This document shows positions 1-64,000 of a stretch of 64,000 nucleotides of DNA, piece by piece. A model generated the notes under the pieces. It was not told where the DNA came from and did not search any database. It saw nothing but the letters and a program-made list of their open reading frames with translations. Position 1 is the first letter of the stretch; each line of letters begins with the position of its first letter. The translations under genes and the position numbers were made by a program. The DNA comes from Candidatus Hodarchaeota archaeon (GTDB lineage Archaea; Asgardarchaeota; Lokiarchaeia; Sigyniarchaeales; SOKP01): assembly GCA_048887225.1 (NCBI GenBank), contig JBHLJY010000006.1:1-64000 (forward strand), read 5' to 3'.

Positions 1-87
1 TATTTTATATAAAGTACTTTAATTAATTTATTATTTCTTTAAGACTTAGAGAAGCTTATATCTTGAACTAAATATAAGATTTAAGGA

Positions 88-222
88 TTAAAGGTAATTT
101 TGATTTCTTGTAAAGCAATGTATCACACCTGTCCAATAATATTTGAGTAATACTGGAAATATGTCATACATAGCATCTTTATAAATAAAAACAAACAACT
201 GAAATTCATCAATAATTAGGCA
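88..222 (-). pseudogene. Decayed TatD-like nuclease fragment
   Basis: Manual minus-strand translation CLIIDEFQLFVFIYKDAMYDIFPVLLKYYWTGVIHCFTRNQNYL* resembles the TatD segment 'L..PVFxH.RDA...F..LL....GVxHCFTG'. The first His and the Gly after HCFT are lost, and there is an early stop. Confidence 0.5.
104..166. repeat. Left copy of imperfect direct repeat bracketing the 18-kb metal-cofactor locus
   Basis: TTTCTTGTAAAGCAATGTATCACACCTGTCCAATAATATTTGAGTAATA (104-152) matches 18298-18346 at 45/49, with a gapped extension to ...ATGTCA (166/18359). Confidence 0.9.
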
Positions 223-353
223 TATATTTTTTTTTAATTAGTTTTGAATATTTTCATATAATTATTTTTTAAATACCTGAACCTAAAAAAAGAAAATATT
301 AAAAATTCAATATTAACAATAATTTTATTACAAATACATTTTTGTAAATAACT

Positions 354-977
354 ATGATTAGTTTCCATTATTCCCAGATATTTCTTCTGATATATATAAT
401 CATAATAGTGGTAGGATACTTCTTAACATATGGAAGAGTAGAGGGTAAGCATGAGAAATCAATTAGTGAAGAATATGGAAGACAGACAAAAGCTAAAATC
501 TTTGGAATTGGTTTCGGCTTAATAATGTTAATGTGGATCTTTTTAATCGTGCTATATTTTTTCGTTTATGATAGCGTTAATTGGTTCTTTAAAATATCTA
601 TATTAGATAATGATTTAATTAAAATAATAGCAATGAGTATCATGTGTTTTGCTTTTCTTTTAATCTTTCTTTTTACAATTAATGTAGGTAAATCAATTAA
701 AAATGCAGAAATTTCAGGTGAGAAATCCCAATTAATAACATCTGGAATTTATCGCTTTATTCGCCATCCAGCATATACCGCTTTCATATTAGATGTATTT
801 GGGACTTTTTTTATTATTCCTAACCTCCTTATATTATCATTTCTATTATGTACTGTTATTGTAATGTATGGGCATTCCAACGAAGAGGAGAAAATTCTTA
901 TTAAGATGTATGGGAGTGAATATGAGGAATATAAGAAAAAAGCTGGAAGATTTTTACCAAAAATAAAAAGAAAATGA
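354..977 (+). CDS. Isoprenylcysteine carboxyl methyltransferase / PEMT family membrane protein
   Basis: Multiple TM segments; LITSGIYRFIRHPAY and EEEKILIKMYGSEYEEYKKKAGRFLP motifs. Confidence 0.85.
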   Translation: MISFHYSQIFLLIYIIIIVVGYFLTYGRVEGKHEKSISEEYGRQTKAKIFGIGFGLIMLMWIFLIVLYFFVYDSVNWFFKISILDNDLIKIIAMSIMCFAFLLIFLFTINVGKSIKNAEISGEKSQLITSGIYRFIRHPAYTAFILDVFGTFFIIPNLLILSFLLCTVIVMYGHSNEEEKILIKMYGSEYEEYKKKAGRFLPKIKRK

Positions 978-1132
978 TGGATGTATCGAATTATATAGAT
1001 GTGTATAAAATGAATCATAAGATAAATTTCGAACTTGAAAAGTAAATATTTTCATTTATAGATTTGATAAATCTTGATACAATTTCACTTTTATAAAGTA
1101 TATAAATTAATTATATTTATATAAAAAAGTAG

Positions 1133-1148
1133 ATGAATAATCATTCAT
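1133..1148. promoter_or_regulatory. 16-bp palindromic operator, copy 1 (ATGAATAATCATTCAT)
   Basis: Upstream of DUF5320-dtxR; motif recurs 8 times in the locus. Confidence 0.8.
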
Positions 1149-1193
1149 TTTATGCTACTATCCTATTATGAGTTAGGAGTAATTCTTGGGGGT

Positions 1194-1209
1194 GTGAATA
1201 ATCATTCAT
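1194..1209. promoter_or_regulatory. 16-bp operator, copy 2 (GTGAATAATCATTCAT)
   Basis: 61 bp after copy 1, followed closely by TATA-like TTTAAATA. Confidence 0.8.
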
Positions 1210-1284
1210 ATTTAAATATTAATGTTTCTTTTATTATATTAGAAAAAAAAAATTAAATCTAAAAAAAAGAGTTGATAAAAAAAA

Positions 1285-1668
1285 ATGCCTAGAGGAGATG
1301 GTACGGGACCTTGGGGTCAAGGTCCTATAACTGGCAGAGGATTAGGCTATTGTACTGGATATGACACACCAGGCTATGCCAAAGCTCCTGGAATGGGATT
1401 AAGAAGAGGATTAAGATCGGGTTTTGGATTAGGTTATGGGAGAGGAGCTGGTTGGCGTAGAGGGACCGGGAGAAGATTTAGTGGTTACTGGGGCTATGGC
1501 GTTACAAATGTAGTTCCACTTCCCATTTATTCACCTCCAATTACGCCTGAAACTCAATTGAATATGCTTAAGCAAGAGAAACAATTTTTAGAATCTGATA
1601 TAGAAGGGATAAAAAGTGCAATAGACGATATCTCTAAAAGAATTGAGGAATTAGAAAAAACTGAATAA
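1285..1668 (+). CDS. DUF5320 family Gly/Arg-rich protein with C-terminal coiled coil
   Basis: N-terminus MPRGDGTGPWGQGPITGRGLGYC is characteristic; C-terminal heptads LKQEKQFLESDIEGIKSAIDDISKRIEELE. Confidence 0.85.
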   Translation: MPRGDGTGPWGQGPITGRGLGYCTGYDTPGYAKAPGMGLRRGLRSGFGLGYGRGAGWRRGTGRRFSGYWGYGVTNVVPLPIYSPPITPETQLNMLKQEKQFLESDIEGIKSAIDDISKRIEELEKTE

Positions 1669-1718
1669 TTCCTTTATTTTTTTTTAATTGAAAATTCATA
1701 TTATAATTTTAAAATCAA

Positions 1719-2090
1719 ATGAAAGACTTAAATGAAAGTTATGAAGATTATTTAAAAGCCATTTATATCATTTCAAGAAGAAACAAAGGTGGTTGGGTTT
1801 CCAATTTAGAGATTTCTGAATGCTTAAATGTTAAACCACCCTCAGTGTCTGATATGCTACATAAATTAAAAGAGAAAGGATTAGTAAATTGGGAACCAAG
1901 AAAATCAATACGATTAACAGATAAAGGAAAGGAAATAGCAATCAAAATGATTCAGAATTATAACATTTTGTATAAATTTTTTAAACAAATCTTAAAAATA
2001 AAAGATAATTCATTATTGGAAGATCTTTGCTGCGGTATTGAGCATCATATGACTCCAGAAATATCTGAATCTTTACAGGGTTTATTATGA
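1719..2090 (+). CDS. DtxR/MntR family metal-dependent transcriptional regulator (no FeoA domain)
   Basis: EDYLKAIY, wHTH LNVKPPSVSDMLHKL, IRLTDKG, CGIEHHM. Confidence 0.9.
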   Translation: MKDLNESYEDYLKAIYIISRRNKGGWVSNLEISECLNVKPPSVSDMLHKLKEKGLVNWEPRKSIRLTDKGKEIAIKMIQNYNILYKFFKQILKIKDNSLLEDLCCGIEHHMTPEISESLQGLL

Positions 2091-2110
2091 ATAAATTTAG
2101 TTTTAAATAA

Positions 2111-3049
2111 TTATTTAATGGCATTTAATTTCCAAAAGATCTTATTGTTATAAATTATCCTTTTAATCATTTTTCGATATTCAAGTGTTATTAATCTCTG
2201 TAAAATTTTTTCTCGGTCGAAATTACTAGAAGAAAAAGTCTCAATAATTTGATCTTGTCTCATAGGATGTCTTTTAATTATTGATAGAAATTCTTTTTCA
2301 AAATCTGAAGAATATATATGAAATTTTCCCATCTCAGGATAATGAATATCAGAATATTCAACGAAAACTTTATTCAATAATGAAATAAAATTTTTATTTG
2401 GTATTTTAACCCACTTTTCAGTAGGAGGTCTTATAGGAACATTTATATCAATTCTATCAGGCTTTATTAAATCAATTTTTTCTTTTATTTTTAATAACTC
2501 ATTCTTGGAATCATTAATCCCATTCATTATCATAATTTCAATCCAAAATTTTCCCTCGTAAGATTTCCTAAACTCTATAAATCCTTGGATTATATCATCA
2601 TATTTAATTGAAGGATAAGGGCGATTAATTTTAATAAATAAATTTTCATCACCAGCATCTAAACTAGGTAAGATTACATCAGCATGCATAAGTGCATTGC
2701 TGACTTCTTCATTATTTAATAATGCGCCATTTGTAATTATGCAGATGGGCTTTTTTGATGCTTTTTTTGTATTTAAAATCAAATCTCCTAAATCTTTATA
2801 TAAAGTTGGTTCTCCGCTGCCAACAAAAGTTATATAATCTATTTCTTTTTCATTTTGTTTAACTGCTTCTCTAATTTCATAGTTAATATCTTCTTTTGGA
2901 TAATAGTTTCTCCGTTTATTTGTAAAATGGGTCGTTTTTCCTAATTGACAATAGATACATTGGAAATTACAAGTTTTTGAAGGAATAGGATCTATCCCTA
3001 ATGATCTTCCTAATCTCCTGCTCGGCACAGGTCCATAGACATACTTCAT
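2111..3049 (-). CDS. Radical SAM Fe-S oxidoreductase (COG0731-type)
   Basis: YGPVPSRRLGRSLGID, CNFQCIYC (CxxxCxxC), GSGEPTL, ITNG. Confidence 0.9.
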   Translation of the reverse strand: MKYVYGPVPSRRLGRSLGIDPIPSKTCNFQCIYCQLGKTTHFTNKRRNYYPKEDINYEIREAVKQNEKEIDYITFVGSGEPTLYKDLGDLILNTKKASKKPICIITNGALLNNEEVSNALMHADVILPSLDAGDENLFIKINRPYPSIKYDDIIQGFIEFRKSYEGKFWIEIMIMNGINDSKNELLKIKEKIDLIKPDRIDINVPIRPPTEKWVKIPNKNFISLLNKVFVEYSDIHYPEMGKFHIYSSDFEKEFLSIIKRHPMRQDQIIETFSSSNFDREKILQRLITLEYRKMIKRIIYNNKIFWKLNAIK

Positions 3050-3072
3050 TTAGTCTTTCAATATGAATATTA

Positions 3073-3816
3073 TTACATTAAAATAATTAAGACAATAATT
3101 CCAATTCCTGCTAAAATCAAGATTATTTGCCTAATGCCATATCCTAATCCTACATTCCGATGTAAATCAGGTGTTAAATCTGATAGCGCAATATATACAA
3201 AACTTGCTGCTGAAATTGCGATAATAAAAGGGATGGTGGAACTTACAATATCTAAAATATAATAACCAAGAATAGCTGCAGGAATGGTAGTCGAACTTGA
3301 TAAAAGATTTAGTAGAAATGCTTTTCTTTTTGAGTATTGATTTTGAAGGAGAATACCAAAATCACCAATTTCTTGTGGAATTTCATGCGTTAATACTGAA
3401 AAACTAATTATTATTCCAAGTGGAATAGAAATTAAAAAACTTGCCGCAATAACAATACCGTCTATAAGATTATGGAATGCATCACCAATTAGAATGATAG
3501 GACCTGCCGCACTATGGACTTCGCATGTTTCAACACGACAGTGGTGCCAAATTATTATCTTTTCGAGAAGGAAAAAAAAGATAATTCCGCCCAGAAAAAA
3601 TGACATAATAATCGAAGGATCGCTCTGAGATATGGCTTTTGGTATCATTACTAATAGGGCAACTGCGAGTAAAGTACCTGTAGCGTATGCAATTAAACAG
3701 GATACTAGAATTGTCTGAATCCTTTTTTTAAACAAGAGAAAAAGTCCTGCCGCAATTACCGCTCCAATACTACCTAAAATACTGAAAAAAACAATCAATG
3801 TTAAAATTCTAATCAA
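3073..3816 (-). CDS. ZIP family divalent metal transporter
   Basis: WHHC loop, GDAFHNLIDG, HEIPQEIGDFG; 4-bp overlap with the upstream scaffold gene. Confidence 0.92.
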   Translation of the reverse strand: MIRILTLIVFFSILGSIGAVIAAGLFLLFKKRIQTILVSCLIAYATGTLLAVALLVMIPKAISQSDPSIIMSFFLGGIIFFFLLEKIIIWHHCRVETCEVHSAAGPIILIGDAFHNLIDGIVIAASFLISIPLGIIISFSVLTHEIPQEIGDFGILLQNQYSKRKAFLLNLLSSSTTIPAAILGYYILDIVSSTIPFIIAISAASFVYIALSDLTPDLHRNVGLGYGIRQIILILAGIGIIVLIILM

Positions 3817-4253
3817 CTCCTATCATATTTATATTTTTCAATTACGCGCTTTAAAGTTCTAATTGCCAATTCTGCGCAATGTTTATGATCATCAGGTAAC
3901 CCTTTTAATGCTTTGTCAATATCTTCTGGATTTAAGCTTTCAGCAAAATCTAAAGATTTGCCCTCAATCATAAGTGTCGTCTGGCTTCCTGAGGCTACAG
4001 TTGCTCCACACCCATCTGTAATAAAATTTGCTTTTTCGATTATATTATTATTAATTTTTAAAAAGAACTGCATCGTATCCCCGCAAGGACCTTCATAAGC
4101 ATGCCATACACTTATTTTATTTTCTTGTGGTTTTCCCCAATTTTTTGGATTATGGAATAATCCAACAATATATTCATTATATTGCTCTAGTTCTTTATCT
4201 ATAATTTCTTTTTGTAGTTTCTTAACAAACTCATCAAAATTTTCTTTAGACAT
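3813..4253 (-). CDS. IscU/NifU-N-like Fe-S scaffold protein
   Basis: HNPKNWG and three Cys motifs: GPCGD, DGCGA, HKHCAEL. Confidence 0.9.
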   Translation of the reverse strand: MSKENFDEFVKKLQKEIIDKELEQYNEYIVGLFHNPKNWGKPQENKISVWHAYEGPCGDTMQFFLKINNNIIEKANFITDGCGATVASGSQTTLMIEGKSLDFAESLNPEDIDKALKGLPDDHKHCAELAIRTLKRVIEKYKYDRS

Positions 4254-4289
4254 GGTACCTTAAAAAACTTCTTTTACAGTAAAACTAAA

Positions 4290-5162
4290 TTACTTTTCCA
4301 AAATTTCTTGAATATTCCTTACAGCTTCCTTGAAAGCTTTCGCACTCATACTATCTGAATATTTTATAATAAAAGGGAGACCTTGATCTCCTTGAATTCC
4401 TATTTCAACTTCAAAAGGAATTCTTCCCAATAGTCGAACATTGAAATCTTTAGCTGCTTTTTCAACACCTCCAGGAGGGTAAAGATCAATATATTTGCCG
4501 CAATGAGGACAGTCAAATCCGGACATGTTTTCAATAATCCCTAGAACATTTCTCTCCATAATTTGAGCCATTTTTATTGTCTTACGAGCATCCATAAGAG
4601 CAACTTCTTGTGGAGTAGACACAACAATAACATTTTCGTCAGGTATAAGCTGAAGAATATCTAAAGTCTCGTCAGAAGTTCCAGGGGGTAAATCACATAC
4701 TAAATAATCAAGCGCGCCCCAAATAGCGTCTCCAAGAAATTGTCGTACTACTCCCATTTTCATTGGTCCTCTCCAAATTACAGGTGAATCAGCACTTTCA
4801 ATAAGAAAGGCCATGCTCATAACTTTGGTATTTAAAGGTCCGTTAACTGGATAAAATTTTAGGGCTTCAGTGTCTACTCTTGGTTTTAATCCTGGGCTTA
4901 TTCCTAACATTTTCACAACATTAGGACCAGTAATATCGACATCTAATATTCCTATCCTTAATCCTATTCTAGCTAAACTTATGGCAAGATTTACAGCGAC
5001 GGTAGTTTTCCCAACCCCTCCTTTACCAGAAATAATCACAATCTTATGCTTAATTTTTTCCATATTTTTTTTAATTTCCTCCATACGTTGGTCCATGGCT
5101 TCTTTTTTGCCTTGTTCTACAGTTTCTTTTAAATTTATGTCCGGTACTTCATCTTCTTGCAT
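4290..5162 (-). CDS. mrp: Mrp/Nbp35 (ApbC) Fe-S carrier ATPase
   Basis: SGKGGVGKTT, DVDITGP, WRGPMK, DLPPGTSD, ENMSGFDCPHCG. ATG at 5162 preferred over the TTG at 5201. Confidence 0.93.
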   Translation of the reverse strand: MQEDEVPDINLKETVEQGKKEAMDQRMEEIKKNMEKIKHKIVIISGKGGVGKTTVAVNLAISLARIGLRIGILDVDITGPNVVKMLGISPGLKPRVDTEALKFYPVNGPLNTKVMSMAFLIESADSPVIWRGPMKMGVVRQFLGDAIWGALDYLVCDLPPGTSDETLDILQLIPDENVIVVSTPQEVALMDARKTIKMAQIMERNVLGIIENMSGFDCPHCGKYIDLYPPGGVEKAAKDFNVRLLGRIPFEVEIGIQGDQGLPFIIKYSDSMSAKAFKEAVRNIQEILEK

Positions 5163-5331
5163 GATTTCATAACCTACTTTACAATTATTTAATTTTTTCA
5201 AATCACAATTATTTCTATTTAACTTTATCTTTAGATTGCCTTGTATATTGTTTTATAAATTTTATTGAAGTGTTAATTTCAAATTTTGGGTTAACTTTTT
5301 ATAGAACAGATTTATTTAATATATAGATATA

Positions 5332-5347
5332 ATGAATAATTATTCAT
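5332..5347. promoter_or_regulatory. 16-bp operator, copy 3 (perfect palindrome ATGAATAATTATTCAT)
   Basis: In the divergent spacer between the mrp operon and the NifX-ATPase operon. Confidence 0.85.
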
Positions 5348-5396
5348 AAAATTTAAATTTAAGGAAAAAAAAAGATATTAATTAAGAATATGAGGA

Positions 5397-5843
5397 TTGA
5401 ATAATATGGTAATTGTAGTAGTTCCATCTTCTGGAAATGGTGGATTAAATGAATCTATGAACGAAAAGTTTGGTCGCTGCGACTCATTCACATTTGTAAC
5501 AATTGAAGATAAATCCATTAAAGAAGTTAAATCTGTATCTAATATGGCTTCAAATGCTATGGGAGGAGCTGGAATACAAGCTTCTCAAACTATAGGGAAC
5601 CATGGAGCCAACGTCGTAATTGTTGGAAACATAGGACCTAATGCTGCACAATCATTAGCCGCGTTGAATTTAAAGATTTATCAAGCCCCTAATGAACAGT
5701 TAACAGTAAAAAAAGTTATAGAATTGTATATTGAAGGGAAATTACAAGAAATGAGCGGTTCAAATGTCAGTGCCCATTTTGGGATGGGGGGAGGTCGCGG
5801 GATGGGGGGTGGACGAGGCAGGAGGGGGGGGCGCAATTTTTAA
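5397..5843 (+). CDS. NifB/NifX (ORP-like) cofactor-binding protein with Gly/Arg-rich tail
   Basis: FGRCDSF, GGAGIQA, GNIGPNA, C-terminal HFGMGGGRGMGGGRGRRGG; the start may be the ATG at 5406. Confidence 0.9.
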   Translation: MNNMVIVVVPSSGNGGLNESMNEKFGRCDSFTFVTIEDKSIKEVKSVSNMASNAMGGAGIQASQTIGNHGANVVIVGNIGPNAAQSLAALNLKIYQAPNEQLTVKKVIELYIEGKLQEMSGSNVSAHFGMGGGRGMGGGRGRRGGRNF

Positions 5844-5890
5844 TTCATCAGATTAAAATTCAATGTAGTCTTGCTTTAATAAAGTAAAAA

Positions 5891-6811
5891 ATGCCTAAAA
5901 GACCCAAAATAATCTGCGTTACAGGAGGTAAAGGAGGTACTGGAAAAACTTTATTTGCTGTTAATTTGGCAACAATGTTTAAAAATGAAGGTAAAAAGAT
6001 TTTATTAATTGATGGAGACGTTGAAAATCCCAATACATATTTATTATTAGGTAGCGATCTTGAAAATAAAGAATCCGTTTTATTTTTTAAACCCAAAATT
6101 ATTGAAGAAAAATGTACTAAATGCGGTTTATGTGCTGAAAATTGTGCTCCTCATGCATTATTGCATATAAAAGACACATATCCGATACCAATTTTACCGG
6201 TTTGTTCTGGTTGTAAGTTATGTTATAAAATCTGTCCAGAAAAAGCGATTGAAGCAGATCAGAAGATTATTGGCTGGACATATTCAACAAAAAAAGATGG
6301 AATTTCACTCCTAATAGGAGAATTAAAACCAACTGAAGCCCGATCTGCTGCTGTAATAGAAGTTCTTCTTGAAAAACTTGATGATTTTATTAATAAAGAG
6401 CCAAGAAAATTCGATTATATTATTTTAGATACCGCTCCTGGTGCTCACTGTGATGTTGAATTATTGATTGATAAGGCAGATATAGTAATACCAGTAACAG
6501 AACCCACAGAATTTGGAAAATTAGATTTACTAAGGATAATTGAGCTGATTGAGTTAATAAATAAGGATTATCGAGCAATTGTAAATAGATCATCATTACT
6601 GGGATATAGAAATCAATTTTTAGAAGAGTTGGAAAAGAAGGATATAAAGATTTTAGGGGATATACCTTTAGATGACGACATTGTCAATTCATATTGTCAA
6701 GGAATCCCTTTAATGGACGAGAATAGTAAATTTAAAGGTGGAGAAGGATATAAATCATTTCAAAAAATATTTGAAAATTTGAAAATATGGGTACAAACAA
6801 ATAATACATAG
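5891..6811 (+). CDS. MinD-superfamily P-loop ATPase with inserted 2x[4Fe-4S] ferredoxin (COG1149)
   Basis: GGKGGTGKT, DGDVENPN, CTKCGLCAENC, CSGCKLCYKICP, DTAPGAHC, VTEPTEFG. Confidence 0.9.
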   Translation: MPKRPKIICVTGGKGGTGKTLFAVNLATMFKNEGKKILLIDGDVENPNTYLLLGSDLENKESVLFFKPKIIEEKCTKCGLCAENCAPHALLHIKDTYPIPILPVCSGCKLCYKICPEKAIEADQKIIGWTYSTKKDGISLLIGELKPTEARSAAVIEVLLEKLDDFINKEPRKFDYIILDTAPGAHCDVELLIDKADIVIPVTEPTEFGKLDLLRIIELIELINKDYRAIVNRSSLLGYRNQFLEELEKKDIKILGDIPLDDDIVNSYCQGIPLMDENSKFKGGEGYKSFQKIFENLKIWVQTNNT

Positions 6812-6826
6812 AAAAGAGGAAATGAT

Positions 6827-7753
6827 ATGGAAAGAAAGTCTGTAGGTATAATATCAGGTAAAGGTGGCGTTGGAAAAACATCGTTAACAGCATCATTAGC
6901 AGATCTTGTAAGAAAAGATAATGAAATAAATGCGATAATCTTAGATTGTGATGTCGATGCGCCTAATTTAGCGCTAATTCTTCCTGCAGATTCACATGAG
7001 AAAATAAAATCAATTGATATATTTACAACATTAAAAGCCATTTTTGTTGAGGCAAAATGTGTTCAATGCAATCAATGTATCGATGATCATTTCTGCGAAT
7101 TTAATGCTTTAAAATGGGATGAAACTAAATCTATTCCGTATATTGATTATTTGGCATGTGAAGGCTGTGGTGCATGTAAAGTTTTATGCCCAGAACAAGC
7201 ATTTGAAATAAACATTGTAAAAAGTGGAGAAATAATTTATTTTAAAACTAACTTCAGTTTACCCTTAGTATATGGTAAAACAAGGCTTGGTAGTACAACC
7301 TCTGGAAAATTGGTTTCAGATGTTAAAAAATTTGCACAGAATATTGATGATTTTGAAAATTTTAATTTGATTTTAATAGATGGACCTCCTGGTATAGGAT
7401 GCCCTGTAATTGCAACAGTTACGGGATTGGATTATATTATTACAATAACAGAACCGACACCCTCTGGATTACATGATCTTGCAAGAGCAATTGAGGTTGT
7501 ACAACAGTTCGAAATTCCTTTTAGTATTGTAATAAATAAATTCGATTTAAAAAGTCCTTTTCAAGATGAATTTAAACATTATATTGATGATACTGGCTAT
7601 AGTATTTTAGGAAGAATACCTTTTGATTTAGAAATACCTAAAGCAATGTCCTATGCTAAAACAGTTGTAGATTATGCTCCATATTCAAAGGCTAGTTTAG
7701 CCATTAAGGAGATATATAAAAAGCTAAAAAAAATCTTATGGAATACTAATTAA
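6827..7753 (+). CDS. MinD-superfamily P-loop ATPase with inserted ferredoxin (COG1149), second paralog
   Basis: SGKGGVGKTS, DCDVDAPN, CVQCNQC, CEGCGACKVLCP, SGKLV, DGPPGIGCPV, TEPTPSGLHDL. Confidence 0.92.
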   Translation: MERKSVGIISGKGGVGKTSLTASLADLVRKDNEINAIILDCDVDAPNLALILPADSHEKIKSIDIFTTLKAIFVEAKCVQCNQCIDDHFCEFNALKWDETKSIPYIDYLACEGCGACKVLCPEQAFEINIVKSGEIIYFKTNFSLPLVYGKTRLGSTTSGKLVSDVKKFAQNIDDFENFNLILIDGPPGIGCPVIATVTGLDYIITITEPTPSGLHDLARAIEVVQQFEIPFSIVINKFDLKSPFQDEFKHYIDDTGYSILGRIPFDLEIPKAMSYAKTVVDYAPYSKASLAIKEIYKKLKKILWNTN

Positions 7754-7812
7754 CTCTGATATTATAATCTTTATAAGGAAATTATTTAATAATTACCCTT
7801 AAATTCATAGTT

Positions 7813-8232
7813 TTAAATAAGTTCTCTAACAAAGTAATAGACATTTTTTGAATTACACTTAACACAAAAAACTTTTTGTTCTTTGGATGCAGATCTATCT
7901 TCCCATTCATGATTGCAATCTAAACATCCATACCCAATAAAAGTTACTTTATAATCAAATTCGCCACCAAAAACCTTAATTATTTTTCCCTCGATCAGAG
8001 CTTGAGTGATTTTTTGGTGAGCTCTATCTATGATACGTGAAAATGTAGGTTGACTTATACCCATCCATTCAGCTGCCTTCTCCTGATTCAATTTCATATA
8101 ATGTTTAAGACGCAACGCCTCAAATTCTGTAACGGCTAAAATAATACAATCATCCATTTTAGTTTTCTCACTAGAGAAATAAAAGTTATCAGGTTGTCGG
8201 CCAACCCATCTGCGGCGATATTTTCTTCCCAT
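7813..8232 (-). CDS. DUF134 HTH protein with C-terminal zinc ribbon (putative regulator)
   Basis: EFEALRLKHYMKLNQEKAAEWMGISQPTFSRIIDRAHQKITQALIEGK; CLDC...CVKC. Confidence 0.9.
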   Translation of the reverse strand: MGRKYRRRWVGRQPDNFYFSSEKTKMDDCIILAVTEFEALRLKHYMKLNQEKAAEWMGISQPTFSRIIDRAHQKITQALIEGKIIKVFGGEFDYKVTFIGYGCLDCNHEWEDRSASKEQKVFCVKCNSKNVYYFVRELI

Positions 8233-8387
8233 ATCGAATCAACTAAAGATTTATCAACATGAAATCTAAGTAAAAAAAAAATGTAATATTAATATTTATT
8301 TAATTTAATTTTAATAATTAATTATTCAATATACTCAATAAGTCAAGTCCATTAATCAGAATTCCATATTTTAATTTTATTTTATTT

Positions 8388-8403
8388 TTGAATAATTATT
8401 CAT
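8388..8403. promoter_or_regulatory. 16-bp operator, copy 4 (TTGAATAATTATTCAT)
   Basis: In the divergent spacer between DUF134 and the second NifX gene. Confidence 0.8.
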
Positions 8404-8472
8404 TAAATTTAAATTTTATAAAAGTATATTACTCTTTAGATAAATAAATTAAGATAAAGGTAGATAATAAAG

Positions 8473-8880
8473 ATGAAAATTGCAATTAGTTCAGATTCGG
8501 GAGAAGTCTCTCCGCATTTTGGTCGCGCTCCAGAATTTACTTTTATTACAATTGAAGATAATAGAGTAGTTAAAAAAGACGTGTTTCCCAATCCAGGACA
8601 TACTGTGGGAAACATACCCCAATTTATAGATGAACAAGGAGCAAAATGCATTATTACAGGTGGAATGGGTCCACGAGCGGTCCAATTTTTCAATCAATTT
8701 GGTATAGATGTTATCATGGGTGTTAGTGGAAATATCGATGATACTGTTGAAAAGATATTAAATGGAACTCTAGAAGGTGGAGAAAGTCTATGCTCACCAG
8801 GTGGGGGTAAAGGTTATGGGATTGATAAAATTCATACTGAGGCTGATAACGATCATGACCATTATCATCCCCATCTTTAA
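8473..8880 (+). CDS. NifB/NifX family protein with His-rich C-terminus
   Basis: MKIAI, VSPHFGRAPEF, NPGH, ITGGMGPRA, tail HTEADNDHDHYHPHL. Confidence 0.9.
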   Translation: MKIAISSDSGEVSPHFGRAPEFTFITIEDNRVVKKDVFPNPGHTVGNIPQFIDEQGAKCIITGGMGPRAVQFFNQFGIDVIMGVSGNIDDTVEKILNGTLEGGESLCSPGGGKGYGIDKIHTEADNDHDHYHPHL

Positions 8881-8934
8881 TTCTAAATCCTAATAAAAGA
8901 ACATTAGAATAAAAAATAAAAAAAATTAGAATTA

Positions 8935-9441
8935 TTATCTAATTTGTACTTTTGGTGTAATTTTAGAAGCGCCTCCAAAATTGGTAACAACAGGACAATG
9001 GCTAAAGACTTTATCCATTAACTCGTTAATTTTTTCTTCTGGAGCATCCGCCTTGATTCTGATCACAGGCTCAAGTTTGTCGTATCCTGCTAATTTAGAA
9101 TCATCAATTCCAAAAATTGCACCTAAATTAATATGTCCTCGAGAAAAAACTTTCAGTTCTTCTATCTTTATATCCATAATTTTGGCCCAAAATTTGGTCA
9201 CAGCAATAATGCAAGCGCCAATTGAAGATAGTATTACTAATAAAGGAGATGGTCCTTTATTTGTACCATCTAATCCACCAGGAGCATCAATAAGTAATTT
9301 AAAAGGGTCTCCTGCTGGATTTCCCATCGTACACATAACTTGCATGCCGTCTGAAAGCATTTCACATTCTATATTAAAGTTCTTCTCTCCCGCATTCCAA
9401 TCTACCTTAATAGCATCATAAGTTCCTTTAAAACTTGGCAT
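8935..9441 (-). CDS. OsmC/Ohr family protein
   Basis: DAPGGLDGTNKGPSP, SIGAC, HCPV (two conserved Cys). Confidence 0.85.
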   Translation of the reverse strand: MPSFKGTYDAIKVDWNAGEKNFNIECEMLSDGMQVMCTMGNPAGDPFKLLIDAPGGLDGTNKGPSPLLVILSSIGACIIAVTKFWAKIMDIKIEELKVFSRGHINLGAIFGIDDSKLAGYDKLEPVIRIKADAPEEKINELMDKVFSHCPVVTNFGGASKITPKVQIR

Positions 9442-9496
9442 TTTTTCTTACACTTTTTAATTTTCATAAATTATTTTTTACATTTAATCAAAATTT

Positions 9497-9883
9497 TTAA
9501 TATTTAAAGTCGTGAGTATGCTCAGAGTAATTAATGCAGCTAGAACCCATTAAAGGCTTTAATTTTTCTTTCAATAGAAGTTTCACATTGTTCTCTATGG
9601 TATCACTTACACCTTGATATAAGTTTATACCAATTTGTTGAAATCCAACGAAAGGACGTCCACCAATACCACCTACGATCATATCTGTAACATTTCTTTC
9701 TTTCATATTCATGACAGGTTCCATACATCCAGAATGTTCCTCATTGCGTAAAGAAAATACTCTTTTAAAACTGTTTTCATCAATTACTTCAATTCCAACA
9801 AAATATTTACAATGACCAAAATGAACTGAAATCTCGTCGAATAATTCAGGTCCATTAGAAGGGATTCCAATAATTCTTTTCAT
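9497..9883 (-). CDS. NifB/NifX family protein (third paralog)
   Basis: HFGHCKYF, HSGCMEPV, VGGIGGRP. Confidence 0.88.
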   Translation of the reverse strand: MKRIIGIPSNGPELFDEISVHFGHCKYFVGIEVIDENSFKRVFSLRNEEHSGCMEPVMNMKERNVTDMIVGGIGGRPFVGFQQIGINLYQGVSDTIENNVKLLLKEKLKPLMGSSCINYSEHTHDFKY

Positions 9884-9953
9884 ATTCTAATACTCACTAC
9901 TTTTTGATATTTTTTTATTGTGATAGTAAAACGTTTTTTAATATATATAATTT

Positions 9954-9969
9954 ATGAATGATTATTCAT
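9954..9969. promoter_or_regulatory. 16-bp operator, copy 5 (ATGAATGATTATTCAT)
   Basis: Exact reverse complement of copy 1; in the divergent nifX3/cdhA spacer. Confidence 0.82.
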
Positions 9970-10014
9970 TAAACTTATATAATAAAGGACTTTTTATTAT
10001 TATAATATGTGTTT

Positions 10015-10030
10015 ATGAATGGTTATTCAT
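10015..10030. promoter_or_regulatory. 16-bp operator, copy 6 (ATGAATGGTTATTCAT)
   Basis: 61 bp after copy 5 and ~30 bp upstream of the likely cdhA start. Confidence 0.78.
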
Positions 10031-10061
10031 ATTTAGATATTTAAAAAATGAAGTGAAGAAA

Positions 10062-12410
10062 TTGAGTAAAAAAGGTGCAAAAATCAAAATAGATGAATAT
10101 AAAGGACCCTTAGGTTCAATTAAAGGATTTGAATTGACTACAGGTAAGGTAAGCTGGGGAGACGAGACTGAATGGGAACCTATAGGACCACATCCAATGC
10201 CTCATATCCCGACCCTACGCAGTTGGTTTTTTAAGTTAATGGAAAGATATAAACCTTTTTACATGCCTATATGTGATATGTGCTGTCTTTGCACATATGG
10301 GAAATGTAATCTCTCAAAAGGCAGAACTGGTGCATGTGGGATTAATATGGAAACTCAACAAGCGAGAATTGTTGAAGTAGCTTGCTGTATTGGTGCAGCG
10401 TGTCATAGCGCTCATGGGGATCACTTACTTCATTGGTTAAAAGAGAAATATGGAAATGTGCCAATTAATTTCGGTAATAATATCGCCGTGGAAATGCCAC
10501 ACACTCGATTAGTAGTGGGGATGAAACCAGAAACTTTAGAAGATCTTGAGACGGCAATGGAATGGGTACACTTTATAATTACACACTTACTTGCTGCTGG
10601 ACATACAGGTCAAGAATCTAACTATTTAGACTTTGAAGCTAAAAGCTTTTTAGCAGGGCTTGCAGATTCTGTGGGTATGGAAATAAGTGATGCTGTCCAG
10701 ATTGCAGCATATGGATTTCCTATGGGGGATCCTGATGTCCCTATTGTTGAGTTAGGAATGGGAACTATGGATCCAGAAAATAAAGCAGTAATTTTAATGA
10801 TTGGTCACAATGTTGCACCTGGTGTCGAATTGGTAGATTATATTAGAGAAAAAGGATATGATGATAAAGTAGATGTTGGCGCAATCTGTTGTACAGCTCA
10901 TGATTTGACAAGATACTACGACGGTGCAAAAATCATTGGCTCTATGTCGAGACAACTACATTTCATTCGGTCCGGTCTGGCCGATGTGGTGATGGTCGAC
11001 GAGCAATGTGTTAATTTAAGAAGCTTCGAGCAAGCTCAACTTGTAGATGCTCCTTTTATTGCAACAAATGAGAAGATTATGGGTGGACTTCCAGACAGAA
11101 CAAATGATCCAACAATAGAAATTGTTGATGATTTAATAAGCGGTAAAATGCCAGGAGTTTTAATACTGGATCCAATAAAAGCCGGTGAAGTTGCTGCTGA
11201 AACTGCATTAAAAGTGAAACCAATAAGGAATGCGAAAAGCGGTCTACCAGACGAGCAGGGTTGCATTGATATGGCAATGAGATGTAATGGATGTAGCAAT
11301 TGTCAACGAAACTGTCCAAATGATTTGCCACTGGTAGAAGGTATTAATTTAGTTAAAGAAGGTAATTTTTCTGTTTTAGAGGGAGTTTTTGATGAATGTC
11401 TAGGATGTGGACGATGCGAATCCGATTGTATGAAAAATGTTTCTCCTTTAACTTTATTAATGTATGCTGGCAGAGAAAAGATTAGAACAGAGAGATTTAA
11501 ATGTAGAGTTGGCAGAGGACCTATAATGGATACAGAAATTCGAAATGTAGGTGCTCCAATTGTTTTTGGAGAAATCCCAGGAATTGTTGCCATAATAGGT
11601 TGTGCAAATTATGGAAAAAAGATACAAGAATTATATGTTATGGCAGAAGAATTTTGTAAGAGAAATTATATCGTTGTGGTTTCTGGTTGCGGAGCTATGG
11701 ATATTGGTCTTGTAAAGAATGAAGAGGGATTGACTTTATATGATAGATTTTCTGGCGATTTTGATAGAGGGGGTTTAGTAAATGTTGGTTCGTGCGTTTC
11801 GAATCCACACATTACTGGGGCTGCTTGCAAAGTTGCAAATATTTTTGCCAGGCGTCCTTTAAGGGGTAATTTTGAAGAAATTGCAGATTATATACTTAAT
11901 CGTGTAGGAGCTGTTGGTGTTGCATGGGGTGCGATGAGTCAGAAAGCTGCAAGCATCGCAAGTATGGCCAACGGCCTAGGTATCCCTGCAGTAATAGGAC
12001 CACACGCAGCAGAATATAGGAGAATATACATTGGTAGATCAGATGACGAAAATACTTGGAAAGTGTTTAATGCTAGAGATGGAACACCAGATCATTTAGT
12101 AGGTCCTGGTCCAGAACATTTATTAACAACTGCTGAATCAATTGAACAAGCTATATGCTTAGTTGCTAAAATGTGTTTAAGACCTGCTGATAATTCAAAA
12201 GGTAGAATGATAAAATTATCTCATTGGATTGATTTAGAAAGGAAGTACAAAGGTGTTAAATTTCCAAACGATTTAGAGAAATTTATCCGTGTTGAGACAG
12301 ACATTCCAATTAACATAAAAACTGAGATATCAGATTATCTCGAAGAGAAGGGATGGAAACCAAAAGAAGTGATTGATCCTACTTTACTCGAGAGACTTTG
12401 TCATAGTTAA
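10062..12410 (+). CDS. cdhA: CO dehydrogenase/acetyl-CoA synthase complex alpha subunit (archaeal CODH)
   Basis: CDMCCLCTYGKC...GACG; C-cluster ligand motifs GHNV, ICCTAHD, DEQC, GCAN, SGCG, GSCVSN; two ferredoxin motifs. The ORF-track start (9954) lies inside an operator, so TTG 10062 or GTG 10053 is more plausible. Confidence 0.95.
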   Translation: MSKKGAKIKIDEYKGPLGSIKGFELTTGKVSWGDETEWEPIGPHPMPHIPTLRSWFFKLMERYKPFYMPICDMCCLCTYGKCNLSKGRTGACGINMETQQARIVEVACCIGAACHSAHGDHLLHWLKEKYGNVPINFGNNIAVEMPHTRLVVGMKPETLEDLETAMEWVHFIITHLLAAGHTGQESNYLDFEAKSFLAGLADSVGMEISDAVQIAAYGFPMGDPDVPIVELGMGTMDPENKAVILMIGHNVAPGVELVDYIREKGYDDKVDVGAICCTAHDLTRYYDGAKIIGSMSRQLHFIRSGLADVVMVDEQCVNLRSFEQAQLVDAPFIATNEKIMGGLPDRTNDPTIEIVDDLISGKMPGVLILDPIKAGEVAAETALKVKPIRNAKSGLPDEQGCIDMAMRCNGCSNCQRNCPNDLPLVEGINLVKEGNFSVLEGVFDECLGCGRCESDCMKNVSPLTLLMYAGREKIRTERFKCRVGRGPIMDTEIRNVGAPIVFGEIPGIVAIIGCANYGKKIQELYVMAEEFCKRNYIVVVSGCGAMDIGLVKNEEGLTLYDRFSGDFDRGGLVNVGSCVSNPHITGAACKVANIFARRPLRGNFEEIADYILNRVGAVGVAWGAMSQKAASIASMANGLGIPAVIGPHAAEYRRIYIGRSDDENTWKVFNARDGTPDHLVGPGPEHLLTTAESIEQAICLVAKMCLRPADNSKGRMIKLSHWIDLERKYKGVKFPNDLEKFIRVETDIPINIKTEISDYLEEKGWKPKEVIDPTLLERLCHS

Positions 12411-12455
12411 AATCAGATAAATTGACACCTCACATATCAATAGTGTTAGAAGCTT

Positions 12456-12938
12456 ATGTTAAATAAAGTATTTAAAGAAGATGAAATAATAATAAGAAAT
12501 TATAGAACTTCAGATTATCACGCTACTTTAGAAATATTAAAACAACTCCATGAGATATATGATATTGGGTTAAAGGAAAAGCAATGGAAGAAATCTTCTG
12601 GTTTAAGGCAATTTAAACCAAATTTAAAACGTATAACTTTAATTGCTGAACTAAAATCAACTGGCGATGTTGTATGTATGGGAGTAATCGAAGCTTTAAG
12701 AAATCCTTTAGGGCAATATATTGGATACTTAAATAATTGGGCTACTAAAAAAGAGTTTATAGGTAAAGGTATAGGCAAAATTTTAGCAGATAAAGCTATA
12801 TCAATTTTAAGATCATGGGGTTGTGAATCAATAAGAATTAATCTTGGTTATGGGATCTCTGAAAAGTTGATTAAGGTGTTTGAACGCACACGATTCAAGC
12901 CCATTATGATAGTTTTAGAAAAGAGATTTGATAAATAA
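12456..12938 (+). CDS. GNAT family N-acetyltransferase
   Basis: IIIRNY...EFIGKGIGKIL acetyl-CoA motif. Confidence 0.75.
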   Translation: MLNKVFKEDEIIIRNYRTSDYHATLEILKQLHEIYDIGLKEKQWKKSSGLRQFKPNLKRITLIAELKSTGDVVCMGVIEALRNPLGQYIGYLNNWATKKEFIGKGIGKILADKAISILRSWGCESIRINLGYGISEKLIKVFERTRFKPIMIVLEKRFDK

Positions 12939-13002
12939 ATTTATCTTTCAATTGAGTTGTTAAAACCTAAGGATAATAAGAATAAAAATCGCAGTATAGA
13001 AA

Positions 13003-14424
13003 ATGAATGATTTTAAAGTAAATGATTATATAACACTCAAACTTGAAAATAATAAAACGGTTATTTATTTAAATAATGAAAAGTTTGTTCAGTGTAAATA
13101 TTTATTAATAAATATACCGATAAATAAAACCTCTTTATTTGATGATATTGCATCTATTGATGATATAGCAGAGATGTTGGATCATTCAATGGAAGCCAAT
13201 AAAGATATGGGATTAAAAATATCTCCAAAAACCGAATTTTGGGGTCATTGTTCAAATCTCCAAGTTTGGTATGAAAATAATTACAATTCATGCTTATTAC
13301 ATAGAAGTTTAGCGTTCCCTATGCTTAAAAGATTGACAGAAATAGGGGATCCTATCGCAAAGAAAGTTTTTAAAGATGAAATCGCTTTTAGATTTACAAA
13401 CGGTCCTCTTAATATTATGAATTATTTAATGGAGGAAGGTTATTTAAATTACTTGAGTGAGGAAGAATTTGGATCGTTATTAATGGATATTAAAAAGAAG
13501 AAAATCGATTTTATCATTTATCCTGAGAGAAAATTAGAATTTGTAGAAAATGGTACATTAGACTTAAAGAACAAAGGTATTGATGACTTAGCTAAAATTG
13601 TAGGTCTTGAAAGCATTAAAACAAATATAGAATTGAATTTAATAAATAACCAATTAATGATGTTACCTGAGTCGATTGGTGATTTAAAATCTTTACAAAG
13701 ACTTTATTTAGACTGGAATAAATTAAAAATATTACCAGAGTCGATTGGCGACTTAAAATCGCTACAAGAACTTTGTCTAAGAAACAATGATTTAAAAATA
13801 TTACCAGAGTCGATAGGCGACTTAAAATCGCTTAAACAGTTGGATTTAAGTGGAAATAACTTAACAGCCATTCCAGAGACTATAGGTAATTTATGGTCGT
13901 TACAAGAATTATATTTAGATGATAATCGAATAATGATGTTGCCAGAGTCGATTGGCGACTTAAAATCGCTACAAACTCTTTATTTAAGAAATAATCACCT
14001 TACATCGCTCCCGGAGGCCATAGGCAATTTACAAATGCTTAAAAGATTAGATTTAAGTGAAAATGAATTAATTATTCTTCCAGAATCTATTGGCAACTTA
14101 AAATTACTTCAGGAAGTTTTTTTAGAACACAATCAATTAATAACACTCCCAGAAACTATAGGAAATTTACATTCACTTCAAAAATTATTCTTAAGTTGGA
14201 ATAATTTAAAAGCACTTCCAAATTCCATTGGAAAATTGCATTCTCTCAAAATATTGAATTTATATGATAATCACCTAATTAAGCTCCCAAGATCTATCAA
14301 TAGATTACATTCTCTCTCAGATCTCTATTTAGTCGGAAACGAATTAACAGCAAAACCAGCATCTATTAATAATTCTACATTACTTCAAAAATTGGAAAGT
14401 AGGGGTATAGAAGTTTATAAATAA
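13003..14424 (+). CDS. Leucine-rich repeat protein with Lokiarchaeia-type N-terminal domain
   Basis: FKVNDYITLKLE...EFWGHCSNLQVW...LAFPMLKRL N-terminus followed by ~11 23-aa LRRs (LPESIGDLKSLQxLxLxxNxL). Confidence 0.9.
   Translation: MNDFKVNDYITLKLENNKTVIYLNNEKFVQCKYLLINIPINKTSLFDDIASIDDIAEMLDHSMEANKDMGLKISPKTEFWGHCSNLQVWYENNYNSCLLHRSLAFPMLKRLTEIGDPIAKKVFKDEIAFRFTNGPLNIMNYLMEEGYLNYLSEEEFGSLLMDIKKKKIDFIIYPERKLEFVENGTLDLKNKGIDDLAKIVGLESIKTNIELNLINNQLMMLPESIGDLKSLQRLYLDWNKLKILPESIGDLKSLQELCLRNNDLKILPESIGDLKSLKQLDLSGNNLTAIPETIGNLWSLQELYLDDNRIMMLPESIGDLKSLQTLYLRNNHLTSLPEAIGNLQMLKRLDLSENELIILPESIGNLKLLQEVFLEHNQLITLPETIGNLHSLQKLFLSWNNLKALPNSIGKLHSLKILNLYDNHLIKLPRSINRLHSLSDLYLVGNELTAKPASINNSTLLQKLESRGIEVYK
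13666..13974 (+). repeat. 69-bp-period near-identical LRR coding repeats
   Basis: Units start at 13666, 13735, 13804 and 13942; the 33-mer CCAGAGTCGATTGGCGACTTAAAATCGCTACAA is identical at 13735 and 13942. Confidence 0.85.
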
Positions 14425-14487
14425 ACTTTTCAGTATTAATAAAATCCTACTAGATTATAAAAATTTACTGAATAAAATATAAAAGAC

Positions 14488-14539
14488 AAGATATTCTATA
14501 TTAGGGAAACAGAATAATTTGAATATGAATAATCATTTA
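14488..14539 (+). promoter_or_regulatory. 52-bp promoter cassette copy A, containing operator copy 7 (ATGAATAATCATTTAT, 14525-14540)
   Basis: AAGATATTCTATATTAGGGAAACAGAATAATTTGAATATGAATAATCATTTA; 51/52 identical to 15681-15732. Confidence 0.88.
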
Positions 14540-14580
14540 TAAATAATAATTCAAAATTTTAAAACTGAGAAGAAATCAAC

Positions 14581-15597
14581 ATGAGTGTAGATATATATGA
14601 TGGAATAGAAAGTGGGAATTTAATAATTAGAGTTTTAACGACAAATTCAGTTGTTTCGACTTTATTAACGGATGAGAAATTTCAAGGAAAAGTTATTCAA
14701 CCTCAAACTAATGGAAGTAAATTAATAGCAGAACATGGGCTTGCTATGAGTCTTGAAATAACCGAAGGAGAGAGCAAAAAAATGTTTCTTTTGGATGCGG
14801 GGGGGCCAAAAAATACAATTATTCAGAATGCTCAGGCAATAGGAATTAATTTTAGTGATTATGATAAGTTGTTATTAAGTCATGGGCACATTGATCATTA
14901 TGGAGGTTTTTTTAAAGTTCTACCTCAATTAAAGGAAGGTTGTGAAATAATATTAACTCCAAATTCATACAATCAACACGTTATATATTTACCAAAATCT
15001 GGTCGATCTCATTATAAGCCCGAAGAATTGACAGAAAACCTTCGTGAATTACAAAAACAAAATACTTTTAGTTTTAGCTTTAAATTACCACCTTTAAAAA
15101 AATCCATAATTGAAAACTTGGCAAATCAACATAATCTTAAAATAGTAGAAACACCTGCCCCTATTAAATTAACAAATGGCATAATTACAAGCGGAGAAAT
15201 AGAACTGTTTGATGAGAACGAGGTCACAAAGGGAATGTATCTCATGAAAGGAAGAAAAGAATTTGCCAAAAATTTCTTCAGGGACGAGATTTCAATATAT
15301 ATTAATGTAAAAGATAAAGGTTTAGTTGTGATAACGGGCTGTGGACATACAGGTATTATAAACATTATTAAACATGGGCAAAAGCTAACTGGAATTGATA
15401 AATTATATGCTGTAATTGGTGGATTTCATAAGGAATGGGAAAAACCTCAAGACATTGAAGCCTCTGTAGAATTTATTGAGGATCTTAATCCTGAGATAAC
15501 TTGTGGGATGCATTGTACCGGTTTTGAATTTAATAAAATTATGTCAAGGCATCCGTCTCACACATTTGGAATAGTGGGAACAGAATTTCATTTATAA
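14581..15597 (+). CDS. MBL-fold metallo-hydrolase (COG1237-type)
   Basis: AEHGLA, LLDAG, LSHGHIDHYGG, ITGCGHTG, IGGFH, GMHCTG. Confidence 0.9.
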   Translation: MSVDIYDGIESGNLIIRVLTTNSVVSTLLTDEKFQGKVIQPQTNGSKLIAEHGLAMSLEITEGESKKMFLLDAGGPKNTIIQNAQAIGINFSDYDKLLLSHGHIDHYGGFFKVLPQLKEGCEIILTPNSYNQHVIYLPKSGRSHYKPEELTENLRELQKQNTFSFSFKLPPLKKSIIENLANQHNLKIVETPAPIKLTNGIITSGEIELFDENEVTKGMYLMKGRKEFAKNFFRDEISIYINVKDKGLVVITGCGHTGIINIIKHGQKLTGIDKLYAVIGGFHKEWEKPQDIEASVEFIEDLNPEITCGMHCTGFEFNKIMSRHPSHTFGIVGTEFHL

Positions 15598-15680
15598 TTT
15601 GCTATATCCTCTTTTTTTTTAATCTTGAATAAATATTCTTTTATTAAGTAATTTAAATATCATTATAAAATAGAAAAGAA

Positions 15681-15732
15681 AAGATATTTTATATTAGGGA
15701 AACAGAATAATTTGAATATGAATAATCATTTA
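15681..15732 (+). promoter_or_regulatory. 52-bp promoter cassette copy B, containing operator copy 8 (ATGAATAATCATTTAA, 15718-15733)
   Basis: 51/52 identical to 14488-14539; upstream of feoA. Confidence 0.88.
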
Positions 15733-15778
15733 AAATATTATTGAAAAAAAAATTTTTTAAGAAGAAGCAAAAACCATT

Positions 15779-16060
15779 ATGGAAACACCTAAGAATAATA
15801 ATAAGGGTACACCCTTAATAAAATGTTTAATTGAATGTAAAGAAGGAGAAGAACTTATTGTATTAAGAGTATATGCGGGTTTCATGGCAAAAAGAAGACT
15901 TGCTCATTTAGGAGTTGTTCCTGGAGTTAAAATAATTAAAAAAAAAGCGGCTCCGTTTCGAGGTCCTATTGAGATAATAGTGAAAGGATCATCATTGGTT
16001 ATAGGCAGAGGCTTGGCAAGTAAAATTATGGTGAAATGTGAAGGTTCTTGCATTCTTTAA
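15779..16060 (+). CDS. feoA: Ferrous iron transport protein A
   Basis: RRLAHLGVVPG, APFRGP, GRGLASKI; directly upstream of feoB. Confidence 0.92.
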   Translation: METPKNNNKGTPLIKCLIECKEGEELIVLRVYAGFMAKRRLAHLGVVPGVKIIKKKAAPFRGPIEIIVKGSSLVIGRGLASKIMVKCEGSCIL

Positions 16061-16122
16061 TTATTTCATATCTAGACTTAAATATTTTGATCTATAATAT
16101 AATAAGTCAAAAAAACTGAAAT

Positions 16123-18294
16123 TTGATTAGTTTTGAAAAAAAAATGAGTAACCATAAATCTATAAAAAAGAAGATTAAAAAAAATGGAAAATATAAAGAT
16201 ACAATTAATATTGCTTTAGCAGGTAACGCTAATGTAGGAAAATCAGTTATATTTAATCAACTTACTGGTCTTTCTCAAACTATAGGAAATTGGCCAGGAA
16301 AAACAGTAGAAAGAATGGAAGGACATTTGAATTTTTTAGGATATCGTTTTAATATCGTAGATTTGCCTGGTATTTATTCTCTTTCAACATATTCCCTAGA
16401 GGAAATTGTGACTAGAGAATATATAGTTTCAGATGAAGTTGATATCATAATTAATGTAATTGACGCAACAAATCTCGAACGCAATTTATTTTTTACATTC
16501 CAGTTATTAGAATTAAAAGTTCCCCTTATTTTAGCTATTAATCAATTAGATCTTTTATATAAAAGAAATATTGAACTTGACTTTGAAAAGTTAGAAAAGA
16601 TTTTTAAATTGCCAATTATTCCTGTCGTAGCAGTTCATGGAACGGGAGTACATCAATTACTTGAAGAAGCGATTGAATTGGTTTTCTATCATCATCCTCA
16701 TTATCATTACGAGATTGATGGTAAAAAAGTTCACGAAAATCTTACTCATGATCAAAATCTTATAGAAATAAGTAAAAAAATTAGTGGTGGGACGATCTCT
16801 ACAAAGCAAGCTTTTCAATTTCCTGATTTATCTTCTATACTTTCTTATGGTAAAGAAATTGAGACAAAAATAAGAGATTTAGTTAAAGAAATTGACACTT
16901 ATCAGGAATATTTTTCGCTATATAATTATCCTTCACGATTTTTGGCAATTAAAATAATAGAAAACGACGAAGAAATAAGAAAAATTTTTGAAGCTAACGA
17001 AAGGATTAGTGAAATAGCAAATTTGGCTGATATATATCGAAATGAATTAGAGGATTATCATGGTGAAGATATCAATACAATTATATCCTCGGAGATTTAC
17101 AATAATATCAATAATATAATTGAAAAAGTTGTGATAGTAAAAACTCGTAGAGAAAAGAAAACCACTTTAGCTGAGAAGCTTGATCATTTGACGACGCACT
17201 CTGTTTGGGGGTATATTATTTTAGCACTTATTATTTTTGGTATATATGCTTTTACATTTTTTATTGGGGATTTTTTAGGAGGTCTAGTAGATGAACTATA
17301 TATATATTGGAGTAAAGATGTCTATGCTACCTACGGTCGAAACAATTTCTGGGTTAAACTTATCTGGGATGGAGCCGTAGGTGGTTTTTTTGGAGGAGTA
17401 GGTGGAGTATTAGTTTATGTGATCCCATTCTTTTTAATAATTGAAATTCTACAAGACTCCGGTTATTTGCCGAGAGCCGCATTTCTTATGGATAGAATAA
17501 TGCATATCATAGGTGTACATGGTAAAACTATTATTCCTATGATTTTAGGATTTGGCTGTAATGTTCCAGCTTGTGCAGGTTGTAGAATTATGGAAACTGA
17601 GCGTGAGAAAAAGTTATCTATCGTGTTAACATCTCTTATTCCTTGTGCTGCAGTGATGACTGTTGTTTTAGGATTAGTTGGACGTTATTTGGGTTTATTT
17701 TGGATTCTAGTATTATTAATGATTAATTTTACTGTGATATTAATTGTTGGGAGATTATTAAATAAAATTATGTCAGGTCAATGTACAGAATTAATTATGG
17801 AAATGCATGAATATCGAGTTCCAAATTATAATATTATATTAAAACAAACTTATCTTAGAAGCAAAGAATTTATTTTCAAAGCACTGCCTTTAATAGTTAT
17901 TTTTGGTATTTTATTGGAAATTATGCTAATTTTCAATTTACTTAATCCAGCTAATGAAGTTTTATCACCAATTACAGTTTTTTGGTTAGGATTACCAATG
18001 ATCTGTGGTGTTTTTTTGATTTATGGAATTTTACGAAAAGAATTAACCTTAGTTCTTCTTGCTATATTAGCAAATGCTTTAGGATTAACACTTTTAGAAC
18101 TTATGACACCTATTCAGATGATTATTTTCTGTTTGGTTACTATGTTATATATTCCATGTCTGGCCGCTATAATAATTATTGCTAAACAAACGAGTTGGAG
18201 ATATGCCTTAGAAGTATCATTGATGGAAATATGTGTAGCTTTATTAATAGGTGGAGCTATCCATTGGGGTTATATTTTCTTTGTTAATCTTTGA
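16123..18294 (+). CDS. feoB: Ferrous iron transport protein B
   Basis: GNANVGKS, GNWPGKTVE, DLPGIYSL, SGYLPR, GFGCNVPA, LYIPC; the start may be the ATG at 16144. Confidence 0.95.
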   Translation: MISFEKKMSNHKSIKKKIKKNGKYKDTINIALAGNANVGKSVIFNQLTGLSQTIGNWPGKTVERMEGHLNFLGYRFNIVDLPGIYSLSTYSLEEIVTREYIVSDEVDIIINVIDATNLERNLFFTFQLLELKVPLILAINQLDLLYKRNIELDFEKLEKIFKLPIIPVVAVHGTGVHQLLEEAIELVFYHHPHYHYEIDGKKVHENLTHDQNLIEISKKISGGTISTKQAFQFPDLSSILSYGKEIETKIRDLVKEIDTYQEYFSLYNYPSRFLAIKIIENDEEIRKIFEANERISEIANLADIYRNELEDYHGEDINTIISSEIYNNINNIIEKVVIVKTRREKKTTLAEKLDHLTTHSVWGYIILALIIFGIYAFTFFIGDFLGGLVDELYIYWSKDVYATYGRNNFWVKLIWDGAVGGFFGGVGGVLVYVIPFFLIIEILQDSGYLPRAAFLMDRIMHIIGVHGKTIIPMILGFGCNVPACAGCRIMETEREKKLSIVLTSLIPCAAVMTVVLGLVGRYLGLFWILVLLMINFTVILIVGRLLNKIMSGQCTELIMEMHEYRVPNYNIILKQTYLRSKEFIFKALPLIVIFGILLEIMLIFNLLNPANEVLSPITVFWLGLPMICGVFLIYGILRKELTLVLLAILANALGLTLLELMTPIQMIIFCLVTMLYIPCLAAIIIIAKQTSWRYALEVSLMEICVALLIGGAIHWGYIFFVNL

Positions 18295-18297
18295 ACT

Positions 18298-18359
18298 TTT
18301 CTTGTGAAGCAATGTATTACACCTGTCCAATACTATTTGAGTATTATCTCGAAATGTCA
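18298..18359. repeat. Right copy of imperfect direct repeat (TatD-like remnant on minus strand)
   Basis: TTTCTTGTGAAGCAATGTATTACACCTGTCCAATACTATTTGAGTATTA; minus frame reads FEIILK*YWTGVIHCFTRK; begins just after the feoB stop (18294). Confidence 0.9.
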
Positions 18360-18398
18360 AAAAAAAAATATGGGATATCTTTTTTTAATTGATTTAAA

Positions 18399-19322
18399 CT
18401 AAAAAAAATTGTTAAGAATTAACTGTTCCTTAAATCTCTTAAGTCTTTTTTTTGCTAATTTAATATATTTAGGTGAAATTTCATATCCAATATAACGACG
18501 CTTAAGTTTTAGAGCTGCTATAGCTGTAGTGCCAGAACCAATAAAAGGATCTAATATTATATCGCCTTGATAAGAGTAAAATTCAATCAATCGTAAGGGT
18601 AATTCTTCTGGAAATGGTGCTGGATGGCCAATTTTCTTGGCGGAATCTGCGGAAAATTTCCAAATGGATTTTGACCATTCAATGAAAGCTTCTTTATTTA
18701 TCGAATCAATCTTATTTCCTTTTTCAAGTTTATTTGTAAGCTTTGAAAATATTAGAATATATTCGTGAATATCTCTAAGACATGGATTACTTGCTGATGC
18801 AAACGAGCCCCATGCCGTAGAGACTCCTGCAGAAGCTCCTTTATTCCAAATTATTTCTCCTCGCATGTGAAAGCCAATTTTTTGCATTATTTCAATAACA
18901 TATGCATGAAGCGGAATATACGGTTTACGCCCTACATTTGCTATATTAATTGCCGCTCTACCTCCAGGAACTAGAACTCGCCACGTTTCTTTAAAAACGT
19001 CCTCAAGCAGACTTAAATATTCTACAAGTGTTAAATTATCATCATAATCCTTTCCAACACTATAAGGTGGACTAGTAATCATTAGATGAATAGAATTATC
19101 AGGAATAAAATCCATATTTCGGCTATCCCCTAATATTATGCTGTCTAATTTATTAGGAGGAATAAATTTCGAATTATCAATATACTTAACTTTCTTTGGT
19201 CTAATAACATCTTTGTATAGATTAGAACTATAAAATTGAGAAGAGTCATGACATTCTCTTTTCGATACTCCAAAAGAACTAGTTTTTGAGCCTTTATCGG
19301 AAGGCTCATTTTTATTTCCCAT
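18399..19322 (-). CDS. Orphan beta-class amino-DNA methyltransferase (probably m4C)
   Basis: TSPPY precedes HPAPFP and DPFIGSGTT; no neighbouring endonuclease. Confidence 0.9.
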   Translation of the reverse strand: MGNKNEPSDKGSKTSSFGVSKRECHDSSQFYSSNLYKDVIRPKKVKYIDNSKFIPPNKLDSIILGDSRNMDFIPDNSIHLMITSPPYSVGKDYDDNLTLVEYLSLLEDVFKETWRVLVPGGRAAINIANVGRKPYIPLHAYVIEIMQKIGFHMRGEIIWNKGASAGVSTAWGSFASASNPCLRDIHEYILIFSKLTNKLEKGNKIDSINKEAFIEWSKSIWKFSADSAKKIGHPAPFPEELPLRLIEFYSYQGDIILDPFIGSGTTAIAALKLKRRYIGYEISPKYIKLAKKRLKRFKEQLILNNFF

Positions 19323-19423
19323 TATTATAAAAATAGTAAAAAAACAATATAAAGCTCTTTAAGCATTGGTTGTTAAAAAGGTCACATGTATTTAAAATTA
19401 ATCTTATATTCTAATTTAAAATA

Positions 19424-19717
19424 TTATTTAATAATTTTTACTTTTTGCCCAAGAGCTTGACCAGGAACACCCGCTTTTTTGAAATGAGCTCTAACTGCAC
19501 CATTATTTCCGTGAGCACGATTAATTACACCTCTTAATTCTTTACCGGTTGGAGTTACCCATACAATTGTTCTACCTATCAGTTTATTTGCTTCTTTTCT
19601 TGTTTTAATGTTTGGGAAGATCAAGATGCAGTGTTTAGGGTGTAATGTATGACGGCCTCGTCTATAATTTGCAATAACTCCTTCCATACCTAATAATTTT
19701 AATTTGTTTGATGCCAT
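19424..19717 (-). CDS. rpl35ae: 50S ribosomal protein L35Ae (eL33)
   Basis: GVIANYRRGRHT, LIGRTIVW, RAHGNNGAVRAHF, PGQALG. Confidence 0.93.
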   Translation of the reverse strand: MASNKLKLLGMEGVIANYRRGRHTLHPKHCILIFPNIKTRKEANKLIGRTIVWVTPTGKELRGVINRAHGNNGAVRAHFKKAGVPGQALGQKVKIIK

Positions 19718-19863
19718 ATAGAAAAACCTAGAACAATTCGTTTTTAACCTTAAAATGTAGTGAGCAAAATATAGGAAAAAATAAAAAATTTTGCCTTTTG
19801 AGAAATTCCTAATTTCTTAATAAGAAGATACTTAATATCCTCTATTATAAGTAATTTAAGACG

Positions 19864-21192
19864 CTACGCCTTTTTGTGGATTTCATTTTTTTGCTCAACT
19901 ATAATTTTTTTTTTCTTGATAAATATAATAGAGATAACGAATATAATACCTATAACTATAAAAATCAAAAGTATTGTTCCAAAAGGAATTCCCTCGTCTC
20001 CAAAGTCAATATCAAGATCTTCATCCTCCTCAGAAATAACATTGGCTGGGGGAGTCCAATGGAATAAGTATACTTTATTATCTGTGCTGCCAACTACAAA
20101 GTATTTGCCATTAGAAGAAATTGCTACGGTGGTGACGTTCCCTTGAGTTGGGTAATACCATAAATGTTGATTTTTAGATTTATCATATAAATACGTCTTG
20201 TTATTAACACTTCCTACAATTATGTGTTCTCCATTGGAAGAAATAGCAACAGAAGTTATCGTATCTTCGACTTCATAAGTCTTGATTGGAATACTGTTTG
20301 ATCTTTCAAATAGATAAGTTTTATTATCGCTACTTCCAGCTACGATATAATTTCCATCTGAAGAGATTGCCACTTTCAATACGTCTCCTTTAGTTTTATA
20401 TCTCCATTCTGGAAATGACCAAGAGTTTTTAAAAAGATAAACGTAATCGTCATTACTTCCAGCTACGATATAATTTCCATCGGAAGAGATTGAAACACTA
20501 TTCACATCACCATTAGTTGTAAAATTCCAATTATTTTCCGGTAAATTAACATAAAAAAGAGTAATTTTGTCATTGTTACTTCCCGATACAATGTAAGTAC
20601 CATCTGAAGAGATTGCTACGGAATTCACCTCATCATCCATAGTAAAGTTCCAAACTGGTGTAGAACTCGAATTTTTAAGAACTGTTATTATGTTATTTCT
20701 ACTACTTGCAATTATATAATTCCCATCAGATGAGATCGCTACAGAATTTACGTTATCTCCCATTGTATAATTCCATTTTGGTTTAGAATCAGAAACATTA
20801 TTAAATAAGTATATGTGATTATCATTGCTTCCTGCTAAAACATAAAAAATATCTGATGAGATTGCCACTGAACCTACTGCATTTCCAGTTGTATAATTCC
20901 ACATTGGAATCTTGGATGTAGAGCTTGAATAATTAAATAGATAAGTTTGATTATCTTTACTTCCAGCAATAATATATTTTCCATCAGAAGATATAGCAAC
21001 TGAATTTACATCATCTCCAGTAGTATAATTCCAAATAAGTGAAGTTGCTGAATGTTTTGGAATTAGAAACTGGGCTTTATATTGACTAAAACCATTTTTT
21101 TGATATATATAAATTGGGTGTGAACTAAAAAGAACACCTGAAAAAATAATTATCATTGAAAAAATAAAACCAAAAATACCAGCTTTTCTCAT
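19864..21192 (-). CDS. Membrane-anchored WD40/PQQ-like beta-propeller surface protein
   Basis: N-terminal signal/TM; ~8 repeats WNYT...V.SVAISSDG.YIVAGS.D...YLF; acidic linker; C-terminal TM and KKKK. Confidence 0.85.
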   Translation of the reverse strand: MRKAGIFGFIFSMIIIFSGVLFSSHPIYIYQKNGFSQYKAQFLIPKHSATSLIWNYTTGDDVNSVAISSDGKYIIAGSKDNQTYLFNYSSSTSKIPMWNYTTGNAVGSVAISSDIFYVLAGSNDNHIYLFNNVSDSKPKWNYTMGDNVNSVAISSDGNYIIASSRNNIITVLKNSSSTPVWNFTMDDEVNSVAISSDGTYIVSGSNNDKITLFYVNLPENNWNFTTNGDVNSVSISSDGNYIVAGSNDDYVYLFKNSWSFPEWRYKTKGDVLKVAISSDGNYIVAGSSDNKTYLFERSNSIPIKTYEVEDTITSVAISSNGEHIIVGSVNNKTYLYDKSKNQHLWYYPTQGNVTTVAISSNGKYFVVGSTDNKVYLFHWTPPANVISEEDEDLDIDFGDEGIPFGTILLIFIVIGIIFVISIIFIKKKKIIVEQKNEIHKKA

Positions 21193-21251
21193 AGATTTTA
21201 GAAAAATTCTGTATTAATTATAGAAAAAGAATTATATTATTAAATATCATA

Positions 21252-22457
21252 TTAATTTTCTATCATTTCAGACGTTTTACTCCACGCTTTAAAATTTAAC
21301 TCTTGGATTCTTTCATAAAATTCTTGAGACGTTAATTTATTATCGTCTATTATAACATCTTGTAGTTGATTGATTAACTGATTTTCAGAATCTTTGAGCT
21401 TTTTAATATATTTTTCTCGCTCCGATTTTCTATTAAAACCTTGATGGCTTCTTAAAAAAGATGTATGTTTGCTCCAAATCCATTCAGGATTAACTTTTGG
21501 GTATGGTCCAGGCTTTAAAACTCGTTGATCTTTAACAGGAAAAATATATGGTTTATAAATACTCATACAGGGAAGAGTAGTTCCTGTGAACCAATGAATC
21601 GATTTATTCTTTTCTTTTCTTAAATGTGAAACTTGGGAGCCAGTTGATTCAAATCCCCCGTGCATACAAATTCCTGCCTCGTGTTCTCTCAGGAATTGCA
21701 TCATCATTTTATGTGTGATATCTCCCGTATTTTTATTCAATAATATAGCAGATTTTCCCCCTCTTGAATAAGGTGAAGGTTTATCAGATATAAAGTCCCT
21801 TGAAAATGTTATAGCAAAATCAAAACTATTATCATCTTTGCAATATCCTTTTTCAATAGCATATTGTATTATGCCTTTCCGTCGATAGTCACCTTTTCCT
21901 CTAATTGAAATCTCATTTGAAATTGATCTTACATTTTTAACTTTTTCAGCAATCCACCAATCGTCAGCAGTTTCTAAAACATATGCTTCCTCATGATCTG
22001 CCATTATAAATGAATTATGGTACATCCAGCTTGGATCATCGTAAGCACAACTTCCCCCTTGATGATGCTTTTCTAATAGTTCTGTTATAACACCCATTGA
22101 TTCCTTCGCTGTTTTTCCTCGTTCAAGTCCTAATCTTAAGAGATCCATGCCTAAAAGACCAGTTCTCCTTAAAGGCTCATATGTACGTACGGCTTCATTC
22201 CCAATTACAACCCCGTATTCATTTGCTCCCATTTCAGAGCCCCACATCCAAAAAGGTTGACTTAATAAAACAGCAGCGGTCTCAGAAGCTTGGGGGATTG
22301 TAATATATGTACATTTTACTACTTCGCTTTTTGAATACTTTGCTCTAGGAATAAATGTAATTAATTGGGCTTCAGTTAGTGGTCTATCGCTGTTTTTTCC
22401 AAATATAACACTTCCATCTGAAGTTGAATTCCCTAAGGCTACGAGAGTGTCACACAA
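21252..22457 (-). CDS. Peptidase C69 / secernin family Ntn-hydrolase
   Basis: N-terminal MCDT, GKNSDR, WMWGSEMGANEYGVVIGNEA, LLGMDLLRLGLERG. Confidence 0.9.
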   Translation of the reverse strand: MCDTLVALGNSTSDGSVIFGKNSDRPLTEAQLITFIPRAKYSKSEVVKCTYITIPQASETAAVLLSQPFWMWGSEMGANEYGVVIGNEAVRTYEPLRRTGLLGMDLLRLGLERGKTAKESMGVITELLEKHHQGGSCAYDDPSWMYHNSFIMADHEEAYVLETADDWWIAEKVKNVRSISNEISIRGKGDYRRKGIIQYAIEKGYCKDDNSFDFAITFSRDFISDKPSPYSRGGKSAILLNKNTGDITHKMMMQFLREHEAGICMHGGFESTGSQVSHLRKEKNKSIHWFTGTTLPCMSIYKPYIFPVKDQRVLKPGPYPKVNPEWIWSKHTSFLRSHQGFNRKSEREKYIKKLKDSENQLINQLQDVIIDDNKLTSQEFYERIQELNFKAWSKTSEMIEN

Positions 22458-23648
22458 TTAGGTTATCACCTCTTTAGATTTTATCCAAGCCTCCTCATTT
22501 ATAGATTTTATCTGCATAATATAATCATTAGTAGATATTTGATCTCCTTTTGAGATTGTATTATCGACTTTAACTATGAGATCCTGTTCTATAATTCTTA
22601 ATTTTTTAATATAATCCTCTCGCTCGAGTTTTACTTTATTAGGATTTCTAATGAAAGGTTTAACAAAATCCTTATGTCTGTTCCAAAACCAATCAAGATT
22701 AATTTCTGGATATGGTTTTGCTTCTAGAACCCTTTGACCTTCAATTGGGAATATATATGGCTTAAATATACTTAAACATGTCAGAGAACTTCCTGTAAAC
22801 CAATGAATAGATCTTTCCACTTTACTTTTAAGAGAAGAAACCATCGATCCAGCCGTAAAATCATTACGTCTATGCCTGCATATAATTCCTTCATGCTCTC
22901 TTAAGTTTTCCATCATAGTAGCAGGAGTTATTTGGCCATTATTTTCACTTAATTGCCCCATCGAACATTTTATATGATTTGGTAATGGCTGTGGACTTGA
23001 AAATGTAATGGCAAAATCAAAGTCATTATCATCTTTACAATATCCATTTTCAATTGCATGCTGAATTATATTATCTCGTCTAAAATCTCCTTTCCCTCTT
23101 ATAGAAATATCGTTAGAAATCGACCTAAAATTTTTTACGTTCTCTACAATCCACCAATCTCCAGCCATTTCTATTATATACGCATTTTGAGGGTCGGCAA
23201 TAATCATGGAATTATGATAATTAGTACCAGATTGGTGATGAGCACCCCCCTGACCAAATTTTTCTAACAAATCAATTACAACGTCTAATGCTTCTTTTGC
23301 GGTTTTTCCTCTTTCTAATCCCAATCTTACAATGTCCATACCTAATAAGCCTGTGTCTTTAAGGGGCTCTTTAGTAGCAATTGCTTCATTCCCTATTACT
23401 ACACCATATTCATTAGCACCCATTTCTGCACCCCAGATCCAGAATGGTTGGCTTAATATAACTGCTGCTGTTTCAGTGACTTGTGGAATTGAAATATGAG
23501 TGGTTTTAAGGTCATCTCCTTTTGAATATCGCATTCGAGGATTATAAGTAATTAATTGAACTTCATCAAAAAGTCTATCACTATTTTTTCCAAAAATAAT
23601 ATTCCCATATTTAGTTGAATTCCCTAAAGCAATATAAGTATCGCACAT
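22458..23648 (-). CDS. Peptidase C69 / secernin family Ntn-hydrolase (tandem paralog)
   Basis: MCDT, GKNSDR, WGAEMGANEYGVVIGNEA; its stop abuts the TTG of the next paralog. Confidence 0.9.
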   Translation of the reverse strand: MCDTYIALGNSTKYGNIIFGKNSDRLFDEVQLITYNPRMRYSKGDDLKTTHISIPQVTETAAVILSQPFWIWGAEMGANEYGVVIGNEAIATKEPLKDTGLLGMDIVRLGLERGKTAKEALDVVIDLLEKFGQGGAHHQSGTNYHNSMIIADPQNAYIIEMAGDWWIVENVKNFRSISNDISIRGKGDFRRDNIIQHAIENGYCKDDNDFDFAITFSSPQPLPNHIKCSMGQLSENNGQITPATMMENLREHEGIICRHRRNDFTAGSMVSSLKSKVERSIHWFTGSSLTCLSIFKPYIFPIEGQRVLEAKPYPEINLDWFWNRHKDFVKPFIRNPNKVKLEREDYIKKLRIIEQDLIVKVDNTISKGDQISTNDYIMQIKSINEEAWIKSKEVIT

Positions 23649-23883
23649 AATCCTAAATAATTTCTATTTTATAATTCAAAATTTATTCTATTAAAAAATT
23701 CATTCTTTTTTAAAAAAAAGAAAGCGTATAATGTTAATCACATTTTTATGTTGATTTTTGTCGTAATTACCACAAATATATAGATGGTTAATTAACTTTT
23801 AATATATTAAATTTATTAAAGAACTTGAGTCAACTATTATATAATAATATAAATTTTTACCTTTTTTTGGAATTTCTTAAAAA

Positions 23884-25716
23884 TTGCCAAAAAAACGAGC
23901 CAATTTGATTAGTAATAAAAAAAAAGTTTGGATCTTTACATTTGAATACGCTGGTATTGCTAAGGTTGGAGGCCTTGGTGAAGTACCAGCAAATCAAGCA
24001 AAAAATTTAATAGAACAATTCGACCTCACTGTTTTTTTACCTTCTCATGGACAACTCGAAAGATTAGAGAAAATAAAAGAGATTATTAGAATACCATTTA
24101 ATTGTGTAGGACAACTAGATCTTTCATTATTTGGTATAAATGAACCGATAAGTAGTTATGAAGTTGCTTTTTATAAGGTAAAATTAAATGGAATAGATAT
24201 TATTTTATTATCGGGGGGAAATTCATTTGCAAGAAAATACTTGGATGATAAAATTGTATATAATCCAGATACTTTTGCTGGAAAATTATGCCTCTTTAGT
24301 ATTGGAATTCGATGCTTAGTTGAATACTTAATTGATCATAAAGAAGATTTACCTGATATTATACATATGCATGATTTTCATGTCGTAATACCATTCATAG
24401 GAATTAAACAAGAATTAATTAAACACGGTTTAGACGTTGCATCAATAATTACAATCCATTTATTAACATGGCCAAGATACAATATTGATTTTTATTATGC
24501 GTGTGGCATTGATGACACCCCTCTTAAAATTTTTATGAAAGAGGGATTTAAGTTAATGTCTTTTAAAGAAATTTTTGCTCTCTGTGAAGACATTAAGGGA
24601 ATTCATCCACCAACCGTCGAAAAAATTGGCGCTGTTATTAGCGATTTGGTAACGACAGTAAGTCAATCGTATTTGAAATCTGATATTATCCCAAATTTAG
24701 GTCAAGATTTAATAGAATTTAAGTCTAATTTCATATGGGATGGGTGTGATTGGGAATATGATGATATATGGCAAATAATATTCAACACTTTAGGAGCTGA
24801 AATGCGTCAAGTATTGAGTATTTCAAATGAATCTACAATAACTCGAAAAGACATGAAAAAATATTTACTAAATTATAAAATCGGTCACTTAAGTCAGAGT
24901 CCATTAATTAGTTCAGAAAATGTCATTAATGTTATAGAGGGGATTTCTGAAGGAAATCCTTATATAAAAAATGGAAATGTAAAATCTTTTTCTGAGACTG
25001 GTCCATTATTAATCACAACTGGAAGAATATCGAAACAAAAGGGATTTGAAACGATTTTAGAAGCAATTCCTAAAGTTACAAGAGTAATTCCTGAAGCAAA
25101 ATTTTTATTACTTCTCTTGCCTACTGATTATAGTCTAAATGAAATAAGAACATACGCTAATTATATTAAACTATATCCAGAAAACTTAAGAATAATATTT
25201 GGTTTAGCTGCTGAAATTTTTTACCTAGCTCATATTGCTGCTGATGTTTATTGCGCATTATCTAGATGGGAACCGTTTGGCATAATTGCTTTAGAGGCAA
25301 TGGCCTCAAAACTCCCAATAATTGCAACTAAGGTTGGAGGTCTACAAGAATCTGTTATTGATATAAGATCGGACCTCGAAAACGGTACTGGCATGTTAAT
25401 TGAAAAAGATAATACTTCTCAATTTGCAGATGCCTTAATTTCTTTATTTTTATTAGCCGAAATTTCTGAAAAAGTTAAAAATGGAATGTCTATTTACGAT
25501 CCAGAAATAATGCTATTGGTTAATCAAATTCCAGACCAAATATCGAAATCTCAAGTCTTAATTGAACCAAATTATTACGATAAAATAAAGGAGAATTGTT
25601 ATAGGCAAGTAAACAATAATTTTAGATGGCATGTTGTTTCTAAAAAATTAGTAAATTTATACAATCAGGTTATGAATCTACATCAGAATGCCAAAAAGGA
25701 TATAAATTTTGAATAA
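23884..25716 (+). CDS. glgA: Glycogen/starch synthase (GT5)
   Basis: KVGGLGEV, HMHDFH, GRISKQKG, SRWEPFGIIALEAMA, VGGLQES. Confidence 0.85.
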   Translation: MPKKRANLISNKKKVWIFTFEYAGIAKVGGLGEVPANQAKNLIEQFDLTVFLPSHGQLERLEKIKEIIRIPFNCVGQLDLSLFGINEPISSYEVAFYKVKLNGIDIILLSGGNSFARKYLDDKIVYNPDTFAGKLCLFSIGIRCLVEYLIDHKEDLPDIIHMHDFHVVIPFIGIKQELIKHGLDVASIITIHLLTWPRYNIDFYYACGIDDTPLKIFMKEGFKLMSFKEIFALCEDIKGIHPPTVEKIGAVISDLVTTVSQSYLKSDIIPNLGQDLIEFKSNFIWDGCDWEYDDIWQIIFNTLGAEMRQVLSISNESTITRKDMKKYLLNYKIGHLSQSPLISSENVINVIEGISEGNPYIKNGNVKSFSETGPLLITTGRISKQKGFETILEAIPKVTRVIPEAKFLLLLLPTDYSLNEIRTYANYIKLYPENLRIIFGLAAEIFYLAHIAADVYCALSRWEPFGIIALEAMASKLPIIATKVGGLQESVIDIRSDLENGTGMLIEKDNTSQFADALISLFLLAEISEKVKNGMSIYDPEIMLLVNQIPDQISKSQVLIEPNYYDKIKENCYRQVNNNFRWHVVSKKLVNLYNQVMNLHQNAKKDINFE

Positions 25717-27691
25717 TTGCATTATTTTTATCTGGAACGATTTCTAACTCCTTTCTAATCCATTCAGATATCCATTGATATTTGTCTTTAAATCTCCTAT
25801 CCATAAAAATTAACGCACCTTTATCTGATATTTTTCTTATCGGACGACCGCCCGCTTGATTTGCCCTTTGAATAGCGGGATAAAGGTAGCCAAGATCCCA
25901 TCCTTGTTTGTTAAAGACTTTATCATAATAATCAATTTTCGCTTGAACTCGGGGGGTGGGTAGGTGATAAGGAAAACCCGCGATTATGACAGAATTCATG
26001 AAATCTCCGGGATAATCTTCGCCCTCTGAATTTCTTCCACCGCATACCCCTAACAACACAGCACCATTATTTTCATCTAATGACATTGATTTAAAATTAT
26101 TAATCATAGACGCATTTTCGGATGCAGAAAAGCCAGGTTCTTCAATGAATAACTCTTTTTTATTTTTCCGAACTATAGAATCAAGCCCATTAGTATATAA
26201 TCCTTTTAGAATTTTATATGAAGCACAGAAGATACCAATATTTCCTGGTGTAGAAAATAATACTTCATTTATCTTATTATTAATCTTTTTAAACATTACT
26301 GGCGTTCTATTTTCTCTTTTAGTATCAACTCCTTCAGTTATAATTGCTTTAATGTTTTTTTTCATGAAAGGTGAGTCTGCAATAATACCCTTATAACTTT
26401 TACCACTCTCTTGTAATCCCATTAATTTATTAAATACATAAGGATTTACAGTTCCTGAAAGATTTAAACATGTGTAACAATTTTTGTATATAGGGATGGA
26501 GATTTCTCTTGGATCCAACGCTAAAATTTCCAGAGCAATATTTTTTTTTTCTTTTTTCTCCTGTATTTTATAACAAAAGAAGTAGCTGTCTAAAAAATAA
26601 GTTTTAATCCATTTAAGCCAAAATTCTGCTAATGATCCTACATAATCGCGTGAAATTTCACCATTCGCTATTTTCTCTTCGTGAATTGAAATACTAAATT
26701 CATGTAGCTCTCTAATAAAATTTTTAAATTTGTTTAAATCAGCAAATCCAAGTTTTTTATATATCAATTCTAAAAAAATATTTGATGACATTGCCTTTTC
26801 TTTAACTCTGAGTGTTTCTTTTTTATTATTCAAATGATCCATTAATATATTGATAAAACTCTGCATTAAAATAGGAGATTGATACATTTCTAAATCTCTT
26901 AAACACAATTTTAAAGAATAGGGAGTAATTCTGTCCGAATTTACTTCGGTTGCTACATCTATGATATTATGACATTCATCAATAACTAAAATACATTTTT
27001 TAAATTCACGACCAATAAATTTTAAGAAAGTACTTCTTATGAATGGATTAAAAATCCACTGATAATTACAGATAATTACACTCATTTTTTCTAATAAAAA
27101 TTTACTAAGAAAATATGGGCATAATTTCTTATCTTTACATAATAATATTAGCTCTTCAGCATCAATTGGTTTTTTAAATAATTCTGGGGCAATTAAAACA
27201 GGATTCTCTAATTCCCCTTTTTTTTTTAATAAATTTAAGAAATGAACGCAATTTTTATTATTCCTCAAATCCCTACAGACGGACATTGCTTCTTTTGGAT
27301 TAAGTTTCAATGATAATAGAGTTTCATTCAAACACATTTCATTACGCCCTCTAAGCGAAAGTCCATTTATTTTTACATCATTAAAACCGCTTTTGTTTAG
27401 AAAATGTGAAATTTTTACCAATTCCTTTATTACTATAGCATTTTGCGAATGTGTTCTACAGAGATATATTATTTTTAAATTATTCTCAATTGCAATAGGG
27501 AGAAGAGCACTTAAAGCAATAATAGTTTTTCCTGTTCCATTTGGAGCTAAAAGCAATACAGCTTTTTTTTCACAAGCACTTTTTTCTATTTGCCTTATAA
27601 TATTTTCTTGCGACTCTCTAAATTGATCATATGGAAAAAATTGTAAGTAATTATGAGTAGTCAAAGTTTTAGCTCCAAGCTTTTGATCCAT
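25670..27691 (-). CDS. xpd: XPD/Rad3/DinG family Fe-S DNA helicase
   Basis: APNGTGKT, RTHSQ, four Fe-S Cys (MCLN, VCRD, NCVHF, LCPYF), IDECHN, LSGT, SEGEDY, QAGGRPIR. Confidence 0.9.
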   Translation of the reverse strand: MDQKLGAKTLTTHNYLQFFPYDQFRESQENIIRQIEKSACEKKAVLLLAPNGTGKTIIALSALLPIAIENNLKIIYLCRTHSQNAIVIKELVKISHFLNKSGFNDVKINGLSLRGRNEMCLNETLLSLKLNPKEAMSVCRDLRNNKNCVHFLNLLKKKGELENPVLIAPELFKKPIDAEELILLCKDKKLCPYFLSKFLLEKMSVIICNYQWIFNPFIRSTFLKFIGREFKKCILVIDECHNIIDVATEVNSDRITPYSLKLCLRDLEMYQSPILMQSFINILMDHLNNKKETLRVKEKAMSSNIFLELIYKKLGFADLNKFKNFIRELHEFSISIHEEKIANGEISRDYVGSLAEFWLKWIKTYFLDSYFFCYKIQEKKEKKNIALEILALDPREISIPIYKNCYTCLNLSGTVNPYVFNKLMGLQESGKSYKGIIADSPFMKKNIKAIITEGVDTKRENRTPVMFKKINNKINEVLFSTPGNIGIFCASYKILKGLYTNGLDSIVRKNKKELFIEEPGFSASENASMINNFKSMSLDENNGAVLLGVCGGRNSEGEDYPGDFMNSVIIAGFPYHLPTPRVQAKIDYYDKVFNKQGWDLGYLYPAIQRANQAGGRPIRKISDKGALIFMDRRFKDKYQWISEWIRKELEIVPDKNNAIIQNLYPFWHSDVDS

Positions 27692-27767
27692 AAATATTGA
27701 TGAAATTCAAAATTTATATAAAAGATGACTATAAAAATTTTTTATTAATGGACATTTAATAAAAAAA

Positions 27768-28646
27768 ATGGGTAATAATTATTATTTAAAATTAAAAGAT
27801 ATTTATTCTGAAAGTCTTGTAAGAGATTTAGTTTTATTTTTTTTCCTATTCTTATTAGTTGTTGCTCAAAACTGGGATGATATATTATTATTATTATTTC
27901 CTCTAATAACATTTAGCTTTGCTATATTTTTTAAAATGATTGATATTATTAAGAAAAGGAGCGAGGTTGAAAATAGTCAAATTATTTATAATCCTTTAGG
28001 TAATGAAAGAAAACACGCAAATCGCTTAACTTTTTGTGCTCTATTACAATTAATTTTGTTATTCTGGTTTGGTGCGGAATCACTATATCACCCGCAATTA
28101 GTTGATAATTATTTGATTTATTTCATACCCATTTTCGTATTTTTCTATACTTTTGGCTTTTATTGGATATTTCTTGATTTATGGAAATACAGCAGAATTG
28201 AGATCATAACAGATGGTATAGAAATTAATGCGGATCAAAAGGTATCTAAAAATTTAGATAATGTAATATCATTCCTTAAACTAAAAAATTTTAAAGTAAT
28301 ATCATTGATTAATTTCTTAGTTTTTTTAATCCTAAACTTGTTAAATTTGCTCTTCACGATATTAATTGTCCTCGATTTTATGCCAGGTATAAAACATACC
28401 TTACCAGGTTCTGGAATTGAAGGATCAGATCCTATAAGCATTTCAATATTTATTTATGGAATTATAAGTATATCGCCATTATTATCTATAATCTTTCTGC
28501 TATTAAATTACAGAGATATAAACGACATTAATAAAGAAAAATTTAACAACGTCCTAAATACTTTACCTAAAGATGTCCAAAATAAAATAATTGAAAATCT
28601 TATAACATTGAACAAAAAACTAAAATTTAAATTAAGATTGGAATAA
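27768..28646 (+). CDS. Hypothetical multi-pass membrane protein
   Basis: 292-aa ORF with ~6 hydrophobic segments; 19 bp upstream of the small GTPase. Confidence 0.7.
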   Translation: MGNNYYLKLKDIYSESLVRDLVLFFFLFLLVVAQNWDDILLLLFPLITFSFAIFFKMIDIIKKRSEVENSQIIYNPLGNERKHANRLTFCALLQLILLFWFGAESLYHPQLVDNYLIYFIPIFVFFYTFGFYWIFLDLWKYSRIEIITDGIEINADQKVSKNLDNVISFLKLKNFKVISLINFLVFLILNLLNLLFTILIVLDFMPGIKHTLPGSGIEGSDPISISIFIYGIISISPLLSIIFLLLNYRDINDINKEKFNNVLNTLPKDVQNKIIENLITLNKKLKFKLRLE

Positions 28647-28665
28647 ATTATTTATAAGAGAAAAA

Positions 28666-29193
28666 ATGACTGTTCGCTTACTTTTCAAAATAATAGTTGT
28701 TGGAGATGGCGGTGTGGGAAAATCCACCATGATCCAACGATTAACAACTGAACAATTTATTCCAATGAAAATCACGATTGGGACCGATTTAATCAGTCAT
28801 GATGTACCATTAAGCGATACTGAAACGGCAAAATTGCAGATTTGGGATTTTGGTGGAGAGAAACGATTCCGATTCTTTTTACCTAACTATTGTCGAGGTG
28901 CAGCTGGCTGTTTACTATGTTATGATATTACAAGCTTTAAAAGCTTAAAAAATTTAGATGAATGGTATAATATCGTAAAAGAAAACACTGTAGATCCGAT
29001 TTTTATATTAGTTGGACAAAAACATGATTTAGCAGAAGAAAAGAGATCTGTATTTCCTTCAGACGGTTTAAAATTTCAAGAAAAATATGAGATACCCTAT
29101 TTTTATGAAACTTCTTCTAAATCTGGTTATAATAACAAAATAATTTTTGAAAACCTAACGAAAGCAATTATTGAAAAAAGGAATCTATTATAA
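28666..29193 (+). CDS. Rab-like small GTPase
   Basis: FKIIVVGDGGVGKS, TIGTD, KLQIWDFGGEKRFR, YCRGA, GQKHDL, ETSSK; no C-terminal Cys. Confidence 0.92.
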   Translation: MTVRLLFKIIVVGDGGVGKSTMIQRLTTEQFIPMKITIGTDLISHDVPLSDTETAKLQIWDFGGEKRFRFFLPNYCRGAAGCLLCYDITSFKSLKNLDEWYNIVKENTVDPIFILVGQKHDLAEEKRSVFPSDGLKFQEKYEIPYFYETSSKSGYNNKIIFENLTKAIIEKRNLL

Positions 29194-29240
29194 GATTCTT
29201 AAAAAATTAAAAAAAAAATTGATTAATTTTTGAGAATTGT

Positions 29241-30182
29241 TTAATCCTCAAGAAGCTCTCTAATTTCCTCAATATTGAGTTTTAAATATTTTGCTGAAAC
29301 TAAATCTCTTCCTATAAGATTTTTAAAGTTCTTTTTACGCTTTTTATTGATAAATTCTTTCATTTTGCTAAGATCGGGATTAGCATTACTGATTTCAATA
29401 AGATTCATTTCTTTTGCTGCATCAACTAGTTTTTGACCAATATCAGTTCTAATGATTAACATTGCTTCATCTTTATTTTCTGCACCCCACGGCGAGTAAG
29501 AAAGATCTGAAAATTCACCAGAAAAATCGGTACAATATCTACAGCCCGCCATACCTCCCGAGGAACAAGCAAATGCTATCCTTAATGACGTTCTTTCTGC
29601 ACCAGTATTAAAATCACTTATTAAGATTTTTGCTAATCCTTGTAAATGACAAGGATTCGCAATTATACCAATGTCTCTTTTTTTATCCAAGTAAGCTTGA
29701 CCAATTCCCGTTATTAATGGACCTGCATTGTCCATAGTATTTTTAGGGATCAAATCTTTTGCATCATTAGCACTATCTATGACTTCTGGGAATGCTACGG
29801 GCGGTTTTTTACTTTTAGGTTTTCCGATTACTAAATGTTTAATCATGTCCTTTTCAAAAGCCGCCGAAACAAGATTATATAATATATTCTCATTATTTTT
29901 TGACTTAACTTGAATGATATCTTTATAAACACCTATAGCTAAATCCACGCGAGTCTGCCCAAATAATTCTGTTTCAATTTCGCTAACGGGAAGAAAACTT
30001 CTTGGACATGCATTATAACAAAGACCAACTGTTTCAGTACATTCGTCAACTACATACGCTTCCCCAGTTTTCCGATCGAAATCCATATGCGGACAAAAAG
30101 CATTGCATGAACCGCAGTGGATACAGAGTCCTGCGTAAATCACTTCATTTTCTAAATCTTGTGAACATTTTTCGACTTTCAT
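29241..30182 (-). CDS. Coenzyme F420 hydrogenase/dehydrogenase beta-subunit-like (FrhB/FdhB) protein with N-terminal ferredoxin
   Basis: CIHCGSCNAFCP, CYNACPR, NPCH, GCRYCTDFSGEFSDLS, IIRTDIG. Confidence 0.8.
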   Translation of the reverse strand: MKVEKCSQDLENEVIYAGLCIHCGSCNAFCPHMDFDRKTGEAYVVDECTETVGLCYNACPRSFLPVSEIETELFGQTRVDLAIGVYKDIIQVKSKNNENILYNLVSAAFEKDMIKHLVIGKPKSKKPPVAFPEVIDSANDAKDLIPKNTMDNAGPLITGIGQAYLDKKRDIGIIANPCHLQGLAKILISDFNTGAERTSLRIAFACSSGGMAGCRYCTDFSGEFSDLSYSPWGAENKDEAMLIIRTDIGQKLVDAAKEMNLIEISNANPDLSKMKEFINKKRKKNFKNLIGRDLVSAKYLKLNIEEIRELLED

Positions 30183-30215
30183 TTAACCTAAGCTCATTTT
30201 AGTTTTTTCTTTATG

Positions 30216-30497
30216 TTATTTTAAAAAACGACTACATGTATTATCCATTTTTTTTATAATATGTTCTCGATCTTTCCAACTTACCCAGCTATTTCCTACT
30301 TTTTCAAAATGAAATCCACAGTATTCTTCTTTTAATAATTTTTCAAGTACTTTTTTTATATAACTCCAAGATAATCCAGTCTTATCAACAATCTCTTGTA
30401 TACCCACAGGATGATTAATATTAAGCTTTTTATTAAAGAAATTTATAATTTTTTCGAATCCTGATAATGGAATTATATCTGGAGTTTCAGAAGTTAT
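30216..30497 (-). CDS. Small winged-HTH protein, probably starting at ATA
   Basis: IQEIVDKTGLSWSYIKKVLEKL helix-turn-helix. The frame is open 32 codons upstream of the GTG at 30407, and AGGTG lies 9 nt before the ATA at 30497. Confidence 0.7.
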   Translation of the reverse strand: MTSETPDIIPLSGFEKIINFFNKKLNINHPVGIQEIVDKTGLSWSYIKKVLEKLLKEEYCGFHFEKVGNSWVSWKDREHIIKKMDNTCSRFLK

Positions 30498-30586
30498 AGC
30501 AAATTACACCTAAATTATATTTTTTTTTAAAATAACATATTTTTTCTTAATTATTAATATGTAAAATTAAGCTTATCATTTAAAGT

Positions 30587-30606
30587 TGGTGTGAAATTTC
30601 ACACCA
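30587..30606. promoter_or_regulatory. Perfect 20-bp palindrome TGGTGTGAAATTTCACACCA
   Basis: Self-complementary; ~90 bp upstream of the wHTH-frhB-like pair. Confidence 0.75.
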
Positions 30607-30721
30607 TATGGATTTTCTTAAACCATTAAAGTTTTTTTCCAATTTCAGAAAATCATAATGGATAGAATATTTTTTTATATTTGAAACAAGATTTTAAAAA
30701 ATAAAAAGAGTGTCATATAAT

Positions 30722-31912
30722 TTATTTTCTCATTTTTACGAACCTGCCAGATTTCATTAACTCACAGGGTTTAAAATATTCTTTCCCAGATTTCTTTACA
30801 AAATCCTCTAATAATTTTGACCATTTTTTGTAATTTCTTTTACCAGGACCAAACGGACCAGGCATACTCATTCCGGCTAACATCGTATCGTCAATAACCT
30901 TGTATCCAGAAACGATACCTTCCTCTAAAAGTCTACAACCTTCATTTAATTGAAACGCCATGAATAGGTCGAGATCAATAAGATTTGCTTTTTCTGCTTT
31001 ATGTATTACGGGGTTACCATTTTCCGTCCACTCATAGAAGCCTTTTCCAGTTTTCTTTCCTAAGTTCCCTTCATGAACTAGTTTGGTAAGAGCTTTACTG
31101 GGAGCAAAATCTGGAGAGAGAACCTCTTCAAAATATTTTGAAGTGTTATAAACTGTATCTAATCCTAAATAATCTAATCTTGCACAGGGACCTAATTCTT
31201 GTAGATCTTCAACATCAGCATCAAGGCGCTCCCAGGGAATTCCTTTTTTCATTGCTTCATCAAGGACCCAGTTTAAATACGCCCCACTTGCTATATTTAA
31301 TCTATTTACTATAAATCCCGGGCACTCTTTTTCAATTCGTGCAATAAATCTTTTTCCTCTAATGCATGGAAGGTTCTGACCAACTGAAATAGTAATTTCC
31401 ATGGTTTCTTCAGATGTTTTCTTTCCTTTAATTACTTCAATCAATCTTAAAACTGGAATAGGGATAAAGTAATGCATTCCTACAACTTTATTTGGTCTAC
31501 TGCAACCTTCAGCAATTTTAGAAATGCTCATAGTAGAAGTATTTGTTGCTAAAACTGAGTGTTCAGGAGCATGTCGTCCTAATTTTTTGAATATATCTTG
31601 TTTAAGGGCCATTATTTCTGGGATTGCTTCAACAATAAAATCTGCGTTTTCTACGGTCTTAATTAAATCTAATTCTTCAATGAGGTTACTCATAAGAAAA
31701 TCAGTGGTAAGATCTTGATTTAATTTACCTTTTGATTCAAGTTTTTTCAGACCGTTTTTGATGTAAAGTACCGCATTTTTGAGTACGTTATGTTTAATGT
31801 CGTTCAAAATAACTTTTTCAAAACCCGCCATAAGGGCAACTTGTGCGATTTCTCGACCCATTGTTCCTGCACCAATAACTGCAAATACCTTAATTTTGCT
31901 AATATCGGCCAT
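30722..31912 (-). CDS. 3-hydroxyacyl-CoA dehydrogenase (duplicated C-terminal domain)
   Basis: GAGTMG, EAIPE, ATNTS, GMHYF, PGFIVNR, GKKTGKGFY. Confidence 0.92.
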   Translation of the reverse strand: MADISKIKVFAVIGAGTMGREIAQVALMAGFEKVILNDIKHNVLKNAVLYIKNGLKKLESKGKLNQDLTTDFLMSNLIEELDLIKTVENADFIVEAIPEIMALKQDIFKKLGRHAPEHSVLATNTSTMSISKIAEGCSRPNKVVGMHYFIPIPVLRLIEVIKGKKTSEETMEITISVGQNLPCIRGKRFIARIEKECPGFIVNRLNIASGAYLNWVLDEAMKKGIPWERLDADVEDLQELGPCARLDYLGLDTVYNTSKYFEEVLSPDFAPSKALTKLVHEGNLGKKTGKGFYEWTENGNPVIHKAEKANLIDLDLFMAFQLNEGCRLLEEGIVSGYKVIDDTMLAGMSMPGPFGPGKRNYKKWSKLLEDFVKKSGKEYFKPCELMKSGRFVKMRK

Positions 31913-31942
31913 ATTTATTCAATTAATTAGAGTAATTTAACT

Positions 31943-33019
31943 TTAAGAAGTTAGGATTATGACTATATACCACGAGAGCAGCATTGTACCTATCCCAAGA
32001 AATATTGAAATCGGGAGGCCGGGTAAGATCTTATTTCTTTTTAATCCTTGAATAGTAATGCCAGTTCCGATTATTATAGCAATGGCTGTTAAAATCATTA
32101 CTATTAAATTGCCAGTAATAATAAGTGCACTCGTTGTAAGCATGCTATAAAATGCTAAATCACCTACTCCAATTTCTACTTTTGAGGTTTCATATATAGC
32201 CTCGCCACTCTTAATTCTCTCTTTTAATTCATCCTCCGATAATCCTTCCTTAAGATTATTTTGGGATACAATATCAATCATTTTTTTTATTGGCCCTTGT
32301 TTTGCTTTCACAGCATAAATGTCCCATAGCGAGAATCCAATTAATATAGCTAAAGTGGTCCATAATGGCATAATGACTCCAAACATAGCTCCAACTAAAA
32401 AACCTACATATAAAACAAAGAAATTTTTAGTAAAATAAGATGTTGTAGTAAAATATTTATAAACCATAAAAATTATAAAAGCTCCAGAGCCGAATAAAAG
32501 AATATAATTAACAATGATATAAGTTATAACAATGATTTCGCTCTCTGGTAAATTATAAAAAATTAGATATGATATAATTTCAGCGAAGAAATAAGTTAAA
32601 ATAAACCCAAGAAATCCAAAAGAAAAACCAAAAACATATCTTAAAACACCTATTCCAAACTTTTTCACTAAATAAATTATTATGAAAGAAGATATTGCTG
32701 CAACTAAAACAAATATTAACCCGTTTATTAGACCAGCAGTTAACCCATATTCCTCTTCTGAAATATAACCACCTTCAACTTGAACGCCTGCTAATACATA
32801 AGTTGCATAAGCTAAAAAACCCGCACAAATAACTGCTATAATAATAGGAATTGGATATAAGTTGCGAGAAATCCTAAAAGTTGGAAAAAAATGTGGAATA
32901 AAATCTTTTTCGATAATTTCCTTTTCATCTTCTTTTTCAGCTAATGTAGTTTTTAATTTTTCTCGTTCAGATTCTATTTCAATTGAATAGTCATCTGTAT
33001 CATCCGGTATATCTGACAT
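31943..33019 (-). CDS. Presenilin-type intramembrane aspartyl protease (A22)
   Basis: [20 protein letters not shown]...[29 protein letters not shown]; ~9 TM. Confidence 0.88.
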   Translation of the reverse strand: [358 protein letters not shown]

Positions 33020-33154
33020 AATAATAAAAGAGGTTTATTTTAATATTATATAAATTAATTTAATATATCTTTAATGACTTAAAAAGTATGAAATAATAAA
33101 TTAAATATATCACGAATTGAAAAACCTAAGAAATAACACGATTTCTTAAAAAAG

Positions 33155-34396
33155 TTAGAATCCTACTCTTGGTATGTGTTTGACAAACTCTTTCACTACT
33201 TCTACTCGCTCTTTCCTTTCTTTATTATAATATCTTAGCGGATACAATTCATCAATTACAAATTTATACAGTTTAATCCAATTTTCAGCAACATTACTGA
33301 CTCTGTAATTTTCAGCTATTCTTTTAGCATTTTTTCCAAATTCTTCCCTAAGTTCGTCGTCTTTAAACAATTTAACTACGTAATTTGAAAACTGATCTAA
33401 ATTATCCGCAAGATATCCCGTTTCTCCGTGCCTTATTACATCTTGGATACCAAGTGCGTTAGCACCAACGCAAGGACTTCCTTGGGCCATGGCTTCAATA
33501 AGTACAAGCCCTTCAGCTTCAACCCAACTCCACAGACATGTAAGATCTGCCGTGTTAAATAACTTCAATAAATCGTTGAATGGTACTCTTCCAGCACAAC
33601 TAACGTAATCTGATTTTCTTGCTAGTCGTTTTACATGTTTAGTAGAAGGGCCCTCACTACCTACTATTAATAAATGAGAGTCTGGTACTTTTTTATGAAT
33701 TTGTTTGAATTTTTTAATAACGCTTACCATGTGTTTTTCGGGAGACATTCGGGAAGCATATAGCAATAGTTTATCATTGGGAGCTATATCGTATTTCTCT
33801 CGGATACCATTTTCCTTTAAATTTTGAAAATAATGATCGTGTATTCCATTTGTAAAGTAAATAATTGGTTCTTTGAATTTATGATCTCTTAATTGTTGCT
33901 TTTTAGATTTAGTAGCAACATGTATTAAATCGTATTTATCAAGTATATGGCGTTCGTATCGCCAAGTTATATCCGACTTCATTATTAATTTGCCGATTAT
34001 GGGAAAATATTGTCCAGCGTAAAATTGAAGAGGAGAGTTGTGAGTTGCACACATAGGAATTCCAAGATATTTTGACCAATTAATCGCCATACTTCCAATG
34101 GTAGTATGGGTAAATATATGAGACACATTTAGATAATCGTGTTGGCAAAAGAAATATTTATGAAGAGGGGCGCTTAGAACAAATTCAGTTTTACCACAGA
34201 GTCTTGCACCACCAAGATTATGATAATGTAAATGTTTAGGTTTATCATGTCCATTTGTGATTTTTGGCGCAAAAACATGGACATTATGTCCTGTCTTAGC
34301 AATCGCTTCGCTAAGAAATCTGCAAGCATGAGCGGTACCATTGACTTGTGAGTACATGATTGAAAAGAATCCTATATCAAGTACTTGTTTTACCAT
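33155..34396 (-). CDS. GT4 glycosyltransferase (glycolipid synthase-like)
   Basis: QVNG, RMSPEK, EAEGLVLIEAMAQG, GETGYL. Confidence 0.88.
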   Translation of the reverse strand: MVKQVLDIGFFSIMYSQVNGTAHACRFLSEAIAKTGHNVHVFAPKITNGHDKPKHLHYHNLGGARLCGKTEFVLSAPLHKYFFCQHDYLNVSHIFTHTTIGSMAINWSKYLGIPMCATHNSPLQFYAGQYFPIIGKLIMKSDITWRYERHILDKYDLIHVATKSKKQQLRDHKFKEPIIYFTNGIHDHYFQNLKENGIREKYDIAPNDKLLLYASRMSPEKHMVSVIKKFKQIHKKVPDSHLLIVGSEGPSTKHVKRLARKSDYVSCAGRVPFNDLLKLFNTADLTCLWSWVEAEGLVLIEAMAQGSPCVGANALGIQDVIRHGETGYLADNLDQFSNYVVKLFKDDELREEFGKNAKRIAENYRVSNVAENWIKLYKFVIDELYPLRYYNKERKERVEVVKEFVKHIPRVGF

Positions 34397-34606
34397 GGTA
34401 GGGGCTCAGAAAAAATTGATCGATCTTTGATAAATTAGAGTTATAATTTTATCTAGAAGACTATCGATTTAAATAAATCTATTTATTAAAAAATTAAGAA
34501 CTTTTTAATAAGAGAACATTTTTAATAATTTTCTATTTAATTTTAGAAGCTTTCTTTTATATAAAAATCAAAAAATTTTTTTGACTTCCATGATTTGTCA
34601 TGAAAT

Positions 34607-34768
34607 ATGGAAAAGAAAATTATCGATGAAATAATAAAACAAAGAAGATTACCCTATTCTATTGAAATAATAGATATTCAAGGAGATAAGTATACGGTTC
34701 GCAATAATTTCGGGAGCACAATTAAATATATAAAGAAAGGAGATAAATTTATTCCAGAGGAGGAATAG
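34607..34768 (+). CDS. Small 53-aa hypothetical protein (below ORF-track cutoff)
   Basis: MEKKIIDEIIKQRRLPYSIEIIDIQGDKYTVRNNFGSTIKYIKKGDKFIPEEE*; purine-rich coding-like composition inside an AT-rich spacer. Confidence 0.65.
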   Translation: MEKKIIDEIIKQRRLPYSIEIIDIQGDKYTVRNNFGSTIKYIKKGDKFIPEEE

Positions 34769-35065
34769 AAAAAACATCATCATTTATTTTTAATTAATTA
34801 ATAATTTCTACTCCAAAAAAATATCTTTCTAAGAATAAATTTAGGCTTGTTTATATCCGAGTCAAAATGCCAAACAATAAACTCAGTTCATTGTGTATTG
34901 GAATAACAAAAAGAGAGATATTAATTCAATTTTTATGTTTTTGTGATGTATGTTTCAGATTAATGAGATTTTTTTGAAATAGTGTATTAATAATATAAAG
35001 TAGATAATAATTTAAGACAAAATTTTCTTATTTAAAATAAGAATATTTTTTTTTAATTAATAAAA

Positions 35066-36157
35066 ATGCGGCGTCGACGAGTAAGGTCAGGAGATTCTGC
35101 TTCTAAAGAAGTTGAGAAGTTTCGGGCAGTTGTTAATGATAATACATCTTTATCAATTTTTAACAAGGGAGGGGACCGTTCATATGTTGTTATTCGCAAA
35201 GACCTGACAAAAGAGTATGAGATAGATGTGCAACCATCTGAAGCTCCAATTTTAAATAAAGTGTTAAACGAGCCTGAACCATATGAAAGCTCATGTGCAG
35301 ATATAAAAATCTTAGAAGACGCTGTATTCCCTGTAAATAACGCAATCAAAAAAGTATTTGGAGATAATAAGGATCTTAAATTACATAGAATTAAATTGGC
35401 GATTGGTGGAAACAAAAACGATTACGCTACAATAGAAGAACAGGATTTGAGAAAATTTGATGTCAAGCCTACGCTTGATGGGTTAATGGATTTTATTAAG
35501 GAAAATCACGAAAGTATATTAGGATTCTTAGATCGAGAATATATTAACGAAGAGGGAAATCTAATATATATAAGTTGCGGAAAAAAGAGTGTTTCCGATA
35601 ATATTTTTTCAATCAAATTGAAAATTTTAGCTTCAATGCATCAAAGAGGATTTTTTCTTCAACAAGAGCACAAGTACTATGGTCTGCAACTCTATATTAT
35701 TATTGAATCAAGAAAAACTGATGATGATAAATTATTAGAGTTATTAAAAGAGCTTGAAATCGACTGGGAATTAATATTTTTTAGAAGGCGATTAGCAATC
35801 CATGATTGGACAGAAATTGAGTGTGAAAGAAATTCTGAAAATTTGAAAAATTATTTACGCTCCAAACATGAAACTTTAAACTATTTTGACGTAAACAACA
35901 TCACCCGATTAATAGTTAAAAATCAACTACCTTTTATTGTAGCAGACAAAATGGCTTCATTGTTATATCAAATGAAAGCTGAGCGATCTACTCAATATCA
36001 AGAGGATGGATATTCAATAACTTTAAAAAAAGCTGAAATAGCTGCGGCAGCAAGACTTGCTTGTGCATATTTAGGAATTCAAGTAGAAATACAATTTGAT
36101 CGGGATATTTCTATAGAAGAAATTCTTAAATATGAGGAGGAACTCACTAATATGTAA
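35066..36157 (+). CDS. Hypothetical protein with C-terminal TFIIB/cyclin-like repeat
   Basis: 363-aa ORF; ITRLIVKNQLPFIVADKMASLL...EIAAAARLACAYLGI resembles a TFB cyclin-fold repeat. Confidence 0.65.
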   Translation: MRRRRVRSGDSASKEVEKFRAVVNDNTSLSIFNKGGDRSYVVIRKDLTKEYEIDVQPSEAPILNKVLNEPEPYESSCADIKILEDAVFPVNNAIKKVFGDNKDLKLHRIKLAIGGNKNDYATIEEQDLRKFDVKPTLDGLMDFIKENHESILGFLDREYINEEGNLIYISCGKKSVSDNIFSIKLKILASMHQRGFFLQQEHKYYGLQLYIIIESRKTDDDKLLELLKELEIDWELIFFRRRLAIHDWTEIECERNSENLKNYLRSKHETLNYFDVNNITRLIVKNQLPFIVADKMASLLYQMKAERSTQYQEDGYSITLKKAEIAAAARLACAYLGIQVEIQFDRDISIEEILKYEEELTNM

Positions 36158-36230
36158 ATAATCTTTATTTCTGAAAATAAAGTAAAAAAAAATTTAATTT
36201 CTTTTCTAAGAAAAAAAATAAATCTTTTTT

Positions 36231-37226
36231 TTAACCTAATCCATAAGATTGTTTTAATAATTCGTGATTTTTTTCTCCTACGGTTATACTATTCCCAGTT
36301 TTTACATTATTTACATGATATATTGCTGGAGCAAATAATCCTGGGTCAATTTTGTAGAAATCATAATTAGCTTCTTTAAAGATCTCATTGAATGGTTTTC
36401 CATAACTTGGCGATTGATTAGCGGGAGCGGTTTTAATAAGTTCAAATAAATGTTCTTCCTTTTCTTTTTCAGCATTTATAGTATAAAAGGTTGTACCAGC
36501 TGCAATAATAGAGTCGTTTGTAAACCCCATTGCCGCAAAATCATCTTTAGCTATTGGGGCAATGGGTGCAATTCCCAAACCATCTCGTATAACTTCTAAT
36601 GGAAAATGTAGTTCATGGAGTTTATGTATACCTGTTTCAACTACTCTCGCAGAGACTTGAATTGAACCTGTTAAACAGGCAGTGGGGGCACATACAGCAT
36701 AAGTCTTGCTTGCTTCTACTTTGCATTTCTTTGTAATTATCTCCATAACTTCTTCATTGGGCATTTTTCTTGTTTCGAAGACAATTACGGCACAATCCGA
36801 ATCGTCTTTATATTCGATTTCTTCAAATAAATTTTCGACTTTAGCTTTTGCTCGAGCCGGTCCAGAACCTAAGGATTGAAATACAACTTTTTTTTTCATT
36901 TTTCCGTCTTTTTCTATTTCTTTCTTTAATTTTATACTCCAGCCGGCTAATTGAGAGGCCATGCAAGAAATGATTGGCTCTGAAGTATTTACATTAACAG
37001 CATCTAGGATATGCCCATCTAATTCATAAGAACTAAATTCTACAGAGCCTAAACCCCCCATGCAAACCTCAGCTACGAGTTTTCCACCAATACGAGATGC
37101 TTTTGTACAATCTATAACTGTGGCACCGCTTCTTAATTCAATTACTTCAATATCATAATTTTCTTTATTATCAATTAACTTTTTCACCAACTCTAAAGCG
37201 AGTTCATTAATTTTTACCTCACGCAT
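36231..37226 (-). CDS. mch: Methenyltetrahydromethanopterin cyclohydrolase
   Basis: EVCMGGLG, CMASQLAGW, GSGPARA, GSIQVSARVVETGIHKL, YGKPF, DFYKIDPGLFAPA. Confidence 0.95.
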   Translation of the reverse strand: MREVKINELALELVKKLIDNKENYDIEVIELRSGATVIDCTKASRIGGKLVAEVCMGGLGSVEFSSYELDGHILDAVNVNTSEPIISCMASQLAGWSIKLKKEIEKDGKMKKKVVFQSLGSGPARAKAKVENLFEEIEYKDDSDCAVIVFETRKMPNEEVMEIITKKCKVEASKTYAVCAPTACLTGSIQVSARVVETGIHKLHELHFPLEVIRDGLGIAPIAPIAKDDFAAMGFTNDSIIAAGTTFYTINAEKEKEEHLFELIKTAPANQSPSYGKPFNEIFKEANYDFYKIDPGLFAPAIYHVNNVKTGNSITVGEKNHELLKQSYGLG

Positions 37227-37467
37227 CTTCTTTCACTGAGACATTTGTTTTTTATACTTTTTTAGATATAATGACTATTAAACATCTAATTTTAAAAATT
37301 GATAGTAACATAAAAATTTATAAACATTATTTTAATTGATAAGATCTAGAACGTCGTTTAAACATTTTTCTAAGTTTTAGCATTCAATTAATAAAAATTT
37401 TGAAATAATTTTTGGATTATTAAATATATTTAAATATATATTATTGAAGTAGAATTTTAGAGAAACT

Positions 37468-38997
37468 TTGAATATGAATGATCCTAGTAAAAATTTAAAA
37501 AATCTAATAGTTGACCTCAACAAAGCTAAAGATTATTTTTTTGAGAAAATAAAAAATTTAGAGGTAGCCGTTCATATATATACTCATATAGATGCTGATG
37601 GTTTAGCCGCAGGTGCAATACTTAGTAAAGCACTTTATAGAGCAAATATCCCCTTTCAAATTACGGTTCTTAGACAATTAGAAAAAGAAGAAATTATAAA
37701 AATAGTAAAGAAGGGATTTAACAATTTTATTATTTTCTCTGATTTTGGGAGTGGTCAATATTTAGAACTTCAAGAAAAACTAACAAACAAGGATAATTCA
37801 GCTTCTTTTTTAATTTTAGACCATCATTTTCCTCAAAACATTAATAATAAAGAGGAATTTGATTTGATTAAAAAGATTCATCAAAAAACTAGCCCTTGGC
37901 ATATAAATCCATATTTTCATGGCATCGACGGAAGTACAGAGGTATCAGGGGCAGGAATATGTTATTATTTTGTGAAAAGTTTAAATGAAAGAAATTTAGA
38001 CCTCTCTCCAATTGCTATCGTAGGCGCGATGGGAGATATACAAAATCAAGGACCAAATAAATCTTTTACAGGGATAAATTCGCTAATTGTGGATGAAGCA
38101 AAAAGAAATGGATATATTGAAATTGTTGACGATTTAAACTTTTCTTCTATGAAACCTTTAAATGAAGCGATTGCATATTCTTCTGAAATAAAATTACCAG
38201 GATTGACTAATGATATTAATAAAACATTAAAATTCCTTCAAACTTTAGGGATTTTAATGGAAAATTCTAAAGGTGATATAAGAACTTTAAATGATTTAAA
38301 CAAGGATGAAAAACAAAAAATTTCAACTGGGATAATTGAATATGCATCTCTTAAATTAGATGTTGAACCAATTGAGATTATCAAAAAGTTAATCGTGAAT
38401 CGATATTTGATTAAAAGAGAAAAGGCTTATTCGGAACTTTTTGATTCAAATGAATTCTCATACGTTTTAAATGCATGTGGAAGAACAAATAATGCATCTT
38501 TAGGGATTGCCATAGCAATGGGAGATAGAAAAAAAGCATATCAACAATCTTACGATATTATATTGAATTATAAAAGCTCAATTGTAAAAAGTCTCTCATG
38601 GATTAAAGAGAATAACAAAATACACCAAATGGATTTTATTCAATACTTTTTTGGAGAGGATATTATTCCAGAAAACATTATAGGAACAATAACTTCAATG
38701 TTGATATTAGAAAGGAGTGATTTTATTGACATAATGAAACCTATTTTTGGAATTGCCATTCGCGAAGACGAAAATGTATATAAAATCTCAGGGAGGGCTC
38801 ATGAACAAATTGTAAATAGAGGTGTAAACTTATCTGAAGCAATTAGAGAGGCTTTAGAACTTATAAATTTAGATTCATTAGGCGGTGGACATCCTCCAGC
38901 TGCCGGTACTAAAGTTCCTATGGATAAAATCGAACTTTTTTTAGAAAAAAGTAATGAAATTATTAAAAACCAATTAAAAACTAAAAAAAATTTATAA
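37468..38997 (+). CDS. Archaeal RecJ/DHH nuclease (GAN/Cdc45-like)
   Basis: HIDADG, SDFGSG, LDHH, VGAMGD, LNACGR, KISGR, GGGHPPAAG. Confidence 0.88.
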   Translation: MNMNDPSKNLKNLIVDLNKAKDYFFEKIKNLEVAVHIYTHIDADGLAAGAILSKALYRANIPFQITVLRQLEKEEIIKIVKKGFNNFIIFSDFGSGQYLELQEKLTNKDNSASFLILDHHFPQNINNKEEFDLIKKIHQKTSPWHINPYFHGIDGSTEVSGAGICYYFVKSLNERNLDLSPIAIVGAMGDIQNQGPNKSFTGINSLIVDEAKRNGYIEIVDDLNFSSMKPLNEAIAYSSEIKLPGLTNDINKTLKFLQTLGILMENSKGDIRTLNDLNKDEKQKISTGIIEYASLKLDVEPIEIIKKLIVNRYLIKREKAYSELFDSNEFSYVLNACGRTNNASLGIAIAMGDRKKAYQQSYDIILNYKSSIVKSLSWIKENNKIHQMDFIQYFFGEDIIPENIIGTITSMLILERSDFIDIMKPIFGIAIREDENVYKISGRAHEQIVNRGVNLSEAIREALELINLDSLGGGHPPAAGTKVPMDKIELFLEKSNEIIKNQLKTKKNL

Positions 38998-39012
38998 AAA
39001 TTCTAAATCCTA

Positions 39013-40314
39013 TTATATTTTGTAAATTTCTCCAATTTCAGGAGCAACAGAACTATATGATTTTTTTACCATCTCGCTTGCTAAATAAGTAACGGCTTCC
39101 TCGTCTCCGTGAACACAAAATATTAATTTTGAACCTTCATGAAACCTTAAATTCTCTATATATTTGTGAAGATGAGCACTATCCGCGTGACTTGAGAAAT
39201 CAAAATAATCATAATCACATTTAGCTTCAATTTTAAAATCAATTATTTTTCCATTTCGATTCATTTCTCTAAATTCAAGAATTCCATTATCTAAAAGACC
39301 TCTTCCAGGAGATCCTTCAACTTGGTATCCAACTAAATAAATTGCCGATGCGGGATCGTTTAAAAAAGATTTTACAAATTCAATAGCGGCTCCCCCTTTT
39401 AGCATGCCAGAAGGAGCAATAATCACTCCATTAGATTTCTTTGCTATTTTTCTACCTTTTCTTGAGATAAATTGAGCTTTTTTTAATGCTTTTCTATATA
39501 TTTTTATATTTTTAAGAGATTCGGGAAAATTTAATAAAATATTAGAAATTTTTCTTGCCAATCCATCAACAAAGATTTTACCTTCATAACCATATTTTTG
39601 TAGTATCAAAAGGGCTTCTTGAGAACGAGCAACGCCGAAAGCTGGAATAAGAACTTTTCCACCATTTTTTGTAATATCTATTATATTTTCTACAAATTTT
39701 TTCTCAAGTTTCTCTCTCAAAGGGTGATTTCTCAGAGTGTATGTACTTTCGGTGATTAAAGCATCTATTTTTGGTATAATTGAAGAGTTTGTGGGATTAA
39801 CTAAATTTGTAATTTGATTATTAATATCTCCTGTGTATAAAATTATCTTATTATCTACTTCAATAAGAATCGAAACACTTCCAGGGATGTGCCCAGCATC
39901 TATAAATGTTATATAAAAATTGTCGCCAATTTTTTGACGTAAATTATTTGTAAGAAAATGTGAATTTTCAATTATTTTATTTAATTCTCTAAAACCAAAA
40001 GGATAAGGAAAATTAGAAATTCTTATCATGTCCTTTACAAGAACTTCTGTTAAAGCTAAGGTAACTGAATTTGTATAGAGTGGAGTTGATATAGTTTTAT
40101 AAAGGTAAGGTAATGCTCCTGAATGGTCAATATGGCAATGAGTCAAAGCAATTCCCTTAAGATTATCTAAATTTGGCTTATAAGGTAATCTATCATCGCC
40201 TCGGAATCTAATCCCATAGTCTAGAATGCATTTTTCTCCGCTATTACTTGATTCGATTGAAATTGCGGAGCGCCCTACTTCTCTGCAACCACCCAAAAAT
40301 GAAATTCTTACCAT
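39013..40314 (-). CDS. MBL/beta-CASP ribonuclease (aCPSF2-like)
   Basis: LGGCREVGRS, THCHIDH, AGHIPGS, YTGD, ESTY, GRSQE-like ARSQE, FSSHAD, VHGD; no KH domains. Confidence 0.88.
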   Translation of the reverse strand: MVRISFLGGCREVGRSAISIESSNSGEKCILDYGIRFRGDDRLPYKPNLDNLKGIALTHCHIDHSGALPYLYKTISTPLYTNSVTLALTEVLVKDMIRISNFPYPFGFRELNKIIENSHFLTNNLRQKIGDNFYITFIDAGHIPGSVSILIEVDNKIILYTGDINNQITNLVNPTNSSIIPKIDALITESTYTLRNHPLREKLEKKFVENIIDITKNGGKVLIPAFGVARSQEALLILQKYGYEGKIFVDGLARKISNILLNFPESLKNIKIYRKALKKAQFISRKGRKIAKKSNGVIIAPSGMLKGGAAIEFVKSFLNDPASAIYLVGYQVEGSPGRGLLDNGILEFREMNRNGKIIDFKIEAKCDYDYFDFSSHADSAHLHKYIENLRFHEGSKLIFCVHGDEEAVTYLASEMVKKSYSSVAPEIGEIYKI

Positions 40315-40414
40315 TAGATAAAAGTCTCAACGAAATTAAAAATTTATTATATAAGGAACATAATGTTTCAATATAATTCAATTTTTTGTTATAAAAATAA
40401 TAAGTGAAGTAATA

Positions 40415-41275
40415 ATGAAACTTGAAGGAAGTGCTGATATAGGCATAATTGGTGGTACTGGATCTGATGTGGAATTAGAAAATGCTAAAGATATAAAAGC
40501 ATATACGCCTTATGGAAGAACTTCTGATTTTATAAAGGTTGGAATATTTAAAAGCAAAAAAGTTGCCTTTTTACCACGACACGGAACAGGCCATACGATT
40601 CCCCCTCATATGTTAAATTTTAGAGCAAATATTTGGGCTATGAAAGAAATGGGCGTAAAATACATTATTTCTCCTTCCGCTGTAGGTTCTTTTAAGAAAG
40701 AACACGATAAAAGAAAATTTATTTTAGTGGATCAATATATTGACAGAACAAAGAAGAGACTAGATACCTTTTACGAGGGTAGTCAAGTTTGTCATATAGG
40801 ACAAGCCGATCCTTTCTGTGGATATTTAAACGACCTTTTTTACGAAAATGGGAAAGATATTGGTATAGATATCCAAAAAGGAGGAACTTACATATGTATT
40901 GAAGGACCTAGATTTTCTACCAGAGCAGAATCTAAAATGTTCCGCCAATGGGGTGGAGATATTATCGGAATGACTATATATCCTGAAGTTGTACTTGCGG
41001 CAGAAAAAGAGATATGTTATTGTACAATAGCAATGGTAACAGATTTAGATGTCTGGGCAGGAAATTGCCCTAACTGTGGAATTGTTGAAATTCAAGAGAA
41101 ATGCGAGAAATGTGGAGCTTCTATTGAAAAACTAGCCGTTAGTATCGAGGAAATCTTAGAAACTATGGCAAAAAATGCGAAAAACCTTAAAAAATTATTA
41201 GAAATAACAATTCCAAAAATCGATACAGAAAGAGACTGTGCTTGTTTCCACACATTAACAGGAGCAGTTATTTAA
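40415..41275 (+). CDS. mtnP: 5'-methylthioadenosine phosphorylase with zinc-ribbon insertion
   Basis: IGIIGGTG, TPYG, RHG, NFRANIWA, EGPRFSTRAES, GMT, VTDLD; inserted CPNC...CEKC. Confidence 0.9.
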   Translation: MKLEGSADIGIIGGTGSDVELENAKDIKAYTPYGRTSDFIKVGIFKSKKVAFLPRHGTGHTIPPHMLNFRANIWAMKEMGVKYIISPSAVGSFKKEHDKRKFILVDQYIDRTKKRLDTFYEGSQVCHIGQADPFCGYLNDLFYENGKDIGIDIQKGGTYICIEGPRFSTRAESKMFRQWGGDIIGMTIYPEVVLAAEKEICYCTIAMVTDLDVWAGNCPNCGIVEIQEKCEKCGASIEKLAVSIEEILETMAKNAKNLKKLLEITIPKIDTERDCACFHTLTGAVI

Positions 41276-41358
41276 AATAAATATTTTCACTTTATTTTAA
41301 AAAAATAATTTTTTTTTAATTTCTCTGTAATTCCAATTCATAACTTTATTGGATTCAA

Positions 41359-41898
41359 TTATTCTTCAACTGGAATTTCAATTAAAGATAGAATATCATA
41401 GCCTTTTAATTGATCTCTCCCATGTAGACTTCCAGTAAGTTCAATTACGAATGCAATCCCCATTACAATACCTCCTGATTTTTCTACAAGATTACATGCT
41501 GCTTTAGCAGTCCCTCCTGTTGCTAATAGATCATCAAATACCAGTACTTTCTCTCCATTTTCTATCGCATCACTATGCATCTCTATAGAGTCTGTACCAT
41601 ATTCTAATTCATAAGTTTCACTAATTGTTTCAGCAGGTAACTTGCCTGGTTTTCTCATTAAAATAAAACCAGCACCTAATTGATATGCTATAGCACCCCC
41701 CCAAACATAACCTCTCGCTTCAATTGCAGCAACCTTTTCTATACCTTTATCTTTAAAATATTCGATAATTTTATCGCATGATTCCTTAAAAGGAGCATGA
41801 ACTTTACATAATGTGGTTACATCTTTGAATTGTATCCCTGGTTTGGGCCAATCGGGTACATTTCTTATAAATTTTTCCAAATCCAATGTCAAGATCAC
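41359..41898 (-). CDS. apt: Adenine phosphoribosyltransferase
   Basis: PDWPKPGIQFKD, IEARG, RKPGKLP, YELEYG, DDLLATGGT. Confidence 0.95.
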   Translation of the reverse strand: MILTLDLEKFIRNVPDWPKPGIQFKDVTTLCKVHAPFKESCDKIIEYFKDKGIEKVAAIEARGYVWGGAIAYQLGAGFILMRKPGKLPAETISETYELEYGTDSIEMHSDAIENGEKVLVFDDLLATGGTAKAACNLVEKSGGIVMGIAFVIELTGSLHGRDQLKGYDILSLIEIPVEE

Positions 41899-42101
41899 TT
41901 TTTCTTTATGTTTCAGAAGTATTTTATTTTATGTAATTTAAAATTATATTTAATTGAATCGTATAATTATCCTAAAAAAATAGATTAACCTTAAATAATT
42001 ACAAAAAATTAAATAGAAATTATAGCTTTATAGTATAGTAAAATCATAATTTTAAAGTAAATTTATATTTATAAAATAAAAACAAGACGAGTTACAATCT
42101 A

Positions 42102-43058
42102 ATGAAAATTTTGCTATTTGGTCCCGCTGGTGCTGGAAAAACTAGTTTAATGAGAACAACCTGCTTAGGATACAACTTTATGAAAGTAGCAAACATCAAA
42201 CCAACTAAAGGTGTTTCACGTGAAAATTTTATATTTCGCGGCATAATGGAACTAACAGTATGGGACGCTGGTGGTCAAGAACGATATTTAGAAAGATATT
42301 TCTCTGAATCCCAGCGAGAACTTATATTTTCAGAAGTTACAACATCAGTATTTATGGTTGATTCTACAATTGTAGAGCCAAGAGTAAAAGAAGTTTTTGA
42401 TAAATACTTAGAATACATATTTCTTTTTTCTCCTCATATTGATAAGGTTTATGTTTTGTTAAATAAAATTGATTTGCAAAATTCAAGGGAAGACGACATT
42501 TTTAAACTTTTATCTGAAGATTTAGCCGAAGATATACGATATAAGCTTGCTTTTACTCCTGTATCTGTCAAAGAAGGTAGTGCTCAACACAGATTAATTG
42601 AAATTTTAGATTACGAAATTCAAAAGTCAACATTAAGCATGCAAAAACTTGGTAAGATTAGATATATGCTGGATCAATTAAAAATAAGTACCTTATCAGA
42701 GTATCTTCTCTTTAATCAACCAGATGGATTATTAATCTCTTCTACAATAGGCAAATTTGAGAGTAAGCCATTAGAATTTATGAAATTTGAAATGGGTACA
42801 TTAGATTCTAACCTATATCAGATATATCAACGAACCATGGAGATATTAGACATACAAAACGTTAGTCCTCTGGCACTTTCTACAATTGTCTATGAGTCTG
42901 ATCTTTGTTATGTTTTAGTAAAAGAAGTAAGTGACGGCGCTGTTTTAATGGCAATCTCTAAAAATAAAGAACCTGAGGTGTTTTCAGGAATTATAAGTGC
43001 TCTAAACAGCCCAGATTTTGATAATTTAAGGAAATTTATAAGTACTTCAGAATATTAA
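42102..43058 (+). CDS. RagA/Gtr1-like GTPase with C-terminal roadblock-like domain
   Basis: KILLFGPAGAGKTS, LTVWDAGGQERYLERYFSESQRELIFSEV, NKID; C-terminal DGLLISS roadblock-like segment. Confidence 0.88.
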   Translation: MKILLFGPAGAGKTSLMRTTCLGYNFMKVANIKPTKGVSRENFIFRGIMELTVWDAGGQERYLERYFSESQRELIFSEVTTSVFMVDSTIVEPRVKEVFDKYLEYIFLFSPHIDKVYVLLNKIDLQNSREDDIFKLLSEDLAEDIRYKLAFTPVSVKEGSAQHRLIEILDYEIQKSTLSMQKLGKIRYMLDQLKISTLSEYLLFNQPDGLLISSTIGKFESKPLEFMKFEMGTLDSNLYQIYQRTMEILDIQNVSPLALSTIVYESDLCYVLVKEVSDGAVLMAISKNKEPEVFSGIISALNSPDFDNLRKFISTSEY

Positions 43059-43145
43059 TCGAAACAAAAGATAATCTGACTTTTTTTAAAGAACAAATTT
43101 AAAAGAAATAAAATAAAAAATAGAAGATTTTTAATTCGCTCTTAT

Positions 43146-43988
43146 TTATTGTTCTTTATCCATTAAGCCAATTTTTGATAATATCTGCTGTTTGGCATGA
43201 TGTGGTCTTCTAATAACTGTATCATTAGATTTTTCTATCTCTCTTGCATTGGCACACATATCAGCTGCAGTTTTCATCATTTCATGTGCTGCTGCTAATA
43301 GGGGCATATAATCAGCTCTTTCCTTTAATTGGAAACATGCTTTACCAGTTAATTTTGAAACAGAAGCAGCTAACTCAAACGCAGCAATAGCTTTGGCTCT
43401 AGCATATGGATTAGAGAATCGGGCAGCTTCAGTTGCATTTACTGAATCCACTATTATTTGGGGTAAGGTTGGTGTTTTGCCTTCTAACATATCGATTATC
43501 ACTTTATTTAGTTCTTCAGCGATTGATTGAAGAGCTCCAGTAATCGCAAGAACTTTTAATAAGTCAGAGTTGAAAACGCTCATTTCAATAGGATCTAAAA
43601 ATGGGCGTCTTGCACCTATCATTGAATCACATCCTACTAAAATATACCCCATATTTTTTTCTTTTATTTCATCAATAGCTTTTTTCGCGGGTGCATCAGA
43701 AATTATAATAGTAGGTATGCTTCCCGCCATCTCCCTGGCTGCCTTTGGTCCTTGTAAGGCAGCGTTAGGACTTGACATAATTATTAATTCGGGTTCCCAT
43801 TTCAATAAATCTTTCATAATTTCTGTACACATTGCTGGCGGATGCATTTTTGCTCCAGAGGTGACTTCATAGACATTAATTCTCGTAGATTCTGCTCTTT
43901 CATCAATTAAAAAAGCGAGTAATAAAGAAGAACCAATTGTTCCGTTTTTAAGGATGCCGATCTTTAGTATTTTACCTTCTTCGCTCAT
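43146..43988 (-). CDS. mtd: F420-dependent methylene-H4MPT dehydrogenase
   Basis: DERAE, SGAKM, SPNAAL.GP, DSMIGARRPFLDPIEM, FSNPYARAKA, AAAHEMM, RRPH. Confidence 0.93.
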   Translation of the reverse strand: MSEEGKILKIGILKNGTIGSSLLLAFLIDERAESTRINVYEVTSGAKMHPPAMCTEIMKDLLKWEPELIIMSSPNAALQGPKAAREMAGSIPTIIISDAPAKKAIDEIKEKNMGYILVGCDSMIGARRPFLDPIEMSVFNSDLLKVLAITGALQSIAEELNKVIIDMLEGKTPTLPQIIVDSVNATEAARFSNPYARAKAIAAFELAASVSKLTGKACFQLKERADYMPLLAAAHEMMKTAADMCANAREIEKSNDTVIRRPHHAKQQILSKIGLMDKEQ

Positions 43989-44138
43989 TTTTTACAACTT
44001 CTTTTATAATTTCAAATTTAAATTAAGTTTTACAATTTTCCAATGTTTTTAATGTTTTTTTGAAATTTTATATAAAACAGAAATCTATTAATTAATACGA
44101 AATATTAAAAAAATTATTATAAAAATAGGAGTTAAAAT

Positions 44139-45053
44139 ATGGAATTAAATGGAGTCGAAATTGAAGATACTTACTGCGAGGCCTTCGGCTCATTTTTTGC
44201 AAGAATTTTAGTAACTGCTAAAAACGAAAAATGGGTAAAAATTGCAGCTCAGGAGGCAACTGGTTATGGAACATCTACAATACATTGCGACGCTGAAGCA
44301 GGCATAGACATATTTATTCCACAGGATAAAACACCAGATAAACGACCTGGAGTGGCTTTGATGTTTTTTGTTTCGGATAAAACCAAGATAGGTAATATAG
44401 TTATGAATAGAATGGGACAAACTGTGTTGACATGCCCCACAACGGCTTGTTTCGACGCATTAGAGATTTCTTTAGACCCAGAAAAGGAGTTTAAAATAAA
44501 GATCGGAGCTAATCTAAGATATTTTGGTGATGGCTTTGAAGAGAAAATAGAAGGCATATATCCTTTTGAAGTATGGAAGATCCCAGTAATGGATGGCGAT
44601 TTTATAGTTCAAAGTATGGCGAAGGTTGGCAAAGGTGTAGCTGGAGGGAATTTTTTAATAATTGGTAAAAACCAAGATTCCGCTTTAGAGGCAGCTGAAA
44701 AATCAATTGAAGCAATCAAAGACATTGAAAATGTTATAGCGTGTTTTCCTGGTGGAATCGTCAGGTCTGGTTCGAAAGTTGGATCAAAATATAGCTTTCT
44801 AGGAGCATCTACAAATGACTCTTATTGCCCTACGTTAAAGGCTAAACTCGATAATTCACAGCTTAAAGAAGGAGACGAATGTGTATATGAAATTATTTTA
44901 GATGGCGCAACTGAAGATGCGGTTAAAAATGCTATGAAATTGGGAATTGAAGCTGCTGTAAAAGTTTCAGGAGTAAATAAAATATCTGCTGGAAATTATG
45001 GAGGGAAACTAGGCAAATTCCAATATAGACTTTATGAACTTGGCTTAGATTAA
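44139..45053 (+). CDS. ftr: Formylmethanofuran:H4MPT formyltransferase
   Basis: IEDTYCEAF, CDAEAG, TPDKRPG, TCPTTA, FGDG, GGNF, RSGSKVGSKY, SAGNYGGKLG. Confidence 0.95.
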   Translation: MELNGVEIEDTYCEAFGSFFARILVTAKNEKWVKIAAQEATGYGTSTIHCDAEAGIDIFIPQDKTPDKRPGVALMFFVSDKTKIGNIVMNRMGQTVLTCPTTACFDALEISLDPEKEFKIKIGANLRYFGDGFEEKIEGIYPFEVWKIPVMDGDFIVQSMAKVGKGVAGGNFLIIGKNQDSALEAAEKSIEAIKDIENVIACFPGGIVRSGSKVGSKYSFLGASTNDSYCPTLKAKLDNSQLKEGDECVYEIILDGATEDAVKNAMKLGIEAAVKVSGVNKISAGNYGGKLGKFQYRLYELGLD

Positions 45054-45090
45054 AAATAAATATGATATTAAAAATTTTCTAATTTTCTTT

Positions 45091-46794
45091 TTATTTTAAT
45101 TTTCTTTTTATTTTTCGAGGTGGCTTTGGTTCTTTTTTCTCGGGTTTTTCTTCCTCAATCAATTTTTTTGCTGCTTCTCGTTTAACAGGAGTGAGTCTAG
45201 ATATTTTCTCCTTTTTTGGCTTTTTCTCTATAACTTCGATTTCTTTCTCAGGTTTTAATTTTTTTGATTTCATCATATAATAACTTATAGCAGTACCAAA
45301 TAAAACACCACTAATTAATCCAAGGACTAACATAATCCAAGATAACATTTCGCCTAAGGTATCAGGAATAATTGTTATTTTTTGAGGCGCAGTATCGAAA
45401 TCATCATCCAAACCTACAGTTGCGCCATCCGTATCAGTCACATAAACGTAAATATCCCAGGTTCCTATAATTAATTCAGCCGTTCTAACAGTAATTTCAA
45501 GATCTTCTTCATATTCTCTCGTAATTTCGTATTCATCGTCATCTTCGTTGATAAGTAAAAGAGTGATATATTGTACTCCTTCGACATCAAAAGCATCAAA
45601 CTCGAATACTAAATCCTCTCCATACAATACAGATATGCTCTCATCCGTATCATAATTATTAATTTCATAACCATCTATATCGGGAAGATTATTTTTAACG
45701 CTCAATGTTCCCGAATACTGCTCAATTTCTTCATTTTTATAGAAAGTTTTGATAACATAAGTATATGTTCCTTTTGGACTTGTAGCAACAACAGAAAAAC
45801 TAGTAGAAAATGTATCGTCCGCTTTACGCATTAAATTTATATTATTCACGATTATACTATTGGTATCTTTTAGAATAAAAGTTACATTAATTAATCCAAT
45901 AGATAAACCATTTTCCTGTGCACTCACATTTAAATTAAGAGTACAACTTTGAGTTCTAAATATAGAAGTCGGATTAAATGTAATTGATGATTGTTTTAAT
46001 ATAGATTCAGGTAAAAGAACTTTAAACTGAAAATATGCGGCAGCTATCCTTTGGTAGGTGTTTATATCAGTCATATTCACTTTTATGTAATATTTTTTGT
46101 TTGTTTGTTCGAAAGTCTCATTGATTTCTAATTCAATATGAAGTAAATCGTTTCCCACATTAAAAACATTTTTTTGGTTGCTTTCGTTTACACTATCGAC
46201 AATGGTAACGTTCCATTTAAAATTATATGGATCAAAATCATATACGATTAATGAAGTACTTAACGTTTCTCCCCTGCGGTATTCAGATTTTTCTGGATCT
46301 AAACCAACCATACAATTTGATTTGACAGTAAAATTTGATACTGTTGTTTGAGTATTTAATTCAACACCAGTTTTGTTATAAACTATAAATCTCGCTTCAT
46401 GAAGTCCTAATGGAGCATTATAAGCTGGAGTATATGTAAAAGTAAAATTCTTATTGGTTCCTGGAACATAGGTCATATCATAAATTCCAACGGTATTATT
46501 CCGAAAAGAAATACGTATTCTCGTATAATTAACATACTGAAAATCAGAAGCATTAATCGTGAAATTAATAGAGTGAAAACCGCGGTATATTATTGAAGCA
46601 TTTTTATAGATAGATGAATAATTCAGAGATTGTGAAGTTTTTGGTTGAAGATCTATTTCCATGTATTCTTTTTCCTTAAAAAATTTGTTATTCTTATTTA
46701 TTTGGTTATTTATAGAAAATATTCCAACATTAAGAAATAGAGATAATAACAGAAAAAAGATTAAAATTGTACAAATTGCATTTTTTCTTTTCAA
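45091..46794 (-). CDS. Membrane-anchored beta-rich (Ig-like) surface glycoprotein
   Basis: N-terminal TM, many NxS/T sequons, acidic Ig-like domain (VTDTDGA), C-terminal TM and Lys-rich tail. Confidence 0.75.
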   Translation of the reverse strand: MKRKNAICTILIFFLLLSLFLNVGIFSINNQINKNNKFFKEKEYMEIDLQPKTSQSLNYSSIYKNASIIYRGFHSINFTINASDFQYVNYTRIRISFRNNTVGIYDMTYVPGTNKNFTFTYTPAYNAPLGLHEARFIVYNKTGVELNTQTTVSNFTVKSNCMVGLDPEKSEYRRGETLSTSLIVYDFDPYNFKWNVTIVDSVNESNQKNVFNVGNDLLHIELEINETFEQTNKKYYIKVNMTDINTYQRIAAAYFQFKVLLPESILKQSSITFNPTSIFRTQSCTLNLNVSAQENGLSIGLINVTFILKDTNSIIVNNINLMRKADDTFSTSFSVVATSPKGTYTYVIKTFYKNEEIEQYSGTLSVKNNLPDIDGYEINNYDTDESISVLYGEDLVFEFDAFDVEGVQYITLLLINEDDDEYEITREYEEDLEITVRTAELIIGTWDIYVYVTDTDGATVGLDDDFDTAPQKITIIPDTLGEMLSWIMLVLGLISGVLFGTAISYYMMKSKKLKPEKEIEVIEKKPKKEKISRLTPVKREAAKKLIEEEKPEKKEPKPPRKIKRKLK

Positions 46795-46804
46795 TATTAT
46801 CTCC

Positions 46805-49618
46805 TCATCTTCGCAAAAGTTTATGTTTTATTTCTTTATTTTTATAATATAAAATAATTCCTAGTGGTATTATAATTGGAATCATATAAAAACAGATTAA
46901 ATTGATTGCTGACAATTCTATCTCGTATTCGAAATAATCTTTAAAAACGACTTCTTCAGAACTATCTTCAATTTCAATTTTGTAAGTTTTAATCCCAAAT
47001 TCATAAGGATTCCATGTCGGGAGAACTCCTTGTTCAATTCTGTTTTCTCCAGGAATTAACTCATTTATTTCTGTGTCTACCTTATCTCCGTTTATTAATA
47101 AAGAAAATTCCTCTGTTGACTCTTGATTGTTTTGAATAATTATTATAAAATAAGCATAAGTTCCTTGTGTGACTTTTTCAGGAAATTCAATACTGATTAC
47201 CTCTAAACTCGGAACGATTTCTACTGTTAATATTTCAGTGTAAAATGTCGTTTTTCCTTTTGAAATACTCATTTCTATTTCAATTGAACTAATTAAAATA
47301 ACAGAGGTAGTATAGACAAGGTATAATACGGTTCTTCTTTCATTTTCGTCCAATACAATTGATATATTAATGTCATGAATATATGTACCTGAAAAAATTA
47401 AATTCAAAGATTGTGTCTCATTCGGTAGGGCATTAATTAAATCTAAAAAAATCTTAACGCTATTTCCAGGCACTACTTTTTTACTATAAATCAAATTTGA
47501 ATACGTTAGTGCGTTTCTAATTTCTATGTCAATTTCTTTCTTTAAATAGAGTACTGTACCATTTATAAAAGTAAAAGTTATGTTCATCTTCCCAGGAGTC
47601 GCGTCATTTTTAACAGTAATATTAAACGCTATGGATGTTTGATTGTTATTTATAAATGTTATATTTTCACTTGTTACAGTAAATATCCCGTCTCCAAACA
47701 TTGTAACATTTAAAGTAAGATTGTAATTATAATTGCTATCGATTAGAATTGAAACATTAGTTTTTTCACCTTGGTATAACCATTCTCTTAATCCTGATAT
47801 TGAGATATAAGTTAAACCAGAAATGACGTTGAACGTTTTAGTTATAAATGCAAAACCAAAATAAGTCCAATTTGCATAGATATCTATTATATAACCATTA
47901 TCAAAAGGTAAGTTATCAGTTATTGGAAATTGTAAAGTTGTAGAGTTAGTGCTAAATGTACGTTTCGTGATATTGAAAATCGTATTATTAGGGTATCTGA
48001 AAATGTAGGTTATAGACGCTCCCGTAATGTTATCGTATCTTATGGTTTTGGTATCACTGGGGTTGAAAACGGTTATGTCTTTTTCAAAAGCATATACGGA
48101 TGTTAGATTTAATATATCTTGATTCATAATGCCCCCTCCTGCCGTAATGAGCGATGTTTCTAAAATCGTACTGTTATAACTTTCAAAAGCTTTTAAATAA
48201 GCTTCACATAATCTCAGATTAGAGTGTAAGTTTATATTTGTATTATCTACTGCTCCATGAGATGTTTTATGAGCGTCTATAGTAGCATTATAAAAATATT
48301 TTCTTAAGGATTCGAATAGTGTTATAGTTTTATTATAATAAGTAAAATTTCCAGAAACTTCGAATAGCCTTAAACAAGCTAGCATCATTAATGCATTTGC
48401 TTCAAGGTCGATTTTATTACTATTCGGCCTTCCAGACAAAGGATTCCAATTCTCTGCGTTATAAGTTTCATAAGCTTTATAAGTAGTATTCCATAGACCA
48501 CCATTACCACCACCAACAGTACTATCACGATTTATTCTATTGAAAAGTGCTGTGGCGTTTTTGTAATATAAAGAATTTGGATCCATTCCATTCATGATCC
48601 AGTATTCTAATAGCGCTAATATTCCTAACGCGTTTACAGATAAATACTTATAATTTCTAGGATCTGGGAAAGAAAAGGGACTCCAACTATAATTTGATTT
48701 ATAGTAAAAACCTTTACTAGTATTATCCCATGCTTTATTAACAAGTTTTTCCATCGTAATTTTTGCCAGATTATATGCGTCACCACTTACTTCCTGATTG
48801 CCTAATGCACTTTGATATCTATAGATCATAAAATTAGCTAATACAGCATATAAATTGCTTTTTATATCTTTATCTCCAGTTATAGATGAATTTGTCTCAT
48901 AAAAACCTTTATATGTGCTATCCCAAAATTCAGATGAATTGATAAGTCTGAACATTTGAATGATAGAATCTCTAGGAGTTTCACCATCAATACTAATACT
49001 GCCTATTTCATTTCCAATGTTTTCGAGCAAAAGGAAAATTGGCATTAAATTGTCGATTAAATGTCTCTCAACATCTATTATTTCTCCTGTAGTTCCGTTA
49101 ATCGATTTTATAAATCCATATTGACTAATGTTGTAATAATACCACAATGGCGTTGATTTTAAATATAAATATGCCTGAAAAGTATCACTTTCGTCATAAT
49201 CTTCCTTAACTAATGATTTGTACAAGAGTAAATTATCCAATGAATAAGTGGTGTTATCAATAACTATTCCTGTATTATCTGATTCACTTACATAGAGAGA
49301 TATATCATATGTTAGAGGAGATTTAAAATTGCTTTGAAAAAATGACCACATTTTACTAAAATTTATAGTATAAGGATCTTGAAGAAGACTGATGGCACCC
49401 TGAGATAATTTGAGACAATCTAAATTCTTTTCTAATTTTTCTTCTTTTAAGGAATTTCCTTCATTATTAAAATAATTACTTTGATAATTATTATTTTTAG
49501 TTGATAAAAAATTCAGTAAGAAGACTAATATAACGAATAGACATATTATTTTTTTAAAAACTTTCTTTTTTTCTTTTCTTCTGGCTCTTATTCCAGTTTT
49601 AAAAATAATACAACTCAT
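46805..49618 (-). CDS. Large membrane-anchored surface protein: helical-repeat (glycosidase-like alpha/alpha) domain plus Ig-like domains
   Basis: Repeated WD.T..GFY/LWN...AY motifs with NAL helices, dense sequons, C-terminal TM. Confidence 0.7.
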   Translation of the reverse strand: MSCIIFKTGIRARRKEKKKVFKKIICLFVILVFLLNFLSTKNNNYQSNYFNNEGNSLKEEKLEKNLDCLKLSQGAISLLQDPYTINFSKMWSFFQSNFKSPLTYDISLYVSESDNTGIVIDNTTYSLDNLLLYKSLVKEDYDESDTFQAYLYLKSTPLWYYYNISQYGFIKSINGTTGEIIDVERHLIDNLMPIFLLLENIGNEIGSISIDGETPRDSIIQMFRLINSSEFWDSTYKGFYETNSSITGDKDIKSNLYAVLANFMIYRYQSALGNQEVSGDAYNLAKITMEKLVNKAWDNTSKGFYYKSNYSWSPFSFPDPRNYKYLSVNALGILALLEYWIMNGMDPNSLYYKNATALFNRINRDSTVGGGNGGLWNTTYKAYETYNAENWNPLSGRPNSNKIDLEANALMMLACLRLFEVSGNFTYYNKTITLFESLRKYFYNATIDAHKTSHGAVDNTNINLHSNLRLCEAYLKAFESYNSTILETSLITAGGGIMNQDILNLTSVYAFEKDITVFNPSDTKTIRYDNITGASITYIFRYPNNTIFNITKRTFSTNSTTLQFPITDNLPFDNGYIIDIYANWTYFGFAFITKTFNVISGLTYISISGLREWLYQGEKTNVSILIDSNYNYNLTLNVTMFGDGIFTVTSENITFINNNQTSIAFNITVKNDATPGKMNITFTFINGTVLYLKKEIDIEIRNALTYSNLIYSKKVVPGNSVKIFLDLINALPNETQSLNLIFSGTYIHDINISIVLDENERRTVLYLVYTTSVILISSIEIEMSISKGKTTFYTEILTVEIVPSLEVISIEFPEKVTQGTYAYFIIIIQNNQESTEEFSLLINGDKVDTEINELIPGENRIEQGVLPTWNPYEFGIKTYKIEIEDSSEEVVFKDYFEYEIELSAINLICFYMIPIIIPLGIILYYKNKEIKHKLLRR

Positions 49619-49661
49619 TAAAACTTCTTTTTTTATCTAATAAATTAATTTCTAACCAAAG

Positions 49662-51176
49662 TTATATTTTTAAAAAATTATTTCCATTAAAAGATTTTTT
49701 TTTAATCGTTTCACTGATATCTGGAATGTTTATTCGAATTTGTTCCATAGTGTCTCTATCTCTAAGGGTTACAGTGTTGTCTTCCATCGAATCATAGTCT
49801 ATAGTAATACAAAATGGAGTACCTAACTCATCTTGCCTTCGGTACCTTTTACCAATTGATCCTGACTCATCGTAAAATGAACTAATACGGTTTTCTAGTA
49901 AATCTTTATGGATTTTCATCGCTAAATTTCTTATGTTCTCTTTATTCCTTACAAGAGGAAATACGGCAACTGTATTTGGAGCTAAGATTGGAGGTAATTT
50001 CAAATTGATTCTGCCATCTTCCACATTGAAAGCGGCCTCAAGTAATGTATATATAATTCTATCAGGTCCAAAAGCAACCTCAAGAATTTGTGGTATTTCT
50101 TTGAGTTTTGGGTCAGGACTCATACTTATTTCAAAGTTTTGTTTAGAAAATTCTCCATGTTGCCTTAGATCATAATCTGTTCTGTCATGTATTCCACATA
50201 TCTCAACCCAGTCAAACTGCTGAGTTTTAATTTCTAAATCCCACGCATCATCAGCATAATGGGACCTTTCATATGGAGAATGCTGTCTAATCCTAATAAT
50301 TTCATTAGGGTACCCTAAAATTTTTGTTAAATAATATCCTAAATAGAGACAATAAGCATAAGCAGGTTTTTTAATAATTTTAGTATTTATCGCTTCTTCG
50401 AGAGAGATTAGATTTGGTTTATATACATTTTCAATTTGAAGTTTCCAATCCAATAAAGGTAATTTATTTATTTTAACCTCTCCGTATTCATCGAAATTCA
50501 TCTCTTGCTCTTTGCCTATGAATAATTGTATTTCAAGTTGATCAAATGCCCTCATTCGGAGGATCTGTTGCCTTGGAGAGATCTCATTTCTATAAGCTTT
50601 TCCATATTGAAAAATTTTAATTGGATATTGCTTTCTTGCATCTTGATTTAGTCTATTAAATAAAAGATAAGTTGTTGTAGCGGTTTCAGGACGTAAATAA
50701 GCAATTTTATTATGTCCTACTTGGGTTTTTAACATTAAATTATATTTTTCGATTTTTTTAAAGGGTGTATCACATTTAGGACATGAGAGATCATTTTTTT
50801 TTATTAATTCTTCCATTTGTTCAAATGATAAGCCGTCTATTGTAAGATCTGGTAAATTTTCATAAATAAATTTATCCGCTCTTACTAATTTACTGCATTT
50901 CTCACATCTTAGCACCGGATCTATAAATCTATCTAAATGACCCGAGGCTTTCCATACAATTTCAGGCATAATCGTAGGACACTCTATTTCTCCAAATCCA
51001 AAAGCTCTTAATTCCTTTCTAAAAAGAGAAAGAATATTATTCTTAAGAGCCATCCCCGCAGGACCGTAACTCCAAAAACCTGCAAAACCACCATAAATTT
51101 CTGGTGAAGGTCCCCAAATGAATCCGCGTCGACGAATTAATGAATTGAATGTCTCTATATTATCTACTATTTTCAT
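49662..51176 (-). CDS. glyS: Glycine--tRNA ligase (archaeal/eukaryotic alpha2 type)
   Basis: RRRGF, IYGG, WKASGH, YLRPETA, RNEISPR, RTDYDL, SIGKRYRRQDELGTP. Confidence 0.95.
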   Translation of the reverse strand: MKIVDNIETFNSLIRRRGFIWGPSPEIYGGFAGFWSYGPAGMALKNNILSLFRKELRAFGFGEIECPTIMPEIVWKASGHLDRFIDPVLRCEKCSKLVRADKFIYENLPDLTIDGLSFEQMEELIKKNDLSCPKCDTPFKKIEKYNLMLKTQVGHNKIAYLRPETATTTYLLFNRLNQDARKQYPIKIFQYGKAYRNEISPRQQILRMRAFDQLEIQLFIGKEQEMNFDEYGEVKINKLPLLDWKLQIENVYKPNLISLEEAINTKIIKKPAYAYCLYLGYYLTKILGYPNEIIRIRQHSPYERSHYADDAWDLEIKTQQFDWVEICGIHDRTDYDLRQHGEFSKQNFEISMSPDPKLKEIPQILEVAFGPDRIIYTLLEAAFNVEDGRINLKLPPILAPNTVAVFPLVRNKENIRNLAMKIHKDLLENRISSFYDESGSIGKRYRRQDELGTPFCITIDYDSMEDNTVTLRDRDTMEQIRINIPDISETIKKKSFNGNNFLKI

Positions 51177-51318
51177 TTTTTGTGCATTTTTATTGTGATT
51201 GTTTTAAAGAATTAATCATAATTTTTGTAATTTTAGAATTAGAAAAAATATAAATTTTAATATAATAAAAAGATAAAAATAATATTAAAAGAAAATTAAA
51301 TTAAAAAATTGATTAATC

Positions 51319-52137
51319 ATGATTCTTGAAAATTTTAGATACTATGATTTTTATGATGCCATTGAAATGGGCTTATATTTCGTTATAGTTGGCTATTATT
51401 TTCTTCTTTTTGCGTTTTTCTTAACAATGAGATTTAGAACTTCTAAAAAATTATATTGGTTATTCTTCTCGATTTTATTTCTATGTTTAGCTACCGCAAG
51501 AGTGTTTTTTATTGCTTATTATTTCTTTATTCCAGAAATGAGTGTATCAAAAGTAGAATTAATACAGTATTTAATGCTAACTTATCGTTTAGCAACTCTT
51601 TTTTCATGGCTTGCAATAGCCTGTTTTATGGGAGTATTAGGAATACTTTTATTTCCGCCTGAAGCAGTTGAGGAAACAGAGAGCTCTGGGAAAAAAAGTT
51701 TTCTTAGTCCAAATCTAAAAATCGCAATAAGACTATTATTTATTGCTATTCCGGTTTTTGTGGGAGTTCTAGCATTCATAATGCCTGACAGTTTATTAAT
51801 GGATCCTGATATTGCTGAGGAATATAATTTAGATATCCGTATCCAGAAAATTTGGGGATATCCTATTGGGAGATTTATATTACTAGTATTAGTGGTTATA
51901 TTCATATTTATAATTCCATTCTTATTCCTTTATTTAGCTATAAAAACTTATGGAGTTCTACGGAAATCCTATTTATTAAATGCTATTGGTATATTGCTTT
52001 ATTATATTGGTAGAATACTACAAGGTGCATTTGAAATATTAGAATGGCCTCATTTTGAAGCAACTGTCCCTCCCTTAATAATTCTATGTGCTCTTTTAAT
52101 AATCGTAATTGCGAATAATTACGAGCAATTGAGGTAA
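51319..52137 (+). CDS. Stand-alone 7-TM membrane protein
   Basis: Seven hydrophobic segments by eye; no soluble output domain. Confidence 0.7.
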   Translation: MILENFRYYDFYDAIEMGLYFVIVGYYFLLFAFFLTMRFRTSKKLYWLFFSILFLCLATARVFFIAYYFFIPEMSVSKVELIQYLMLTYRLATLFSWLAIACFMGVLGILLFPPEAVEETESSGKKSFLSPNLKIAIRLLFIAIPVFVGVLAFIMPDSLLMDPDIAEEYNLDIRIQKIWGYPIGRFILLVLVVIFIFIIPFLFLYLAIKTYGVLRKSYLLNAIGILLYYIGRILQGAFEILEWPHFEATVPPLIILCALLIIVIANNYEQLR

Positions 52138-52252
52138 AAAACGAAAATATTCCACCAATTTTTTTTTGATGAAAATGGAATAATTATTTATAAGTAAGCG
52201 AGGTTGTTTAAAAATTTCGATTCATGGAAATCAATTCCTGCTTCCATTTCTG

Positions 52253-53842
52253 ATGCGAAAAACCCCTGATGCTCCAATTGTAGATGAAAATGCTGAATTG
52301 GCTCTTGTATTTTATTTGTTAACTAAAAACTTTGATTATAAAAACGAGAAAATTTTGTCATTTTCGAGATTATTATGGCCACTTTTGAGTATTCAAGGTG
52401 TTATTTCTACTCATATATTTCTTGATGGAATCAAAATATTTTCAAAGAAAGGAAAATTTAGCAATCCTCCACGTCAACCTCTTATAGGTCATATCTTAAG
52501 AAATATTGACGAGAGGAGCGAGATTGAATTATTAAGTAGAATTATTGATGTTTTAACATATAAGGATGCTAAGGCAGAGGAGATTGGAAGTGGAGAGGAA
52601 TCTGAATATCAGACTCTCGAAGTAGAGGGATTAATCAACCCAGATCATCTTCAGTCGCTTTTAAAATTAATTCCTCACTTAGAATATTTACCAATAACAG
52701 ATTATGTTCCTTTAGATACAACTTTAAATACTGAAAATGCTCTAGATGTTTCTGAAAAATATAGATCTTATATAGATACTATGAAAGGAAATGCGCGAAG
52801 ATGGGAGACTCAAGTCAAACTAATTAATGCCGAAATAGAAAAGTGGATGACCAATTTAAATGTAAAAATTAAAGATGTAGAATTGCTATTTTCTTCTCAA
52901 ATAAGTAAAATTAAGGAAGGTTTTGACGAAGGACAATTGAAAACACAGAAAGAAATCGATTTTGATAAAGTTGAACAATGGAATGTAAGCGAAAAAAAGA
53001 AGATAATTGAAAATATTTCAGTATTATTTAAGACTGCGGAAAAACAATTGCAAGAAATTATTAAGAAAAATCGATTTTTTAGCTCTGAAGAATCTTTTAA
53101 ATCTAAAGTATTTGAAGATCTTTTAAATCCTTACGAAGAACATTTTAATTATTTAAAAGAAGAAAGTAAAAAATTTGAGGATTCAATTGAGTCGCTTTAT
53201 CAAAAATATATTGAATTAAAAAAACAAGCCATAAAAGTTGATAACGACACAGCTATGAAGCTGCATGATGTTACAACAGAGTTAAATAAAAAATTGGAAG
53301 ATCGAAATAAGCAACTATCTGAATTTAAACAACAAAAAGAAGATAACTTGTCTGAACTAATCTCTTTAAAAACAAAAATTGAAAGTCTATTTTCCGAAAT
53401 TAAAGAACTCTGTCAGAATAAAATTAAGAATTGCTTACAAGAAGCAGAAGACCTAACTGGATGGTCTATTCAAGACACACATGATGAGTTGTTCTCTAAG
53501 CCCGTTCAATGGATTTACATGCCATTTTACGCAATGTTTAAGGAGAACGAAGAGCAAATGGAAGAACAAATGGATGTGGTTTTTCCAGGCTACATTAACA
53601 TAGATCCTACTTCGCTCTACGAAGATCTCTCTGATTCCTTTACAGAATTAAAAAAAATATTATTAAAAAGAATTGAAGATGACGTCAAAATTCGATCAAA
53701 TTTCGAATTTTCTTGTGATAGAAAAAATTTCATAAAAGATTTAAATTATAAAAAGCAAATCCAACAAGGTATTTCAATTTTAAAGAGTAAAAAATTATTT
53801 AATGGCGAAATTGAGGCTAATATTCTTAAATTATTACCATAA
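52253..53842 (+). CDS. Hypothetical protein with long central coiled coil (start possibly ATT 52214)
   Basis: 529-aa ORF, heptad-rich at roughly aa 170-400, with globular ends. Confidence 0.75.
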   Translation: MRKTPDAPIVDENAELALVFYLLTKNFDYKNEKILSFSRLLWPLLSIQGVISTHIFLDGIKIFSKKGKFSNPPRQPLIGHILRNIDERSEIELLSRIIDVLTYKDAKAEEIGSGEESEYQTLEVEGLINPDHLQSLLKLIPHLEYLPITDYVPLDTTLNTENALDVSEKYRSYIDTMKGNARRWETQVKLINAEIEKWMTNLNVKIKDVELLFSSQISKIKEGFDEGQLKTQKEIDFDKVEQWNVSEKKKIIENISVLFKTAEKQLQEIIKKNRFFSSEESFKSKVFEDLLNPYEEHFNYLKEESKKFEDSIESLYQKYIELKKQAIKVDNDTAMKLHDVTTELNKKLEDRNKQLSEFKQQKEDNLSELISLKTKIESLFSEIKELCQNKIKNCLQEAEDLTGWSIQDTHDELFSKPVQWIYMPFYAMFKENEEQMEEQMDVVFPGYINIDPTSLYEDLSDSFTELKKILLKRIEDDVKIRSNFEFSCDRKNFIKDLNYKKQIQQGISILKSKKLFNGEIEANILKLLP

Positions 53843-53865
53843 GTTCTTTATTTATCATAATAACG

Positions 53866-54519
53866 ATGCCAAAATCTAAGTTAGACCTTAAAAAAAAAAG
53901 AATTAGAGAATTTTTTTCAACTTTTGAGACGAAAAAGAAAGATGAGATCGAGAAAGAGATCTATGAAAAGGGCATGGTTTACACACAAATGCGATTACCT
54001 GTAGAATTAATCACTAAAGAATTTGAAGACTCGTTGAAACTGAAAATTGAGCAGAACATTATCCAAGCAAGAATTCGAGTGGCTACGGAAGCAGACCTTG
54101 AAAGTATTATGAACCTTTACAATAAAAGTTGGTTAACTTCAAATACTCCTTTTAGACCAATAACTAAAAATTCTTTAAAAGTAATTTTTGAGGATAAAGA
54201 CACTATTTTTTTAATTGCTAAAGTATATGGTAAAGATGCTGGTTTTATAATTTTGGATTTTGAGGGTGATAATAATGAATATGGTATAATTGCGGGACTA
54301 GGAATAATCCCTCGCTTTCAACATAAAGGTTTGGGAACAATATTAGGTATGGCTGCATGGAATCATTTGAAGGAGTTAAAGGATAAGAAGATTAAAGAGC
54401 TTAGGTGTGAAGTCTACAAAGATAATGAAATTTCGTATTCCTTTATTAAAGCACTCGGCTTTAAAGAATTTGGTAAAGTTGTTTATACAAAGTCAGACTT
54501 TTCAATAGACGAGGAATAG
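53866..54519 (+). CDS. GNAT acetyltransferase with N-terminal extension
   Basis: IRVATEADL, LGIIPRFQHKGLGT, N..SYSFIKALGF. Confidence 0.85.
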   Translation: MPKSKLDLKKKRIREFFSTFETKKKDEIEKEIYEKGMVYTQMRLPVELITKEFEDSLKLKIEQNIIQARIRVATEADLESIMNLYNKSWLTSNTPFRPITKNSLKVIFEDKDTIFLIAKVYGKDAGFIILDFEGDNNEYGIIAGLGIIPRFQHKGLGTILGMAAWNHLKELKDKKIKELRCEVYKDNEISYSFIKALGFKEFGKVVYTKSDFSIDEE

Positions 54520-54594
54520 GATAGAGTTTTTTTTATTTATAATGTAGATTTATTAGAAAAAATTAAATTTTTTAAAATCCTTGCGATATTAACT

Positions 54595-55260
54595 ATGCAA
54601 GAAACTAAAGAGAGTTTTAAGCAAAAAAGAATAAGAACATTTTTTCTTTCTTTTGAATCAAGTTCAAAAAGAAGTGAATCAATTGAGAAAATCCAAGAGG
54701 AAATTGAAGACATTGGTTTAATTTATATCCAAATGAGATTACCAGTTGAAAAAATAACACCAGAATACGAAGCAGAGGTGAACAAAAAAGTAGAACACAA
54801 TATTCTTCGCGCAAAGATAAGAGAAGCAACGGAAGAAGATTTAGAGAACATAATGAATTTATATAATAAGGCGTGGTTGACTTCAAATACACCTTTCTCT
54901 CGCATAACAGTTAATTCTCTGGCGGAAATAAGCAAATATCCTGACACCGTAATTCTTATTGCAAAAGTCTATGGTATTGATGGCGGTTTTATCATTCTTG
55001 ATTACGAAGGACCTAATAATGAATATGGAGTAATCGCAGGACTAGGAATTTTACCACGATTTCAGCGCAAAGGTTTAGGTACAGTTCTTGGTTTAGCGAG
55101 TTGGAAATATTTTAAAGAAAAAGGGATAAAAGAACTCAGATGTGAAGTATATATTGAGAATAAGGCGTCTTACAATTTTATTAAGTCATTAGGGTTCGAG
55201 GAGTATGGGAAAAAATGTTATAGAAACAATGATTTCATTGATGAAGAACAATCCTTATAA
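54595..55260 (+). CDS. GNAT acetyltransferase, tandem paralog
   Basis: IREATEEDL, LGILPRFQRKGLGT, NKASYNFIKSLGF. Confidence 0.85.
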   Translation: MQETKESFKQKRIRTFFLSFESSSKRSESIEKIQEEIEDIGLIYIQMRLPVEKITPEYEAEVNKKVEHNILRAKIREATEEDLENIMNLYNKAWLTSNTPFSRITVNSLAEISKYPDTVILIAKVYGIDGGFIILDYEGPNNEYGVIAGLGILPRFQRKGLGTVLGLASWKYFKEKGIKELRCEVYIENKASYNFIKSLGFEEYGKKCYRNNDFIDEEQSL

Positions 55261-55338
55261 ATAATTTATTTTCATATTAGAAGATTATCTTATTTTAAAA
55301 TTCTATTAATTAAATAATAAATATAAAAAGTCCCTTAA

Positions 55339-56547
55339 ATGAATTCAAAAGAAAATCTCAATAAAAATTATACTAAACTTGAAAAAGGAGAATTAAACAA
55401 TGTATATACGAAAAGAATTCATTCTATAGATTTTCTCAAAGGTGTCGCTATTTATATTATAATTTTGATAAATACAGCAGAAATATGGATTAATAAAGAG
55501 TCAAGATTTGTTTATGCTATAATTTATTTGTACTTAGACGTCATTGGTACTTCTTTGTTTATATTTTTATTTTCTTTATCTGTGATATTTTTATGGAAAA
55601 AGAAGATGGGTATAAGCCCTAGTAAAGAAATCCGCAATGATATACTAACGAGAGGATTAATTTTAATTATTTTAGGTATTGGGTATAATATAATATCAAC
55701 ATCAATTACATTAAATATGCCACTACCACTTAACTTATGGGGTTGGAATATACTTATCTTCATTGGATTTGCTCAAATAATTAGTTATTACGCTGTTAAA
55801 TTATCCAGAGGTGCTAGGTGGATCATTGGTTTCTTATTTTTTTTTGCTAGTACCCCAATAAGAGAGTTATTAATTTTAGGTAAAAATACTAATCAAATCG
55901 TTAGTATTTTACACTTTATAATTATATCTCCTAATCCACAGACTACAATTCTACCCTATATTGCATTATGCTTTTTTTCAACAATTTTTGGAGAACGACT
56001 TTTAGAATGCTTACAATTAGATGCGAAAGTATGTAATTTAGAGACTTTTCATACTTTAATAATATTTGGTTTTATTTTCTTATTTATTGGAATATCTTAT
56101 GGTTATGGATTAGTAACACCAGAAATTCTCGATCCCGAGGATTATCCAATGATTAAACTCATCCCAATTTTAGAAACTCAATCATTTTTTCCGTTATCAA
56201 AAGTCCCAGGATATTTAATAAGAGGAACTGCACCAAACTTGCTTTATGGATTAGGAGTGGCATTAATAATTCTTGGATGCACATTTTATCTTCTCGATAT
56301 TTTGTATGTACAAAATGCTATAATTAAAATGTTCGATTTTTATGGAAAGGTTTCATTAAGTCTTTTTTTCATTCATTGTGTTGGGTTGTTATTCTTTATT
56401 CAGCAATTAACAATTGTTGTTTTTTTTATCGCCTATTTCTTTTATATTGGATTTTTAGGACTGTTAATGTATCTGTGGTTTAGATATGCTAAAGGAGTTG
56501 GCACTCTAAAATGGCTCATATCCAAGACAAGCTCTCGCCACAAATAA
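55339..56547 (+). CDS. DUF1624/HGSNAT-like membrane acyltransferase-fold protein
   Basis: RIHSIDFLKGVAI, RGLILIILG, WNILIFIG, YGKVSLSLFFIH; ~10 TM. Confidence 0.75.
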   Translation: MNSKENLNKNYTKLEKGELNNVYTKRIHSIDFLKGVAIYIIILINTAEIWINKESRFVYAIIYLYLDVIGTSLFIFLFSLSVIFLWKKKMGISPSKEIRNDILTRGLILIILGIGYNIISTSITLNMPLPLNLWGWNILIFIGFAQIISYYAVKLSRGARWIIGFLFFFASTPIRELLILGKNTNQIVSILHFIIISPNPQTTILPYIALCFFSTIFGERLLECLQLDAKVCNLETFHTLIIFGFIFLFIGISYGYGLVTPEILDPEDYPMIKLIPILETQSFFPLSKVPGYLIRGTAPNLLYGLGVALIILGCTFYLLDILYVQNAIIKMFDFYGKVSLSLFFIHCVGLLFFIQQLTIVVFFIAYFFYIGFLGLLMYLWFRYAKGVGTLKWLISKTSSRHK

Positions 56548-56563
56548 TTATTTGTTAATAGGA

Positions 56564-57985
56564 TTAGTCTGAGTTTGATGTTCTTAAAGATTTGATTTTC
56601 TCAGCAATCAAATTTGAATTGTACTCATCTTGTAAATCTTGATAATAATGTAGTGCTTTTTGCCAATTGGACAATGCTAATTCAATAATTCCTTTATTAA
56701 TATAGATATCGCCTAATTTATGAAGAATCTGCGCTGAATTTTTTGTGTAATTTTGATCTTCAAAGATTTCTAAAGCATCCTCATAATTTTTAATAGATTC
56801 TGATTCATTTCCAATATTATCTAGGAAAATTTGAGCTATTTTACTCCTGATTTGAGCAACCTTAATATCGTTTCCAAATTTATAATAAATCTCATTTGAT
56901 AAATTGTAATAATCAATTGCATTTTGATATTCTCCTTTAATAGTATAGAATTTTGCTAAATTTTTTAATATATTTGCTTCATTTAGGCTTTCTCCTAATT
57001 CAAAAATGCGAACTGCTTCAAGACTTTTTAATAAATAAACTTCAGCCTCTCTATATTTCTTCCAAAATAGATTTAACTTACCTAAATAGAGATAACACTC
57101 CCATTTTAGTTGTGTATTAACAAATATAGATGTTTGACTTTTTACGCTTTTAATCAAATCTAATGCGTCTTTTAAATTTTGGTGTGAATATTGGTAATTG
57201 CTAGAACCTAAGTTGTAATTTAGCTTTCCAAGTTTAATAAGCGAAATTATTGTTCCATATATATCACCGGATTGTCTAAAATATTCTAAATTTCTATTTA
57301 AGATTCTTTTAACTTTATCATGATTCTTTAATAAAAATAAGACATCTATAAGATTACTTGACGTTTTAATTTCTTCTGAAACAAAATTGTTTTGTTCAGC
57401 CAATTTTAGCGCCTTGTTATAAAATTCATAGCTATGATCTAAATCGTTAATTAAATAATAAATATTTGCTAAATTATTGTAAACTAAGATTAGTTTACGT
57501 TTTTCATTAATTTTTTTGAGAACTCCTATGGATTGTTCAAAATGATAAATAGCATCATCAAAAAATCCATTTTCTTCGTGTATCAAGCCAATTTCATTAT
57601 GTGAAATCGCTAAATTCAAAAAATCATTCTCTTCCATAAAATAATTCAATGCTAATTCTAAAACTTTTAAAGATGTTGATAAATCTCTTTTTATGTAATA
57701 TAAACTAGCTTTTTCTAATAGCAAGCTCCCAGAAGATTCTCCTAAGCTTTGTTTTTGCTCTAAATTTCTATTAATTTCATCGATTTTTTTCTCAATTTTT
57801 TCGTCATTAATAATATTGAAATCATATAATTCTTCCTCCATATGATAATGTTTTAATATTGCCAAATCATTATCAATTGTCTGACTCATTTTTTTTCTTT
57901 CTAAATTAACGATTAAGGGCTTATTACATTGTTTACAATAATCCCAGTCAGGCTTGATATAATTCCCACAGTAAGGGCAATTCAT
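56564..57985 (-). CDS. TPR protein with N-terminal zinc ribbon
   Basis: CPYCG...CKQC followed by ~40-aa TPR-like repeats. Confidence 0.85.
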   Translation of the reverse strand: MNCPYCGNYIKPDWDYCKQCNKPLIVNLERKKMSQTIDNDLAILKHYHMEEELYDFNIINDEKIEKKIDEINRNLEQKQSLGESSGSLLLEKASLYYIKRDLSTSLKVLELALNYFMEENDFLNLAISHNEIGLIHEENGFFDDAIYHFEQSIGVLKKINEKRKLILVYNNLANIYYLINDLDHSYEFYNKALKLAEQNNFVSEEIKTSSNLIDVLFLLKNHDKVKRILNRNLEYFRQSGDIYGTIISLIKLGKLNYNLGSSNYQYSHQNLKDALDLIKSVKSQTSIFVNTQLKWECYLYLGKLNLFWKKYREAEVYLLKSLEAVRIFELGESLNEANILKNLAKFYTIKGEYQNAIDYYNLSNEIYYKFGNDIKVAQIRSKIAQIFLDNIGNESESIKNYEDALEIFEDQNYTKNSAQILHKLGDIYINKGIIELALSNWQKALHYYQDLQDEYNSNLIAEKIKSLRTSNSD

Positions 57986-57993
57986 ATTAAAAT

Positions 57994-58947
57994 TTACAAT
58001 CGATTTTTATGATTTTTATTTCTGGTTTTTTTATAGTCTTTTAATTCATTTTCAATATCTTTATCACTAAGTCCTAAAGATTTAATTAAAGTTTTGAGTT
58101 GAAATATGGCATTAGTAGCTTTTAATTTTTCAGCTAAATGTAATGCTTTAATAAACTCCTTTTTTGCTTCCTTAAATTTCCCTAAGTAGAATAATGTTTC
58201 TCCTATATAACCTAATCCTCGCATAATCAATTCTACAAAATTAGAATCGATTGCTTGATTTGTTCCTTTTTTAAAAGATAATAGTGCTTTATAATATCTG
58301 TTATTTCGTTTTTCTATAATTCCTAAATTAAAATACGATGTAATAATTCCTTTATTATCCTTGAGTTTAACAAAGGCTTCTAAAGATTTTTTATACAAGT
58401 CATAAACAATATCCCATTTTTCTTGCGTTTCATGAATATAAATTAAATTTCCTAAGCAATCCAATAAATTATAGATATCATTATCATCGGAACAAATCTC
58501 ACTACATTCCAAAAACAGTTCGCAAGCGTCATCTAATTTGTTTAATTTAATATAACTGTTTCCAAGTCCTTTTAAACACGTAATTTCTTCCTTTACTTGT
58601 TTTAATTCATTGTATATATTATATGCATTTTTATAGTTTTCAATTGCTTTTTCATATTCGCTTTTTTTAAAATACAGGGTACCTAAAACTCCTAATACAG
58701 CTGCTTGTCCTAGCCTATCCCGTTGCTTTTTAAAATGTTTTAAGCAGATTAAAAAATTTTTCTCAGATTCATCATATTGTTCAATTCCTAACTGGAGAAA
58801 CGCAATCTCACTAAGTTCTTTTATATAATTTGAAGTCTTACCAATTTTTTCAAATAATTCCTTTAGTATCACAGACTTTTCTTGGATTAATTTTTCAATT
58901 TCTTCCCTAGTTAATTCAATGTCTTTATTAAATAGAAAAAAATTCAC
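57994..58947 (-). CDS. TPR repeat protein
   Basis: Repeats such as LGTLYFKKSEYEKAIENYKNAY and IGETLFYLGKFKEAKKEFIKAL. Confidence 0.85.
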   Translation of the reverse strand: MNFFLFNKDIELTREEIEKLIQEKSVILKELFEKIGKTSNYIKELSEIAFLQLGIEQYDESEKNFLICLKHFKKQRDRLGQAAVLGVLGTLYFKKSEYEKAIENYKNAYNIYNELKQVKEEITCLKGLGNSYIKLNKLDDACELFLECSEICSDDNDIYNLLDCLGNLIYIHETQEKWDIVYDLYKKSLEAFVKLKDNKGIITSYFNLGIIEKRNNRYYKALLSFKKGTNQAIDSNFVELIMRGLGYIGETLFYLGKFKEAKKEFIKALHLAEKLKATNAIFQLKTLIKSLGLSDKDIENELKDYKKTRNKNHKNRL

Positions 58948-58963
58948 CTTATTTTTATTAATT

Positions 58964-59470
58964 TTATTTTATTTTACGTAATCCGCTTAATGGGCATGCA
59001 TATGTTGGACATTTATTACAACCAGTTTTTTGGTGTATTCCTAACGTTATAACAACTATCATGGAATATAAAATCAATAGAATCCAATCAACGACAGTTA
59101 AATCCTCAACAAATAATAAATAGAGATAGAGATATATTGGCATTAAATTCGCAAGAGCAAGGAAGGATATGTCGAACAATATCATTTTCCAAAGTCCTCC
59201 ACCCTCAAGAAAATTTTTCTTTTCTGAACGCTTAAATAACTTAGCACCAATGATTCCCATACCCCATGAAGGACAAGGCTTTCCAAGGAAGTCACAATGG
59301 CGACAGCTAACATATCTTCCTACTGTTATATAAAGAAGCCAAAACACCCAATAGAATATCAGCATTATCCAAGACTTTATTATTATCATAATTATAGCCA
59401 TAATCACCAAAATAAAAATAAATATTAAATTTGCTATAATAACTTTCTTAGTCCAAGGAGATTCACTCAT
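58964..59470 (-). CDS. Small 4-TM protein with two Cys clusters
   Basis: CRHCDFLGKPC and CNKCPTYACPL. Confidence 0.7.
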   Translation of the reverse strand: MSESPWTKKVIIANLIFIFILVIMAIIMIIIKSWIMLIFYWVFWLLYITVGRYVSCRHCDFLGKPCPSWGMGIIGAKLFKRSEKKNFLEGGGLWKMILFDISFLALANLMPIYLYLYLLFVEDLTVVDWILLILYSMIVVITLGIHQKTGCNKCPTYACPLSGLRKIK

Positions 59471-59590
59471 ATAAAATCATTTTATTTTAATAATTTATAA
59501 TATATATCTATAAAAATTAAAAAAATGCGAATCTATTAATATATTTAGCAAAGCAATTATTTTTAAATTATTAAAAAAAGGGATTATATC

Positions 59591-60703
59591 TTGAAATTTA
59601 AAGCAAGATTATGGGACAAGCTTAATGATAATAAAGTTAAATGTCACGTCTGCGCCAATGAATGTATTATAACGCCCGGAAAAGTTGGTACTTGTCGAAC
59701 GCGTAAAAATTTTGATGGTGAATTATTCACACTAATCTATGGATCTCTTATATCAATGGGAAGCTTGGATCCCATTGAAAAAAAACCTCTTTATAATTTT
59801 TGGCCTGGAGCAACAGCATATTCAATTGCTTCGATAGGATGTTCTTTTCGATGTCTTAATTGCCAGAATTGGTCAATAAGTCAAGCATGTCCTACTGATG
59901 ATGGAAAAGATGGATATTATGATTTTGAAGGTTTTAATAATCGCAAAATGTCGCTTGTTGAATTGACTCCAGACAAACTTGTTAAAAAAGTTATTAAAAG
60001 TGGAGCGAAAACTTTAGCTTACACATATAACGAACCGCTAATTTGGCACGAGTGGATTTTAGACACAACAATCCTTCTTAAGAAAGAAGATATAAAAACA
60101 ATTTTAGTTACGAATGGTTTTTCTACTCCAGAGGCTTCGAAAGAATTAATTGAAATAGGGATTGATGCAGCAAATATTGATATTAAAGGTATAACTGATG
60201 AATTTTATAAAAAAATCTGTGGAGTTAAGTCTGTACAACCAGTTTTAGATACAGCTAAGCGTTTTAAGGATAATGGGATTCATGTGGAGATTACTAACTT
60301 AATACTTCCAGATATGAACGATGGAAAAGAGGAACTTGAGAAATTATGTAATTGGATTGCGGAAAATTTAGGAAAAAATACCCCCACCCACTTTTCCGCA
60401 TATCATCCTGATTTTAAAATGCCTTCTAAGAAAAGAACACCGTACGAGACCTTAGATATGGCATATAAAATTGCGAAAGAAGCTGGTTTATATTTTCCAT
60501 ATGTCGGAAATATAAGACACGACGAGGGAAGCAATACCTATTGTCCAAAATGTAATTATTTATTATTTGGAAGATCAGGATACGCTTTTACTAAAATTGA
60601 CATAACTGACGATAACAAATGCCCTAATTGCGGTTATGACTTAAAAAATGATATAATTGGAAAAGTCAATAAAAAGCCTTCGCATCGATTTAGCTTTTTA
60701 TAA
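59591..60703 (+). CDS. amrS: AmmeMemoRadiSam system radical SAM enzyme
   Basis: CHVCANEC, DPIEKKPLYNF, GCSFRCLNCQNW, AYTYNEP, YVGN, TYCPKC. Confidence 0.92.
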   Translation: MKFKARLWDKLNDNKVKCHVCANECIITPGKVGTCRTRKNFDGELFTLIYGSLISMGSLDPIEKKPLYNFWPGATAYSIASIGCSFRCLNCQNWSISQACPTDDGKDGYYDFEGFNNRKMSLVELTPDKLVKKVIKSGAKTLAYTYNEPLIWHEWILDTTILLKKEDIKTILVTNGFSTPEASKELIEIGIDAANIDIKGITDEFYKKICGVKSVQPVLDTAKRFKDNGIHVEITNLILPDMNDGKEELEKLCNWIAENLGKNTPTHFSAYHPDFKMPSKKRTPYETLDMAYKIAKEAGLYFPYVGNIRHDEGSNTYCPKCNYLLFGRSGYAFTKIDITDDNKCPNCGYDLKNDIIGKVNKKPSHRFSFL

Positions 60704-60737
60704 ATATATAAAAATAAAAAAAATAAGATTTTAATAA

Positions 60738-61385
60738 TTAAACAATTGAGGTTCCTAAAGCTACTAATATAATTCCTTGAATGAAACAAAAGATTGCGGC
60801 AACAAACGCTAATGGAGGCCAAGAAATGATTTTAGAAACAGCCATAAAAGCTGCTGTGTAAAATTTTACTGTTATAGCAGTAATTGCAAATATGATTAAA
60901 AATATAACTATTAAAACGACTGCTATTGCAGTTGAAATTGTAACACCAAGCGCCACAATTACCCATATAATTATGGCGGTTACTAATGACGCAGCAGCAA
61001 GTCCAATTATACTTGCTATAGGAAGATCATTCAATGGTTTAAAGAATGTTAACAATCCAAAAATAATTAAGAAAATTGCAGTAAAATAATTAACCGAATC
61101 AGCCGTTTCAGTGGAATATTTTGTACTAGGGGGTATATCTAGTATTAATCCAGAAGCACCACAGAAAATACTTAATATACCAACAATAAATCCTATAAAT
61201 GTTAATAATTTTAAAAAGGGAGTTATATTGAAGTCCCAATCATCGATTTTCGTCAATTTTCGCCATGTTTCTCTTCTGTTCGCTTCGTATGATGCATAAA
61301 TTAACCACATAACTCCAAGTATCACCATCATAAGCCATGCAACTTGCGCTAATGGTTTAAAAATTCCATCTACCCATTCTACCAT
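60738..61385 (-). CDS. Hypothetical multi-pass membrane protein
   Basis: 215-aa highly hydrophobic ORF. Confidence 0.7.
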   Translation of the reverse strand: MVEWVDGIFKPLAQVAWLMMVILGVMWLIYASYEANRRETWRKLTKIDDWDFNITPFLKLLTFIGFIVGILSIFCGASGLILDIPPSTKYSTETADSVNYFTAIFLIIFGLLTFFKPLNDLPIASIIGLAAASLVTAIIIWVIVALGVTISTAIAVVLIVIFLIIFAITAITVKFYTAAFMAVSKIISWPPLAFVAAIFCFIQGIILVALGTSIV

Positions 61386-61503
61386 TTAAATACGCACCAA
61401 AATATAGATTTTTAATTTATATTATAATTATACGAATATTGTGTATTAACTATAATATAATTTTATGGTAATCCAATATTTATTAAAAAAACAAATATAC
61501 GAA

Positions 61504-63198
61504 TTATTTAATAAATGATACGGTTTTTTTGATATAATCTAGATAAATATCAATTTCTTCATTTTTCTTCTCTTCATTCCAAGAATATTCTTCTGCCATA
61601 AGTTCAGCTACTTTTTTAGCAGCTTCAAGTGCTTTCTTATGACTTATCCATAATGACATTTCTGTTCGTCGGCAAAAAACATCAATTAAATGGGGAGTTA
61701 ATTCACATCTGAGACAATAAATGATTTCTGCCTTAATAAAATCATTTTCTTCGATAATTCTTTCTTTTAAAGACTCATCATCTTTGATAAGCTCAAGAAT
61801 CTTAAATGCTCCCTTACCGTATTGTTGATATACATGGTCTGTAATATCTTTGTCTAAATTAAGTCCGGAATTTTTTATCTCATTTATCCAATCTTCCTTT
61901 TCAAGACTGATTATAAATTTTTGTTTTGAAAAATTCTTTTCTCTATTAATATCTTTAAATATATGTTTTTCTTCAATTTCTTTAAATAAATCTTCGGCCA
62001 TACTTCGCCATGCAGTTAATTTTCCTCCTGTAATTGTTAATAAACCATCATCAGAGAAAAAAATGATGTGCTTTCGAGAAATCTCACTTTCAGATTTACC
62101 TTTTTGCATAACTAAGGGTCTAATTCCAGCATAAGTCGAAAGTATATTATCATAATCTAGCTCGGCATTTGGAAAATAAAATTTTGTGGAACTAATTAAA
62201 TAATCAGCATCTTCTTTATCGCAAAAAGGATTGGCTAAATCTCCATTGTAATCAGTATCAGTAGTTCCTATGATTGTAAAATTATTATTACGTGGTAATA
62301 CAAAAAAAGCCCGATCATCTGAAATGGAGCGAATAATAGTCGCCATTTTATTCTTAACATGTTCTCTTCTATATTGCAAATGAACACCTTTAGTGGGACG
62401 AATAAGTGGCTCGGGAATCTCTTCTGGATAACTTTCTAATAAATTATCACTCCATATGCCTGTAGCATTTACAACTAATGTCCCCTTTATTTCAAAATCA
62501 TTATCGTTTTCTAAGTCTCTACATTTTACACCTATAATTTTTCCGTTATCTTTAACATATCCATTAACTTTACAATAATTAATTATATCAGCACCTCGAA
62601 TTACCGCTTCTTTTAACGTTTCTATGGTTAATCTAGCATCATCAACATTAGTGTCATAATATACGGCTCCACCTAAATTGCCTTCCCTTAAATATTCAGG
62701 TTCTAATTCAAACACTTCTTCAGGTTTATACCATTTATGCTCTTTAAAAATTTTAAATTCTGTGTCCTTATTTCCTAAGAAATCGTATATTTTGACGGCG
62801 CTCATTATAGTGCGCTTATTATATTTTCCATCCTTCAAATGAACAAAGAGAAATGGAATAGGGCGAACTAGATGACATAATGCCCACATTAGCCAGTTAC
62901 GTTCAGTCGTAGATTCATGAACTAAATCCATATCTCCATGACTAAGATACCTTATCCCTCCATGAGCTAATTTAGAGGACCTCGAAGATGTGCCTGCCGC
63001 AAAATCCTGCATATCTACAAGGGCAACTTTTAGATTTCTTAAAGCAGCTTCCCGTGCCACTCCTGCACCAGTTATTCCTGCTCCTATTACAATAACATCA
63101 TAACAAGTTTCTTGTAATCGTTTTATGATATTTTCTCTATTTTTATAGTTCCAAGATTGATCAAATAATTTACGTTCTAATTCACTCATTTTAACCAC
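61504..63198 (-). CDS. glpD: FAD-dependent glycerol-3-phosphate dehydrogenase
   Basis: GAGITGAG, GTSSRSSKLAHGGIRYL, DDARL, PTKGVH, IGTTDT, AGIRPL, SRKH, GGKLT. Confidence 0.92.
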   Translation of the reverse strand: MVKMSELERKLFDQSWNYKNRENIIKRLQETCYDVIVIGAGITGAGVAREAALRNLKVALVDMQDFAAGTSSRSSKLAHGGIRYLSHGDMDLVHESTTERNWLMWALCHLVRPIPFLFVHLKDGKYNKRTIMSAVKIYDFLGNKDTEFKIFKEHKWYKPEEVFELEPEYLREGNLGGAVYYDTNVDDARLTIETLKEAVIRGADIINYCKVNGYVKDNGKIIGVKCRDLENDNDFEIKGTLVVNATGIWSDNLLESYPEEIPEPLIRPTKGVHLQYRREHVKNKMATIIRSISDDRAFFVLPRNNNFTIIGTTDTDYNGDLANPFCDKEDADYLISSTKFYFPNAELDYDNILSTYAGIRPLVMQKGKSESEISRKHIIFFSDDGLLTITGGKLTAWRSMAEDLFKEIEEKHIFKDINREKNFSKQKFIISLEKEDWINEIKNSGLNLDKDITDHVYQQYGKGAFKILELIKDDESLKERIIEENDFIKAEIIYCLRCELTPHLIDVFCRRTEMSLWISHKKALEAAKKVAELMAEEYSWNEEKKNEEIDIYLDYIKKTVSFIK

Positions 63199-63322
63199 AT
63201 TTTTAAATGAATATAATATAATTAAGATTTTAAAATTTTATTCAAAAGCATTGTCTTGGGATTTATAGACACGCATTAGAGTTATTAAATCATTTTATTT
63301 TACAAAACATAATTATTTTAGA

Positions 63323-64000
63323 TCAATCTTGTAATATTTTTTGTAAAATTAAAGGTAATGCGTAAATATCGCAATAATTATGATCAACACATTCTTTAAC
63401 TAATCCAATATATTTTTCAGGATTCTTCAGAAATCTTCTATAACAAGTTCCTACCATATTACTTGGTAATTGATTTTTCCTCTCCAAATTTAATAACTCT
63501 CTTTCCATATTAATGAGCGTATAATCAAAAAAACTTCCCTTAAATTTGCGACGACAGCTGTGGTATAAATCAATGTGGTGATATCTTGTATTAACATTCT
63601 CATAAGGTATTTCATTTTCAGAAATCATTGGATTTTCATCAAAATAGTATAGAAATCGATTTGCAATATAGGGAATGTCAAATGTTTTTCCATTATACGA
63701 AACGAAACATTTAAAGTGTGGTAAAATTTCTCTTCGAAGATGCTCGCAAATTGCTATTTCTTCTTCTAATTCTCGGGCAAATAAGATATCTACATGAAAT
63801 CTATTAGCTTTGTAATATCCTATTCCCACAATAATCATAGGGGAATCATAAATTCCTAAAGTTTCTATGTCAAGAAATAGTATTTCTTCTAACTCGAAGC
63901 AGAATGCAACATCTAAATCGCTAACATATCTATTTTTATAGAGTTTTTTATAGGCTCTATCATGAATTAAATTTAAAATTTTATTTGCGGAATGTCTGTA
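63323..64000 (-). CDS. YprB-like RNase_H_2 (DEDD-fold) protein, 5' end outside window
   Basis: Frame open to the window edge: ILFLDIETLG, SYNGKTFDIPYI, HIDL, HNYCDI. Confidence 0.85.
   Translation of the reverse strand, partial: YRHSANKILNLIHDRAYKKLYKNRYVSDLDVAFCFELEEILFLDIETLGIYDSPMIIVGIGYYKANRFHVDILFARELEEEIAICEHLRREILPHFKCFVSYNGKTFDIPYIANRFLYYFDENPMISENEIPYENVNTRYHHIDLYHSCRRKFKGSFFDYTLINMERELLNLERKNQLPSNMVGTCYRRFLKNPEKYIGLVKECVDHNYCDIYALPLILQKILQD

Follow-up and report, generated by a model that had tools for sequence, protein, structure and literature searches.

Several transcription units of a Candidatus Hodarchaeota archaeon that encode Fe-S-handling proteins are preceded by the same 16-bp palindrome, which raises the question of whether these units form one regulon and which protein reads the palindrome. 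An earlier note on this DNA had proposed that a single regulator, preferably a DUF134 protein and alternatively DtxR, controls metal uptake, cluster assembly and a carbon monoxide dehydrogenase (CODH). We examined the window (the whole 64,000-nt stretch of contig JBHLJY010000006.1), in which every gene name given by that note was confirmed by Pfam (Table 1). The genome has exactly one DUF134 gene. A literature search on DUF134 and DUF5320 found no paper and no published function for DUF5320, a protein made up of an Arg/Gly-rich N-terminus and a coiled coil.

Table 1. Putative operators and Pfam-identified genes of the locus (window positions; mismatches are to the 16-bp palindrome)
Feature	Position	Strand	Mismatches	Remarks
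Operator 1 (putative), ATGAATAATCATTCAT	1133-1148		1	Distal site of 61-bp pair, 137 nt before DUF5320 start; 23.8 bits
Operator 2 (putative), GTGAATAATCATTCAT	1194-1209		2	Proximal site of pair, 76 nt before DUF5320 start
DUF5320	1285-1668	+		Operon with dtxR (1285-2090)
dtxR, "type A," 123 aa	1719-2090	+		Operon with DUF5320
Radical-SAM	2111-3049	-		mrp operon
ZIP	3073-3816	-		mrp operon
iscU	3813-4253	-		mrp operon
mrp	4290-5201	-		First in operon 2111-5201
Operator 3 (putative), ATGAATAATTATTCAT	5332-5347		0	Perfect palindrome, between divergent mrp and nifX1
nifX1	5397-5843	+		Unit 5397-7753
Two MinD/ParA-type ATPases with 4Fe-4S ferredoxin inserts	5891-6811, 6827-7753	+		After nifX1
DUF134 (UPF0251), 139 aa	7813-8232	-		Proposed palindrome reader
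Operator 4 (putative), TTGAATAATTATTCAT	8388-8403		1	Between divergent DUF134 and nifX2
nifX2 (NifX/NifB-C-terminal-like, PF02579)	8473-8880	+		
osmC	8935-9441	-		Operon with nifX3
nifX3	9497-9883	-		Operon with osmC (8935-9883)
Operator 5 (putative), ATGAATGATTATTCAT	9954-9969		1	71 nt before nifX3; distal site of cdhA pair
Operator 6 (putative), ATGAATGGTTATTCAT	10015-10030		2	23-32 nt before corrected cdhA start; 61 bp from operator 5
cdhA-like CODH catalytic subunit	10062-12410	+		Start 10053 or 10062; Pfam Prismane
Operator-like site 7, ATGAATAATCATTTAT	14525-14540		2	41 nt before MBL gene; right half weakened
Metallo-beta-lactamase-fold (MBL) gene	14581-15597	+		
Operator-like site 8, ATGAATAATCATTTAA	15718-15733		3	46 nt before feoA; weakest, 17.5 bits
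feoA	15779-16060	+		
feoB	16123-18294	+		

Palindromic sites in the window and the genome

A mismatch search of the window recovered all eight copies of the palindrome that the earlier note had listed, at the same coordinates. All are intergenic, the two cdhA sites once its start is placed at 10053 (GTG) or 10062 (TTG); from 10062, the protein has 782 aa, equal to its orthologue in a same-genus relative (L055). At up to three mismatches, the window holds 16 matches in total, while 100 dinucleotide shuffles of it averaged 5.1 and never exceeded 12. As the note had stated, there is no strong copy in the other 46 kb, where only 3-mismatch matches occur (at 49256 and 52176). A weak additional match lies at 8314-8329, near operator 4. 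Across the 3.27-Mb genome, 7 of the 16 matches with at most two mismatches fall within positions 1133-14540 of the window. A weight matrix (PWM) made from the eight sites and run over the genome scored them at 17.5 to 23.8 bits and left a clear gap; the only next-best matches are at C10:65610 (20.0, intragenic), C4:184607 (16.8), and C2:224807 (15.7). The sites in front of the MBL gene and feoA are the weakest and least certain of the eight: their right halves are degraded (ATTTAT and ATTTAA, respectively), and, because they lie within the two copies of a duplicated ~50-bp promoter stretch, they count as one event.

That duplication, together with a genomic GC content of 30% and a genome-wide count of 17 TGAAT-N4-ATTCA cores against ~16 expected from base composition, could suggest that the palindrome is a word of the AT-rich background, a basal element of promoters or a relic of some small mobile repeat. 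However, 6 of the 17 cores are packed into 9 kb (positions 1134-10029), 7 of the 11 others are intragenic, and the flanking sequence differs from site to site (PWM comparison). The sites are clustered far beyond chance, which argues against the genome-wide background artefact that the earlier note had envisaged.

Conservation of the palindrome in Asgard archaea

The palindrome stays with the same genes despite shuffled gene order in same-genus relatives (L038, L055, L056, and L057), and it accompanies these genes also in another family of the order. In 80 DUF134 loci from across Asgard archaea (770 kb), TGAAT-N4-ATTCA occurs in 141 copies in 41 loci, whereas a reversed control pattern is absent from these loci and nearly missing in 40 relatives. 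Other spacings yield only 2 to 7 copies, and the 4-base spacing is strict. The conservation, with these controls and the persistence of the palindrome in genomes with up to ~60% GC, contradicts an origin as background word, promoter element or mobile remnant, which we consider extremely unlikely.

In the Asgard loci, the palindrome is present in 22 of 22 upstream regions of DUF5320, 30 of 34 of Mrp, 30 of 33 of nifX2, and 28 of 32 of NifX3, and in relatives its center lies 51 to 67 nt before the nifX1 start. The palindrome is a real, conserved regulon marker for Fe-S-handling genes, and the DUF5320(-dtxR) operon is its most constant target. The shared regulon that the earlier note had read from one genome is thus recovered in relatives for DUF5320-dtxR, mrp-iscU-(zip)-radical-SAM, nifX-ATPase-ATPase, nifX2/DUF134, and nifX3-osmC.

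The proposal that CODH is the client of this system was not borne out. Sites precede cdhA only in this genome and in L055, which have the site pair in common; cdhA accounts for only two upstream regions in the Asgard-wide survey, and the CODH link is genus-limited and outside the conserved core. The feoAB genes occupy an intermediate position: among 15 feoA upstream regions, 4 carry the TGAAT palindrome, and 12, in relatives, carry TTAG-N6-CTAA, an IdeR/DtxR-like box that was not found upstream of DUF5320 (0/22), Mrp (0/34), NifX1 (0/36), or NifX2 (0/33). Because feoAB is only partly a core member, the claim that one regulator governs both metal uptake and cluster assembly holds loosely for this genome, and two regulators share these tasks in most relatives. 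Local additions in this genome are cdhA, the MBL gene and feoAB; a CoA-disulfide-reductase/rhodanese gene on contig C4 may be another.

DUF134 as the candidate reader of the palindrome

Inside Asgard archaea, linkage does not separate dtxR from DUF134 as the partner of the motif, because a conserved super-locus holds both genes, each behind sites. The palindrome is present in only 15 of 78 DUF134 upstream regions of the Asgard loci; the DUF134 genes of about ten same-family genomes (L099-L109) have no site within 1.5 kb, and two genomes (G010 and G012) have DUF134, yet only two core matches each. The type A DtxR could, in principle, be the reader of the palindrome and repress an iron/Fe-S regulon, its own operon included, in an Fe(II)-dependent manner. 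A site pair precedes DUF5320-dtxR in every genome examined. Where DUF5320 is missing (L070), dtxR itself has a site immediately in front, and the gene for a 205-aa DtxR in another family (L008) is also preceded by one. Moreover, type A dtxR always has a site and its type B paralogue never does, feoAB carries one both here and in family f2, and the genome has no Fur gene. However, family f2 keeps the palindrome without a type A DtxR, and its long DtxR has no site, while the TTAG-N6-CTAA box at feoA of relatives is missing from palindrome-bearing promoters. For archaeal members of the DtxR family, the literature describes TTAGG-type motifs, such as TTTAGGC-N3-CCTAAA for Haloferax TroR (PMC10783522).

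Loci outside Asgard archaea link the palindrome to DUF134. In 80 metagenome loci with a DUF134 alignment (GC content of 29 to 66%), an unbiased palindrome count placed TGAAT-N4-ATTCA among the top, with 59 copies in 38 loci, and only one locus has a DtxR gene. In "DUF134-mrp-nifX" operons, the palindrome lies 10 to 24 nt upstream of the DUF134 start, and elsewhere a palindrome pair precedes a DUF5320 gene that adjoins DUF134. Only two of these loci were assigned to an organism: one belongs to Ca. Alkanophaga, with which its ribosomal protein uL2 is 100% identical, and the other is DPANN-like by LeuRS.

At the sequence level, the recognition helix of DUF134 and the half-site also vary together (SQ..HR with GAAT, SR..HR with GAC or AAC, and SR..QR with GAGC). 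Within 90 nt upstream of the DUF134 start, helix SQ.TFHR is accompanied by GAAT-N4-ATTC in 25 of 40 cases, SR.TFHR by G[AG]AC or TGAC-N4-GT[CT][CA] in 22 of 22, and SR.TFQR by GAGC-N4-GC[TC]C in 3 of 7, with one cross match overall, although these counts overstate the independent events because sequences within each helix class are related. This covariation argues against any reader other than DUF134. With the non-Asgard linkage and the separate feoA box, it makes DtxR an unlikely reader, disfavoring the alternative of the earlier note; DtxR is most likely a target of the regulon and, in relatives, most likely controls feoA via its own TTAG-N6-CTAA box.

The palindrome might instead be read by DUF5320 itself or by an unlinked transcription factor that these lineages have conserved. 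The constancy of the site before DUF5320 would be expected of an autoregulated factor, and DUF5320 adjoins DUF134 in DPANN-like loci. However, many loci with the palindrome before DUF134-mrp-nifX lack DUF5320 (L237, L258, L279, and L291), and Pfam recognizes no DNA-binding fold in it; given also the helix covariation, we regard such a reader as quite improbable.

The features of DUF134 are compatible with operator binding. The protein combines a basic N-terminal arm (alignment and AF2 model), a helix-turn-helix (HTH) with recognition helix ISQPTFSRI, and a C-terminal four-Cys zinc-ribbon-like domain (Pfam, alignment and AF2 model); many short DUF134 proteins lack the Cys domain. Its profile matches the DNA-binding domain of Bacillus subtilis DeoR (7bhy and 8r7y; E = 2.2e-7, 38% identity over 40 residues), and Foldseek aligned 40 residues of the two at an rmsd of 0.7. 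DeoR residue R39, which contacts bases (PMC11229326), aligns to the covarying Q/R position of the DUF134 helix. The predicted DUF134 homodimer scored 0.52, versus 0.00 for the best of three controls (at least 46% of contacts agree between runs, partner pLDDT of at least 66), a pass that may reflect resemblance to the known DeoR dimer structure. Of proteins whose solved structures are pairs of one chain, 20 of 30 reach this mark, compared with 1 of 23 solved as single chains. Non-Asgard linkage, helix covariation and DeoR homology leave DUF134, the regulator preferred by the earlier note, as the best-supported candidate, and we infer that ATGAAT-N4-ATTCAT is most likely its operator, at which it would bind and repress.

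Proposed mechanism and comparison with known systems

We propose that a DUF134 homodimer would bind the palindrome, each ISQPTFSRI helix reading one TGAAT half-site. Because the sites directly follow TATA-like boxes (tttaatatata before operator 3, on the nifX1 side) or cover the expected start of transcription, DUF134 bound there would block polymerase recruitment, and site position thus points to repression rather than activation. Pairs 58 to 63 bp apart are the commonest site arrangement (39 of 57 pairs), and such spacing of ~61 bp, or less often ~24 bp, suggests that two dimers may bind cooperatively. The conserved core regulon would comprise DUF5320(-dtxR), mrp-iscU-radical-SAM, nifX1 with the two ATPases, nifX2 and nifX3-osmC, with DUF134 itself often included. 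Such a set of Fe-S and metallocluster carriers is "orange-protein-like." Our best guess is that the signal acts through how far a NifX-like cluster carrier is loaded or through DUF134's own four-Cys domain; in some proteins, DUF134 is fused to NifX-like domains, which suggests sensing via a NifX-type carrier. The regulon could in this way be under feedback from Fe-S or cluster supply and from redox state.

IscR, SufR and RirA are small Fe-S-status repressors that control Fe-S assembly and iron uptake, and often themselves, by cluster supply. They offer a working analogy for DUF134, which is unrelated to them in sequence and whose cluster binding is hypothetical.

The boxes of DtxR, IdeR and TroR are likewise AT-rich palindromes at iron-uptake promoters, with tandem sites and autoregulation common, and a DtxR gene is part of this locus. 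However, their half-site is TTAGG rather than TGAAT, and it is DUF134 rather than DtxR that the palindrome accompanies.

The orp operons of Desulfovibrio vulgaris have a similar gene set (NifX-fold proteins, two MinD/ParA ATPases with ferredoxin inserts and an Mrp-type ATPase) and a similar layout, with divergent operons around a dedicated regulator and palindromic sites (PMC8359166). In contrast, OrpR is a sigma54 enhancer-binding activator with a redox-sensing [4Fe-4S] PAS domain and regulates the two orp operons only (PMC8359166), whereas the regulator here would be a small HTH protein, probably a repressor, whose targets also include DUF5320-dtxR, iscU, the radical-SAM gene, osmC and local recruits.

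A close parallel in DNA recognition is B. subtilis DeoR (SorC family, DeoR subclass), whose HTH is homologous to that of DUF134 and whose recognition helix is similar (ISRPTVSR versus ISQPTFSR). Its solved operator at dra-nupC-pdp, ATTGAACAAAATTTCAAT, has a TGAA-N6-TTCA core (PMC11229326), and this core and its spacing, within ATTGAA-N6-TTCAAT, are common to both systems; the right half (ACATATGTTCAA) resembles the palindromes before SR.TFHR-type DUF134 genes. The DNA-binding domains of DeoR dimerize on DNA and bind two half-operators cooperatively (PMC11229326), as we propose for DUF134. Unlike DeoR, DUF134 has no sugar-phosphate effector domain, carrying instead the basic arm and four-Cys tail, and it would act in an archaeal promoter context, where its proposed targets are Fe-S and cluster-carrier genes rather than those of nucleoside catabolism.

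Palindromic sites in the window and in its genome

All eight copies of the palindrome ATGAAT-N4-ATTCAT that the earlier note had described were recovered in a pattern search with ATGAATAATTATTCAT (≤3 mismatches), which returned 16 matches in the window, while dinucleotide shuffles of the window gave a mean of 5.1 and a maximum of 12. The eight copies have a 6-4-6 architecture with a TGAA-N6-TTCA core. The note had also placed all of them between genes, provided that the start of cdhA is moved. The cdhA frame in the ORF list does begin at an ATG belonging to the palindrome, and a start at either of two later positions restores the length of the orthologue and makes both sites at this gene intergenic. 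Pfam searches confirmed the gene names in the order DUF5320-dtxR; mrp-iscU-ZIP-rSAM; nifX1 and two MinD-type ATPases with ferredoxin inserts; DUF134; nifX2; nifX3-osmC; the CODH alpha subunit; an MBL-fold gene; and feoAB. The gene set of the orange protein (ORP) type, namely NifX-fold proteins (PF02579), two MinD/ParA ATPases with 4Fe-4S inserts and an Mrp/NBP35 ATPase, is therefore present and clustered according to Pfam, and the palindromes occupy the promoters of the DUF134-linked NifX, Mrp and DUF5320 genes.

Features of the locus and of related loci (positions in the window unless a contig, C, or a fetched locus, L, is named)
Feature	Position	Detail
Palindrome	1133	
Palindrome	1194	
Small type A DtxR, beside DUF5320	1719-2090	
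Palindrome	5332	directly preceded by tttaatatata
nifX1	5397-5843	
DUF134 (UPF0251)	7813-8232 (-)	139 aa, HTH, helix ISQPTFSRI
Palindrome	8388	
nifX2	8473-8880	
nifX3	9497-9883	
Palindrome	9954	directly preceded by ttttttaatatatataattt
Palindrome	10015	
cdhA start	10053 or 10062	
Leucine-rich-repeat protein	13003-14424	473 aa, between cdhA-GNAT genes and MBL gene
Duplicated promoter stretch, MBL gene	14490-14540	~50 bp
Decayed iron box	14497-14517	TTAGGGAAACAGAA
Palindrome	14525	weak, right half weakened
Duplicated promoter stretch, feoA	15683-15733	~50 bp
Decayed iron box	15690-15710	TTAGGGAAACAGAA
Palindrome	15718	weak, right half weakened
Possible ninth site	C4:184607-184622 (L005 3607-3622)	ATTAATAATTATTCAT
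Palindrome between convergent genes	L044 4955	genome G032
Palindrome between convergent genes	L054 5119	genome G025
Type A dtxR with run of N	L037 727-1043	genome G022

Contig C6 of a 3.27-Mb genome (30% GC) begins with the window; judged by the source names attached to its DUF134 relatives, the genome is that of an Asgard archaeon (Promethearchaeota). Genome-wide, 16 sequences match the palindrome with ≤2 mismatches, seven of them within positions 1133-14540 of the window. Copies of the bare core TGAAT-N4-ATTCA number 17, close to the expectation from composition; six of these copies lie inside 9 kb of the window, and of the 11 others seven are intragenic. In the weight-matrix scan that the earlier note proposed, the eight sites stand above the rest of the genome, and a gap separates them from the next-best matches (intragenic on C10, promoter-proximal on C4, and one upstream of a TrmB gene). 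Other core matches (C22:12881, C5:189488 and others) were set aside as background, being inside genes or beside unrelated genes. The C4 match is a possible ninth site outside the window; it lies directly 3′ of tttatata and 13 nt before a gene for a 791-aa CoA-disulfide-reductase/rhodanese/TusA protein that adjoins nifS-nifU. Genes for leucine-rich-repeat proteins, such as the one in the window, also stand beside the corresponding locus in relatives (L055, L163).

Conservation of the sites and of their targets

The exact palindrome, ATGAATNNTNATTCAT, is present in 35 of 41 genomes (40 relatives and the window's own), and its reversed control is almost absent. Within the genus, gene order is shuffled, and the sites are kept before the same transcription units, always as a pair before DUF5320(-dtxR). 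In a second family of the same order, feoAB, DUF5320 and a nifX1-ATPase-ATPase-nifX3-DUF134 operon have perfect sites upstream. Across 80 Asgard DUF134 loci (770 kb), 141 copies of TGAAT-N4-ATTCA were counted, spread over 41 of the loci, and not one of its reversed control. The spacer in these loci is strictly 4 bases, as spacers of 2, 3, 5 and 6 bases give 2-7 occurrences each. A super-locus recurs in Asgard archaea, in which, with angle brackets for gene direction and (s) for a site, the order is (s) nifX3 osmC .. <nifX2 (s) DUF134> <ATPaseB <ATPaseA <nifX1 (s) mrp> iscU> rSAM> <dtxR <DUF5320 (s) (s) feoA>.

Counted Asgard-wide as a site ≤260 nt upstream of the gene, the palindrome precedes Mrp in 30/34 regions, NifX1 in 30/36, NifX2 in 30/33, NifX3 in 28/32 and DUF5320 in all 22. 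We name DUF5320 as the apparent most tightly controlled target of the DUF134 regulator. Spacing between neighboring sites is also constrained: a distance of 58-63 bp separates 39 of the 57 distinct pairs, and one of 22-27 bp another 11. We conclude that the regulon is old and real and that the palindrome is a cheap marker of it in the annotation of Asgard genomes. As a general claim, CODH maturation, which the earlier note suggested as its function, is not supported, since recruitment of cdhA is seen only in this genus.

Several further occurrences were observed in relatives. In genome G006 of the same genus (L040, L041), perfect palindromes stand before a thioredoxin reductase gene, a thioredoxin-thioredoxin-FMN reductase-SIR2 operon and a dodecin gene, so that the outer members of the regulon tend towards redox repair. 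In two genomes of the other family, a perfect palindrome is kept where the genes for an Arf-like GTPase and GrpE converge, between their 3′ ends; neither locus has a gene of ≥60 aa downstream of it, and it may serve a small unannotated gene. The exact word TGAATGTCCATTCA occurs once per genome in several distant relatives (G026, G030, G032, G039) and probably belongs to a conserved gene or RNA, not to an operator.

The protein that reads the palindrome

The window's genome encodes two DtxR paralogues and one DUF134 protein. Fur (PF01475) was not found in this 98%-complete genome, while it was found in 13 of 14 control genomes. The type A DtxR, which is linked to DUF5320, always has sites upstream and the other paralogue never does, with recognition helices that differ little between the two (MLH/YKL versus MLEKL). 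DUF134 in the Asgard super-locus is usually behind a site, and none is present in about ten genomes of the family. When presence and absence were compared with motif counts, type A DtxR and DUF134 were both nearly universal among the 40 relatives, many of whose genomes are incomplete. Within Asgard archaea, the two candidates are inseparable by linkage. One apparent loss of dtxR, in G022, comes from the assembly: the type A gene that follows DUF5320 is interrupted there by a stretch of N, which mimics a truncated gene in protein searches.

DUF134 loci from other lineages are more informative about the reader. A search of 1.84 billion representative proteins yielded 2408 DUF134 relatives (representatives of 50%-identity clusters, E ≤0.001), with recognition helices of the classes SQPTFSR (Asgard), SQPTFHR and SR[QAP]TF[GHQ]R. 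With an alignment of the SQPTFHR type we fetched 80 non-Asgard metagenome loci (29-66% GC), whose DUF134 proteins are only 30-45% identical to that of the window. One of these loci is from Ca. Alkanophaga (Halobacteriota; identical ribosomal protein uL2), another is nearest to Aenigmatarchaeota and other DPANN lineages by LeuRS, and the DUF134 of a third has mostly bacterial nearest Atlas clusters. In an unbiased count of 5-N-5 palindromes, GAATA-N2-TATTC and TGAAT-N4-ATTCA ranked highest, and 38 of the loci together held 59 copies of TGAAT-N4-ATTCA. DUF134-mrp-nifX operons carry this palindrome 10-24 nt ahead of the DUF134 start codon, and a pair of palindromes lies upstream of DUF5320 genes adjoining DUF134. 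A profile scan of genome contigs with the DUF134 alignment found Asgard loci and one Bathyarchaeota locus only; in this single examined locus of the latter nothing was seen.

The half-site upstream of DUF134 varies with the recognition helix. Within 90 nt before the gene, GAAT-N4-ATTC was found for 25/40 proteins with the helix SQ.TFHR, G[AG]AC or TGAC-N4-GT[CT][CA] for 22/22 with SR.TFHR, and GAGC-N4-GC[TC]C for 3/7 with SR.TFQR. Cross matches between the classes amount to one in total; sequences within a class are related, so that the counts are not independent. The helix of the window's DUF134 fits the GAAT class (SQ.TF[SH]R). Judged from sequence, this covariation is the pattern expected of an autoregulated factor and its operator.

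These comparisons bear directly on DtxR, which we at first mildly favored as the reader and then dropped. A DtxR gene is present in only one of the 80 non-Asgard loci, so that the motif goes with DUF134, and genomes of the other family have no type A DtxR; the helix covariation and a separate TTAG-N6-CTAA box at feoA of relatives also spoke against DtxR. The half-sites, moreover, are TGAAT and not of the TTAGG type seen in DtxR/IdeR iron boxes. DUF134, the regulator preferred in the earlier note, is therefore quite probably the protein that reads the palindrome, on the strength of the non-Asgard loci, the covariation and its DeoR-type HTH.

The only solved family that the DUF134 profile matched confidently is the DNA-binding domain of Bacillus subtilis DeoR (7bhy, 8r7y; E 2.2e-7), with the helix ISRPTVSR. 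Foldseek superposed 40 residues on DeoR-type HTH domains (rmsd 0.7) and also matched sigma-70 region 4 domains; against the PDB it gave separate matches for the HTH and the zinc-ribbon part and none for the whole protein. The left half-operator of DeoR, ATTGAACAAAATTTCAAT, shares both the TGAA-N6-TTCA core and its spacing with the palindrome in the window. In the DeoR-operator structure, R39 contacts bases (PMC11229326), and this residue aligns with the Q/R position that covaries in DUF134 helices. The SorC/DeoR C-terminal sugar-phosphate-binding effector domain was not found by Pfam in the 139-aa protein, which carries a zinc-ribbon-like tail instead. In the AF2 model (mean pLDDT 78), the basic N-terminus is disordered, the HTH is built of three helices, and the four-Cys tail is rich in beta structure; this tail has a weak likeness to the zinc sites of Rpo12 and HypA. 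As a predicted homodimer, DUF134 scored 0.52 (best of three controls, 0.00) and passed the mark set for such predictions. Of proteins solved as one-chain pairs, 20 of 30 reach that mark, and of those solved as single chains, 1 of 23 does. Since the structure of a DeoR dimer is solved, the pass may be due to likeness alone. At least 46% of contacts agree between runs, partner pLDDT is at least 66, and HTH helices 1 and 3 make the predicted interface. We class the regulon as a putative repressor-operator system of an orphan DeoR-like HTH family.

Iron uptake, signal and comparison with known systems

In relatives, 12/15 regions upstream of feoA carry a 14-bp palindrome, TTAG-N6-CTAA, immediately ahead of a TTTAAATA box (e.g., TTAGGCATGCCTAA and TTAGACATGTCTAA; loci L164, L165, L169, L175, L179, L193, L043, L050, L053 and L056); it is absent from the upstream regions of DUF5320, Mrp, NifX1 and NifX2. 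It matches the TTAGG-type boxes typical of the DtxR family, such as that of TroR (PMC10783522). The simplest reading of these upstream regions is that of two layers, in which DUF134 would control DUF5320-dtxR and the cluster-carrier genes, and DtxR would control feoA and hence Feo iron uptake. A weight matrix for TTAG-N6-CTAA gave no clear targets in the window's genome. There, a promoter stretch is duplicated before the MBL gene and feoA, and in each copy a TATA-like word and the decayed iron box are followed by a weak palindrome. Because this stretch keeps only a decayed box and a weak DUF134-type site, control of feoAB in this genome is the least certain part of the scheme.

The position of the sites, directly after TATA-like words in several cases and with centers 10-24 nt before start codons in non-Asgard archaeal loci, suggests that DUF134 bound over the promoter would repress by occlusion. 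The favored spacings of ~61 and ~24 bp suggest that two dimers would bind cooperatively, in the manner of SorC-family tetramers. As for the signal, the four-Cys tail of DUF134 is conserved but absent from many short family members, and nifX and DUF134 are frequently adjacent or translationally coupled. Two of the 2408 representatives (P0226, P0246) are natural fusions of a DUF134 HTH, a zinc ribbon and a NifX-like domain (PF02579). Together, tail, fusions and adjacency hint at a NifX-type carrier as the sensing partner. Tentatively, and with the odds against it, we suggest that DUF134 and NifX-like proteins form a two-part sensor that anaerobic archaea and bacteria have in common. A NifX-fold cluster carrier, fused to DUF134 in some organisms, would signal its loading state to the DUF134 repressor, and the repressor would then set the expression of the ORP-type carriers, of DUF5320 and, via DtxR, of iron uptake.

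Our literature search found no published work on the function of DUF134 or DUF5320. DUF134/UPF0251, a large orphan family, now has a putative operator, a conserved target set and an apparent helix-to-base rule, all directly testable, and ORP-type cluster-carrier genes appear tied to a dedicated regulator in Asgard archaea. If the two-part sensor is true, the ORP system and the orphan families DUF134 and DUF5320 gain a defined regulatory logic, along with a simple recognition code in which helix residues 2 and 6 are read against half-site bases 4 to 6.

In Desulfovibrio, switching of the analogous orp operons falls to OrpR, a sigma54 activator whose [4Fe-4S] cluster senses redox state (PMC8359166). 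By analogy, redox or cluster status would be a reasonable guess for the signal here. To our knowledge, archaea are without sigma54. Whereas the Desulfovibrio ORP system relies on OrpR and sigma54, the regulator proposed here is of another kind.
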